64,000 nt of DNA from Sphyrna mokarran (taxonomy: Eukaryota), in the NCBI GenBank assembly GCA_024679065.1, contig JAGIQG010000036.1, positions 12,586,001 through 12,650,000 on the forward strand. Reading direction: 5' to 3'. Of this stretch, positions 1 to 64,000 are shown in pieces (the first letter of the stretch is position 1; every line of letters begins with the position of its first letter). Both the position numbers and the translations under genes were made by a program. The notes under the pieces were generated by a model that saw nothing but the letters and a program-made list of their open reading frames with translations, ran no database searches and was not told the DNA's origin.

Positions 1-37
1 GTAAGAAGGACTGTTGAAAAGGAAGGCTCTGTTCATC

Positions 38-536
38 ATGTTTTACCGTAAGGAACTTTGCCAACAACAATTCTTATTCAACATCTAACTTTCCTTTCTA
101 CTTGCTGACCACTATTGCTTTCTCCATTTCTGTCCCTCTTTCTTCTTCGCTTCTTTTTCTCCCCCCCTCTTTTACCTCTCATTCCACTACACAGAGTGTC
201 CTAATTTCCTGATCCCCTCTCTTTGTCTCTTCCTCAGATGTGAAGTCTCAGACTATCCGCCAGATTCCCGCCGCAGTTTCCAAATTTCCAAGGGAGAAAG
301 TGGGACTGAACTGCACTGTGGAGGGAAGCAGCAGTAATCTCTACATGTACTGGTAGAGACAATACCCGCGGAGTGAGCCGCAACTGCTGTTTTTGTCCAA
401 CACTGCAAAGTTTATCACTCCAGATGAGCCGGTGGACGGCTTCATAGCGAAGAGACCCAATGACTATGAGTTCAACCTGGAGTCCTCCGGCCTGCGGGTG
501 AATCACTCGGCCGTGTATTACTGCGCCTGGAGTCTT
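38..536 (+). pseudogene. TRBV: TCR V segment pseudogene V1 (CAWS family): leader remnant 38-47, intron 48-237, V exon 238-536
   Basis: V exon reads ..KSQTIRQIPAAVSKFPREKVGLNCTVEGSSSNLYMYW*RQ..VNHSAVYYCAWSL, with an in-frame TAG at 354-356 (TAC in paralogs). About 27 nt carrying the normal leader ATG is missing relative to V3/V4. Confidence 0.92.
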
Positions 537-575
537 CACAGTGACTCAGTGAGATGGAGCAGTTCAACAAAAACC
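537..575 (+). other. 23-RSS of V1 (perfect consensus)
   Basis: CACAGTG 537-543, 23-nt spacer, ACAAAAACC 567-575. Confidence 0.97.
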
Positions 576-1392
576 CCAAAGGCAGCAGGAAACAGCTGCT
601 TGGCAAAGCACTGCGCGGCGCGTTTAGCAGCCTTTGTGCAGAGCGAAAATGCTTTTGACAATAAAATTAGGATAGCTATCAATATTAGAGATAAATAAAG
701 TAATACCGAAAAAGTAAGCAGGAAAATGAACATCCATCTTGCCAGTACTAAGAGGTTATAATTTTAGGGAAAAACAAACATCTTCACTAACCCATTGAAT
801 GTGTCTCCAACTTCCGTTGCCTCGGCAAAGCAGAAAGCATAGTTGAGAACAACAGCACCCCGGATTCTCTCTTCCGCATCCTTCGGCTGGGTAAAAGAAC
901 AGCTTTTTCCCTGCTATCAGAATTTTGACTGGACTAACCTCACATTAAGGTTATCTTTCTGGACACCCCAGCTATAATTGTAACACACTATTCTGCACTC
1001 CCTGGTTTCTTTCTCCGTGTAGAGTATTCTTTTCCTGCATAGCGCGCAAGGAGCAATATATTTCACAATATACTAATATATGTGATAATGATTAGGAAAT
1101 AAAAGAACTTTGGGGTGAGCTGTCATTCATAAATGCATTTGGAATTCAACAGAAATTGCTTTACTCAATGGCTGCTAAGGTTGTGGGACCCGCTACCACA
1201 GGGAGGTTCTCGCATTGAGCCGCGAAGGTTCAATTCAGAATTAGATAACAAAGTAGATGCGGGATATGGTCGAAGTGACCCTTCTGGAGCTAATCTAATG
1301 AACATAACAGACCGAGGGCCAGTGTGTTTCATCAGCTTGTTTTGATGATACTAATAATGATAAGACATGAAGTTATTCATAAGACATGAAAA

Positions 1393-1600
1393 AATTCTCT
1401 GCCCATTGAAGTGCTGGAGGCTACCTCGTTGAATATATTTAAGTCACGGGTAGATAGGTTTCTGATAGACAGCGGAATTAAGGGTTATGGGGAGAAAGCG
1501 GGAAAGTGGAACTGATCCACTTCAGATCAGCCATGATCTTGTTGAACGGTGGGGCAGACACGATGGGCTAGATGGCCCACTCCTGCTCCAATTTCTTATG
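1393..1600 (+). mobile_element. CR1 LINE 3'-end fragment
   Basis: Matches the 3' end of the other CR1 copies (aattctctgcccattgaagtg...ctcctgctcc..tttcttatg; compare 9650-9863). Confidence 0.75.
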
Positions 1601-1691
1601 AAGACGACAAGCTGGGGCGTGTGAAAGAAATGTCTGTTTGAAAGAAATACAAAGGTATTGTTTTTGGTCTCTGGTTTCTTCCTTCGAGGGG

Positions 1692-1706
1692 CCAGCAGAG
1701 GGCAGT
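1692..1706 (+). promoter_or_regulatory. CTCF-consensus motif
   Basis: CCAGCAGAGGGCAGT matches the vertebrate CTCF core CCASYAGRKGGCRSY. Confidence 0.7.
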
Positions 1707-2919
1707 GCATCACTGCCAACTATCTCCTTGTCTGCCAAAAGCTTTATGAATAACATAGAACATAAAACATAGAATATTACAGCACAATGTAGATCATTCA
1801 GCCCTCGATTGTTTAAACCAACCTAAAGCCCATCTAAGCAATACTATTCCAATATCATCCGAAATCATAAGTGGAGAAAATTGAGCCGCTGTAGCCTGTT
1901 CGTGTGCTTCTATGCTTGGAATTTCTACCCATCATATGATCGTTATAGTGCAGATGGAGGCCTTCTGCTCTGGCATTCTGAAAGAACCTTCTGCCCAATC
2001 AGGCTTCCTTGCTTAATCCTTTCACATTCTTTCTTGGCAGAGAGCGATTGAACTCACTTTTGAAATCTGGATCAAGCCTGCCTCCACCCCTCTCTAGAAG
2101 CCGGTCTCAGAGCGTTGAAGCATTTTGGAAAGTTATTAGCATTTTCCGCAGTGAAGACTGACCCAATCATTCAACATACGCCTGCCATTTCCTGGCTCCC
2201 CAGTATTTCTTCCCCTCCACCTCGTTCTCGAATGCGCCTACATTCACTTCTGTGACTTATGCGCATACACAGGTTGGTCCCCTTGCTCCTGCATCTCCTT
2301 TAGAGTCTACCCCGTTATTTTACATCATGTCCCCCACAATCCAGTCGTGTTATTCTTGTTATCTCTGACTGGAAAATGTACATTCCTCTTTCAACGTTAT
2401 CAGTTCCTGCGGGGGTTTCGAACATTAGCTCAGCGCTCAATCTTCGAAATTCTACACAATAGTGCAAAATCTGTGCAACCTGCGGAGAAAGTCTATGCGG
2501 AAGAAGATATAGAGTGCCTCCAGACAGCTGTGCCGTTCAATAAGATCCTGACTGACTAGGGCTCAGCCTCAAATCCGCTTTCCGCCTCTCCTCCACTGCA
2601 TAGAAAACTCTTGAAGGCTTCTGTTGTTCTCAGATCTAATGGATGGTAATATATTCAATGACACAGTTCCCACTGTTCTCTGAAGTATAAAATTCCAAAA
2701 CACCCGCTATCAAAGAAGAAATTCCTTTCATCTCCAACTTGTTTGTTCATCTCCAAGCATGTTTCACTCATATCACCTCTGGGTCTTCTAAACGCCAGTC
2801 GGAGGATTGTTCCAGCAAATTCGGGACTCTGTCCAGCAGGGCAAAAGCTTATCTGTTGAACACTCTTAATGTCTTTTTAATTTTGAACGTAGAATTACGT
2901 CGACCACAATAATTTACAT

Positions 2920-3470
2920 CAAAGGAAAAGTGGCCATTTGCTCTTTGAGCGTGCTCCACCATTCATTAGCATCGCGGCTGCTCGTCTAACTCATCAGCTA
3001 GTCCTGATTTCCTTTGATCCCTTTTGAATGCATTCAATGTTTTGGCATCAACTACTTCCTGTGGTAAAGAATTCCACAGGCCCACCACTGTTTCAGTGAG
3101 GAAATGGCTCCTCTCCTCTTTCCTGAATGGCCTATCCTGAATCCTCAGACTGCGACCTCTGGCTCTAGACTCCCCCACCACCGGGAACACACTCTTGCAT
3201 CTTATGTTCTGATTCTGTTAGCACTTTATAAGTCTCCATAAAATCCCCTCCATCCGTCTGAACTCCAACATAAACAATCCTAACCGAATCAATTTCTCCT
3301 CCTACTTCAGTCTCGCCATCCCCGGAATCAACCTGGTAAAGCTTCCCTGCACTACCCCGAGAACAAGAATATCCTTCCTCAGAAAAGGAGACTAAAACTG
3401 CACACGTTATTCTAGGTGCGGTCTCTGTATAATAGCTTTGCTCCTGTACCCCAAAACTCTCGCAATGAAC
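2920..3470 (-). mobile_element. Degenerate CR1 LINE 3' fragment
   Basis: Minus-strand peptide MFPVVGESRARGRSLRI..LWNSLPQEVVDAKTLNAFK is typical of the CR1 ORF2 C-terminus. Confidence 0.85.
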
Positions 3471-3664
3471 GACCTTTTCCTAACAATTAACCTTTCAATT
3501 TTGAAAACATTACTTTTTCATTTTCCTGTTAATCTTTTTCTGGTGTCGCTTTATCTACAGTTTCTGGTACCAATTGAGAGCAATTCCGCTTGTAATGTCC
3601 ACATTTTCTCTCTCCATCAACCTGTCAACGCGTCTTTGCAATATGTTCACATAAACCACATAAA

Positions 3665-3745
3665 CCAATCTGGGGTGAGGGGCGGGTGATGTTGGAAAGA
3701 GGCGGGGCTGTCAGTTAATAGAAGAAGCTGGGCTGACCATCAAAC
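3665..3745 (+). promoter_or_regulatory. Putative V promoter block of the CAWS family (CCAAT + GC box + CTGTCA)
   Basis: CCAAT 3665-3669 and GGCGGGGCTGTCAG 3701-3714. Homologous blocks lie ~100-160 bp upstream of the leader ATG in V3 (6446), V4 (10605) and V5 (13285). Confidence 0.5.
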
Positions 3746-3815
3746 AGATGAGCATTGCAATTTGTGTTTTCTTCCCAGTAAGAAAGATTGTTTAAAAGGG
3801 AACCTGAAGTGGAAG

Positions 3816-4222
3816 ATGTATCTGTTGCTGGCTCCTTTCGTCAGGTTTCACGGTGAGGAACTTTTCCAACAACAAATCATATTCAACATCTAAATCATCT
3901 TTCAACTTGTGGACCTCATTATTTGATTCCTTCTGTTCCTTCTACTTTTCTACATCGCTCGTTCTCGTTCCACGGTGCTTCCACGCAGAATGCCCAATTT
4001 CCTGATCTCTCTCTGTCTCTTCCTCAGATGTGCTCTCTACATGTACTGGTACAGGCAATTCCCGGGGAGGGAGCTGCAACTGATTTTTTATTCCAACTCT
4101 GACGCTCACATCAGCCGGTGGACGACTTCACAGCCAAGCGGCCGAATGAGTATGAGCTCAATTTGGAGTCCTCCAGCATACGGGTGAATCACACGGCCGT
4201 GCATTACTGCGCCTGGAGTCTT
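3816..4222 (+). pseudogene. TRBV: TCR V segment pseudogene V2 (CAWS family): leader 3816-3852, V exon 4028-4222
   Basis: Leader MYLLLAPFVRFH. The V exon is 195 nt versus 299 nt in V4, because a 94-nt deletion removes FR1 and the first Cys and a 10-nt deletion follows CDR2. It ends VHYCAWSL. Confidence 0.92.
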
Positions 4223-4261
4223 GACAGTGACTCAGAGAGATGGAGTAGTTCAACAAAAACC
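4223..4261 (+). other. Defective 23-RSS of V2
   Basis: Heptamer GACAGTG (invariant CAC lost), 23-nt spacer, ACAAAAACC 4253-4261. Confidence 0.92.
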
Positions 4262-4326
4262 CCAAAGGCAGCAGTAACAGCAGTAACATTTAGCAGCCCT
4301 CTTTTTCGGGCAGAACGAAAATATTC

Positions 4327-4830
4327 ATAGAAATCATAGAAACCCTAACGTACAGAGAGAGGCTGTTCGGCCCATAGAGTCTGCACCGACTACAATCCCA
4401 CCTAGGCCCAACCCCCAACCACTACATATTTTACCCACCAATCCCCTCTAACCTATGCATTTAAGGTCAATCTAGTTGGCCAATCAACCTAACCCGCACA
4501 TCTTTGGACTGTGGTAGGAAACCGAAGCACCTGGCGGAAATCCACGCAGACACGAGGGGAATGTGCAAACTCCACACAAGTTGGTGGCAATAAATTTTGA
4601 TTGCTGTCAAAATGAGTGATTGGGGGTAAAGACATCACGGCAAAGCTAAACAGAGAAAGGAGCAGTGATATTGCCAAAACTGAGAGGTTGTCGGGTCGAC
4701 TTGGGTAGGTGTCTGTGGGAGTTTGCGCTTTCTCCCCCTGCTTGCGTGGGTATTCTCCGGGTGCTCCGGTTTCCTTCCACACCCCAACACGTGCTTTTAG
4801 GCTGATTGGTGTTAACAAATTGTCCCTAAA
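4327..4830. mobile_element. Two tRNA-derived SINE fragments (HE1-like): ~4327-4580 minus and ~4690-4830 plus
   Basis: Core ..ggccaatc.acctaacccgcacatctttggactgtgg.aggaaacc..cacgcagacacg.. recurs more than 10 times in the window, with a (catagaa)n tail. Confidence 0.75.
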
Positions 4831-6605
4831 TTAGACCTCTCTCCATCTGGCACACATGAAATTCTCTAAATTTGCACACTTTATTGTGGAGTCCGAGAGG
4901 CGTAGGCAAAAGTCATAGGCAGAAGAAGGATTGGAATGAGGTGTTCACTGAATGTTAAAATGGTTGCGCAGGCTTTTTAGGCCGAAGGGCATGTTTCCTG
5001 TGCTGTTTTGTTGTTTGCCCTTTGTTATAACTATCAGAAAAATCCAACATATTCGATTAATTATTGACGCTGTCCATAGTTCCCGCTGCCAAAGTATCCA
5101 GTTTAAACAAAGACGTATTGTCTTCCATATTAATTCCAAAGACGTATTCCGGACGTATTCTCTTCCACCGTCTTTCGTCCAGAAAAAAACTTGAACTTCA
5201 TCTGCCTCCTCTCTGCCCCCTCCACCAATATATTCAGTTGAATTTCAGGAGCCCTTTTAATCATCAAATCATTCACTCCAGTTTGTGTCACTAAATGCGT
5301 CCTGACATAAGCAACGAACAGCCTGAAGTTTCTGCCCCCTTCACCTGGAACGCCCGCAGCACAGTCCTCAATCTGTACCCTCACTATCACCGTCCAGAGA
5401 AAATGTATTTCTCCACCAGCACAAAACAATTCTTTTATCACTTTCATGCGCCGTGTTGCTTTTACAAACACAGAGTTTATAAAGCAGTTTTTGAAACTTT
5501 CTCTTTTAATTGAAGCGAATAGAGAATGTATTTCAATGCGGATATGGAATCAACCGAACTCTGCCCAGAGAAACGTGATGTGGTTGCAATGGGAAATTTC
5601 TCTGGTGTATTATTTGCCTATTGTTGATTCTTCTCCGCTAATTTAAAAAAAAGTCTCTGAATTTGTATTCTTGTCATGTGATTCTTGTTGCCTGTCACTT
5701 CGAAATTCATATTCCTCTTTCAGTGTTATCAGTTCCTGCCAGGATTCGAATGTTAGATCAGCGCTCCAACTTCGAAGTTCGACAGAGGACATCTGGGAGT
5801 AGACATTTAGCCCCCCCAGGTAGCTGTGTCGTTCAATAAAATCCTAACTGGCTCCATAGTGGCCGAAAAACTGTCTCCCCTTCCCCCGCGTAGAAAAAAA
5901 ATCTTCACGTCTCTTGTTATCAAATCTAATTGGTGAAGAATTTATTCAATGATTCAGTTCCAACTGTTCCCTAAGATGTAGAATTCCTAAAATAACCGCC
6001 ATCAAAGCAGGAATGCCTCTTCGTTAGCGACTCAGACAGAAGATACTCTGACGCCAAGCTTCCTATTCAAGATTCCAGAACGAGAGCGGAGCTTCTTCGC
6101 AGCATCGACATTTTCAGCCCCTTCACAATACATATTTCACTCAGATCACACCTGATTCTTCTCACTGCCAACCCAAAGATTAATCCACCACGCTCAGGTC
6201 TCGGGCAGCAGAAGGAATACTTTACCTCTCGAACACTCTCGAGTGTCTTTTTACTCTTGAAAGTAGAAATACGTCAACCACCATAGCTTACTTTGAAGGA
6301 AATGTAATCCAGGTTTTTGCCGTCTGTTTACTGAATTTCCCCTCCAAACCCCGGGATTGTTCCGTGGATCTGAGCTGTGATTCCCCTCTGCATTATCTCC
6401 TCATTGTGTCTTTGTAACTTCCTGCTGCTGTCAACTCGACATAAACCAATCAGGAGGTGAGAGGTGGATCCGATTCAGGAACAGGGACGGGCTGCCAGTT
6501 AATGCGGGGGCTCCGCTGTCAGTTAAACAGTAAGGCGCAGGACCATTGCATTTTGAACGTTTTCCCAGTGAGAAAGATTGTTTAAACAGGAAGCTGAAGG
6601 GGAAG

Positions 6606-7116
6606 ATGTATCTATTGCTGGCTCTGTTCATTATGTTTCACCGTGAGGAGATTTCCCAACTATAATTCTTATTCAATATCTAACTTTCTTTTCCGCTTGC
6701 TGATCTCCCCCTTACTTTGATTCCTTCTTTCTATTTTTCTACGTATCTCTCTTCCCTCGATTCTCCATCGCACAGAATGACTAATTTCCTCATCTCCTCT
6801 CCCTGAGTGTTCCTCAGATATGAAGTCTCAGACTATCCTCCAGACTCCCCCTGCTACTTCCATATCTCCTGGGGACAGAGTGGGGCTGAAATGCACTGTG
6901 AAAGGGGGCAGCAGTGCTCCGAGCATGTTCTGCTACAGACAATACCCGGGGAGGGAGCTGCAGCTGATGTTTTACTCCGGCACTGAAGACCATGTCAGCC
7001 CAAATGAGGCGGTGGACGGTTTCAGAGCGAAGAGACCGAATGGCTGTGAGTTCAACCTGCAGTCCGCCAGCCTGCGGGTGAATCACTCGGCCGTTTACTA
7101 CTGCGCCTGGAGTCTT
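6606..7116 (+). CDS. TRBV: TCR V segment V3 (CAWS family), open frame but atypical (ORF class): leader 6606-6642, V exon 6818-7116
   Basis: MYLLLALFIMFH|HMKSQTILQTPPATSISPGDRVGLKC..SMFCYRQ..NGCEF..NHSAVYYCAWSL with GT/AG intact. The conserved FR2 Trp is replaced by Cys (TGC 6931-6933). Confidence 0.85.
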
Positions 7117-7155
7117 CACTGTAACTCACAGAGATGGAGCAGTTCAACAAAAACT
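7117..7155 (+). other. Non-consensus 23-RSS of V3
   Basis: CACTGTA, 23-nt spacer, ACAAAAACT. Confidence 0.9.
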
Positions 7156-8050
7156 CCAAAAGGTCGCAGGAAACAGCTGCTTCACAAAGCACTGCGCAGT
7201 GCATTAAGCGGCTGTGTTGTTTTCGTGCAGAGCGAAAATCCTTTTCACAATAAAGGCATAATTGTTATCAATGTGAGTGACTGAAGATAAAGAGACACTG
7301 GAAAAGTTAAACACGAAAAATGCCGAACATGTTCGCTTACGCATTCACTCTGTCTGCACTTCCCTTTGCCCCGCGAAAGCAGACAGCATAATTAAGGACC
7401 CCACGAACCCGGACATTTTCTCTTCCAACTTCTCCCGTCGGGGAAAAGATGAGGTCAGGTACCAGCCGACTCAAGAACAACTTCTTCCCTGCTGTCTTTG
7501 AATGGACCTACCTCACATTAAGTCTACCTTTCTCCACACCCTAGCTATGACTGCAACACTATACTCTGCACTCTCTCGTTTCTTTCTCTATGTACGGTAT
7601 GCTTTGTCTGTATAGCGCTCAAGAAACAATACTTTTCACTCTATACTATTACATGTACAATAATAAAGAAACCAAAAAAGGCTGTGAAGCCGCTAATAAA
7701 TTCATGAACGCAAATTACTGCGATCAATCCAAATCTACGAACAAATCCAATCGAAATTCAAAAGAAATGTCTTTGCTCCAAGGATGCTGAGGATGTGGAA
7801 CCCGCTATCACAGGGTGCGTCTTGCAGTGAACGTCCTAGGTTCTCTTAAGAATTGGAGTTGGAGAAGTAGGTGAGGGCTTTGTTGAGATATAACATCAAC
7901 TTTTGGAGCTAATCTATTGAACGTCTTCTCAGACTGAGGGCGAGTGTGTTCGCATCATTTGGCTTTGATGTAACAAGCAATGATAGAACATGAGACGAAA
8001 CCGCGAGACTTGGTGTGTTTTTTGGCACTCTGGTTTATTACTTCAAGTGG

Positions 8051-8065
8051 CCAGCAGATGGCAGT
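8051..8065 (+). promoter_or_regulatory. CTCF-consensus motif
   Basis: CCAGCAGATGGCAGT; paralogous to 1692. Confidence 0.7.
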
Positions 8066-9047
8066 ACATGGTCACGAACTATGTCCTTGTCTGTGAGAAG
8101 TTTTATAAAGAGGGGGAAAGAATTGAGCCGCTGTAAACTGTTCATGTGTTTCTATCCTTGGAATTCCTACTAATCACAGAATCCTTACAGTGTTTGGCTA
8201 ATCACATCTGCACTGGTAATCTGAAAGATCCTTCCTCCTGATCATGCTTCCCTGCCTTACCCCCGTAACCTTTCACATTCGTCCTTTGCAGATAGCGATC
8301 GAATTCCCTTTTGAAATCTCGATCAAGCCTGCCTCCATCACCCACTCAGGAAGCTTGTCAGAGTGTTAAAGCATGTTAGAATGTTAGTAGCGTTTTCTAT
8401 CGTGATTACTGACGCAAAGTATTTATTCAACTCCCCAGCCATTTCCTGGTTCCACATTATTCGTTTCCCCCACCCCTTTCTATTAGACGCGCGCGTTCAC
8501 ATTCATGATCTGCGCGCATATACATGGAGGTCCCCTTACTCCTGCACTTCCTTTAAAGTTTCTCCCTTTGTTTTGCATCGCCACTTTCTCCCTGCCCAAA
8601 TGGATCACTCTGCACTAAACTTCATGTGTCTCCTCTCGGCGCCCTCCACCAATATTTCCCGTTGAACATCAGGACTATTTTGCTCACTTGACAACACCTC
8701 CAATTATCGTATCATCTGCTACATTGGTTTCACTAAATATCTTCTGATATAAGAAAAGAACGTCTCTCCTCCCCCCTCCCCCCACACCCCGCCACAACGT
8801 CCCCGAACTCATTTGAAATTTCTACCCTCTTCCTCTGGAACGCCCATATTTCCAGACCCACCAACTACACCCCCACAATCACCTTCCAGAGAACATGCTT
8901 TCGTCCTCCGATCCAAACAGATTCTTTTAGAATCTTCGTGTTCCTGATTGGGATTAAAAATGCAGACTTTATAAGGCAGTTTTCTTTGAAACTTACGCTT
9001 TTAATTGAAACGGATAGAAAATGTACTTCAGTAGGGATAGTGGAAAC

Positions 9048-9331
9048 AATAGAACATAGAACATTACAGCGCAGAACAGGCCCTTCGGCCTTCGATGATG
9101 CGCCGACCAATTATGAAAAAAGCAATGACCCACCAAACTAAACCATTCCCTTCTCTTCCATAAGCTTATCAACTAACCTCTTAAACGCCACCAAACTTGG
9201 CGCATCTACAACTGCCGCAGACAGGGCATTCCACTCCGTAACCGTCCTCTGGGTAAAGAACCTACCTCTGATACCCGTCCTATAACTATCACCCCTTAAT
9301 TTAAAGCTGTGTCCCCTCGTGCTAATAGAAC
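9048..9331 (-). mobile_element. Young, heavily 5'-truncated CR1 insertion with 8-bp target-site duplication AATAGAAC
   Basis: STRGHSFKLRG..DAPSLVAFKRLVDKLMEEKGMV is nearly identical to the C-terminus of the 50-52 kb element. AATAGAAC occurs at 9048-9055 and 9324-9331. Confidence 0.9.
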
Positions 9332-9529
9332 TCTGTCCGGAGAACACGTGTGATGTGGTTGCAATGAGAAATAATTTAGGTGCATTAGTTGCCTATTGTT
9401 GACGCGCATCCGCTGATTTTAGTAAATGTGAAATCCCTTCATGTGATTTTTTTTCTATTTTTCACTGGAAAATTCATACCTTTCTTTCAATTTTATCAGT
9501 TCCTGTTGGAGTTCGAACATTTGATCATT

Positions 9530-9863
9530 TAGAAAGGGAACCAGAACGAGAGGGTACAGCCTCAAAATAAGGGGGTGGGGGATGGGGTGGGGGGCAGTTT
9601 AGAACAGAGTTGACCCGGAACTTCTCTCAGGGGGTGGTGAATCTCTGGAATTCTCTGCCCATTGAAGTGGTGGAGGTTACCTCCTTGAATATGTTTAAGT
9701 CACTGCTAGATAGATTTCTGATCAATAAGGGAATTAAGGGTTCTGGGGAGCAGGCGGGTAAGTAGAACTGATCCACTTCAGATCAGCCATGATCTTATTG
9801 AATGGCGGGGCACGCTCGGAGGGCTAGATGGCCTACTCCTGCTCCTATTTCTTATGTTCTTAT
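9530..9863 (+). mobile_element. CR1 LINE 3' fragment
   Basis: ..gaatctctggaattctctgccc..ggcctactcctgctcctatttcttatgttcttat tail. Confidence 0.8.
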
Positions 9864-10766
9864 CAGCACTCCAACTTCGAAATTCCACAAATAAGGTAGA
9901 ATCTGTGCAACCTGTTCAGGAAGGAGATGAGGTAGAGGCCTCCAGTCCCTCCAGATAGCTGCGCCGCTCAATAAATTCCTGGCTAGCTCCGTAGTAGCCG
10001 CAAATCAACTTTCTGCCTCCCCTTCCCCTGTGTTAAGAAACCCTGACGCCTTTGTTGTTCTCACATCTAACTGGTGGGAAATATATTCAATGATCTTGTT
10101 TCCGCTGCTCCCTTAGGTACACAATTCCGAAAATACCCGCCATTAGAGAAGAAATTTCTCTTCATCTCCGACTTAGACTGAATATTACCTGAGACCATGT
10201 TCCCTAGATCTAAATTTCCCAATGAGAGTGGAGCCTACTCTCAGCATTGACATTTCTCGCCTCTGTCACAATATTATATGTTGCTCTCAGATCACCTCTG
10301 CTTCTTCAAAAAAAATCAGCCGAGATTAATCGACCATGTTCAAGACTCCGACCAGTGGAGGCAACATTTTATCTATCGAATACTTTCGAATGTCTTTTTA
10401 CTTCTGAAAGTAGAACTACGTCGAACATAGTGTTCTGTATTGAAGGAAATGTGATTTAGATTTTTGCAGTCTATTTTTCTGAACTTCTCCTCCAAACTCC
10501 GGGATTGTTCTGTGGATCTGAGTTGTGATTCCTTCACACTTCCCCCTCTCCACCAACCCTTCAATGTGTCCTTGCAAGTCCTGCTGCTGCCAGCTCCACA
10601 TAAACCAATCAGGAGGTGAGGGGTGTGTCTGATACAGGAAAAGGGCAGAGCTGTCAGTTAATGTGGGGGCTGGGCTGTCAGTCGAACAGTGAAGAGAAGG
10701 AGCATTGCAATTTGCGTGTCTTCTTCCCAGTGAGAACATTTATTTAGTCGGGAAGCTGATGCGAAG

Positions 10767-11272
10767 ATGTACCTGTTGCTGGCTCTGTTCATCATGTTTC
10801 ACCGTAAGGAAACTTCCCAAAAACAATTCTCACTCAACATCTAACTTTACTTTCCACTTACTGATCTCCCTCTTCTTCTGATTCCTTCTGTTCTTCCTGT
10901 TTTTCTCTCTTTCCTCGATCCTCCACCACTCAGAGTGCTCAATTTCTTGATCTCCTCTCTGTCTCTTCCTCAGATGTGAAATCTCAGACTATCATTCAGA
11001 CGCCCGCCGCCACTTCCAAATCTCCAGGGGAGAGGGTGAGACTGAAATGCACTGTGGAGGGGAGCAGCAGTGCTCTTAGCATGTTTTGGTACAGACAACA
11101 TCCGGGGAGAGAGCTACAGCTGATGTTTTACTCCAACATTGCAAACCGCGTCAATCCAAATGAGGCGGTAGACGGTTTCACAGCGAAGCGACCGAATGAC
11201 TATGAATTCAACCTGGAGTCCCCCAGACTGTGGGTGAATCACTCGGCTGTGTATTACTGCGCCTGGAGTCTT
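10767..11272 (+). CDS. TRBV: TCR beta V segment V4 (CAWS family), apparently functional: leader 10767-10803, V exon 10974-11272
   Basis: MYLLLALFIMFH|HVKSQTIIQTPAATSKSPGERVRLKC..SMFWYRQHPGRELQLMFYS..NHSAVYYCAWSL. Both Cys and the Trp are present; splice sites are intact. Confidence 0.93.
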
Positions 11273-11311
11273 CACAGTGACTCAGAGAGATGAAGCCGTT
11301 CAACAAAAACC
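11273..11311 (+). other. 23-RSS of V4 (consensus)
   Basis: CACAGTG, 23 nt, ACAAAAACC 11303-11311. Confidence 0.97.
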
Positions 11312-12281
11312 CCAAAGGCAACAGGAAATACCTGCTACACTAAACACTGCTTTTAGCCGCCATTTTTTTTCCGTGCAGAGGGAAAATGCTTTTGATAATA
11401 AAAGCAGGATTGCTGTCAAGTGCGGAACTGGAAATAAAGAGTCTCCGGAAAACGTAAAGAGGAAGAGGAACAGCGGTGTTGCTAGAACTGAGTGGTTGCA
11501 ATCATCAGGGAAAATCGAACATGTTCGCTTACCCATGGATTCTCTCTATACCTACCCCTGTCCCGGAAAAGCAGACAGCATAATTAATGACCCCACGTAC
11601 TCCGAACATTCTCCATTCCATCATCTTCCATTGGAAAAAACATAACCAACACTCGTGACATACCAACCGACTCAAAACCAGCTTCTTCCCTGTTGCCATC
11701 AGACTTTTATACACCTACCTCACATTAATTTTATCTTTCTCGACACCCTAGCTATGACACTATATCCTGCACTCTCTCGTTTCCTTTTCTATGCTTTGCC
11801 TGAAGAAACAATTCTTATTCTATTACATGTGGCAATAACAAAGAAATCAAGAAAGGTGGGGGTGGACTGCCACTAATAAATCCATCAAACAATTTACTGC
11901 GGATGCTGTAACCCAAATGCACTAATAAATGCAACCGGAATTCAACAGATGCTGCTTTGCTCCAAGGTTACTGAGGATGTGGAACCCGCTATCACAGGGA
12001 GTGCCTCACGGTGAGCAGCGTTGGTTCAATTAAGAATTAAATAATTAAGTGGAGATGTAGATGAGGGAAACGTTCGGATATATCAGCAATCTTCTGAAGC
12101 TAATCTATTGAACATCGTTTCAGACTAGTGCGTTCGCATCAGCTAGTTTTGATGAAACTAGTAATGGTAAGACTTGAAGACGAAATAGTTGTGGCGTTTG
12201 AATGAAATGACTGAAAGGAATACAAAAATATTGAAGTGAAGAGGCTTGTTCTTTTGGACTCTGGTTTCTTCCTTCAAGGAG

Positions 12282-12296
12282 CCAGCAGGAGGCAGC
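12282..12296 (+). promoter_or_regulatory. CTCF-like motif
   Basis: CCAGCAGGAGGCAGC; paralogous to 1692 and 8051. Confidence 0.6.
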
Positions 12297-13440
12297 ACAT
12301 GACCATGAACTATCTGCTTGTCTGCCACAAGCTTTATAAAATGTTGGGGGGGGGGGTTCACCAACCGTGAATTATTTCTCAGTATGAAGAAACGCTTGTG
12401 GCGATTCAAACGCAAGGAGGCAGCAGAGTGGATTTTGCGACTGGAAATCAGTTCGGGCGAAAGCACTTTGGAAGAAAACTCACCCTGGCAAGAGGGGAAA
12501 CTCTTCAAAAGTCAAGACTAGTTTGAGATGTAATCGATAAGATAGCATATCCTTAGACAACATGGCACAATGTATAAATATAGAGCAAAGCCATTTTGGT
12601 TATGTTAGTTAGAACCATAGGATACGTAGAAGGTAGATTCCGCCCAATTTGTCTACCACGACACTCAGAAAGAGCATCTTAACCAGATGCTCGCACACCC
12701 ATTTCAGAATTATCTCCAAAACTCAAAACATTTCTCATGGCTAATCCACCCCTTTGGATACTAAAGTACAATTAACATGATGAATCCACCGATGCTAATT
12801 AGATACTACCCTTTCTGCAATCTGGTATTAGGTTTAAACGCACATTTCATTTCAAACCTGAGCCTCGCAACATTTTGCTTTTGTGGAGCGTCCTGGTTGC
12901 TTGCTGTTGATTTTCCTCTGCTCATTTTGGTAAACATCTCTCAATGTGAAATCCCCTCAGGTGTTCATTTCATTGTCATTTGGAAATTTCAATGTTATCC
13001 ATTCTTGCTGGGGCTCAAACATTAGATGAGCGCTCAAAATTCGACAGAATGTAACAGCATCCTTCCTGTTCAGCGGGAGCTCACCGCCGCCCCCCACCCC
13101 CGCCCCACCTCCCCGCCTAGGGAAACTCGTTCCAGAGTGCTAAAGCATTTTGGAATGTGAATTCCTCTCTAAAACCCCGGGATTGTTCAGTGGATGTGAG
13201 CTGTGATTCCTCCCCATTTTCCCGTCTCCATCAACCGCTCACTGAGCCTTTGCAACTTCCTGCTGCTGCCAAATGCGCATTAACCCAATCAAAGGATGAG
13301 GGGCGGGGCTGACACAGGAAAAGGACGGGGCCATGAGTCGTTAGAGGGTCGGCCTGACAATCAAAAGGAGACGGTGCATTGCAATTTGAGTGTTTTTTCC
13401 CAGTGAAAAAGATTGTTGAAAAGGAGAGCTGAAGTGGAAG

Positions 13441-13930
13441 ATGTATCTATTGCTGTCTCTGTTCTTCATATTAACGAGCTTTCCCAACAATAATTCTTAT
13501 TCAATATATAACTTTACTTTCCACTTGCTGACCGCCGTTTTCCTCTGATTCCGTCTGTTCTTTCTATTTTCATTTTCTTCCCTATTTTTCCTGCATCTCT
13601 CACACAGAGTGCCCAATTTCCTGATCTCTCTATCATTTCCTCAGATGTGGAGTCTCAGATTATCCGTCAGACTCCCGCCGCCGTTTCCAAATCTCCAGGG
13701 GAGAGAGTGGAACTGGAATGCACCGTGGAGGGGAGCAGCTGTACTGGTACAGACAATACCCGGGGAGGGAACTGCAATTCATGTTTTACTCCAACGGTAA
13801 AGAGCATGTCAGTCCAAATAAGGCGGTGGATGGTTTCACAGCGAAGCGACCAGATGACTATGAGTTCAAACTGGAGTCCTCCAGCCTGAAGGTGAATCAC
13901 TCGGCCGTGTATTACTGCGCCTGGAGTCTT
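13441..13930 (+). pseudogene. TRBV: TCR V segment pseudogene V5 (CAWS family): leader from 13441, V exon 13645-13930
   Basis: Leader MYLLLSLFFI has lost the CACC|GT splice donor. The V exon is 286 nt; a 13-nt CDR1 deletion (..GGGAGCAGC^TGTACTGG..) shifts the frame, and the ORF track shows the two halves in different frames. Confidence 0.92.
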
Positions 13931-13969
13931 CACAGTGACTCAGAGACTTGGAGCAGTTCAACAAAAACC
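13931..13969 (+). other. 23-RSS of V5 (perfect consensus)
   Basis: CACAGTG, 23 nt, ACAAAAACC 13961-13969. Confidence 0.97.
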
Positions 13970-14324
13970 CCAAAGGCAGTAGCAAACACCTGTTTGAACC
14001 AAACCGTGCTATCACAGTTCACTTCGGTAGATAAAATGTGTGATTGGAACAAGAAACGGGACAAAATGAACTATTAAGGATAGCGAATGTGAATATCAAG
14101 TTAAGTCAGAATGATGACAAAATAACGAGTTTAAAGGTATTAGGATTCTTCAAATAAAGTTGTGTCTTTGAAATGTGAAACTTAACAGCGGAACTGACTG
14201 AGATGTTTCAAATTGTGAAATGGATTGGGCAGAGTAGAGGAATGTTCACTTCTGCAGGAACATCAGAACCACAAAACACGAGGAGAAGATAGTCACTAAT
14301 CCCAGGGAGAAGTCAGAAGCTACT

Positions 14325-14605
14325 GCTTCAGCGCGCCAGGGGCCTGGACTCGATTCCCGGCTTGGTTCCCTATTTGTGTAGAGGCTGCACATTCTCTCCA
14401 TGTCTGCGTGGGTTTCCTCCGTGTGCTCCGGTTCCCCCCCCCCACTCCAAAGATGTGCGGGTTAGGTAGACTTGCGGTGCTAAATTGCCCCTTAGTGTCA
14501 GGGATGTAGCTAGGGGTTATGGGGATATGGTCTGGATGGGATTTTGCTGTGTGCAGACTCGATGGGCCTAAGAACCTCCTTTAGCACTATGATTCTATGA
14601 TTCTC
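14325..14605 (+). mobile_element. HE1-like tRNA-derived SINE
   Basis: cagcgcgccagggg..ggactcgattcccggcttgg..cacattctc.ccatgtctgcgtgggtttcctcc.. ending in (tatgattc)n. Confidence 0.8.
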
Positions 14606-14974
14606 ATTTCTCACCGAGTGGAACTCGCTACAGCATGACTAAGAACAAAGAACAAAGAACAACACAGCACAGGAAACAGGCCCTTCGGCACTACAAGCCC
14701 TCCGCCGCCCATTTTAACATTCAGCGAGTGCCTCATTCAATCCTTCTTCTACCTACGACTTTTATCTATGCTTCTTGGACTCTGCAGTAAAGAGGCAAAT
14801 AATTCAGAGAATTAAATGTGCTCCAGATTAAGGGAGTCCGACTGTCGATTCCATCTTCTGACAAGTTTATTTATCGGTAGGTACATCAGACCACGAAACA
14901 CATTGGAGACTATGGCATGGTTGAACAGGAAAGGGGAATGCCATTCAGCCCATCTGGAACCTATTGCATAAGTG

Positions 14975-15240
14975 TACGTTTGTTTATTAGTCTCACGAGA
15001 AGGCATACAGTAGCACTGCAATGAAGTTGCTGTGAAAATCCTCCAGACGCCACACGCCAGCGCCAGTTTGGGCACACCGAGGGAGAACTTAGCATGGCCA
15101 ATGCACCGAACTAGTTCACTTTTCCAACTGTGGACGAAACCTACGCAGACACGGGAAGAACATGAAGACTCCGCACAGACAGTGACCTAAGCTGCGAATG
15201 GTCCTGGCGCTGTGAGGCAGCAGTGCTAACCACTGTGTCA
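14975..15240 (-). mobile_element. HE1-like SINE
   Basis: Ends ..gcgctgtgaggcagcagtgctaaccactgtg (tRNA-like head on the minus strand). Confidence 0.8.
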
Positions 15241-15434
15241 GCGGGCCGCCAGCAGAAAATCCAGTCAGTCCTTTAAAGTCTGTTACACAGAAACAAAACA
15301 GTGCGGCGTGGCATTGGGCATGTTCGCATTTCTTGCACAGGGCAAGCATGAGGCCATTCAATCCCTCAAACCTGTTACATAGGAAAAAGAAGAGGTCTAT
15401 TCAACCCTATCAAATCTGTTACATGGAAAAAAAT

Positions 15435-15685
15435 AAGAAGTTTCACAACACCGGGTTAAAGTCCAGTAGATTTATTTGGTAGCACGAGCTTCCAGAGTGC
15501 CGCTCCTTCATCAGGCGAGAATGTATCACCTGATGAAGGAGAGGTGAGTGGGCCACTCATCTGATGAAAGAGAAATGCTCCCGAAAGCTTGTGCTACTAA
15601 ATAAACCTCTTGGACTTTAACCTGGTGTTGTGACACTTCTTACTGTACCATCCTCAGTCCAACGCCAGCGTCTCCACAGCATGGG
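15435..15685. mobile_element. Penelope-like element terminal remnant arranged as an ~80-bp inverted repeat
   Basis: 15435-15515 is the reverse complement of 15560-15641; motif CTGATGAA..CGAAAGCT..AAATAAA..TGGACT..AACCTGGTGTTGTG. Confidence 0.65.
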
Positions 15686-15774
15686 AAAAGGAGGAGGTCG
15701 TTCCAATCGGAATTAATGGCAATGACTGGGAACTTATTGGGAATCCAAATAGTTGTATTTTGATTTTCCAGGGG

Positions 15775-16120
15775 AGGCATTATCGCTAGGCTATTAATCC
15801 AGAAATTCAGCTAATGATCTGGGGACCCGGGTTCGAATCCCATCACTGTAGGTGGTGGAATTTGATTTAATTAAAAAAAATGGAATTAAGAATCCACTGA
15901 TGATCTTGAAACAATCGTCGATTGTCGAAAAAAAACCCCATCTTGTTCACTAATGTCCTTTAGGGAAGGAAATCTGCAGTCCTTACCTGGTCTGGCCTAC
16001 ATGTGACTCCAGATTCACAGCAATGTGAGTTGCTGTGTGAGACTCCCAACTGTCCTCCAACAGCAGCCAAGACTGGGCAATAAATGTTGGCCAGTCAGCA
16101 ACGCCCAAGTCCCACCAGTT
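15775..16120 (+). mobile_element. Second tRNA-derived SINE family
   Basis: B-box-like GGGTTCGAATCCC at ~15828. The body (..gttcactaatgtcctttagggaagg..ggtctggcctacatgtgactccag..gggcaataaatg) recurs at ~19200-19655 (minus), 41605-41930 and 46020-46370. Confidence 0.7.
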
Positions 16121-16300
16121 AATTCAAAATTAGTGATTGCACATTAACACCCAGGTTAATTCTGATTGGTAGACCAGGGGAAGAGGGCGTGTCTAAATCT
16201 TCCTTATTTCTTTGCGATATCAGGTTTCTCTCATTGATTTGAAAAGAGCGGATTGGCTTCTCACAAAGCTCCAAGCTGAAGCGGAAATTTCACATTGATA

Positions 16301-16769
16301 ATGTTCCTGTTGCTGGCTCTAATGATCGTGTTTCACCGTAAGGCAATTTTTCAAAAGATACTTCTTATTAATAATTTCTTCTTTTCTTGCTTTTTATCTT
16401 CTTTTGTATCGATAATTCTCTCCAACTTGACCTGAACGTTCCTATCACTGGTTTCATTCTCTCCCTGTCCCAGGTGCCCATTCGCAGACTATCCGCCAGA
16501 CTCCTGCCGCTGTCTCCAAAAATCCTCAGGAGCCAGTGCATCTCAAATGCACTGTGAAGGGTGTCAGTGATCCTTACATGTACTGGTACCGACAATACCC
16601 GGGCCAGGAGCTCCGGTTAATGTTCTATTCTATGATGGTCGATGCTGTGAATCCGAATAAGCCCGTGGACGGTTTCAGAGCCGAGCGACCGAGTGATTCT
16701 GAGTTCAATTTGGAATCCTCCAGCCTGCGGATGAATCACTCGGCAATGTATTACTGCGCCTGGAGTATT
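16301..16769 (+). CDS. TRBV: TCR beta V segment V6 (CAWS family), apparently functional: leader 16301-16337, V exon 16474-16769
   Basis: MFLLLALMIVFH|RAHSQTIRQTPAAVSKNPQEPVHLKCTVKGVSDPYMYWYRQ..NHSAMYYCAWSI. Confidence 0.93.
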
Positions 16770-16808
16770 CACAGTGACTCAGAGAGATAGAACAGTTCAA
16801 CAAAAACC
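16770..16808 (+). other. 23-RSS of V6 (consensus)
   Basis: CACAGTG, 23 nt, ACAAAAACC 16800-16808. Confidence 0.97.
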
Positions 16809-16944
16809 CCAAAGCCAGCCGCAAATGACCGTTCTAAACAAATAGATCTGCTCTCCCTGGCAGAACACGACAATAGGAGGAGGTAAAGTAAAGCCCCGCC
16901 CTCTCTATCATTGACTGGAGATGAGAATTGGGATTTTCATTGAA

Positions 16945-17256
16945 TCAAGGAACTCCTACAGTGCACAAAGAGGCCATTTGCCCATCGAATCTGCACCGGT
17001 CACAATTCCACCCAGGCCTTATCCTTGTAACCCTATGTAGTTACCCTGCTAATCTCTCTGACACTCATAATTTGTTATGCAAATCCACATAATATACACA
17101 TCCTTGGACTGTGGGAGGAAAACTGAGCACCCGGAGGAAACCCACGCAGACACGTGGAGAGCATGCATACTTCGCATAGACAGTGATCCAAGCCGGGAAT
17201 TGAACCCGCGACTCTAGAACTGTGAGGCAGTGGTCCTAACCAAGTGCCACCATGCC
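16945..17256 (-). mobile_element. HE1-like SINE
   Basis: Same SINE core and head as the other copies. Confidence 0.8.
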
Positions 17257-17727
17257 TCCGAACATTAAAACATGAAATTAGAGAAGGGTGGGATAGGGTT
17301 GATGTCAGGAAGAGAGCATCACTTGTCTATTAGATCAGAACGTGGGGGACGGGTCATAGATATCAAAAACATTCATTAATAATTCCAACAGTGGAACTTC
17401 TGTTATGTGATTATCCCGAGAATGGTTAGATTGTGAAAGTCACAGAGAGAGAGAGATTGGATGTGGACGGGGAGTGGTAGGGGTAGGGTCTTCGATGCAT
17501 GAAGACAGGAGGGAGATAGCAGTACAAATATATGTTGATGGTACACCGTGTTTTGAGATATACAGCACATCCAGCCAACAGACACCATTGGCTTGAGTAG
17601 GCGAGGAAAACAAATAAAAATGATGCATTCAGAAAGAAATGGGAGGAAAGGGAAACGGAGTCGCGAAAGAAGACAAAGAGAAGGGAAAGATTGGGTTTGG
17701 GCGGTTGCTTTTTGTTTTTGCAGGCGG

Positions 17728-17743
17728 GCTGCAGAGGGCGCTG
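17728..17743 (+). promoter_or_regulatory. CTCF-like motif
   Basis: GCTGCAGAGGGCGCTG; core with two 5' mismatches, in sequence not obviously homologous to the other sites. Confidence 0.55.
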
Positions 17744-18603
17744 TAGGACTATAGAACACAACCTGTTAGATCTTTCAATTCTTGTTGAACGGTGTCATCC
17801 AGCCCTTCGAGTTTAACTTCATTACAATTTAACTTCTTCTATCATCTCCACACTCTTGAAACACTAATCAACAAAATCAGTCGACAGCAGTTATTAAACG
17901 TTAAATTTCCCATTAGCTTGCTTTATCTTTTGAAGGAGAAAATTCATTGTTCTTCATCCCATTGTGCAAATAAATGCTTCCTGCCATTAATTGTTTTCCT
18001 TTCGTTTGAAAATTAAGCAACCATGTGTTGCCACACACCCGCGCCCACAAGTAAGTGGAGGTGGAGGCCTACCACTGTCAATCCCGAGAAAAGCTCCTCA
18101 AACGCAACTTTAAATTGGAGTTCACCTTCAATCTTCTACATTCAGCAGGATGCAGATAGAATTGGGCAAACTATTGTCATGAGTTTGAAGCAGCTGCATC
18201 TTTCTGTCTGGTCCATTTTCTATTCTCTCTAAGCCCTGAACTGAAAGAGGTTCTTCAGAGCCTGGTGTTCTCATCTCCTCCTGCAGAGGCTTTGATCTAG
18301 GGAGAGGCGGGTCTTTAGTTCATTGGAATGAGCGTGATATTCTAACCTGTATCACTTCCCTGTGTCAATTCTATTTTTCTCAATCACTTCCCAGGCGTTG
18401 GTATAGCTTTCAACAAGACTGGGCTTTATAATATTCACTAGGTGACTGACTCTTACGATCTCCTTTCAATGCCAGTGATTTTTAAAGTAACACTGTGCCA
18501 CGTGTCCTTTTTCTTCTTTTCTGCTCCTTCTTATTTTCTTCATTTTCTTCTCTCATTCTACAAAAGAATGTTCACTGACCTCCTCCCAATCTCTCTTCCA
18601 CAG

Positions 18604-18847
18604 ATTGAGTCCGTCTTCTTCTGTCTCCAGTCCCACACAGAATAAAACTGGAGTGTGCGGTTATAGTGGTTACATTTACTGGTCTAGATCATGCCTTGGC
18701 AAGGAACTGCAGCTAATGGTTTAGTCTGCAGCTGTACGAAATGTTCATGATGGAGCCCACTGGCCTGTGGGCCTATCCGCGGGCCATGCATTACAGCACC
18801 TGGAGCTTTTACAGCGATCCAGAAAGCGAAGCACTTTAACAGAAACC
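18604..18847 (+). pseudogene. Highly decayed CAWS-family V relic V7
   Basis: Polypyrimidine tract and CAG acceptor at ~18601-18603. Remnant IYWSRSCLGKELQLMV (cf. MYWYRQYPGRELQLMF) and MHYSTWSF (cf. VYYCAWSL), then TACAGCG-22nt-ACAGAAACC and the family-specific AAAGGCAGCAGGAAACACCTG. Confidence 0.75.
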
Positions 18848-19199
18848 TCAAAGGCAGCAGGAAACACCTGGGTTGTCCAAACTGCGTGTTGCTTCGATCT
18901 GTTTTTATTAGTTTTATTTTGTGATGGGAGGGAGCTCACGGAGAGTTAGAATCACAATAAGTGATTCTATGTCACGGCACTGAAGAAGGGGCAAGTGAAG
19001 ATTATCAATGATAATACCAAAAGTGGAAGATTGCAACTGTCAGAATAGAACAGGACATAGTTTTATTCCACGGACTCTGTGTTCTGTTTCTCCACAGTTG
19101 CAACTGATAGCAGCGAGCATAGAAATCTCAACTGTCTGAAACAGCCGCTCGGAATAAAATAAGGTCCATTCAGGATAACGGACCCTAAATCGGAAAGTA

Positions 19200-19655
19200 T
19201 TTATTCTTTATGGGCGCCGCTAACTAGGCCAACATTTGTTAACCATCTCTAATTGCCCTTGATCCGAATAGCATTTAAGAGTCAACCTCATTGTTGTGAG
19301 TCTGGAGTCACATGTAGGCCAAACCAGACGAGGACGGCGAATTTTCTTCCCTAAAGGACATTAGTGAACAAGAACATGGACAGGGATCGCGGGTAGAAGT
19401 GGGAACATCGAAGTGGCGGCGCGGGCTCGTTGGGCCGAAGGGCCTGTTTCCCGTGCTGTTTTGTTCTTTGTTCTCCTTTGTTCTTTAAGATGCGATACAA
19501 CGGCACTCGACTATGGTTTCATGGTCATCAGTAGATTTTTAATTCCAGATTTTTATGGAATTCAAATTTCACCGCCTGACGTGGTAGGATTTTAACCAAG
19601 GTCCCCAGAGCAGGTCTCACTATCCCAATAGCAATACCACTTCACCAAGGTCTGT
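19200..19655 (-). mobile_element. SINE family 2 copy interrupted by a CR1 3' tail (~19370-19485)
   Basis: Reverse complement of 15775-16120; internal ..gggccgaagggcctgtttcccgtgctg..(ttctttg)n tail. Confidence 0.65.
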
Positions 19656-20849
19656 CCTGAAACTAAGTGAACAGAGGGATGAAGCAAACTCCAGAAAATA
19701 TTTAACTCAGTACTAGGCAACTGTTTCAAATATAGAACAGGAGGCCATTCAGTCCCTCGCGTCCGTTAAACAGGGATAGCAAGAGTCACGGAGTCTGCTC
19801 TGACTTGGAGTTGCACCATACTGGTTCTTTATCTTTATCCTTTGTTTCATATACACCCTACTCCATCACACTCAACTCCCTTGCTGACAAAAACCCCATC
19901 TATATCAAGTATTCTACGACACAGGATCCCCATGATCACGATCCTCTGAAAGAGAAAATATCTGCTCATGTCTCTCTTAAATAGACTACTCTAAGTTTTA
20001 ACCGGTGTCCCCGAATTCTTGACTCCATGATAAGGAGAAACATTTGCTCAGATTCCAACCTTGACAAGGTTATTCAGAAGCTTCTTTCTTCTAAAGTCCA
20101 CACAGGGTAGAAGGGCCAATCCGCTTTACCCCATCCAGAAGATAATCCATTCAGTAAACTTTCGCTGAACTTCTGATGAAATTAATTTTCAGAAAAAAAA
20201 CCAAAATTGTACAAGTCGCCTCAGAAGCGATCCCACTTACAGCCTATGCATTTGTACCAACACTTCCATACTTTTATCCTCCACTGCGCTTGGGATAAAC
20301 TCCAATATTTCATTTGCCTTTACTTGCCTTTTATGCATTCTAACTCTTTGTGGTTCATTAATCAAGACACTGGGTGTCTCTGCACCTCAAATTTCTGCTG
20401 CCTCCCTCCAAACTCTGTTCATCAATAACATAAACTGAACTTCAGTCTTTGCCGGCGACTGGCTCACTGCTCTCAATCTTTGCATTGTTTAACAAAATAA
20501 AAATAATACAAAAAATTGTGAAGGCAGAAAATCTGAAATAAAATCTAAAATTGCTTTAAAATGTAACAGATCAAGCAGCATCTGAGGAAGGAGCTCCAGC
20601 GCAATATAACTGTTCAGAATTCGTCACGTGAACGCCAAATGTTACTATCTCCACTGGCCCAGCCAGAGCCAGTGAGCAATTGCCACACTTCCTGCTCCGT
20701 TTACAATGATTACTAAAAGAACTGACTCCAGAAAGAGGTGTGACCCACCCTCACCTCTGCTCCTCATTTTTTTCTCCAAATTTGAAAGAAGCTATTAGAT
20801 TCCAACTTTATTATGCGTGCATCTGGACTGGATTGAATCAGGAGCGGCC

Positions 20850-21146
20850 AAGGAGCATAGAAACAAGAAGCAGGAATTGGCCATTCGGCCCATCAGACCT
20901 GCTCTGCCATTAAGTTTGATCACAGCTGATCAGCAAAGTCAACGTCATGATCCCTCCTTCTCCCCATATCTCATTACCCTTTTAGCACCAAGAACTATAT
21001 CTAATTTCTTCTTGAAATCACACTATGTTTTGGCCTCAATTACTTTCGCTGATAGTGAATTCCCCACAGTCACCACCCTCTGAGTAAAGAAATTTCTCCT
21101 AACCGCCTTCTTAAAAGGCTTATCCTCAAACTGTGACCCCTAGTTC
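20850..21146 (-). mobile_element. CR1 3' fragment
   Basis: catagaaac..ggccattcggccc..caccaccctctgagtaaagaaatttctcc. Confidence 0.75.
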
Positions 21147-21431
21147 TGATAGCAATGGTCATGGAACTGCGGGGCTAAGTCAAATCTCCACTGCCTGAAT
21201 ATCGAGGGCATCTCTGGCCAGCTCCCGTTTACTTTTCAATACACTTCCTTTTCACGGAGAGAGACAGTGAGGTGAATGTAGAGATATAGAAAGAAATGTT
21301 CAGAATTAGGGCGCGGGAGAATTCTATTCAATCAGGTTTGTACTCTCTCCTGGTCTAATTCATGTCCCTGAGGTCTCTGCCCGGCACTGAAAGAAGGGTT
21401 CCCTTTGCAACCTAGCCAGGATTCTCCAGAA

Positions 21432-21715
21432 TGGGCGGCACAATGGTTAGCACTGGTGTCTCACAGGGACTGTGTGGAATTTGCACATTCTCTCCGTGTC
21501 TGCGTGGATTTTCTCTAGTTTCCTCCCACAGTCCAATAATATGCGGGTTAGGTTGATTGGCCATGCTTGACTGACTCTAGCATCAGGGGGATTATCAGTG
21601 TAAATATGTGGGGTTACGAGAATAGGAGAGTATAGGGAGTAGGTCTGGAGAGTATCGTGTTTGGTGCAGACCCGACGGCCAATTAGCCTCCTACTGCACT
21701 GTAGAGATTCTATGA
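21432..21715 (+). mobile_element. HE1-like SINE (internally deleted head)
   Basis: gggcggcacaatggttagcactg..tgcacattctc..gtctgcgtgg..gattctatg. Confidence 0.8.
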
Positions 21716-22113
21716 AACAGAATGTCTTCCATTTTGCGAGCTTTGTAGCGGGGCAACTGCACGCCTCTGCAGCCCCAGAGTTCCTCCCTTGTCGCCAGAA
21801 TGCAATCGACTCTCCTTCCTTAGGCCGAGCGTGGATAACCTCACTAGTGTCCAAGTGGCATCTGCCACTCCTTTGCCCATTCAATTCATTTTGAAGTCCC
21901 GTGTCCCCATCTTCTTCACTTCGTCAATCGCGGTGGTGGGGCTGTCAATCAGAGGGGGAGGAGCTCGGCCAACCACATATACATCACGCCGCAAAACATT
22001 TCGTGAGTCAATGATTTCAGAAAAGGAGTTCGGCTCCTAACAAGGCACAACGCCCTTGGGGTTTGTTTCTCTTTTTTTCATTTAACTGTCAGAAGAAAGG
22101 TTGAGCGAACAAC

Positions 22114-22574
22114 ATGTTAGTGTTACTGAGCCTCGCGATCTTATTTCAATGTGAGTGATTATTAACTCAGTTATTCTTACCTCTGTATTTTTGTCTTTCT
22201 ATCTTCCCTCGTTCCTTTCCCGCATCACCTCACAAATGACTCCAGTTCTCATCTATTCATCTCCCATCTTATTGTCAGGTGTGAACTCGCAAACTATCCG
22301 CCAGACTCCCGCCGCTGTCTCCAAATATCCCGGGCAGAGTGTGAAACTGACCTGCGTTGTCGAGGGCTCCAGTAACCCTGCTATGTTCTGGTACAGACAA
22401 TACCCAGGAAAGGGGCTGAAGGTGATGTTTAACTCCGCGGTTAGCGGTTCCGTGAATCCAAATGAGCCGGTGGACGGTTTCTCCGCCGAGCGACCGAGTA
22501 GCTCTGAGTTCAACTTGAATTCCTCCAGCCTGCGGGTGAATCACTCGGCCATGTATTATTGCGCCTGGAGTCTT
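22114..22574 (+). CDS. TRBV: TCR beta V segment V8 (CAWS family), apparently functional: leader 22114-22150, V exon 22279-22574
   Basis: MLVLLSLAILFQ|CVNSQTIRQTPAAVSKYPGQSVKLTCVVEGSSNPAMFWYRQYPGKGLKVMF..NHSAMYYCAWSL. Confidence 0.93.
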
Positions 22575-22613
22575 CACAGTGGCTCAGAGAGATGGAGCAG
22601 TTCAACAAAAACG
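22575..22613 (+). other. 23-RSS of V8
   Basis: CACAGTG, 23 nt, ACAAAAACG. Confidence 0.96.
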
Positions 22614-22754
22614 CCAAAGGCAGCAGCTTATAGCGGAAACGCCGTGTGGAGCTTTCATTGTTTTTTCGTGCACAGCAAACACATTTCTTGAGAATAAAAT
22701 TTGGACCATTGTCAGTGTGAACAACCAGAGATAGAGCAACACCAGAAAGTTCGG

Positions 22755-24010
22755 AATGACTTCGGTCATGGGCAAAATTTCAGAGTCCATTATTAAAAAT
22801 GAGACCGCAGAATATTTGCAAGTGCATGATAATAGCAATGAGTCAGCACGGCTTTATTAAAAGGTCATACCTGACAAATCTGTTAGTTTTTTTTGAGGAT
22901 TAACAACAAAGTTAAATATAGGAGAACCAGTGGAATTAAATTTAGATTTCCAGAAGGACTTTGACACGCTGCCACATAGAAGACTGTTAAATAATTAAGA
23001 ATTCATGGTGTTAAGAGTAAGATGCTGGCATGGATAGAGGATCGCCTGGCTGCTAGAAGGTAGAGAGTGGGAATAAAGGGATCTTTTTCAGGATGGCAGT
23101 CGGTGACTGCCTCAGGCGTGCCTGATGTGCCTCAGGCGTCAGTGCTGGGACTGCAACTTTTCACAATATGCATTAACGATTTGGAAGAAGGAACTGAAGG
23201 CATTGTTGCTACGTTTGCAGGCGATACAAAGATATGTAAGGGGACAGTTAGTATTAAGGAAGCAGGGGGCTGTAGAAAGGATTGGACAGGTTAGGAGAGG
23301 AAGCAAAGAAGTGACAGATTGAATACATTGAGGAAACGTGCGAGATTATGCACTTTGGAAGGTGGGAGGTATGCATAGATTATTTTCTAAATGGAGAAAT
23401 GCTCTGGAAATCAAAAGCATGAAGGACTTGGGAGTCATTGTTCAAGATTCTCTTAAAGTTAACATGTAGGTTCTGCCAGCAGTTAAGAAGGTAAAGAGAT
23501 GTTAGCATTCATGTCGAGAGGGATCAAGTAAAGGAACACGGATGTACTTCTGAAGCTATGCAAGGCTCTGGTCAGATTCCATCTGGAATATTGTGAGCAG
23601 CTTTGGGCCCGTATCTAAGGAAGGATGTGCTGGCCTAGGAAAAGTGGAGGTTCACAGGAATAATCCCTGGAATAAAGAGCTTGTCTCATGAGGAACGGTT
23701 GAGGGCTCTGTGTCCGCACTTGTTGAAGTTTAGAAGAATAGAGTGGGCGTGGAGTGGATGTTTCCACTGGTAGGAAAGACCAGACAATCCTTTAAAACAG
23801 AGATAAGGAGGAATTTTTGCAGCTGCGATAGGTGAATCTGTGGAACGCTTTGCGCATAAGGTTGTGGAGCCCAGTTACTGAGTGTCTTTAAGAAAGAGAT
23901 AAATAGATTCTTGATTAATAAGGAATTATGGATTATGTGGAAAAGGCAGGAGAATGGGGATCAGAATCACCTAATTCTCCTCCTATGTCTTCTGGTATTA
24001 TGGTCCTATG
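22755..24010 (+). mobile_element. Degenerate CR1 LINE (RT region to 3' end)
   Basis: Fragments GVP..QASVLGLQLFTICINDLEEG..FAGDTK (decayed FADD motif); many stops and frameshifts. Confidence 0.9.
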
Positions 24011-24244
24011 ATTTGCTGTATGGGTAAATGAACAGCGACATTGCCAGAACTGAGAGATTATAATTACCAGGAAAAGCCGAATATGTCGGACTTTCTAGAA
24101 AAAAGAAGTTTGGGGATGAGCTGATTGAGGTCTTTGGGGTTATTAACTCACTGTTACTATTTGTGTCGGACACCAGATTCAGGAGATCATCAAAATAAGA
24201 TAGGCATTAATGAATCTAGTCGGAGTTCAGGCAAGAGTTCTGCT

Positions 24245-24900
24245 GACGGACCTTGGGGTGCATGTCCAAAGATCCGTGAAGGCATAGGATAAGTAGATAA
24301 GATAGTTAAGAAGCCATATAGAATACTCAGCATTATTAGTCGAGGCACAAAATATAAGTGCAAGGAGGTTATAACGGAGCTGTATAAAACACTTGTTAGG
24401 CCAAAGCTAGTGTATTGTGTACAGTTCTAGCCTCCACTTTAGGGTGTGATTGCATTGGAGAGGGTGCAGTGGAAATTCACCAGGATATTGCTTGAGTTGG
24501 AGCATTTCAGCCATAAAGGAAGAGCAGTAAGAGTGGCGTTGCTTTCCTTAGAGCAGAGAAGGCTGATGGAGGAACTGATTGAGGTGTACAGAATTATGAG
24601 CGACATAGGGTAGATAAGAAGAAACTTTCCCCTTACTGGAGGGATGGACAACGAGGAGCATAAGGAAAGGGGCAGGAGATTTAGAGGGCTTTGAGGAGAA
24701 ACATTATCACTGAGAGGGTGTAGCAATCTAAAACTCTCTCCTTGAAAGGGTGGTAGAGGTAGACATTTAAGAAACATTTAGATGAGCATTTGAAGCACCA
24801 TATCTTACAAGATATTGACCAAATGCTGGAAAATGGGAATATAATAGTATTTTAATGGCTGGTGCAATCACAATGGACAAAAAGGTCTCTGTGTGCTCTT
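24245..24900 (+). mobile_element. Degenerate CR1 3' fragment
   Basis: ..ctgtataaaacacttgttaggcc..tattgtgtacagttct..gagcagagaaggctga.. Confidence 0.8.
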
Positions 24901-25084
24901 AAACTATAGTAATGACAAGTAATGATACACATGAAGACAAAATAAAGATAGCAGGAGCACATGAAAGAAATAGCCGATTAAAAGAAGTGCGAAGAAATAA
25001 GAGGTTTTTTTGGACGCTCATTTCTTTCTTCAGCGGCAGAAGGCGCTCCAGGATCAACATATCTCATATTATTTGTGAAACGTT

Positions 25085-26125
25085 GAAGATAGGAACGGGT
25101 GGAGGCCGTGGTCTTCGAACCTCTTGCTCCATCCATTACGATCATGGCTGATCATCTAACTCAATAGCCTAATACTGCTAAATATCCCCATAACCGTTGA
25201 TCCTGTTAAGCCCAAGTGCTATATCCAACTCCCACTTGAAAACATTTTGACGTCAATGATTTCCTGTGGTAATGAATTCCTCAAGCTCACCAGCATGGCT
25301 GAATAAATGTCTCCCCATTTCCATCTTAAATGGTCTACTCTGTATTCTCAGGCTGTTACCTCTGGTTCTCTACACCCCCACCTTTGGGAACATCTTTCCT
25401 GCATCTACCGTCTAGTCCTGTTAGATTTTATAAGTCTCTATGAGATCCCTCCCTCATTCGTCTGAACTCCATTGAAAACAATCCTAACCGAGTCAATCCC
25501 TCCTCATACATCAGTACCGCCATCCCCGGAGTCAGCCTGGCAAACCTTCGCTGCACTGCCTTGAGAGCAAAAAACTCAGAAACGGAGGACAAAATTGCAC
25601 ACAATATTCTAGATGTGGCCTCACCAAGGCCCTGTATAATTGCAACCACACATCCCTGCTACTGTATTCGAAACCACTCGCAATGAATGCCAACACATCA
25701 GTTGCCTTCTTTACCGCCTGCTGCTCCTGAATGCTTACCTTCAGTGACTCGTGCACAAGGACACCAAGATCCTGCTGCACACTCCCCTCCCCAATTTATA
25801 GTTAGTCTGCCTTCTTGTTTTTGCTTCCAAAGTGAATACCTTCGCATTTGTCTAAATGATACTACATCTGTCATTGATCTGACCAGACCTGACCAGATCA
25901 AGCCAAAGGATTTCTTCTTTCTCGTCACGGTTCGCCCTTTCACCCAATTTGGTATCATCTGCAAACTTTGCGATGTCACATTTTATTTCCTGATCCAAAT
26001 CATTAACATATATTGTGAATACCTGCGGGTCCAGCAGCCATTCCCACTCTGTTTCTTTTCTGTCAACGAGTTTTCTATCCATCTCAATACAATTACCCCA
26101 ATCCCACGCGCTTTAACTTTGGACA
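25085..26125 (-). mobile_element. Degenerate CR1 LINE
   Basis: FTIYVNDLDQEIKCDIAKFADDTKLG and QLYRALVRPHLEYCVQF on the minus strand. Confidence 0.9.
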
Positions 26126-26159
26126 GGACAGGAGGAAATAAGTGAGCTCCAGTAGCTGA

Positions 26160-26660
26160 AGTTTGAAGTTTATGTATTAGCGTCACAAGTAGCTTTACAT
26201 TAACAACACAATGAAATTACTATGAAAATCCCCTCGTCGCCAAACTCCGCCGCCTGTTCCGCTACATTAAAAGAGGGTTTAGATTGGCCAATCCACTTAG
26301 CCAGCACATCTTTCGAACTATGGGAGGAAACTGAAGGTCTAGGAGGAAATCCACGCAGAAAATGTGCAATTTCCACGCAGACAGCGACCCAAGGAGGGAA
26401 TCGTCTCTGGGAGGAAACCGAAGCATTGGGAGGAAACCCTCGCAGACATTAACAGTAATTAGAATGCACAATCAACCTAACCGCCACATCTTTAGAGTGT
26501 GGGAGAAAACGGGAGCATCAGGAAGAAACCCACAAAGACATGGAGAGAATATGCAGGCTCCACACAGACAGTGACCCAAGCTGGGAAGCGAACACTGGCA
26601 ATGTGAGGCTGCAACCCCTGGTGCTGTGAGGCAGGACCACTCAACATTCATCCACTGTGC
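26160..26660 (-). mobile_element. Nested or partially duplicated HE1-like SINEs
   Basis: Three repeats of tgggaggaaac..ggaggaaa.cc.cgcaga plus the SINE head and tail. Confidence 0.7.
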
Positions 26661-27722
26661 TGCTCCACGAAATCTTATTTGCCCTGTGTAGCTTGCACAT
26701 GGCGCAGGTAAAGATCCAAACAGAATGATCTTTAAGAGTCTGCTTCTTAATTTGGTGTGTAGTCCATCATGCTCACTATGCAGCATACCCTTACTTGTTA
26801 CGTCCTTAGTACTTAAATGGACTCCAATGACTAGAACCTCCCATTCTCAAGTTCTTCTCCAACTCTAAGCAGATTCTCCGTACACTGGTGTCAGGTGGGC
26901 AACATAGTATCTGGACTCTCGCTTTTTACCGCAGAAAACAGTGTCGACTCCCCAATATGTTCTCTAAATGTATCACTTCATTGTTTTCTGCTGTCCTCAC
27001 TTTACTGGTTTTCTGCACCACAGAGTTACGGACACTTAGCTCACCGACTTCTTTGCTCCCACTCACTTGAAAAAGATGAATGTCCCTCGGACGGTCAGGC
27101 AACTGCAAAGTCTGAGGTTCCTGCACTCCTGCCCTGTGGGTACTCTTAACACCCCCCCACTTTTGAAGTCATATCCTCCTGTCAGTGACCAATAAGTAAA
27201 TTAGGAGATACTATTGTCGGGTTTGACGATCTTTTAATATAAGGTTCCCTTTCCCTGATGCATCCAATACCTGCAGCTCAACCTCCAGCTCATTGATTCA
27301 ACTTCAGCTGCAAATATTTACTAAATGTTGGTGTCTAGCAGCGCCCACATGCTGCAGCCTTGACCCACCACTTGTCCCGACATCCTTAATGTGCTTTGAA
27401 TTATTGCTTATGGATGCTATTCAATTAATAACTTTCCTTTTTATATTTCATTATTTACACCAGTTTCTATATTAATTTAAATCTTCAGGTTAGAATTGAT
27501 CGCAATCAGATACTCATGCAATACTTGGCAAATAATATATTTTTCCCCTGCAACAGAGTGAGAACTAATTCCTATAAATGGAGAGGTTCGAAAACAAATG
27601 AGTATATCTTGCACTGTACTTACTGTATTTCGCTCTGAAATGAAACAGTTCGCTGAGCGCTGGGTACAAAAAAAATTTGTAAACTACTTTCCCTAATTAA
27701 CTAATGTCAATTGTTCTCCAGT

Positions 27723-27936
27723 GAGGGCTGTCAAACAAGAAGGGCGACACTTAACAGCTAGTCAGAGATGGAGATGGAAGCTGTCAATCAGAAAGGATGT
27801 ACGAGGCTGTCTATCAGGGAGTCCGGTGCAGAGCTGCCAATTATAGAGGAGGTACAGAGCTGCCAATCGCAGAGGGATACAGAGAGTTGTCAATCAGAGA
27901 GGATAATACGGAGCTGCCAATCAGAGAGGGAAAAAC
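27723..27936 (+). repeat. Degenerate ~26-bp tandem repeat (GAGCTG(T/C)CAATCAGAGAGG...), about 8 units
   Basis: Units gctgtcaaac, gctgtcaatcag, gctgtctatcag, gctgccaattat, gctgccaatcgc, gttgtcaatcag, gctgccaatcag. Confidence 0.85.
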
Positions 27937-28420
27937 AGGCCTGTCCGTTTCTACTGCACTTCGCCTAAGGTTTGGATTTCTGATTTCGCCCGGCGCCTCC
28001 TACCTCAAATATACTTGTCGCCACCAGAGAGCGCACTTCCCCCAATCATCATCTCGATTATTTTAAATATAAACATGTCAATACGTCATGCTCCAAACTT
28101 CTGAATCTATGGAAATACAGGCTAGATTTATCGGCACTGCTGACTTTATTAACACTATTTCACTTACACATCACCACATCGATCTGATGTACCTGCACTG
28201 CACACTCTTTACTGTTTATTCCCTCTCTATTCACTTATGAATGCTGATTTGGCAATCTTCTGTTCCCAGTAGCCTTTGCGTTCCACCAATCAGAATGAAA
28301 CGGAGGTTGTCCAAAACTGCTCTTATTATTTCCCTCGAAATAAAGTCCAGGCTTGATCTCTCAATACGCCAGACTCCGGATCTGGAACCTTCCTTCATTT
28401 TGAGGGAAATAGAGCAAAAG

Positions 28421-28923
28421 ATGCACCTGTTACTGGGTTTGATAATCATACTTCGCGGTAGGAATGTTTAATCAATTTTTGCCTCCTTCTTTGTCTCTTA
28501 CTTTATTATTGCTTCTCATTTTCTTTCGCTCTTCTTTCCCGTACTCCCTCCCCCTCGTTCTTTCACCAATTTTCTCTTTTTTTCTCCCCGGAATGCCCAA
28601 CTAACTGGTCTTCTCTTCCCCATCCAGGCGTGAATTCACAGACTATCCACCAGACCCCTGCCGCTGTCTCCAAATCCTCCGGGGAGGAAGTGGAACTAAT
28701 GTGTTCCCTGGATGGCACCAGTACTGCTGTAATGTTCTGGTACAGACAATTCCCAGGAAAAGAGCCTCACTTGATGTTTTATTCCATGGCTGCAGAAAGC
28801 GTGAATTCAGAAGGGACGGTAGACGGTTTCACAGCCGTGAGACCGAATATGAATGAGTTCAACCTGAATGCCCCCAACCTGCTGGCGAATCACTCGGCCG
28901 TGTATTACTGCGCCTGGAGTCTT
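28421..28923 (+). CDS. TRBV: TCR beta V segment V9 (CAWS family, divergent), apparently functional: leader 28421-28457, V exon 28628-28923
   Basis: MHLLLGLIIILR|GVNSQTIHQTPAAVSKSSGEEVELMCSLDGTSTAVMFWYRQFPGKEPHLMFYS..NHSAVYYCAWSL. Confidence 0.93.
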
Positions 28924-28962
28924 CACAGTGACTCAGAGAGATGGAGAAGTTCAACAAAAACG
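28924..28962 (+). other. 23-RSS of V9
   Basis: CACAGTG, 23 nt, ACAAAAACG. Confidence 0.96.
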
Positions 28963-29854
28963 CCAAAGGCAGCAGGAAACAGCTGCGAATGATAAAACAA
29001 AGTGGTGTCGATCCGCTTCGATTGAATTATTGTGAGTTTACAAGTGAAATCGGAAAGATCGAAAGAAGGGGAGGAAAGATGGAGGGTAATGAACAAAGAG
29101 TGAACAGTCGAGAAGAGAAAAAAAACATATATTTGGAAACCAAGTTCCATTACTCAACAAAGAGAAATGAGAACTTTCTCGAACCATGGAACAGTCAAGT
29201 GCAATTATTTAATGTGCCATAGCAGAACTCTGTTCAGCTCCGTCGGTTATCACAGTTAAACAGGATTTCTGACGGGATTGATTACATGAAGAGGCCATTT
29301 AAACCTGTTGCATAGAAACAATAGGAACCCACTTTAGTCCAATTGAGCTCGTTTCACAGGAACGGGAGGAGATCATTAAACTCTTTGAAATTGTTACAAA
29401 TTGAAAATAAAGTGCGACTTTACGCATCTACCTTTCAACTACATGATGCTTTAGTCGTAATTTTCTGTCTTCGTATAAGAAGTCTCAATTGAACGATCAC
29501 TTTCATGCTTAACCTGAAGAGACTCGCCGGCTGGGCGAAGGAGCATTGCAAATACCAGCTTAATTCAATCTTTCGTCATTTAGTTTAGATTTCCCACTAC
29601 AGGGAACTGTTTCTCTTCGGAATTTCATTTCGCTTTTCTCTAGTGCCGAATTAGCTAATTAATATTGCACATAAGGGGATATACATCAAGTCTATGCAAT
29701 CCTAAGAATCCCCGAATGGCGCTGCAAATCTTCAATGCCCCATCAGCTACATCCTAGGGGTCAATGCCCTACGGGTTATAATTGATCAGAACCTGAAATA
29801 GACCAGCCATTACAATGCTGTCCGTAAAACAGAAATAAAATAAAATAGAAGTCA

Positions 29855-30140
29855 TATAACTTTACAGTATAGACAGAGGTCATTCGGCCCGTGGAGTCTG
29901 CACCGACCACAATCCCACTCAGACCCTACCTCATAACCCTACATATTTTACCACTAATCTCTCTAACCTACGCATCTCAGGAGACTAAGGAGCAATTTTG
30001 GCCTGGCCAGTCAACCTAATCCGCACATCTCTGGACTTTGGGGAGAAACTGGAGCACCCGGAGCAGACAGTGACCAAAGCCAGGAATTGAACGCAGTTCC
30101 CTGGAAGTAGCAGTGCTAACCACTGTGCTACCATGCCGTG
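29855..30140 (-). mobile_element. HE1-like SINE
   Basis: SINE core plus gcagtgctaaccactgtgc head. Confidence 0.8.
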
Positions 30141-30179
30141 AAAGGGGCACAGATTCTCTAGGTCCTCTCGCCACCTAGA

Positions 30180-30680
30180 AGGCACAAGTCAGGAGTGTAA
30201 TGCAATAGTCTCCATTTGCCCGGGTGAGTGCAGCTCCAACAACACTCAGTAACTTCGACTCCATCCGAGACAAAACAGCTTGTTTTATTGGCACCTCATT
30301 TCGCACCTTTAACGTTCAGTCCATCCATCACTGCCATGCAGTGGCTTCAATGTATTACAGGAACCCGCCAAAACTTCTTCGGCTTGACCTAAATATACTA
30401 AACTTCGAGCTCTACCAACTTGGAAGACAAAGGCGGCAGACGCAAGGGAACTGCGCCACTAGTAAGTTCCCTTCCAATACATAAACCATTTGGACTGAAA
30501 ATATTTCGTCCATCATTCACTCTCGCTGAGTGGAAATACTAGAACACTCTCCCTAATAGCACGACTGGTGTGCCTACACCATATGGGATGCAGCCATTCA
30601 TGGAAGCGCTTCATCTCAAACGCAATGAAGTTTCGACAGTAAGTGTTGGCTTTACACTACGTTCACCGAGTTAAAAAAAA
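30180..30680 (+). mobile_element. Old LINE 3' fragment of a second lineage (related to 46610-47700 and 58400-59750)
   Basis: aggcacaagtcaggagtg..gcagctccaacaacactca..atccgagacaaaacagc; the 3' part matches 58400-58790 in reverse. Confidence 0.55.
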
Positions 30681-31094
30681 GACATGATTTAATAACCCCC
30701 GGTTTCTGTTTGGTGAATCCACGCTGTATTACCTCAAAGCCAACTGCAACTTATATTGACTTGGCGCCTTTAATGCAATAAAATGTCCTAAAACGTTTGT
30801 TGTGTCTTTTGTAAAACACACTTTGACATCGAGCCGCGTAAGAATTATATGAGGACAGATGGCCAACAGATGGCCTCCAAGCGGGAGGTTCTAAGCACAG
30901 TTTTGAAAACGGAAAGGGGGTAGAAAAGCGGAGAGATTTAGCTAAGAAAATCCATTACCTGGAGTCTTAATTTCTGCCAATAGCAGCGCCATTGAAGTCG
31001 AGGATGCTAGAGGCCGCAATTTGGGGCTGTATCAATCTGTGAGGGTTTTGGTGCTGGAGCAGGTTATAGAAGCAGGAAGGACTGGACAGGATTT

Positions 31095-31345
31095 CAGGCA
31101 CGAGTGGCATAGTCGTTAGCACTGCTGCATCACAGCGCCAGGGACCCGGTCCGACTCCCGTCTTGGAAGACTACCTGTGCAGAGTCTGCATGTTCTTCCC
31201 GTATTTCTGTGGGTTTCCCCTGGATGCTTCGGTCTGCTCCCACAATCACAAAGATATGCTAGTTGGGTGCATTGGCCATGCTCAGGCGCCTGAGTATGGT
31301 GACACGGGGACTTTCACAGCCATTTCAGTGCACTGTTAATATAGG
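31095..31345 (+). mobile_element. HE1-like SINE
   Basis: ggcacg.gtggcatagtcgttagcactgctgcatcacagcgccagggaccc head. Confidence 0.8.
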
Positions 31346-31369
31346 CATATTTGTAACACTAATAAATAT

Positions 31370-31900
31370 TAGGGGGGACTAGGTGGCTTGGGTGGGGTTA
31401 TAATGAATAGAACAGTTGTTGTGGCTCAAGCAGGTTACTGAGTTAGCGAGATTTGGAGGGCTAAAAGTGCTTGCAAAGTTAGGAAGAATGGAAAGGCTGG
31501 CACAGATCGCGAGTTAGATGGTTGAAGGTTTTGAGGGAGTTTGATAGTTAGGGAGATTTGGAGGGGCTGGAGAATATTACACAGAGAGATAGGAAGAGCT
31601 AAAGGGACTGGAGGAAATTACAGTTAGGGTAACCTGGAGGGGTTGCAGTACATTACAGAGTTGGGGGGCGCTGTTCTTGGAGGGCTGAGGGGTTACAGAA
31701 TTAAGAGCCATTTGAGGGGCTACAGATTGTTATAGAGCCAGGGAAAGCTGAAGGGCTGGAGGAGGTTAGTGATTTAGGGAAATTGCGTGGACTTGATATG
31801 ATTTCAAAGATAGGGAGTGTTGGTGCGGCTTGGTGCGAGGGGCTTACACAAATAAGTAGAGTTGTAAGGGCTCAAGCAGATGACAGAGCCAGTGAAAGGA
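31370..31900 (+). repeat. Highly degenerate purine-rich tandem repeat (~33-35 bp; gagggctggaggaggttacagagatagg-like)
   Basis: Recurring gagggg(c)tgga..ttacag motifs. Confidence 0.55.
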
Positions 31901-33029
31901 AATGTTGTTCCTGCATGGGGAATGTCCAGAGTTAGGTCTGGGGCGAGGACATGGGCAGATTTGACAACAAGTTTAACAATTCTTAAGTCGTTGTTTAAAT
32001 ATGGAATTATTACAGTCTTGAGACAGTTCTACAGGAAATTGGGAGCATCACACACCGCATAAAATGTACATCTTTGGTCATCTTACTTAAGGAGGGACTT
32101 ACTTGCATTAGAAACAATTCAAGAAAGATTAATTAGGCCGTTTTACGGGACAAACCGATTGACATATGAGACAGGCTAATGAATATATTAGAGTTTAAAA
32201 GAATGTAAGGTGACCTTAATGAAACATATCGATTTCTGAGAGGACTTGATTGGATAGACCCTAAAAGCGCATTTTCTTTCACAGTGGATTTTGAACCAGG
32301 GGACAGAGTTACAAGACAAGGAGATTCCTATTTAACGTGCAGAAAAGATGAAACTTCTCAGGCAAAAGAGAAGGAAACTTTGAGGAGTTGGACATGGTTC
32401 AAGGAAGACAGTACAAAATGTCAAAAAGGAAAACGCAGCAAGTGACAGTTCGATGAAGACGGAAGAAATATATAGAATTCTGGGCACCAAAGAACATTAA
32501 GATGTCTTCTCAATAGTAACTATTTGAAATAGATTAACACATGTTGTGGGATGTGGATGTGCAATCATGAAGGCAGATTCCATTAATCTTAGTGGACGAG
32601 CATTAAATTAAAGAGGTATAAGGAGAACATTTACTTTTGTTATAAGTGAATAGAACTCAAGGAGAACAAAGAACAATACAGCACAGGGAACCAGTCCTTC
32701 TGCCCATTTAGCCTGTGCTGATATGTAATTTCTACCCTTCTATTGGCCTCCCGTTCATGTGTCTTTCAAGATGCACCTTGAACGTTACTAATGTGTTTGC
32801 ACCTCCATTGCAGTGCTTTTCACTCATTCACCACCATCACTGTGGGGAAAACGTTCCCCACACTTCTCATTCCTCAACTTTTCCTCTTTCACTCAAGAAT
32901 AAAGACAAAATAAGTTGCTGCAAATAAAGGAATAACATTTCGTATCAATCTGGAAGAGATTTGGAAAGCATTGAAATGGAGAACAATCGACAAGAAGAAG
33001 AGTCGAATGGGATTCCAGCAAGAGACTCC

Positions 33030-33545
33030 TCATTTTGGAAAGGATGTGATTGCACTAGAACGGGTACAGAGGCAGTTCACCAAAATGTCGCCTGGGATGG
33101 AAAAGTTCAGCTATAATGAGAGACTGGATAGGCTTGGATTTTTTTAGAGCAGAGAAGGTTGAGTAGAGACATGGTTGAGGTAGATCAGATTATGAGGGGC
33201 TTCGATAGGGTGAGTAGAAAGTAACTATTCCCCTTTGTTGATTGGTCAATCACGGGGCATAGTTTTAGGGTAAGGGGCAAGGGATTCAGAAGAGTTTTGA
33301 GAAAACATTTCTTTTTATGCTGAGAGTGGTGAGAATCTGTAATGCGCTGACTGAGGAGGTAGTGGAGGCCGAAAACCTGACAACCTTTAAAAAGTAATTG
33401 GATGAGCACTCGAAATATCACAACATTCAAGGATATGGGGAACGTGCTGGAAAAGGGGATTAGTGCGACTTGTGTGGTAATTGTTGTCTGTACAGGCTCG
33501 AGCGTTCAAACGGCCTTTGCTGTGCCGTATGATTCTATGACTCTC
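33030..33545 (+). mobile_element. CR1 3' fragment
   Basis: ggatgtgattgcactagaacgggtacagaggcagttcacc..tatgattctatga tail. Confidence 0.8.
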
Positions 33546-34404
33546 GGATTATGTACATGGCTGGTAAGTGATCCTGGACGCCATGACCTGAACAAGCTAT
33601 AGAAATAAAACTATGATAAGAGAGAAGTTGCAAGACCTAGGGTGGAGTTGGGGGGAGGGTTAGAGAGGCGGGGCTAAGCCTGTTGGTGGCAATAATCAAA
33701 GGAAAAGTTATAGAGAAGGTTCAAGATTGTAAAACCTATCAAGGTATTAAACTCCTGCCACAACTCTTCCAGATACTGCAAGGAATCAAATAAGGACCAG
33801 TAACTCGGGAAAATAGCGGAAATCTGATTCTTGCCTGAATTAAGTACCAACAATGTTTTTCATTTTGTAAAAAAAATCTGATGAAGAAATTCGGGAAGAT
33901 GATGGAAGCATCGAAGAGAGTATCCCGGAAGCCATTGAAGCTGTAGTCTCATTTACGTATGGAGCTTGCACATTCTCCCCATATGTCTGCATCAGTTTCC
34001 TTTTGGTGCTTTGGTTTCTTCCATCAGTCCAAAGATGTGTAGTTTACGTGGATTAGCCATGATAAATGCCCAGGTTTATGGGGCTAGGGGGAAGGGGAGG
34101 GCCTGCGTGGGATGGTCTATCGGAGAACTGGTGCAGACTTGATGGGTTGAATGGCGTTCTTCTACACTGGAACCATCGATTTCAATTTTTAGATGGACAG
34201 AAATATGGCGAATGGAGTGATGGCAATTGGGGCGATGGGACTGCCTCGAAGAAAAGAAGAAGAGAAACTTACAACCGGATGGAATGGGTGACTGAAAAGA
34301 AGAGATGGCGAAGGGCGATACAATTGGAGAATTCCGAAGGAAGAAAGAAGGACTGAGGGGGATTGTCTTCTGTCAGAGTGTTGGTGTTGGATATTGTCTT
34401 GGAT

Positions 34405-35462
34405 AGAAGATTGGTTGACTGGAAGAAGGTAGAGAGTGGGGATAAAGGAGTCTTTCTTAGGATGGTAGCCATTGACAAGTAGTGTGCCTCAAGCATCGGT
34501 GTTGGAACCACAACGTTTCACAATATACATTCATGATTTGGAAGAAGGAATTGAAGGTACTATTGCGAAGTTTGCAGATGATACAAAGATATGTAGCGGG
34601 ACAGGCAAACAGGAGGGGGGGTTGCAGAAAGACTTGGACAGGTTAGGAGAGTGGGCAAATAAGTGGCAGATGGAATACAATGTGGAAAAGTGAGAGGTTA
34701 TGCACTTTAGAAGGAGTCAAGGACTATTTTCTAAATGGGAAATGCTTAAGACATCAGAAACACAAAGGGACTTGGGAGTCATTGTTGAAGATTCCCTTAA
34801 GATTAACATGCAGTTTTAGTTGGCAGTTAGGAAAGGAAAGGCAATGTTAGCATTTATGTCGAGAAGACTAGAATATAAGAACAGGAATGTACTTCTGAAG
34901 CGGTAAATGATCTCATCAGACCATATTTTGACTATTGAGAGTGGTTTAGGACCCCATATCTAAGGAAGGACGTGCTGGTCTTGGGAAGGACCTAGATGAG
35001 ATTCACAAGAATGATACGTGGAATGAAGGGCTTGTCGTATGAGGAGAAGATTCTGGATCTGTACTTGTTGGAGTTTAGAAGGATGGAGGTGATCTTATTG
35101 AAACTTACAGGATACTAAATACTTCGAAAGATTGGATGTTTCCACTTGTAGGAAAAATAAGAACCAGAAAACACAATCTCAGGCTAAAGGGACAATCCTT
35201 TAAAACAGAGATGAGGAGGAATTTCTACAGCCAGAAAGTGCTGAATCTGTGGAACTCTTTTTGCAGAAGGCTGTGGAGGCCACTCATTGGGTGCCTTTAA
35301 GACAGGGATCTTGATTGATAAGGGGATTAGGCGTTATGGGGAAAAGGCAGGAGAATGGGGAGGAGAAAAATACCAGCCATGATTTAATGGCAGGGCAGAC
35401 TTGATTGGCCGAGTGCCTAATTCTGCTCCTATGTTTTATGCCTTATGGCCTTATGGTCTTAT
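34405..35462 (+). mobile_element. Degenerate CR1 LINE (same subfamily as 22755-24010)
   Basis: VPQASVLEPQRFTIYIHDLEEGIEGTIAKFADDTKIC..LQKDLDRLGEWANKWQMEYNVEK; (ccttatgg)n tail. Confidence 0.9.
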
Positions 35463-36437
35463 TGTCTTCCACAGGTAACAGTGAAACTTGGTCATTGAAC
35501 GTACTCGAGCATAAAGTAGACTCCTGATCGACAAAATGACTCTGGACTCATGGGGATAGGCATGGAAATCAGATCAATCATGATCAACTTGAATGTAGGA
35601 GTCGAAAGGTCCACTCATGCTGCTTCTCCTTATTTTTGACTGAATGCCAATGTAGTGGGCAAACAAATATGATGGACGAGCGAAATATATGCTGGGAGTT
35701 GTATCTCTGAGAATTAAGCTCAGTGTTCTGGGCTGACTAATGCTCTATAGAAGAGCAGTATAACCTTTTTCATCTTGTATTCCTGGAGTTGAAGAGCAAA
35801 AATTCGGAACGTTAATTCCCCTAACTGCCTTTCTACAGGTTTTTAGTGAATTGTTTGCTTGATTGTCAGAGAATCATAGAACCTCTAAGGGCAGACGAGG
35901 TCATTTGGCCTATCGAGTCTCCACTGGCTCTCTGATGAGTATCTTACTTAGGCCCTATCACTGTAACCTCACATATTTTTCATTGTTAATCGAGTTCACC
36001 TACACATCTTTGAACACTGAGGGGCAATTTAGCATGGCCATCTACCTAACTTGCACATTTTTGAATTATTGATTTATTTTCTCACCATTTAAGTGGTGCT
36101 GCCATTAGAAGTTAGATATTCAAATGGATTATTCTCAGATATAAAGTGAATGGCCACACACGTTCACGACACTTTGCAGCAGATCCTGCTTTGTCCGCAA
36201 TGTGAATCTGTCTGTGAGCCCTGAGAAACTCCGAGTCCCATGTCAGCACCTGACAGACAATCTGGTGAGGGAGGAGCCGTCAATTAAAGCTGGGGGGGGG
36301 CGGTGCGGTTATTATGGGTTGCGTATTCTCTATTAATTCAGTTGGTTCTGTTTGCACTCGCCAGTTTGGACCTTCCCATCAAGATCTCCGACCTCTGACC
36401 TTGGTTACTCCGCTCTCAGAGTTTCTGGGCCAGGGGC

Positions 36438-37161
36438 ATGCATTCTTCGATACTGTCCTATGCGTTGTCCCTGATCCCATTGGTGGGTAAGTGAAGGGGG
36501 TGCCTGGAGTTATATTGAGCCCTTTGTAATTTGGAGCAGGAATGTTGCAATAATCTGTAAAACGCGTATTCAATCAGTATATAGACAAAGAGAGATAGAA
36601 TAAGTAAATGTAAGTGAAAGAGTGAGAAGTAAATAATCATGAAAGGAAAGAATGTGAAGGACAGGGAGTCATAGGCTGGATTTTTATCGCCCCGCCCGCC
36701 ACAAGAATCGGAGAAGCGAGGGATGGGCAACGGAAATGTCTGTTGACTCGACGATAGCGGCTGTAAAAATTCCATTTAAAAAATAACTTACTGAGCAGAT
36801 TCATGCATCGTATTTCTGAGGGATTGAAAGCCCCTAATTTCTAATTATTGCTCTTTTCTTTCGAGGTCTTGGCACGTCTCAGAAGATTGTTCAATCCCAG
36901 CCGTATGTGTCGGTCAGACAGGGCCAGTCTGTGACTATCCCATGCGTGCAACACGGGGATGATGCTTACATGTACTGGTACCGCCAGTACCCAGTCCAGG
37001 GACTCCAGAATATCTTGCATGCTGTACACATGGACAACCCGAGCAGGTCGGACGGGATCCCGAAGAGATTTTTCGCCAAGAAGACGCCAGCTGGCAACTT
37101 CGATCTAACCATAGGGCAACTGCAGCCGAACGACACGGCTGTGTATTTCTGTGCAGTGAAG
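36438..37161 (+). CDS. TRBV: TCR V segment V10 (CAVK singleton, probably Vbeta), apparently functional: leader 36438-36486, V exon 36866-37161
   Basis: MHSSILSYALSLIPLV|GLGTSQKIVQSQPYVSVRQGQSVTIPCVQHGDDAYMYWYRQYPVQGLQNIL..DTAVYFCAVK. Donor GTAAGT; the acceptor is GAG after a pyrimidine tract. Confidence 0.88.
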
Positions 37162-37200
37162 CACAGAGACGCAGTGGGGCTGAACCGTGGAACAAAAACC
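37162..37200 (+). other. 23-RSS of V10
   Basis: CACAGAG, 23 nt, ACAAAAACC 37192-37200. Confidence 0.95.
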
Positions 37201-39804
37201 AACCCGTCTCAAACACGACCACTTTATGTGCTTTGATGATATGGAGGGCAGAGCTCAGCATGGAGAAATCTAGCTATCAATGGCAGACAGAAAACTAGCT
37301 AGCTTCTATCTATCATCGACCTCCCGTTTATTATCTCTCTACCTAATTATCTGATTGTCTGTTTATCTCCTGGCTATCCATTATGTATCTAACTCTCTCT
37401 ATCTCAATGATTGAAGTTTGTACTAATTATTGAGTTATTAATTAAAGTGGCAAATGCGAGGTCACTTTTAACATTTAAGAAAAGCTTGGACGGGTTGATA
37501 GATGAGAAGATGTGGAGGGATATGGTTCAAGTGCAGGTCAGTGGGACTAGGCAAAAAATGGCTCGGCACAGACAAGAAGGGCCAAAAGGACCTGTAATTT
37601 TCTATGGTTCTATAGTCCTATTAACTGGGAAGCTTTATCAAAGTAGATATTATTCTTCAATTAAGATGCCAACTATATTTTTACAATCGTGCTATTGTGA
37701 TAAGCACATCAACATGTTATAGTAACAACAAGGGATATGCAGATTTTGATAAAATCATAGAACGTATAAAACCATACGAGGCCATTCCGCCTACAGTATC
37801 TATACTAGCCTTTTAAAGCACAATGCAAATAGCCCTCTTGAGATGCCTCTGCAATCCTTCCATTTGACAAAGTGATTCTAATTACCTCTCCCAGTTACAT
37901 CACAATATTCTCCTTTAGTTCCCAAACCATTCGCGATTTCTCCTTATTCACACTACCATTAAAGTCCCTGATTCTGCTGCCAAATCTGCCCTTCATCTTT
38001 TGAGTTGTATGGAGAAAACCACAGGTTTCTCAAGTCGCTACACAAAATGAAATCCTTCATCGTTTTACTATTCTGGAGAATCTCGGCCGAGCCTCCCCTG
38101 TTTTGCTCCCCATACAAACAGAAAATAATTCATTTCAGGATACTTAGATCTCTCTGAGCTTCACATTGTGCAAAGACCTCTGCAGACATGTTCATCAGAA
38201 GGACAGCTGCCTCTTGACTGCGGTCTGAGAATCTGCTGATAACCGTTAACCCACTTTTCTCAGACTCAAGGCAGCTTCTGAAGTGGTTATCAAATAATGT
38301 GTTTTCAGCCAGAAAATAATTTAACCCCTTGATTCTCTTAGCATATCGAAACAGAAATTGCACTTCCTGAACTAGAGGAGGCCATTCCAGCTATTGAGTC
38401 TGTGCCAATACTCTTCATAAAATCAGTCCAGTTAGAAATCTCAACCCTCTTCAATGATCCCTCCCTTTCTCTCGCAGTTCTTCATTAGCTTCTTGGTAAA
38501 TGCTGTTGAATGATTAGTGCCATTTTAAACTCAAACATGTTTTGTGTAAGCGAGGTTCACATGCTCACTACGCTTCAGAGTAACTGAATGGGTTTATTGC
38601 TGACTACTTTTTAGTTAGAATCCCAGATGTGGTCGCTCCTATCCAATTAGTGTGGTACAACCACCCCCACCCCATCTCCGCTGTCCTTTGATCATAGAAT
38701 CCATTTAATATCCAATGTTCTCCCTTTCACACATGTATTCCATTCTCTTTCGAAAGTCATAAGCGAAACAATTGCTTTCATCCTATCAAGCATACGTTCC
38801 AAGTACCAAGAACTCAATGTCTCTCATTACTTTTTCTGCCAACTATCAATTCTTTGGTTCACCACCCTATTACAGTGGAATTATTGTTTCATTGTTAACC
38901 TTATAAAAACCAAATATCATTGTGAGTACCTCTCTTATATCTTTACTTGTCATTCTATACTTTGCCTTTTATATGACACTGCTGAACAGAGATTGGGATG
39001 GAGTGTGAGTTACGCAGCTTGTTAATCGCAACCGGATGCTTCTTATTTAATGAGCTATACAAGAGAGGCCTGAGTGGTCCTGAGCTCATTAGTTGACATA
39101 GTCAAGCAGTATCGAATGAAGTTATCACGTTATGTAAAGTTTATTATCTAATATTAATGTTGTCACTAATTTCATGTAGCTCAAAGTAACAAACTTTTGG
39201 AGAGTTCTGCATTATAATGTAGGTTGTCGCCTTGCTGGTAGGAATTTTGTCTCGAAATCAGGAGATGCAAGGGCCGACTCTTTCTCCTCAGATTTGGGTT
39301 CATCATCTAGGGTAACACTCCCGAGGTTAGTATACAAGGAGTTCGGCATTTTCAGAGATGCTGAATGCAAATAAGATGACTCCCATCTCGTTGGATGTAC
39401 GTGACCCGGGCGGGGTGGAATGTGGGGGGGGGGATGGAATTTGTAGAGCAGGGAACTCCACAGAAGTATATTGAGTCAACATGTATCCTAGAATATGCTC
39501 CAAAAAAGCCCAAATGCACTGCTCGGATATTCAAGTCAGTTATTGGGAGCTCGCTTTGCTTAAATTGGCCACCGCTTTGGCTCCTTCAAAACAATGTCGA
39601 GATTGTATTGTATTATTTCTTGGGGTTAAGATTTGGGATTTTCTGCCTTCGGGAAAGCCGCTTTATGAATGGATGATGTCGTTCCCTCATACATCGTCTC
39701 TGTTTAATCAATCATTGACGAAAACGATAAACTGACGCATGTTTTATTCGGCTGGAATACTCGCCTCTTACGTGGATCAGACACTATCCATACTACTGAT
39801 TAAA

Positions 39805-40005
39805 ACATAGAACATAGAACATTACAGCGCAGTACAGGCCCTTCAGCCCTCGATGTTGCGCCAGCCAGTGGACCCTCTAACCTAACTATTCCAATACCAT
39901 CCATATGCCTATCCACCGACCATTTGAAATGCCCCCAAAGTAGGCGAGTCCACAACTGCTGCAGGCAGGGCATTCCACGCCCTCACCACCCTCTCTGTAA
40001 AGAAA
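39805..40005 (-). mobile_element. Short CR1 3' end
   Basis: (aacatag)n tail, ..cagcgcagtacaggcccttc..gcaggcagggcattccacgccctcaccaccctct. Confidence 0.8.
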
Positions 40006-40301
40006 TTGATTGCGGTACTGAAGTCTGCACGTTGAAGAACACTAGTTATCGCCATATGTTCTGACACAGACAGTGATCAAGTTGGAATTAGAAGCCTATT
40101 TTTATGATGCGGGAGCAAGGGCTATCACCAAGCACAACTCTGCGTTGTTTGAGGTATCAGAATCAGCATAACGCTGTTTCACGTCGATGTGTGGGACGTT
40201 GCTAACCCTCACGCCGCTATCTATTTCTGCGCTGATAGTTTCACCATGTTTGAAAAGGCGGATCCACGGAAATGAAAGCCTGCACACAGGGTTGCTTTAC
40301 A

Positions 40302-40316
40302 CCGCTAGATGGCAGA
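40302..40316 (+). promoter_or_regulatory. CTCF-consensus motif
   Basis: CCGCTAGATGGCAGA. Confidence 0.6.
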
Positions 40317-41042
40317 ATTCGGTAGGTTTTTCTGTTATCATGGAATGATATAGTCGGAGGAGTTCGTTTTGATCACGTCGCTAGCCAGCACTTCCAAAAA
40401 ACTATTCAGTAAGTTCTAGTCTCCTGTCTTTGTCCCATAGCTCTAAGAGAGTACCTCTTTCAAGAATCGAGCCAGTTTCTTCGTTGATAAAATTGACTCA
40501 TTACTGGGATATTGCATTCTAACACTTGTAGGAATACTGACATAAAAAAACTCACCATATCCCAGCTGATTCTTAAATCTGTCTCCTCTGTTGACCGAAT
40601 CTTCTGTCGCTGGAAGGATTTTGTTTTTAATTACAAGACAAAACCCCCAATAATTTTGAAGAACTTGATTAAATCTTCTGCTACAATCTCTGTTTTCAGG
40701 AGAACGATCACATCTTTTCCAGTCCCTCCACATTACCCTCTGATATGGTACTGATAAGTATGCTTTCCACATCGCTCAGAACTTAAAACAGTTCCAAAAT
40801 TATCCTTCCCAGAATTTGGCACGACGCTTCAGCTGAATGGTGACTCCAAATGATTCGGTTGGATCTCCTGCAATTAATCTGCATTTTTAAAATTGAGGTT
40901 GTATTCATTTGTGGCTTCTCATTTGGTGTTTGCATTTCCAAAAATAGATAAATTATCAGGGATCTCTGACACTGAATCTCCCCGTTATTCATTTATATTG
41001 CTCATTGACAGCATTGGATTGAATGTCACTGCTTAATTTCCA

Positions 41043-41057
41043 TCACCAGATGGCAAC
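41043..41057 (+). promoter_or_regulatory. CTCF-like motif
   Basis: TCACCAGATGGCAAC. Confidence 0.45.
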
Positions 41058-41604
41058 ACAATTGGGAAGCATAGTTCTTCAAACCCACCATCCACTCTAT
41101 CATCCAGGCAGGCAATTTAAATGTGAATGATAATTTTCTTGATTATTTCTCCACGCAGAGAGAGAAAGAGCGACTTTAATAATGACTTTGAAACCAATAA
41201 ATTAATTTTAAACGGCTATCCTGGCTGAGATTTAGCATGTTGGGATATTCGGTCAGCTTATAATTAAAAACAAATGCAGGTCGCAAAATTACTGTGAGCT
41301 ATGATCTAGTCTGGGAACTGTGATCTAAGGCTTCCCGTGTTGACCAAATATGGGGAGTTGTTTGCTTTGAGTTAGACCTAATGGCACCAATGTTTTTTTT
41401 TAATTAAATGTGAACTACATGCAATCTGAACCAAGAATAGTAGCGCTGTTTACAAATAATTCCATTGATTGTTCGAGCCATGGGATCCCTTTCCAGTTAC
41501 ACCATTGGCTGCGTGCCGTATCGCCAATAAAAGCAGACATCAAAACAGTTCTCTCTTATACTTAATGTACAGGTTGAACAGTATGCACGTTAGAGAGGTG
41601 ATGA

Positions 41605-41930
41605 GCTAGTGGCATTATCGCTAGACCATTAATCCAGAAATTCAGCTAATGTTCTGGGGACTCAAGTTTAAATATCGTCAGGACAGATGATGGAATTTGA
41701 ATTAAAACAAAAATAACGTCTGGAATTAAGAATCTACTGATGGGCAGGAAACCATTGTTGATTGCCAGAAAAAACACACCTGGTTCACTAATATCTTTTA
41801 AGGAAGACCATCTGTGATCCTTATCTGGCCTATATGTGATTCCAGAGCCACAAAAATGTGGTTGATTCTCATCGGCCTTCGGGCTACGAAGGATGGGCAA
41901 TAAATGTTCATGTTCCATGAATGAATAAAA
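41605..41930 (+). mobile_element. SINE family 2 copy
   Basis: Homologous to 15775-16120; ends gggcaataaatg..ccatgaatgaataaaa. Confidence 0.7.
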
Positions 41931-43064
41931 ACTCAACTTGTAACTTGCGTAGTAGTTTTGAAAATAAATAAACTTATTCCAAATAAACACAGTAAAAAGC
42001 AATGCAAACACTGAGGTGATCGATCAAAACATAGAATCGCGCATTTAGCTCCCATTTAATACCAAGCAAATATGGCGACGAGATATAGATGGGTATCAAC
42101 CATGAGGGTATAGCAACATATTTTCCCGACCCTGCGCAAATGGGCCTGGATGTTGGCATGAAACATTATTTCATGTTAACAAGAGTAAAGTAAACTTTAT
42201 AAAACAAATGATCCTACATGCAATTAACACCTCATATGGCCAGTTATGGGACAATGGAAAATGGTGACTATCAGCCCAAGAAGCCAATTAGAAACTAGTC
42301 ATATCCAACTAGGCCATCGACTCATTTAGACCAATCAAAATGTAACAACGTTATTGATTACGCTGTGGATAATGGCTTTGATTGAGTTAATAAGCGAAGC
42401 TTTTTACTGATCATATTGCACAACAAATATCTGCGGCCCACAAAGAAGTACAGGTTATGAGGAGAAAACGGGGATCTACTGCCAACCTGTTCCAAAAACG
42501 GAACAGAAATTGAGAGCCGTAGTACGTTAGTCAAGTCCCGCCCTGTCTTTGATAAATATAAACCTACAATTTATTAAAGATTTCCTGAGTTACTTCGCCA
42601 AACAATCGCTTGTTGCCTAACTTCATATTTGCACAATTGGCTTTAAGTTCAACTAATGCCTGAAACTTACAGAGCAATGCCAAGAGGATAAGAATGGAAA
42701 TCTGACCATTAATACCACGCTTGGAATGTTTTTGTTCATGACACTAGCACCTAAGAGATAGATTAGAACAGAAGGAATAACCGATCACCGCGTGAGAGCC
42801 GGTTAGAATGCCTCTTCTCCAGCTCCTGCTGCTCTGCTATAAGTAGAGACAAGCATGCGAGGCTATTCTGCCTCTCTGACCTGTTTGTACTGCATGTGTG
42901 TTAGAGTTCCCGATTTGCTGTTTTCTGTGTGGTGATTAGAACAAAAATCTTCACACCCCAAGTCTCACCACCAGGGTACAGGAACGCAACAAGTTGCATT
43001 CCTATGGCTTTCGCGATGATCACAAGGCGTACAGACATTCTTCATGGCTTTTGAATTCGAAGAA

Positions 43065-43575
43065 CCATAGAATCTCTATAACGCAGAAAGAGGGCATTCG
43101 GCCCTTTGAGTCGCTACTGACCAGAATTCCAACCAAGACCTATTTCCGTAACCCCGCACATTTATCGTGTTAATCCCCGTGACATGAGGATAAGTTTAGC
43201 ATAGCCAAACAACCTAACCCGCACATCTTTGGATTAAAGAACAAAGAACAAGACAGCACGAGAAAAAGGCTCTTCGACCCAACGATCCCGCGCCGCCACC
43301 TCGATGTTCCTGCTTCTACCCGTGATCTCTGTCTATGTTTATAGATCTACGCATTGGAACCAAATTTGAGACAATTTAGAGAGAATTTGTTCTGCCAATC
43401 AGCCTAAGAGCACATCTTTGGGATGTGGGAGGAAACAGGAGCACCCGGAGGGAATCCACGCAGAGAGGGGGAAGAATGCGCCAATTCTACATAGACAGAG
43501 ACCAGAGGCTGGAATTGAACCTGGATCCCTGGGGCTGTGAGACAGCAATGCTGAGCACTGTGCCACCGTGCCGCC
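43065..43575 (-). mobile_element. HE1-like SINE pieces with an intervening CR1 tail
   Basis: SINE tail and core 43065-43235, (aagaaca)n CR1 tail ~43237-43340, SINE core and head 43390-43575. Confidence 0.7.
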
Positions 43576-44023
43576 CTTTAAGTGTTACACTTGAAGCTGA
43601 CGATCATTAAATAGTAAAGCTCTGAAGTATACAGGAATAACAGCAGGCAACCACACATTTTAATAAGTTAATCTATGCGTTTAGCCATCTGGGTAAAAAA
43701 ATATAAATAACCTTAGGCGCGTTTACATGTACTGTACCGTCAGTATTCAATTTCTCAACTGATATCATGTAAGCAATCTCGAATTGCGCCTTAAAGATAT
43801 AGGTACCGCATGAATTATAATCGGGGGCTGGTGGGTGGGCAGGGCTGGGGTGTGGGGCGGACGGGCAACTGAGCCAGTAACACACCAGGTTCCACCCACC
43901 GCCAATTTGCAATTCGATACTGATACAGATTAGAATTTCTTACATTTTCGCATTATATTCCACCAGAGCGTCGGAACAAGACGGAACGGAAGTGAGAAGT
44001 AGGAAGGAAACAAGACCGCGTCC

Positions 44024-44033
44024 TGATGTCACT
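44024..44033 (-). promoter_or_regulatory. Vbeta promoter decamer (CRE-like) AGTGACATCA
   Basis: Plus-strand TGATGTCACT equals AGTGACATCA on the minus strand, an exact match to the mammalian Vbeta decamer AGTGAYRTCA. It lies 43 bp upstream of the V11 leader ATG. Confidence 0.65.
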
Positions 44034-44076
44034 TTGAATTTGGTCCAGTTGTATATTCAGCCGCCAAGCCTGCAGA

Positions 44077-45085
44077 ATGCTCTTATCGTGTCTCTTTGTT
44101 ATCCTCTGCGCTCTGCTTTCAAGTATGTATTCCAGGTTTGTAATACTGGCACCAACATTACATCAAAGCTGATCGAAATAGGTTGGAAAAAAACCCGAAA
44201 TGCTATTACATTTTCTACTAATGTCATTGGCCTGATGTTACGTCTTTGAATATTTGCTTAAACTGTGTAGAACATGATATTTTTTGAAATTTGGAAGTAA
44301 ATACATTTTGCTCATGATTTTCTTTTGAGGAAATTACCGTCAGCTTAACAGTTAATGCTAATCAATCGAATCTCTGGTCATTTTTTTTCTCGCTGACGTT
44401 ACTTCGCCATCTATGTTGCACATATCTTATATTTATTTGCATCTATCTAATCATTCAATGTATATATTTAAGTCTGTCTCCCATCTTTTATTTTTACTAG
44501 CTATTTGTTACAGCACAGGAAATAGGCCCTTCGGCCCTACAAAAGTTATCGATATACTTAGTCTACTTATCTGTTATCCAACAATATCCAGCCAGTTACA
44601 TACCTCTTTTTAAATCTACAGATTGGTTGATGGAAAAATCCATCCATTTCTCCATCACTTATGTTTCATAATCTATTTATAGTCTATCTATATGTTTATT
44701 ATTTTCGATCTGTGAATGCTTCTACATATCTGGTTATCATACGTTGAATGGTGCTTTTGTAAATATTCTTCTTTTTTCTCCAGGCAAAACAATGGCAGAG
44801 ATAATCTACCAGTGGCCAAGAGTGCTAACGTCGAACATAGGCGAGCAAGCAGAGCTAAATTGTTATCAGAATGACAGCAGCAAAATGGTTATGCTCTGGT
44901 ATCGGCAGTACGACGGTTATGGTCTCATTCTAATTGGTCATTCTCGAACTGGAATATTACCCACTTATGAAGAAGAGTTTAAGGGCGAGGTGGAGATTGG
45001 AAGGGCCGAGGACAAAAGGAGCACCTTAAAGATCCTAAAGCTTAATGCTGTAGATTCTGCAGTGTATTACTGTGCAAGCAGTGAG
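44077..45085 (+). CDS. TRBV: TCR beta V segment V11 (CASS singleton), apparently functional: leader 44077-44122, V exon 44784-45085
   Basis: MLLSCLFVILCALLS|SKTMAEIIYQWPRVLTSNIGEQAELNCYQNDSSKMVMLWYRQ..TYEEEFK..DSAVYYCASSE. Donor GTATGT; CASS is the classic Vbeta ending. Confidence 0.92.
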
Positions 45086-45124
45086 CACACCGATGAAGAG
45101 TGCATTGGTGGCCGTACACAAACT
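45086..45124 (+). other. 23-RSS of V11 (non-consensus)
   Basis: CACACCG, 23 nt, ACACAAACT. Confidence 0.88.
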
Positions 45125-45519
45125 AACTTTAAAACCGACCTCAAGACAAAATTCTTGGCAAGTGTTGAAGCTTCTCCGCTTGACAAGCTGGTTTACAGCT
45201 GGCGAGCGATACCAACAAGAGCTTGATGACAAGGGAAGTTTTAGGAGGCGAAGGAGAGGCAGAAAGAATATAAAAAAAGTTATTCCCCAGATCTTCGTGT
45301 TCATCCTGTTATGTTTTCATATCTCTTTAAGTGCGCTAAAATCCAGTCAGTGTCATTGTTCTCGATTAGCTTAATTACATGTAATAATTCGTGGTCTAAG
45401 TAGTGCAATACGATACTTCAGTGAAGCATGGAAGAAACCAGCGATAATTCAACGCACCATTTCCGACTACTCAATTTACTCATATTTGGACAATGAATGT
45501 CAGTAATATTGGTTAGGTT

Positions 45520-45805
45520 TAAGTTAATTTATTCATGTCACAAGTACACTTGCATTGAAGTTACTGCGAAAATCACCTCGGCACCGAAATCCAGTGCCTG
45601 CTTGGGTACACTGAAGAAGAATTTAGCATAGTCAATGCACCTCAGCCAGCACGTCTTTCCGACTGTGGGAGGAAACTGGAGTACCCGAAGGAACACACAC
45701 AGACATGCGGAGAACGTGCAGACTCCGCACAGTCGGTGACCCAAGGTCGGAATTGAACCTGGGTCCTTAGCGCTGGTGAGGCAGCAGTGCTAACCACCGT
45801 GCTAC
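45520..45805 (-). mobile_element. HE1-like SINE
   Basis: Near full-length copy, same variant as 14975-15240 and 61250-61528. Confidence 0.82.
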
Positions 45806-46609
45806 TCTACTTTTCAGCATTAGCATCTAGATTCAACACATCTTCGCAATATGTTCAATTTGCATTAGTGCAGATAATAAGTGTCCAATTAATAAACTTT
45901 AAAGAAATGGTAGTGACGGTAAGAATGACCACGAAGCACGAAGTATCATTCAGTTTACCAATGCTCCTTTAATGATGGAAATCTGTTTTCCTTGCCTGCT
46001 GTCTCTTACAAAAGAGGCAGTAATGTTGTTGTATTATTACCGGATTAGGCAATCTTCTGATACGCAAGCCTAAGTCGATAGTGAAATTTTAACTCAATAA
46101 AATCTGGAATTACAAATCGAATAGCTAACTTGAAACTATCGTTGATTGTCGTAATAAACGCTCTGTTTCAGTAATGTGAGGAACTCTGTTGGGGAAGTCA
46201 GTAGTGTAGTGGCATTACCACAAGATTAGTAATCCAGAGAACCAATCGATATGGGCACCCGGTTTCGAATCTCGCCATGGCAAATTTGAATTCAGTAAAA
46301 ATGTGGAATTAAGAGTCCAATGATATCGATTGGCGTAAAAGTCCATCTGGTTCACTAATGTTCTTCTCGAAGTAGTAGTGGCAAGTATTCTCTGGGTAGG
46401 AGAGTCAAACAGCTGTGGCCAAGAGTGCTGAAGTAGCATCATTACTGACCGAGCCAACAGAGACCTGAATGAGATAACTGCAAGATTTGATCTGTGGCGG
46501 GTATTGGGAATAAACAAGAAGGGAGGTGATTTAAATGAGGATTAATTGTTGTGGATCTGGAATCGCATGTAAAGACATAAAGCACAGACGTACAAAATAC
46601 AAGCCTGAT

Positions 46610-47700
46610 CACAGCATTCAGCAATTAAATTCAGTCCATTTGATATCAAGAAGTTGCTGAAGGGACTGAATATTACTAAGGCCAAGGCCCCTGACAAAAT
46701 TCTGGCAATAAGTATTGAGGAACTGTAGTCCAGAGCTGCCTGTGTCCAGATCCAAATGCTCCATCAGAATTATAACACTGGCATTCACTGACAATCGAGA
46801 AACCCTGTTTACAAAAAGGATAAATCCAACCAGCCAATTACTGCCGTGTCAACCTACTGTTGATCATCAGTGAAGCGATAAAGTGTAATTACCATTGCTA
46901 TGATTTATCTAGCAATCATCTGCCCATTGACACAGTTTGAGTTGTACCAGGGTAATTCACCGACTGACCTTATTAAAGCTTTGGTATGAACTTGGTGAAC
47001 TTGGAGAGCTGAGGTGATAATGATTGCCGTTGACATCATGATATTACCTTACTATGCGTGGCATGAAGGAGCATTCGTAAAACTCGTCAATGGAAACCAA
47101 CTGAAATCAGGGGAAACTCTCCTCTGGTCTAAAGCACACGTAATACAAAGGGGAATTGTTGGAGTTGTTCGAGTTCAGTCATTTCCACCACCCTCCGCCC
47201 CTTCCCACCAGGACAATCATTGCAGGAGTTGCCGAAGACATCTCACAAGGCCTGACCTTATTCAACTCCTTCACCAATGTCCGTTCATCCATCGTAACGA
47301 TCAGCAATGATTATGAATGCATAATGTTCAGCATCATTCGCAATTAATCAAATAGTTCAGGTCCAAATGCAGCAAAGCTTAGACAATTTTTAGGCTTAGG
47401 GTGACAAGTGTCAAATAAGATTGGCACCATAAAGATTTTAGACGATGATCGCCAAAGGGAGAGCGCGTAACCATCGCCCGGTCAGATGTCGTGGCACTGC
47501 TCACGCAATCCCTCATGATCAACATCCTGGAGGTTACTATTGAATAGAAACCGAACTCTACCAGCCATATAAATACCGTGGCTGCAGAGGGCGGGTTGTG
47601 CACTTGGAATTCTGAAGCGGTTAACTACCTCCTCACTCCCCAAAACATCTCACCATCTGCAAGGTGTCAGCCAGTAGAAAAAAGGAGTCCATAAATGGAT
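46610..47700 (+). mobile_element. Old degenerate non-LTR retrotransposon RT fragment
   Basis: aaggcc.aggcccctgacaa.att (KA.GPD.I), tccaacc.gccaattactgcc (SNP.NYRP-like), gccgttgacatc..gtggcatgaagg (LDI..WH.G-like). Confidence 0.65.
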
Positions 47701-47747
47701 TGTTCTTCTTCAATTAAGAAGTGCATGTCCAGACTGAAATTATATTT

Positions 47748-48829
47748 CGAAGTAATATAACTGAAGTGATTGATACAGGGAAAGGCCATTGGGCTCTTTC
47801 AACTTGTTAAACAGCAAGGTGTCTTTGTTTTAGTCTCCTTCTCCAAAGGAAATCCGTGTCACTTTTCCCATTTGATCAATTCCTTTAATCCCGTGAAATA
47901 TCTCTTTACCTCCTACAGTCAAAGGAGTATGAATGTGCGTTGATGCTAATAAGATAGAAACGGCTGCTTTCCCGTCTGTTGATGCTGCTCCACACATTCG
48001 TCGCTTATAACAATGGACAAAGTTTCCATCTGCTCAAAACAATTGTGAACACTTGAGACAGGATAAAAATCGGACAGAAATCCAAGTTAATTTCTGGGGA
48101 GCTATCTTAGAATTTCCTCTCTGATCACCTCTACATTCTAAAAGTTACAGCAGAAATTATCCGTTGACCTGCTAATTCAGCACCGTGCGAACATTTGGCG
48201 AGTGGCATTCCTTCCAGAACTTTCCGGAAGCTTATTTGAAATAATTCAGATTAAACTCAATAGCACGAGACGATAAATTGCTCCAGAGACCAGAGGTAAT
48301 AACAATATCCTGAAACTTTACCCGGGTCGAACATCATGGTCCCTGGTCCTCCCTAATCCGGAACTTTTTTTAACGCAATCTCTTCCCTTCATCATATAAC
48401 AAACCCCCATCAGACCAACCTGAGGCTTCTCTACACGAAGGCGCAGACAGACCGCCAGCTCTGTAGCCTATATCAAAGTTACGGATTCGTTAGGCCAAGA
48501 AAGAGGCCATTGAATACTTTGAGCCCAAGTCTGCTCTACATGGAGGCGTCCAATCGGACTTAACCTCGCTATAAAGCCGTAGCCCTGTGAAGTTAGTTCG
48601 CTCAAAATAGACTTCTTCTATGTCTTATTAGCATCAACGCGTTTTCATGCTCTTTGACCATAGAAGATAAAAAGATATTTCACACGATTAAAGGAATTAA
48701 TCAGGTGGGAAAAGTGACTTGGATTTCTTTTGGTGAAGGAGGGCAAAATAAAAAAGGCCTTGCTGTTTAATAAGTTGGAGCAGCCCATTAGCCTTTTCCT
48801 GTATCAATCACTTCAGTTATATTTCTTCG
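47748..48829. repeat. Long imperfect inverted repeat: arms ~47748-47959 and ~48616-48829, spacer ~655 bp
   Basis: ataactgaagtgattgatacagg..aaacagcaagg..gtcacttttccca..attcctttaatc..gtgaaatatct..gcgttgatgctaataaga aligns with the reverse complement of the right arm. Confidence 0.85.
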
Positions 48830-50129
48830 CTTTCAAATCCTCTCCTCTTCCAGCAATTTCCCAGCAACGAACTTCAGGCCTTAAACTTTGTTGCATTAAT
48901 TTATAAAAGTTCTGCCTTATAACCTCCTCCATTTCTCAGGCGTTTGGCGACCCGTCGACGGCACAATTTCAACAGCCCTCCTACCGGATGAATAGGGATA
49001 GTTGCCTGCACGGTAATACAGGAGAACCAACTGGAGTGACCCAAGACAGGGATAGTTTTCAGTCCCGCTTGGAAAGGCGAACGCTGCTCCTTGACAACTC
49101 AGATATTTTAAGTATTCACCTCCGCACATTTGGAAAAGCCTAAATATCACTCTCATGAGAATGAGCCAAAGGTGAAAGAAGTATTTCTGAAGCCCCGTTA
49201 ATATAAAACAATATAATCAAACAATGAATCCATTCACTCTCGAGTTTGCTGAATGGTATTCCACGTGGGTATTCATAGATGCACGTTCAAGGGAATGTAC
49301 AGATCTCTTCCTTCCTTCCTTTTCTGCCGTTAATTCCCTGCATGCATATGTTGAACCCATTCCACATGCAAAACACTGCACATTATCCAATGAAACATTA
49401 TTTATCAATGAAGCTTACAATCCCTCAAAAACACAAAACATCCAACCGAATTCAAGCAACATCATCTGCCGACTTGGCACTTGCACAGATCTTTCTGTAA
49501 CAATTTTGTACCCACTTTCCTTCAGCCATTAATCGATACAGCACAATCTATAGGCAGTAATACATTTGGTAACCAGACACTGTAGCTCCTTATCGAAAGG
49601 TTTTCAAAATCTCGGTTTTCAAAATCTTGGCAAAGAATGCTTACTCGTCTTCACTCTCCATCTAGAAGGTTGGTTTTACGGTGGCGAACTGATGAAGGGC
49701 AGGTCCTCTGCTCATTCCTCCACGCCCTACGGTCCTGAACTTTCTTGTAACAAACTGAACGAATGAATCAATTACAACGAGCAATGAGGTGCAGAGCTAG
49801 AAGGAAGAAGCTGAAGGCACGTCCGCCGATTCTGGAACCCGGGATCCTAAAAGGGCCAGTATGTGATGAAAGCAAATATGTGGACTGTTTGTAGGACTAG
49901 ATGACTTTGCAAAGATAGGTGGAGGAGAGGCCATAGGGGCATCATTTCAAAGGAGGTGAATTTTAGAACTAAGATATTGCAGGGCTAGCAAAGAATGCGA
50001 GATCACACTCGCAGCAAACTCAATTTTATAGAGAGTAAGATATGGGAGGTCAACCAACAGTGCATTGCGATTGTCGATTACAGCTGGAATGAAGGTAGCA
50101 GGGGGCATTTCCGCTGCAGATGAACTGAG

Positions 50130-52410
50130 TGTGCAGGAAGGTTTTTTGACTCAGTATGTAGATAGGCCAACTAGAGGTGAGGCTACATTGGATTTGGTGC
50201 TGGGCAATGAGCCAGACCAGGTGTTAGGCTTGGAAGTTAGTGAACATTTTGGTGATAGTGACCACAATTCGGTTACGTTCACCTTAGTGATGGACAGGGA
50301 TAGGCATGAAGCTGGGGGCTGTAGTTATAGCTGGGGGAAGGGTAATTATGAGGCCATCAGGAGAGAATTAGGGTGCATAGATTGGACTAGGGAACTACAG
50401 GGACTGGGAACATCTGGAATGTGGTGCTTATTCAAGGAGCAGCTGCTGCGAGTCCTTGATAAGTATGTCCCTGTCAGGCAGGGAGGAAATGGACGAGTAA
50501 GAGAGCCTTGGTGTACGAAAAGAGTTGATTTGCTGGTTAAGAAGAAAAAGGAGGCTTATGTCAGGATGAGGCTTGAAGGCTCAGGTAGTGCAATGGATAG
50601 CTATAGATTAGCCAGGAAGGAGGTAAAAAGTGAATTGAGGAGAGCTAAGAGGGGACACGAGAAGATGTTGGCTGATAGGATTAAGGAGAATCCTAAAGCT
50701 TTCTTTCGATATGTTAAGAATAGAAGATTGGTTAGGGCAAGATTAGGGCCAGTCATAGACAGCAGTGGGAAGTTGTGCGTGGAGCCTGAAGAGATTGGTG
50801 AGGCACTGAATAAATATTTCTCTTCGGTATTCACGCAGAGTGCTGGAAATGTAGCTATGGAGAGCACTGAGGTACAGGGTTGCAAATTGGGAAGTATTGT
50901 AGTAGATAGGGAGGATGTGTTAGAAATTCTCGAGGGTTTGAAGTTGGATAAGTCCCCTGGGCCGGACGGGATTTACCCTAGGATTCTCTGGGAGGCAAGA
51001 GAGGAGATTGCAGAGCCTCTGGCTCTGATCTTCAGGTCCTCGTTGGTTACGGGTGTGGTTCCGGAGGACTGGAGGATAGCGAATGTGGTCCCATTGTTTA
51101 AGAAGGGGAAGAGAGACCTTCCTGGGAATTATAGGCCAGTGAGTCTTACTTCTGTTGTGGGCAAAGTATTGGAGAGAATTATTAGGGATAGGATTTATAG
51201 TTATTTAGAGAGAAATGAATTGATTGGGGATAGTCAGCATGGTTTCGTGAAGGGTAGGTCATGCCTTACTAACCTCATTGAGTTTTTTGAGAAAGTGACC
51301 AGAGAGGTGGATGGGGGTAAGGCGGTTGATGTAGTATATATGGACTTTAGTAAGGCTTTTGATAAGGTGGCCCATGGAAGACTTCTACAGAAAATGCAGA
51401 TGTGTGGAATAGAGGGTGATTTAGCTAATTGGATTAGAAATTGGCTGGCAGATAGAAGACAGAGGGTGGTGGTTGATGGGAGATATTCATCGTGGAGTTC
51501 GGTGACGAGTGGTGTGCCTCAGGGGTCTGTTTTGGGGCCCCTGCTGTTTGTAATTTTTATAAATGATCTGGATGAGGGTATTGAGGGATGGATCAGTAAA
51601 TTTGCAGATGATACTAAAGTTGGTGGAGTGGTAGATAGTGAAGAGGGGTGTTTTAGTTTACAGAGTGACTTGGACAAGTTGCAGAGCTGGGCCGAGAGGT
51701 GGCAAATGGAGTTTAATGTGGAAAAGTGTGAGGTAATGCACTTTGGCAGGAACAATAAATGTGTAGAGTATAGGGCTAATGGTAGGGCTCTTAATAGTGT
51801 TGAGGAACAGAAGGATCTTGGTGTATGTGTCAATAGATCCCTGAAAGTAGGCAGTCAAGTGGATAAAGTTGTTAAGAAGGCATATGGAGTCTTAGCTTTT
51901 ATTGGTAGGGGGATTGAATTTAGGAGCCGCAGCATCATGTTGCAACTGTACAAAACTCTAGTGCGGCCGCACTTGGAGTATTGTGTGCAGTTCTGGTCGC
52001 CACATTATAAGAAAGATGTGGAGGCATTGGAGAGGGTACAGAGGAGGTTTACTAGGATGTTGCCTGGTATGGAGGGCAGGTCCTATGAAGAGAGGTTGAA
52101 GGATTTGAGGTTGTTTTCGTTAGAAAGGAGGCGGCTAAGAGGGGATCTTATTGAAGCATATAAGATGATTAGAGGTTTAGATAGGGTGGACAGTGATAGC
52201 CTTTTTCCTAGGATGGAGAAAGCTAGCACGAGGGGACACAGCTTTAAATTAAGGGGTATGAGTTATAGGACGGATATCAGAGGTAGGTTCTTTACTCAAA
52301 GAGTGATTAGGGAGTGGAATGCCCTGCCTGCAGCTGTTGTAGATGCGCCAAGTTTGGTGGCGTTTAAGAGGTTAGTTGATAAGTATATGGATGAGAAGGG
52401 AATGGTTTAG
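50130..52410 (+). CDS. CR1 ORF2 partial (endonuclease C-terminus + reverse transcriptase); no genuine start
   Basis: ORF-track 781-aa ORF; CR1-like sequence begins at about VQEGFLTQYV, and the first ~22 aa look like read-in from flanking DNA. Confidence 0.9.
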
Positions 52411-52504
52411 TTAGGAGGGGCATTGCTTTTTATTTTGGTCGGCACAACATCGAAGGCCGAAGGGCCTGTTCTGTGCTGTATTGTTCTATGTTCTATGTTC
52501 TATG
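50130..52504 (+). mobile_element. Young 5'-truncated CR1-clade LINE (HER1-like) with (TTCTATG)n 3' tail
   Basis: Uninterrupted ORF2 fragment from the end of the APE domain (TLDLVL..FGDSDHN) through the RT (KSPGPDG, GNYRPVSLTS, DFSKAFDKV, GVPQGSVLGP, FADD), then a short 3' UTR and microsatellite tail. Confidence 0.96.
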
Positions 52505-53659
52505 TCAGAAGATGTTGCTAAGTTAGGCACGGATAGAGATTTGGAAATTCAACTCGGGGTTAATTATGACTCCAAATTTCTGAACAGACTTAATTAATTT
52601 CAGACTGTTGTCACAGGGATCGATTGCAATTAGAAAATGTAACTTGCAGGAGGATTGATTACGTCAAGACTATTCGCCCAAATGTTTGCTTCAGTCTTTT
52701 CTGCCAACCTCTCCTTTAAGATAATGCTGCCCCCCAACCCCTGTTGCGCTAGTAGAAAAACACAAAATGCCTGTTCGCTTCTTCTACAATTGATGCGTGA
52801 TTCACCTGCCGTTAAACCCACATACCAGGCTGACTTCGTTGTTTATTTTGCAGCTGTCGGTCAAGCTCAACGTTGACAGCTGCACTCTCATAACGGACGT
52901 GTGTTTTCTATCTCTGCCCCTCTGTAAGTTGACTATGTCTCTGCATTTCATTGACAAACGTTTTCGAGGGGAGATTCAAACTGAAACAATGCAAAAAAAC
53001 GTACAGGTGTTCATTGTGATTAACAAGGTAGGTAGAAGGAGCGGGACGATTTCAATTAGTATTACAGAGTCGGTATGGGTTCGCATGATCAGAAAGACTT
53101 TCTTTTGTACTATAACAATTTTATCTCAGAGAGAGTGAGTGAGAGAGCGAGACAGAGAGCTTCGTCTCTTGGGAGAGTTTCAGAATATCTATAATCATGT
53201 GATCGAGAGGGAAGGAAACGAGGTCCCAGAATATTTTCTGTCATGGAGTTGTATTCCCCTGATATAGAATCGAGTTGGTCAACATGGTTAAATGTGTTGC
53301 AGGCTAGATAGAGAAAATCTACTTCTAGTAGCAGAATAAACGAGTACACATTAATAAATAGACTCAACGCATTCAGAAGCGATATTTAAGAGCACGTTTC
53401 AACAGGAAGTGAAAATGCAATTTGCTGCTCCCAGTAAGCTTGGTGGCCAACTGAAGTGTCAAAATGGAGACTGATTTTTTTGCCGGCAACGATTTTAAGT
53501 GTCGTGGAAGAAAATCTGACAAAATGAGCAAAGGTGAAAATAAACCATAATTCATTTGACTGAGATTTGACTGAAAGAGATTTGGAGCGCTTAAAGGGTG
53601 TGTAATGTGAATGAGAGAGCAACTATTTCAATTTGGAAAGGCAAAGCTTGAATAAGGAT

Positions 53660-54820
53660 ATTTAGCATGGCTTCGTCAGACGGAGGTCATGTGTTAGAAT
53701 TTGATTTAATATTTTTGAGAAGACCAGTTGTGTAGATGGGTCAGTGCAGTCGGTGTAGTTTATGCGGATTTCAGCAAGGTCTTTCTGAAGGTCCCACAAG
53801 GGTGACTTGTAAAGAAGGTAAATTCACACGGGGTGCAGAGCATTTGGATAAAATGAATTCAAAATTAGCTCAACTGTAGGAAACAGAGAATAACGGCAGA
53901 AGGCTGCTTTAGTGAGCGGAAGCCAGCGTCCAGTAGTGTCCTCAAGGATCTGTACTGGATACCTATTATTCGGCATTTATAAAAATGATATAGATGACTA
54001 TGTGAGGGATATAATTAGTAAGTTTGCGAATGGCACAAAGGTTGACTCGGTGGTTTTCAGTGGGGCGGAATGTCTTGGGCTACAAGAAGATATAGACAGG
54101 ATGGTCAATAGGCATACAAGTGGCAGATAGAATTTAACGCTGAAAAGTGCAAGCTGATGCATTTTGGACGGAATAATTTGAGAAGGAAGTATTTAATGAA
54201 CGGCACAACACCAGGAAGTTCTATGGCACAAAGGGATCTCAGAATATTTGGCTGTAGATCTCTGAAGGCTGAAGGGCATATTAGTAGGTCGGTATGAAAA
54301 GCTAAAATCACTTGCCTTTATCAACTTAGGCATAGATTACAGAAGCGGTAGTCATCTTGGAGTTGTATAGAATCTTGGTGAGCCGACAACTGACGTATAG
54401 TGCTTAGTTCTGGTCGCCATATTATAAGAAGAATGTGATTGCAATGGAGGGGCTGAAGAGGAGGTTCACCAGGATGCTGCCTGAAATGGATTATTTAAGT
54501 AACGAAGAGAGGTAAGATAGGTTTGGGTTGTTTTCGTTGGAGTTGTGAAGACTGAGGGGCGACCTGTTGGAAGTGTACAAGATTCTGAGAGACATAGACA
54601 GAACGGATAAGGAGCAGGTGTTCAACTTTGTTGAAGGGTCGGTAATGAAGGGACACAAGTTCAAGGTAAGTAGCAGGAAGCTTAGCGAGGATGTGAGGAA
54701 AATGTTTTTGCTCAGAGGGTGCTTATAGTCTGGAACGCTATCACCTGAGAGGATGGTAGAGATGAATTGCCTCAACTCCTTTAAAAGAAACATAGATGAG
54801 CAGTTGACATGCCATAATTT
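53660..54820 (+). mobile_element. Degenerate CR1 LINE
   Basis: NDIDDYVRDIISKFANGTKV..CLGLQEDIDR; collinear with 51240-52390. Confidence 0.88.
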
Positions 54821-55841
54821 CTCCAAAATATTCCAGAAGTTCATCTTACAGGCTGATTTTATCGATTTGATTCATCAAATCCATCTACAGGTTAAGATCG
54901 CTCATGATTATTACTGCATCTTACTTACAAGTCCTCATTATTTTCTGTTAGCGTGTAATTGTTACTAGGAGGATTATTAAGCAATTCCCACACGTCACAA
55001 CTTATTTTTGTTATTTCTTATCTCTTCGCCCTCGATAATGACCGAATGACACTGTAGCTCCTTCTCAGTACTGACCGGACAGAACAGCACAGCCCCTAAT
55101 CAGCGTTAATCCTCTGGCGTGCATCACTCTCTCAATACCGCCCTTCAGCAGTTCGGCATCCCTTGGAAGTAAATCTCCAAAATTGCATTGTAACGTCAGT
55201 ACTGAAGCTCCGATACTACCGTGCTGCAACAGTACTGCCCCTCCGACAGTGCAGCACTCCCTCGGTACTGAAAATCGTACATTATTACTCTCCCCACAGA
55301 TTTGATCTCCCAACATTGGCAGAGCTCAGTCTGCCCTCCTGTGCAATAACCTATTAATAATCCCTTTTTGGGATGCAGGCATGGATTTTGTGGTCAACTC
55401 TCTGGAGTGGAATCACTGGCAGTGCCTGTTTTACAAGCGAGAGGATTTTCAACTGAAACACAGATAACAATCTTTGGATTTCCGCTTGAGAGACAAATTG
55501 GTTATTCTGGTCTTTTGAGTGACATTTCTAATCCTCAATCATGGGTTTACAATAGAGGCGGAGTTCCTTGATTTTTCTTTATTTGTCGTTTTGGGCGCTA
55601 GATGTCATCATTGCTTCAATAATACTGATATATTTTTGATGGCCTTTCTCTCAGTGGGCTAGTAACGCTGCAATTCCCTCCTTCAGCATCGTCACTTTCT
55701 CTCTTCCTCCGCCGCCATAATAACTCGTGTGACCCGCTGTCAATATTGGCTTATACAATTTCTTGGCAGTTATGTCTATGGGCATTAAAATCGCTATATA
55801 AATAGTTTCTTGTTCCATTACAACCTCTGGCGAATGTGATA

Positions 55842-55880
55842 GGTTTTTGAACTGAAGGATGGTTTCCTTGCACCTCTGTG
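55842..55880 (-). other. 23-RSS of inverted V12
   Basis: Minus strand: CACAGAG (55880-55874), 23 nt, TCAAAAACC (55850-55842). Confidence 0.93.
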
Positions 55881-56489
55881 ACACTACTAGCAGCACAGTA
55901 ATAGGTAGCCTCATCTTCCGTTTTTGCCCCAGTTATATTCAGTATAAGGGATTTGGTATTAGTCTTCGTCGCTTGGTATCTATCGGAGACGCCTTTTTCT
56001 TTCTGTATGTCTTGGTTATAGATGTATGAACGCAGAAGCAGTCGCAATCCCCCAGTTTCCTTCTGTTGGTACCAATACATGTACTCCAGCGTTTGACTCT
56101 GTCGGCAGTCGAACTCCACGGTTCTTCCCCGCTCAACGGACTGTCGCGCTGGGGATTGGAAAATCCGGTGCTCCTCCTGACAAATCACATCTGCGAGAGA
56201 AAAATGGAATTCAATTTCAAGGAATGCCTGGCTACTAATTTTATAGTGGACAAATGGCGCAGCAACATTATGATGTGAACAAATGGAAGGTTTATAATTA
56301 ATAAAGTTGCCCAGCCAGGGTCCGCCCTTGCATCGGCTACATTTGCCGTCGCTGACTGGTTTAGAGCCAAAAGCATTAAATTCTAAACATTCAGTTAAAC
56401 GTTTCAGCTTCTGTAAATGGAGTAGGCGGACCAAATAACTTACAAGGCAGCATTAAGACAATGATGCATGAATCAAGGCCCAAATACAT
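55881..56489 (-). CDS. TRBV: Inverted TCR beta V segment V12 (CAAS singleton), apparently functional: leader 56489-56444, V exon 56190-55881
   Basis: MYLGLDSCIIVLMLP|YVICQEEHRIFQSPARQSVERGRTVEFDCRQSQTLEYMYWYQQKETGGLRLLLRSY..EKGVSDRYQA..EDEATYYCAASS. Donor GTAAGT, acceptor CAG. Confidence 0.92.
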
Positions 56490-56989
56490 TCTGCCCGGAT
56501 CGTGTTATTCTCCGATTCTTGTCTCTGGTTGTTCGAGCTTCTTAGTTTTATCAACGACGGTATTGTATTTGTGATTGTGTAACCCGGACGATGTTAAACT
56601 TCCCTAAGTGACTGATGAGTTTATAACTCAGCAGTGGCTCAGTGGAGGCTGCTGGGTTTATGCCCCACGTCAGAGACGGAAGCATAATACGTAATGTTAT
56701 AGCGTAATGTGACAACGTAACTACAGTAGAAAACACTGAAGTACACTACACTGAAATGAGTTATCTGAGAATTGTTACATCTGAAAATTGTTACTGCTGT
56801 TGTTGGAGATTGTTGCACACAAATTGACTTTGACAGTGCAGACACTTCAAATAAAAATACTTAAATGACCGTGAAGCTTTGTTGACGTGCTGAGATGGCC
56901 ATATCGAAATTGCTCCAAGCTGGATATATTTGAATGTTAAGAGAATGTTCAAGTTCGAAACAATTCGTGGGATGTGAGTCACCTTACCA

Positions 56990-57312
56990 GAATCATAGAC
57001 AGCCCATAGTGCAGAAGTACACCATTCGGCCCATCGAGTCTGCACCGCCAACAGTCCTGCTCAGGGCCTATCCCCATCACTCCACATATCTAATCCGCTA
57101 ATCACTCTAACCTACGCATCCCGGGACATTAATGGGCAATTTTGCATGGTCAATCAACCAAACCCGCACATCTTTGGAGCGTGTGAGAAAATCGGCGCAC
57201 CCAGAGGAAACCCACGCAGACACGGGGAGAATATGCAAACTCTGCGCAGCCAATGATCCGAGCCCAAGTCTCTGGAGTTGTGAGGCAGCGATGCGAACCA
57301 CTGTGCCACCAA
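56990..57312 (-). mobile_element. HE1-like SINE
   Basis: Tail, core and head all present. Confidence 0.82.
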
Positions 57313-58135
57313 GCCGTCTCTCTCTCTCTATGGAATGTGTGGCCTATCTCTAACTACCATTGAAATGAGCACTGCTTGAACCACTTCTGAGGGCAGCGAG
57401 GAGTGTACTCTATAATCATGCGTCTGATGTCTCACGTCCGTCATTGGATTCTCTCCCTTAAAGAGTATTAGGGAATGAAACGTGATGGTTTCATGGTCAA
57501 CGTTATTCGTACTAAATTTGTTAACTGAATTTAAATTCATCCAGCTGCTATGCGGGGATTCGAAGGCATTTCTCCACAGCATCACGGTGCATTGTTGAAT
57601 TGCTCAAGTGATGCTGCCACTCAGCCATTGCCTTCCCCTAGCTCCTCATTAAATATTCCTACCTAATGCAATGGAGATGAAGTAGTAGCCCCCGTGCGCA
57701 TAATTTCAAGTACATGCCGAGGAGAAAGTCGCTGGCGCCCGTCAACTTCCGACATAGGAATTCCAATAGCACAACGCAAGGACATTGTGGTTTTAGAGGT
57801 CAGAACACCACCTTCTCTAGAATCTTTAGGAACCGACAATTAAATATGATAGAATTAATGGTGCTCACATCCCAAGAACGAAAAATAAATCATACTTTGA
57901 CAACAGGAAATGATCTGTGCTTCTGCCCTCTGGTGATCGCAAAGGACCTGCAATGAAATCTCAATATCCGATGTCGCATTTGGTTGATGGTAACAGGCCA
58001 TCCAATTAAGTAATAAAAGTCAACCCATAATTCCAATTATTTTCTGTAAGGGCGCGTTTATTATCTATTTCCTTTTGCAAATACCTGTAGGGATCTGGGG
58101 TTGCATAAATTAGAAACCATTTATTGCTAACGTCA

Positions 58136-58322
58136 TAAATAGAACATAGAACATTGAAAAACTACAGCACAAACAGGTTCTTCAGCCCACAAGTTGCGCC
58201 AAAGATATCCCTACCTACTAGCTTACCTATAACCTTCAATCCTATTAAGTTCCATATACTCATCCAGAAGTCTCTTAAAAGACCCTATCGAATTTGCCTG
58301 CACCACCACCGGCGGCAGGCAT
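58136..58322 (-). mobile_element. Short CR1 3' end
   Basis: (atagaac)n tail ..cagcacaaacagg..caccaccaccggcggcaggcatt. Confidence 0.7.
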
Positions 58323-58399
58323 TGAAAGAATGGACATTTATTGGAACTGTCTCCTTATAAAGACGCAGCTGAAAAATATATTTTGTCTATCAAAGTCTA

Positions 58400-59750
58400 C
58401 GCTTGAAAGCTTTTTTTTGCATTCGTTCACGGCTTTATTGGCTAGGCTAGGATATACTGCCCATCCCTGACTGTCCTTGAGAAGAAGATGTTGAAATACT
58501 TTCTTGAACTGCTGCAGTTTATCCACAACATTGTTAAGGAAGGAGTTCTCAAGGTTTGACTCAGTGACAGTGAAGGAATAGCGATATATTTCCCAATTAG
58601 GATGGTAAGTGGCCTTGAGGGCAACTTCCAATTGGCAGTACTCTCAAATATCTGCTTCCGTTGTCTTTCAGGGCTGCATTTGTCGTGGATTTGTCCAAGA
58701 TGCTGTCCAAGGATCCTTGGTGAGTCGTTGCAGCGTATCTTATTGACGGTTTAGGTGGTAAAATCCTTGTTCTGGATTGTGCCAAACTTCTCGAGTTTGG
58801 TTGTTTCTCTACTCACCCACGCAAGTGGTGAGTGTTGTACGTTGTACATTGTTGAGTTAGGAGTTAAGTTATTCATCGCAGAATTCCTAGCCTCTAAACT
58901 GCTTTTGTAGATACAATAATTGGAAGGTCAGTACAGTTAAATTTCTGGCCAGTGGCTATCCCTGTGTGTAGATGGTTGGAGATTCAGCGATAGCAACACA
59001 TTGAATAGCGCCAGCCGATGGTTAGGGTTTTCTCTTGTTGAAGATGGTTATTGCTTGGCCCTTATGCAAGGGGAATGTTCCTTGTCACTTGGCAGCCCAA
59101 GCCTGGATTGTGTCCCTGTCTTGCTATATTTGGACATGTATCAGCGGGTATTTCCGGCCTCGCTCGCCCCCTAAATCGGATCATGCCACCCGAGGTCAAC
59201 GGACTTTCCACGTCCGCCCCTCGCCTGCTCCACTTCCCGTGGCGGACGGGACGGTAATCTTCCGTTCTGCTTAAATATCCGAGGAGTCGTGAATGATACT
59301 GAAGATTGTGCAAGTCTTCAGTGAACATCCCCGATTCTGACCTTACGACAGAAGGAAGAAACTAAGATATAACGAATATAGCATTGTATTGGTCTAGTGG
59401 ATTGTTTGCTGCTTCGCCGTTTGATGGCTGATGCCTGGACTGTGGAGCCATTGGTGAACTTTTTGAGCATTGCGTGGGATACTAATTGTCGATTGACAAT
59501 TTGTTTGACTTGGAGAGGGATGGTAAGCCATTTTCTTGCATACAAGTGACTGCATTGATAATCCACTTATGAAGGTACTTCAAATTCAACCGTGTGACTG
59601 TGCGTTTGGGGGATCTTTACTGCCAAACAGAGGTTGGGAATCTGAATTCCTTTCGGAAAGGACATTGGCTACCAGTGGATTTTCCTTTTTGCGGAAATCT
59701 AGTTGTCATGTCATTGCAAATGCTGGTAATAACATGACTGCCGACATATT
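58400..59750 (-). mobile_element. Old degenerate LINE fragments (second lineage)
   Basis: Reverse-complement similarity to 30180-30680 and to the SINE family 2 tail (tttattg..gctagg..cccatccct). Confidence 0.55.
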
Positions 59751-59969
59751 GAATGAATAGAATTCAAATTTCCACGGTGGCGAGACTATGATGCCTATGA
59801 TGATTGTTCCAGGACTCGGGATTATTAAGCATTCCTGCAGCACGTTTAGTAAATCCGATTTTTAAGCATATCTTCCACGCAAGTTGTTCTGTTTGGAGAA
59901 TAGAAGGAAGGATCATCCTTCCCATCCTATGGAAGGATCAGGATGTTGATTATAAGCAAGTTCACAGAA

Positions 59970-60262
59970 CCATTGATTCCTGCAGTGCAAAGGAAGGCCA
60001 TTTGGCGCATCGAGCCGAATCCCAACTCTGTAACCCCATGCATTTATCCTAGATAGTCCTCCTGACGCTAACGGGAAATTTAGCATGGCCAATCCACCTA
60101 ACCCGTACGTCTTTGAACTGTGGTAGGAAATCGGAACACTGGAAGAAACACACGGAGACATGGGGAGAATGTGCAGATTCCACACAGATTGTGACCCGAA
60201 CTGGAATTGAACGCGGGCCCCTGGAACTGTGAGGCAGCAGTGCTAACCACTGTGCCAGCTGC
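59970..60262 (-). mobile_element. HE1-like SINE
   Basis: Core plus ctgtgaggcagcagtgctaaccactgtgcca head. Confidence 0.82.
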
Positions 60263-60282
60263 TACCCTAAAATGGCGATAAA

Positions 60283-60354
60283 CTCCCCGTCAGGGAATTG
60301 AACCCATGTCTACCGCGTGACAGGTGGGGATACTAACCACTATACCAAGGAAGT
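60283..60354 (-). tRNA. tRNA-Asp(GTC)-like, probably a pseudogene
   Basis: Minus strand ACTTCCTTGGTATAGTGGTTAGTATCCCCACCTGTCACGCGGTAGACATGGGTTCAATTCCCTGACGGGGAG (72 nt) closely follows vertebrate tRNA-Asp with anticodon GTC. The acceptor and T stems carry mismatches. Confidence 0.8.
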
Positions 60355-61029
60355 CTAAATTAAACAGCATCGTGTACGTTCCTTCCTTCAGTACAGGTCC
60401 TGATATTGGAATCGAACCAATCAGTACTTCATGCATCCTGATATTTTTTGTCGACAATTCTTATGTGCTTAACAGTTTTATAAGGACATTTTATACATGA
60501 AATCACAAGCACTAAAAGTGTCCAGGCGATTGTGTTGCCTGCCCGATGCCAGGGATTGGGATATCTACACAGGGCATGAGGAGGAACTTGTACCGGGAGG
60601 GGAAAGATCTGGTGGTCGTGGTCGTGGTCCGAACAGCAAAGGTAGGCCGAGGAAAGAGTTTCTGCATAGTCAGTATATGAATCTAGGCACCAATTTAAGA
60701 AGCAGGTCCTCAAAGATTATAATTTCTTGATTATTATCTGAGCTACGAACAGATTGGCATAGAGCAAATAAGATTAGAGAACTGCTTGCGTGGCTGAAGC
60801 TGATGTGAAAGAAGTCGTTTCCTACTCATGAGGCACTGGCACCAATAATGCAGAAAGTGGGATCTGACCAACGAGAGCAAGGGATCAAATTTAGAACAAT
60901 GTGGTATATCAAAGCGTGAATCCAAGGTAAGTGAGAGAGGTGCTAAAATAGAAAGTTATAAACAGATCATGGCAAGGAAGGACAGAGAGTAAAAATTTAA
61001 GAGTAACTCAGTAGGCTCTGAAGAAGATC

Positions 61030-62760
61030 GTATTGAGCAAACTGCTGGGCCTATAACCCTTGGCCTGGATGGACTTCACTCTAAAGTCTTGAAAGAAATG
61101 GTGACTGAGATGGCTGTTACATTGGTTTAAATTTTCCAAAGTTCCCTGGATTCGGAGAAAGTTCAATTAGAATGGAAGATGGCGAATGCAACCTTTGTTC
61201 GAAAGGGAGGGAGAAAGAAATCATAAAACTATAGACTTTATCAGTGTTACGAGTAAGCTTACATTAACACTGAAATGAAATTACTGTGAAAATCCCTAGT
61301 CGCCACATTCCGGCGCCTGTTCGGGTATACTGAGGGAGAATTTACCATGGCCAATGCACATTGTAGCAAATCGTTTGGAGTGCAGGAGGAACAGGAACAC
61401 CCTGAGGAAGCACACACAGACACGGACACAACGTATAAACTCTGCACAGAAGTACCCAAGACGGGAATCAAACCCAAGTTCCAGAAGCTGTGAGGCAGTA
61501 GTGCTAATCCCTGGGCCACCGTGCCACCTAGAGACGAGTTGGCTCAATGTCTGTCACAGGAAAAATGTTAGAAGTCGTTCTTAGGGCAAAGTACTTGGAC
61601 GCCATCATTTAAACAAGCAGAGCCTGTATGTTTTTGTGAAAGGGAACAATTTATTGGAGTTTTTTGAAGCATCCCATGTGTGGTGTTGATAAAGGGGAAG
61701 AGTGTGGAGGTACTACATTTAGATAAAGTGCCTCAAATGCGTAAAATAAAAACAAATGGTGCAGATGGTGGCATTTTGGCATGGATTTATGATTGGTTAC
61801 CTAACAAGAAACAGAGCTGGCAGTATTTGTTTTTTTTATATATATATGTTTGGCAAGATGACATGTGGTGTGTCTCAGGAATCAGTTTTCCAGTCGCAAC
61901 TTTTTACAATTGGTATAAATGACTTTGATAAAGAGACCAGTGGTATGGTTGCTAAATTTGCCAATAACACAAAGCTAGGTAGGAAAGTAAATTATGAAGA
62001 GGACGTTAAAATGCTACAAAGGAGATAGATACATTAGGTGAATGGGCATTAGAACATTTTGTCTAAATGACGAGAGATTGCAGAGTCCTGAGGTGCAGAT
62101 AGGACCCCGCGCATGAATTACCAAAGGTTAGCACAAAGATACAGGGAGCGATTATAAAAGTTAAAAGGTTGTATCAATTAATCTGAGGGGAATTGCTCAC
62201 AAAATGAGGCGATTAATTGTACAAGGCACTAGTCAGATCATATCTGGGGCATTGGGTATAGTATTGGACTTCTTCTGTAAGGAAAGGTGTAAATGCGTTA
62301 GAAAGAATTCAGAGACTAACACCAGGAATGGCTGTGTTGACTTATGGGGAAAATTTGACGAGGTTGGATTTGCAGCAACTGGCGTTCAGAAGATTAAGAA
62401 GTGACTTGAACAAAACCTTTAAAACCCTGAAGCATTTTGACAGAGTTGGTGCAAAGAGGATGTCTCACCTAGTGGGAGAATTTGGAACTGGGGTCACTCA
62501 TTTAAGACAGAAGAATAGTATCTTTCACTTAGAGGGTAAAGAGTTTCTGGAAATCGCTTCCTCAAAAGGCAATGGAAGCAGAGTCGTTGAATACTTTAGT
62601 GCTGATCTATATAGATTATTGATTAACAAGAGAGTGAATTGTTATTAGTGCAGGTAAGAATGTGGGATTGAAATTACAATTAGGTCATCCATGATCTTAT
62701 TGGATGGTAGAGCAGATTCTAAGTCCGTGTGGCCTATTTCTGCATTTAATTTGTATGTAT
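61030..62760 (+). mobile_element. Degenerate CR1 LINE interrupted by an HE1-like SINE (61250-61528, minus)
   Basis: ggcctggatggacttcac (GPDGLH-like) and FTIGINDFDKETSGMVAKFANNTKLG; the SINE is inserted next to the NYRP-like motif. Confidence 0.82.
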
Positions 62761-63809
62761 ATTGCGCCCTTGACAAAGCATACAGACTGTATGAGATAGT
62801 TCCAAGATGCTAAGGAAATTTTACATATTCAAATTTCAGAGATACTGACTATATTCTTTTAGTTCTCTTTAGACTCAACGTGGTGCCAGAAGACAGAAAA
62901 TATCTATCCAACATGTCGTGAAAATGTACAAGCATAATCATATGGATTTGGTTGTGCTAAATAATACATGGAATTAACAATAGAACAAAATGGAAAAAGT
63001 TGGAAGGGGAATGACATAAGAAGAATGTCCAGTTCTTTCAAGATGTCGGGCACGGGATCAATGGGCTGAATAGTCCTCGGTGATCCCATAATCTGTTATG
63101 CCACGTTAAATGGCCCCGTGTTTCAAAACAGAGCCAAGCTAAATTATACATTGTGCTGAACTCTTGGATGCTTTGCAAATTCTTCAAAAGACACATAGAT
63201 TGCTGAAGAAGCTGGGTAACAGTTTTCAACAAAAGTTTAAAGGGCTGACAGGTGTCAGTTGTGTAACCAGATTGTATCTGAATAGATGTCGCCATTTTGC
63301 ACACTGAATCATCCTTGACATTTTTAAGGTGTGGCGATGGGGGTGGCCTGGGTGGGGTTGGGGTGGGGGGAGCTGCGGAGGGGTGTGGTGAAAATAAGGG
63401 GAAATTTGAAAGAGATTCCGGAGATCATGAAACGCTTTGATAATGTAAGTAATGACTGTGCAGAAGCTGATAGGATTGCCGTTAGGCATGGAACATTGAC
63501 TTAAGGTAAATGGCAAAAGGAAAACGGAAAGAGAGTATGGGAATATCGGAGCAGAAGTAGGCCATTCCTGTCCTCGAGTCCGCCTTCCCATTCAACTATT
63601 TAATGACCGTCCTTCTTCGGACCATTTTCCCCGGACTATATCCATATCACATGATCAGTAGAGGAGTAAATGACTAGTGAGCCAATTGTTTCATCTGGAG
63701 TAGCACTGGAGTAAGGACAGCGACAACAAATTCGTCCGTAATTTTTAAAATATACCTGGAAAACATATGAAGCTAATTTCTTTGTATGGTTTGCAACGAG
63801 GTCAGGGAA

Positions 63810-64000
63810 GGAATGGTAGCACCCTGGTTAGCATTGCTGCCTTATAGCGTCCGATTCCCGGCTTCGGTCACCGTTTTGGCTGAGTTCATACGCTCTCCCC
63901 GTGTCTGCTTGGGTATCCTCAGAGTGCTCCGGTTTCCTCTCAGAGGCCGAAAGGCGTACTGGTTATTGCATCGGTCGTGCTAATTTTTCCCTCAGTGCTC
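63810..64000 (+). mobile_element. HE1-like SINE (runs off the window)
   Basis: ggtagcaccctggttagcattgctgcc..cgattcccggcttcggtcac..ctctccccgtgtctgc. Confidence 0.75.

Follow-up and report, generated by a model that had tools for sequence, protein, structure and literature searches.

Candidate CTCF sites with mirrored orientation in the two V arms of a cartilaginous-fish TCR-beta locus

Results and Discussion

The CTCF motifs in the TCR-beta locus of Sphyrna mokarran are candidate functional CTCF sites that would fold a two-armed locus in the manner of mouse Tcrb, with joining by diffusion; we assign this reading a probability of about 0.55. According to this model, CTCF would bind the motifs in thymocytes and the sites would serve as anchors of cohesin loops by which both V arms are folded over a central D-J-C cluster. 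The plus-strand sites of the left arm are predicted to pair with minus-strand partners in the right arm and at 12,671 kb and 12,721 kb. V would then meet DJ by diffusion for joining by RAG, the route used in mouse Tcrb, rather than by one-way scanning.

Identity and layout of the locus

The window (the whole analysed stretch of 64,000 nucleotides, positions 12,586,001 to 12,650,000 of contig JAGIQG010000036.1) corresponds to the left arm of a TCR-beta locus from a cartilaginous fish. V segments with a 23-bp RSS, a D segment with a 12- and a 23-bp RSS, J segments with the FGxG motif and a C-beta exon are all present. The preliminary description had recognized a TCR V array and expected D-J-C to the right, and both claims were borne out: one D, six J and the C exon, all on the plus strand, were located 36 kb to the right of the window. 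The C-beta exon matched mostly TCR beta chains, and the top single-domain matches of segment V8 among solved structures were TCR beta chains as well. The D core agrees in 11 of its 12 letters with a TRBD sequence that PMC11754216 gives as conserved. V arms are found on both sides of the central D-J-C. The entire locus comprises only 250 kb, a point against the folding model. The right arm contains 26 inverted V-like segments of several families, 18 of them intact by our own rule. In the whole locus 32 V segments are intact, 22 in inversional and 10 in deletional orientation; these counts exclude two V segments, together with their sites, that belong to an almost perfect inverted duplicate of 13 kb to the left of the window. 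The following V segments were identified in the window:

V1, 243..575, plus strand: TRBV pseudogene of the expanded subfamily with an in-frame stop; perfect 23-RSS at 537-575
V2, 4011..4261, plus strand: broken V with dead heptamer; no motif downstream
V3, 6823..7155, plus strand: probable pseudogene that lacks Trp41 and has two mismatches in the heptamer; RSS at 7117-7155
V4, 10979..11311, plus strand: intact TRBV, perfect 23-RSS
V5, 13649..13969, plus strand: broken V, perfect RSS; no motif downstream
V6, 16482..16808, plus strand: intact TRBV, perfect 23-RSS
V8, 22287..22613, plus strand: intact TRBV; no motif within 1.7 kb downstream
V9, 28636..28962, plus strand: intact TRBV with 23-RSS
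V10, 36877..37200, plus strand: intact TRBV of a different family
V11, 44795..45124, plus strand: open frame, poor RSS
V12, 55842..56170, minus strand: intact inverted TRBV; joins by inversion only

The segment previously named V7 gave no match in tblastn; only a remnant can be seen near 18.7-18.9 kb.

CTCF motifs in the window

The window was scanned with a CTCF count matrix similar to JASPAR MA0139.1, and 100 dinucleotide shuffles of the 64 kb served as background. The matches are:

1689..1707, plus strand: family-A CTCF motif of 22.5 bits, located 1.1 kb downstream of V1 and oriented towards D-J-C
8048..8066, plus strand: family-A CTCF motif of 23.8 bits, located 0.9 kb downstream of V3
12279..12297, plus strand: family-A CTCF motif of 18.6 bits, located 1.0 kb downstream of V4
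17725..17743, plus strand: CTCF motif of 17.7 bits, located 0.9 kb downstream of V6 and probably a distant copy of right-arm family B
25030..25048, plus strand: weak CTCF motif, 11.1 bits, distant family-A copy, 2.5 kb behind V8
28018..28036, plus strand: single-copy CTCF motif of 16.5 bits; the V9 heptamer follows 0.9 kb downstream
30860..30878, plus strand: weak CTCF motif, 12.0 bits, single copy
40299..40317, plus strand: CTCF motif, 13.9 bits, single copy
41040..41058, plus strand: CTCF motif, 14.6 bits, single copy
57921..57939, minus strand: CTCF motif of 17.6 bits, located 2 kb upstream of V12 and directed at the plus-strand array, away from D-J-C
61519..61537, minus strand: CTCF-like match, 13.9 bits, at a repeat edge; its listed copies are without the motif

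All six plus-strand matches reported earlier (1692, 8051, 12282, 17728, 40302 and 41043) were recovered, with scores between 13.9 and 23.8 bits, but that list had overlooked the plus-strand site at 28018 and the minus-strand matches at 57921 and 61519 near the inverted V12. The distances from the V nonamers to the motif positions reported earlier were also reproduced: with nonamer ends at 575, 7155, 11311 and 16808 they amount to 1117, 896, 971 and 920 bp. Of the four V segments paired with a motif in this way (V1, V3, V4 and V6), V1 is a pseudogene and V3 probably one. The proposed comparison with shuffled sequence showed an excess of motifs in the window, with 7 plus- and 2 minus-strand matches at p<=1e-5 (shuffle means 1.06 and 0.78, maxima 5 and 4) and 4 plus- and 1 minus-strand matches at p<=1e-6 (shuffle means 0.08 and 0.12). 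After the motif at 41040..41058 no plus-strand site of at least 11 bits follows for 149 kb. A search for ChIP runs that contain window positions 8000-17999 listed none, which speaks neither for nor against binding.

Orientation and density across the TCR-beta locus

Since the V segments of the right arm are inverted and the motifs there reversed, 19 of 23 motifs at p<=1e-5 face D-J-C. Among sites of at least 12.72 bits, the distal left arm carries 8 on the plus and none on the minus strand and the right arm 1 on the plus and 10 on the minus strand, the single right-arm exception being located in a repeat; in the proximal left arm three sites face outward. After merging of paralogues the inward bias was 11/15 (P=0.059), 14/19 (P=0.032) and 7/10 (P=0.17) at three thresholds and is borderline. 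Close to D-J-C, reverse-oriented sites had been predicted, and two of them face the left arm: a minus-strand site of 21.2 bits, 14.5 kb before D (C949:12,671,257), and a minus-strand site of 14.0 bits after C and before the first inverted V (C949:12,721,048). No site of at least 11 bits near D-J-C faces the right arm as a convergent partner.

The motif density likewise exceeded the background, as had been proposed, at the higher threshold. At 15 bits or more the locus contains 17 sites in 254 kb, or 10 with paralogues merged, compared with 2.26 expected, given that 561 kb of background hold 5 such sites (P=1.3e-4 for 10). With the threshold lowered to 12.72 bits, the merged sites were no denser than in the background (15 versus 10.4, P=0.11). 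Of 1421 column-permuted matrices, 2 reached 17 sites and 3 reached equal asymmetry; the ratio of locus to background was reached by 167 of 1421 at 12.72 bits and by 46 of 1421 at 15 bits. Permuted matrices with at least 10 matches were equally one-sided in 13 of 172 and 4 of 10 cases, since a motif of any kind keeps a single direction when the cassette around it is duplicated.

These data bear on a rival explanation, according to which the motifs are passengers, that is a few chance matches beside an ancestral V segment which were multiplied and flipped with it by duplication and inversion and, bound or not, have no role in recombination. The borderline result of the merged orientation test is in line with it, and so are the facts that 13 of 29 sites of the locus fall into three families (A, B and C) and that the orientation agrees with the nearest V segment in 26 of 29 sites. 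The ten separate lineages of at least 15 bits, set against 2.26 expected, argue against passengers, and we consider this explanation unlikely, if a serious one.

Joining by scanning or by diffusion

In RAG scanning of the Igh type, extrusion anchored at D-J reels the V segments past RAG and a site behind each RSS stalls extrusion at that position. The plus-strand V segments of the left arm are convergent with the 12-RSS of D and every distal left site points to D-J-C, as such a mechanism would have it, and nine V segments have a site of the same direction 0.5-1.3 kb behind the heptamer compared with 3.0 expected (P=2e-4, paralogy not removed). However, a downstream motif follows just 5 of the 32 intact V segments, 22 of the 32 have to be joined by inversion, which is impossible by scanning (PMC10772921), and an inverted VH fails in Igh (PMC10121685). 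RAG scanning is therefore very improbable as the main route, contrary to the preliminary description; it may serve the 10 deletional V segments.

The proposed folding of a two-armed locus with joining by diffusion has its closest counterpart in mouse Tcrb (PMC10772921, PMC5859386, bioRxiv 10.1101/2024.10.13.618029), which is the same type of locus, likewise has inversional joining and has V-array motifs facing D-J, an orientation that in the shark is borderline with paralogues merged. In the mouse 18 V sites face DJ and 5'PC, CBE1 and CBE3 face back (PMC10772921). A strong back-facing motif is located before D in both species, at 14.5 kb in the shark and at 27 kb in the mouse, and both have a back-facing motif between C and the first inverted V. 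Mouse Tcrb contains one inverted V 3' of C, whereas the shark contains 26, with an inward motif array of their own and no partner near D-J-C. The mouse sites are proven by ChIP and knockout, whereas the shark sites are motif matches likened to them by layout.

The VH CBE array of mouse Igh with IGCR1 and the 3'CBEs (PMC10121685, PMC5859386) resembles the shark locus in a V motif array of one direction facing the D-J end. In contrast, the VH segments of mouse Igh are without exception deletional and do not join when inverted, while two thirds of the intact shark V segments are inversional, and the shark locus is about ten times smaller. With mouse Igk (Cer/Sis, mixed CBEs, diffusion; PMC10121685, PMC5859386) the shark shares that most V segments join by inversion, and capture must therefore be by diffusion in both. 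Site orientation in Igk is mixed and independent of V, whereas in the shark it follows the nearest V segment and is near-uniform in each distal arm.

The 1-kb spacing

The spacing of about 1 kb had been interpreted as a V-CTCF cassette that may be ancestral. This is not supported, because the downstream motif belongs to a single expanded subfamily (11 of 24 V segments versus 0 of 22 other V segments), mostly as duplicated copies, and is absent behind TCR-alpha/delta-like V segments. Within the subfamily it was found behind 6 of 9 broken and 5 of 15 intact V segments (Fisher P=0.21), and both this equal frequency and the confinement to one subfamily agree with passenger motifs. With functional sites, the spacing could have arisen through the expansion of one V subfamily that took one or a few sites with it, the copies then being retained.

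Motif families and conservation

The first three sites are paralogous, as previously noted, but the CTCF core is not an isolated island, since the conserved block is about 85 bp long and identity in the 40 bp flanks reaches 75-76%. The V6 site, formerly placed in unrelated sequence, is probably not independent either: it has 17 of 19 letters in common with two right-arm sites 0.6-0.7 kb behind V segments of that arm, detected by nhmmer when the query included the motif (E=1.4e-4), whereas a masked motif left nhmmer with no match. Homology among families A, B and C was not shown by nhmmer or by anchored alignment of the flanks. Leader exon or splice acceptor, considered on inspection for the flanks of families A and B, was dropped.

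All copies of families A, B and C found by their flanks alone retain at least 11.8 bits, unlike the copies of repeat-borne matches, which do not retain the motif; this speaks against passengers. Conservation of the motif above that of the flanks is suggestive only, and these borderline values would also suit passengers. The tests, all on non-independent paralogue pairs, gave P=0.055 for 12 flank-found pairs, P=0.025 versus neutral drift for the inward anchors (10 pairs) and P=0.035 for the 9 anchors of at least 15 bits. Informative columns were kept in 83 of 96 cases compared with 725 of 894 in the flanks (P=0.12, paralogue pairs).

An upstream module bound by zinc fingers 9-11 is present in about 13% of CTCF sites (PMC12885311). 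This module played no part in the selection of sites. Using one member per family, with repeat-borne sites removed, it peaked at the correct offset over 38 representatives, a value attained at 0 of 131 other offsets. When these were split, the 26 alpha/delta-like representatives gave 0 of 131 offsets, and the 12 TCR-beta representatives 11 of 131, which is not significant.

Evolutionary considerations

Among living groups with RAG receptors, sharks are the oldest. If the sites are bound and fold the locus, the folding mechanism would date to the origin of adaptive immunity. One possible view, which we put forward tentatively and judge rather less probable than the reverse, is that oriented CTCF folding of TCR loci goes back to the jawed-vertebrate ancestor and is mirror-symmetric here, so that two arms loop across D-J-C and most beta chains arise by inversion. 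An orientation code of CTCF at TAD borders is present in skate (PMC10115646). Inverted TRBV segments downstream of C-beta occur in amniotes too, with one in skink and mammals and five in tuatara (PMC11754216, PMC10464911), while in the shark the inverted block is the larger arm; neither of the two papers mentions CTCF. In the literature found, CTCF control of V(D)J recombination is confined to mouse, and no publication on CTCF in shark antigen-receptor loci was found in a search that covered chiefly freely accessible journals. The two-armed layout offers a natural test of scanning versus diffusion, because both arms use the same D-J.

Other antigen-receptor loci of the genome

The enrichment of motifs is stronger in a TCR-alpha/delta-like region (C994) than in the TCR-beta locus, with 34 sites of at least 15 bits in 400 kb belonging to 20 families, a value reached by 0 of 1421 permutations. 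This independent enrichment and the upstream module in the same region are further evidence against passengers. A downstream site at 1 kb was found for 2 of 40 V segments there (2.9 expected); the sites are located upstream of V and in both directions. The labels alpha/delta (C994) and gamma (C1326) were assigned from motifs and linkage; the structure search supported the former weakly and did not support the latter, whose V matched antibody chains. This small gamma-like locus showed no site of at least 11 bits among 7 V segments.

A second copy of TCR-beta (C738) is about 70% identical around D-J-C. It contains no homologue of any non-repeat strong site and therefore gave no test of conservation. 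On C738 all 8 sites of at least 12.7 bits over about 125 kb are on one strand, with just one V segment there, which counts against the folding model.

Finally, the sites might be bound and selected as insulators or accessibility elements of V units or clusters and not as loop anchors to D-J-C. The upstream position and mixed direction of the TCR-alpha/delta-like sites would fit such a local action. For local insulators, however, a common direction throughout each arm is not required, and the 3' site of mouse Trbv1 is a proven loop anchor (PMC10772921). We regard local action as improbable. The IgH miniclusters, rejected as a negative control due to a conserved motif of their own, are consistent with it: their V-D-D-J spans about 1.5 kb, for which long-range folding is unneeded, and the motif is located 350-380 bp past JH in 10 of 13 stretches.

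Identity and layout of the locus

The 464 kb of sequence examined around the window contain D, J and C elements to its right (coordinates on contig C949, JAGIQG010000036.1, where the window spans 12,586,001-12,650,000):

12,685,742-754, plus strand, single D with 12- and 23-RSS (recombination signal sequences)
12,686-12,689 kb, plus strand, six J segments
12,699.7 kb, plus strand, C exon
12,723,000-12,836,000, minus strand, 26 V-like segments beyond C-beta (18 intact)

D-J-C was found 36 kb right of the window, on the side predicted by the preliminary description. The C exon matched mostly TCR beta chains, which were also the best single-domain matches of V8 (V segments are numbered along the window), and the proposed TCR V array was thereby borne out. 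IgH V-D-D-J miniclusters and TCR-alpha/delta-like V segments share one contig in this genome, an arrangement given as elasmobranch in excerpts of PMC12227049. On the grounds of the beta-chain matches and this linkage, the locus is a cartilaginous-fish TRB locus.

Using tblastn, 48 V-like segments were found: 20 in the left arm before D-J-C (16 plus, 4 minus), 26 in the right arm beyond C and two in an inverted duplicate. A script rule demanding an open frame, Cys23, Trp41, Cys104 and a usable RSS classed 32 of 46 as intact; deletion is the joining mode of ten of these and inversion that of the other 22, and inversion would be needed for most of the beta repertoire.

The inverted duplicate (C949:12,533,962-12,546,941 versus 12,578,134-12,591,122; 13 kb, 99.6% identity) takes in window positions 1-5122 with V1, V2 and their motifs, and is adjoined by a 6.4-kb direct duplicate (99.8% identity). 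Both are either very recent duplications or assembly artefacts. A second TCR-beta D-J-C copy on contig C738 (57,900,000-57,965,000, minus strand) is about 70% identical to the C949 copy and is accompanied by only four V-like segments across 260 kb.

Enrichment of strong CTCF motifs

Six plus-strand CTCF matches had been described in the window, four of them about 1 kb behind V1, V3, V4 and V6; matches and distances were exact on rechecking. Scoring used an MA0139.1-like count matrix, and bit values are approximate (p=1e-5 at 12.72 bits, p=1e-6 at 16.82 bits). At p<=1e-5, 7 plus and 2 minus sites were scored in the window; the corresponding values from 100 dinucleotide shuffles were 1.06 and 0.78. 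Additional features were the following (window positions):

28018, plus strand, CTCF site
57921 and 61519, minus strand, CTCF sites
50032-52410, minus strand, 792-codon open frame between V11 and V12, resembling a LINE reverse transcriptase

Since shuffles take no account of duplication, further controls were used. A background of 561 kb (40 stretches of 10 kb and 161 kb of locus flanks) yielded 23 sites at the 12.72-bit threshold and 5 at the 15-bit one. The TRB locus (254 kb) contains 17 sites at 15 bits versus 2.26 expected, and after merging of paralogues 10 lineages were still above background (P=1.3e-4); strong sites are thus enriched in the density check that had been proposed. At 12.72 bits the 15 merged lineages were not above background (10.4 expected, P=0.11). 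Among 1421 column-permuted versions of the matrix, exposed to the same duplications, two attained 17 hits and 46 the locus/background ratio. The case is stronger for the alpha/delta-like region on contig C994 than for the beta locus; the former has 34 sites of at least 15 bits in 400 kb (20 families; 22 plus, 12 minus), attained by 0/1421 permutations.

Paralogous families and the 1-kb spacing

Three paralogous families hold 13 of the 29 TRB sites of at least 11 bits.

CTCF site families in the TRB locus
Family A: behind V1, V3 and V4; weak copy behind V8
Family B: five sites of the right arm, probably joined by the V6 site
Family C: three right-arm sites

A same-direction site lies 0.5-1.3 kb behind the heptamer of nine V segments versus 3.0 in 5000 shifts (P=2e-4, paralogues unmerged). 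Downstream sites (200-1400 bp, 11 bits) occur in 11 of 24 members of one expanded V subfamily and in 0 of 22 other V segments. Within the subfamily they accompany 5/15 intact members and 6/9 broken ones (V1 and V3 belong to the broken class), and in the whole locus 5 of 32 intact V segments. The alpha/delta-like region shows sites 0.5-1.8 kb upstream in 12 of 40 V segments (3.3 expected, P=0.001) and no downstream excess (2 of 40; 2.9 expected); among the seven V segments of a gamma-like locus no site of 11 bits was found. Judged from this distribution, the 1-kb spacing is a product of duplication within one subfamily, and because it is limited in this way it cannot date a V-CTCF cassette to the jawed ancestor, as had been proposed.

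Signs of selection

That the motifs are passengers of duplication is a reading we consider unlikely, though not negligible. Using motif-masked blast, all copies recovered for families A to C scored at least 11.8 bits; for repeat-borne or coding matches, the copies listed scored at most 3 bits, and a copy of the strong, outward-facing site at 12,671,257 lacks the motif. Neutral drift at the flank rate gave P=0.055 for all 12 flank-found pairs, which share ancestry, and informative columns matched in 83/96 cases versus 725/894 in the flanks (P=0.12). Subsets selected on the anchor only gave P=0.035 (at least 15 bits, 9 pairs) and P=0.025 (inward, 10 pairs), again with shared ancestry. The zinc-finger 9-11 upstream module, whose sequence and spacing were taken from excerpts of PMC12885311, played no part in site selection. 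In 38 representatives it scored best at the expected offset (4.42 versus 3.47 letters; attained by 0 of 131 other offsets); the signal came from 26 alpha/delta-like sites, and for the 12 beta sites alone 11/131 offsets attained the score. Overall, these observations favour the view that shark TCR V arrays carry real CTCF sites. As far as sequence can tell, the strong-motif array is real and is partly explained by duplication.

Orientation of strong motifs

Sites of at least 12.72 bits in the TRB locus
Distal left arm: 8 plus, 0 minus
Proximal left arm (V segments in both directions): 0 plus, 3 minus
D-J-C: 0 plus, 1 minus
Proximal right arm: 0 plus, 0 minus
Distal right arm: 1 plus, 10 minus

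The suggested orientation bias held for unmerged paralogues, with 19/23 sites facing D-J-C (P=0.0013), and was weakened by merging: 14/19 (P=0.032), 11/15 (P=0.059) and 7/10 (P=0.17), depending on the threshold. The sole outward right-arm site lies inside a repeat with flanks whose translation resembles that of the frame at window 50032-52410, and one inward site is likewise repeat-borne. The TRB asymmetry was equalled by 3/1421 column-permuted matrices, and one-sidedness by 13/172 and 4/10 of those having at least 10 hits. Because motif direction matches that of the nearest V in 26/29 sites, orientation towards D-J-C is indistinguishable from carriage along with a V, save in the mixed proximal left arm, where 3/3 sites point away from D-J-C. 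On C738, 8/8 sites of at least 12.7 bits across about 125 kb lie on a single strand, with one V there. For these reasons the enrichment stands firm, and the orientation bias is less secure.

Mode of joining and comparison with known loci

Reverse-oriented sites had been predicted near D-J-C, and two minus motifs were found there, one of 21.2 bits at 12,671,257, which is 14.5 kb ahead of D, and one of 14.0 bits at 12,721,048, in the interval from C to the first inverted V. According to excerpts of PMC10772921 and PMC5859386, 18 V sites of mouse Tcrb point towards three sites of reverse direction: 5'PC, 27 kb ahead of D-beta1, CBE1, 3 kb ahead of it, and CBE3, which precedes the inverted Trbv31; the Trbv1 3' site is a loop anchor. 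The two shark sites take the positions of 5'PC and CBE3, a positional likeness and not homology. Between 12,627,040 and 12,775,870 there is no plus site of 11 bits, and because of this gap the right-arm sites would be limited to pairing with left-arm sites or to stalling at active D-J chromatin. In mouse Tcrb, V-to-centre looping without D-J sites is possible and enhancer chromatin can anchor (excerpts of bioRxiv 10.1101/2024.10.13.618029); skate TAD borders obey the CTCF orientation code (excerpts of PMC10115646).

RAG scanning of the Igh type, favoured by the preliminary description, is very improbable as the main route of joining, since 22/32 intact V segments need inversion and, according to PMC10772921, inversional joins are impossible by scanning. 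In Igh an inverted VH fails (excerpts of PMC10121685). An Igh-type scanning locus is defined by convergence of all usable V RSSs with the recombination centre, and in this the shark locus differs from that class. Recombination in mouse Tcrb persists with an inverted RSS, and its inversional joins cannot be produced by RAG scanning (excerpts of PMC10772921 and PMC5859386); by analogy, shark TRB would work the same way. We infer, with a probability of roughly 0.55, that extrusion would fold both V arms over D-J-C and that RAG would capture V ends by diffusion. A role of the motifs as local insulators appears improbable. The shark locus differs from mouse Tcrb by its large inverted arm with an inward motif array of its own; inverted 3' V segments are known elsewhere in smaller numbers (excerpts of PMC11754216 and PMC10464911). 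No paper dealing with CTCF in shark receptor loci, or with a two-armed layout, turned up in a literature search; the layout may be described in subscription articles about shark TCR loci.

CTCF motifs in other receptor loci

Four J segments lie within the alpha/delta-like V region (C994:5,150,001-5,550,000), together with two IgH miniclusters, and many of the region's motifs precede V heptamers by 0.7 or 1.5 kb. The small putative gamma-like locus (C1326:82,554,000-82,623,000; 7 V, 3 J called) has a single motif, of 23.6 bits, which is located 4 kb past the last V and points away from it. In IgH V-D-D-J miniclusters (C994, C1082) a strong motif lies about 350-380 bp past the JH heptamer and faces back to V. 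It reaches 12.72 bits in 10 of 13 minicluster stretches (one without a called J signal; the copies are paralogous), often together with a second, weaker motif of equal direction that lies 0.6 kb upstream of the V heptamer, and could insulate the miniclusters from one another.
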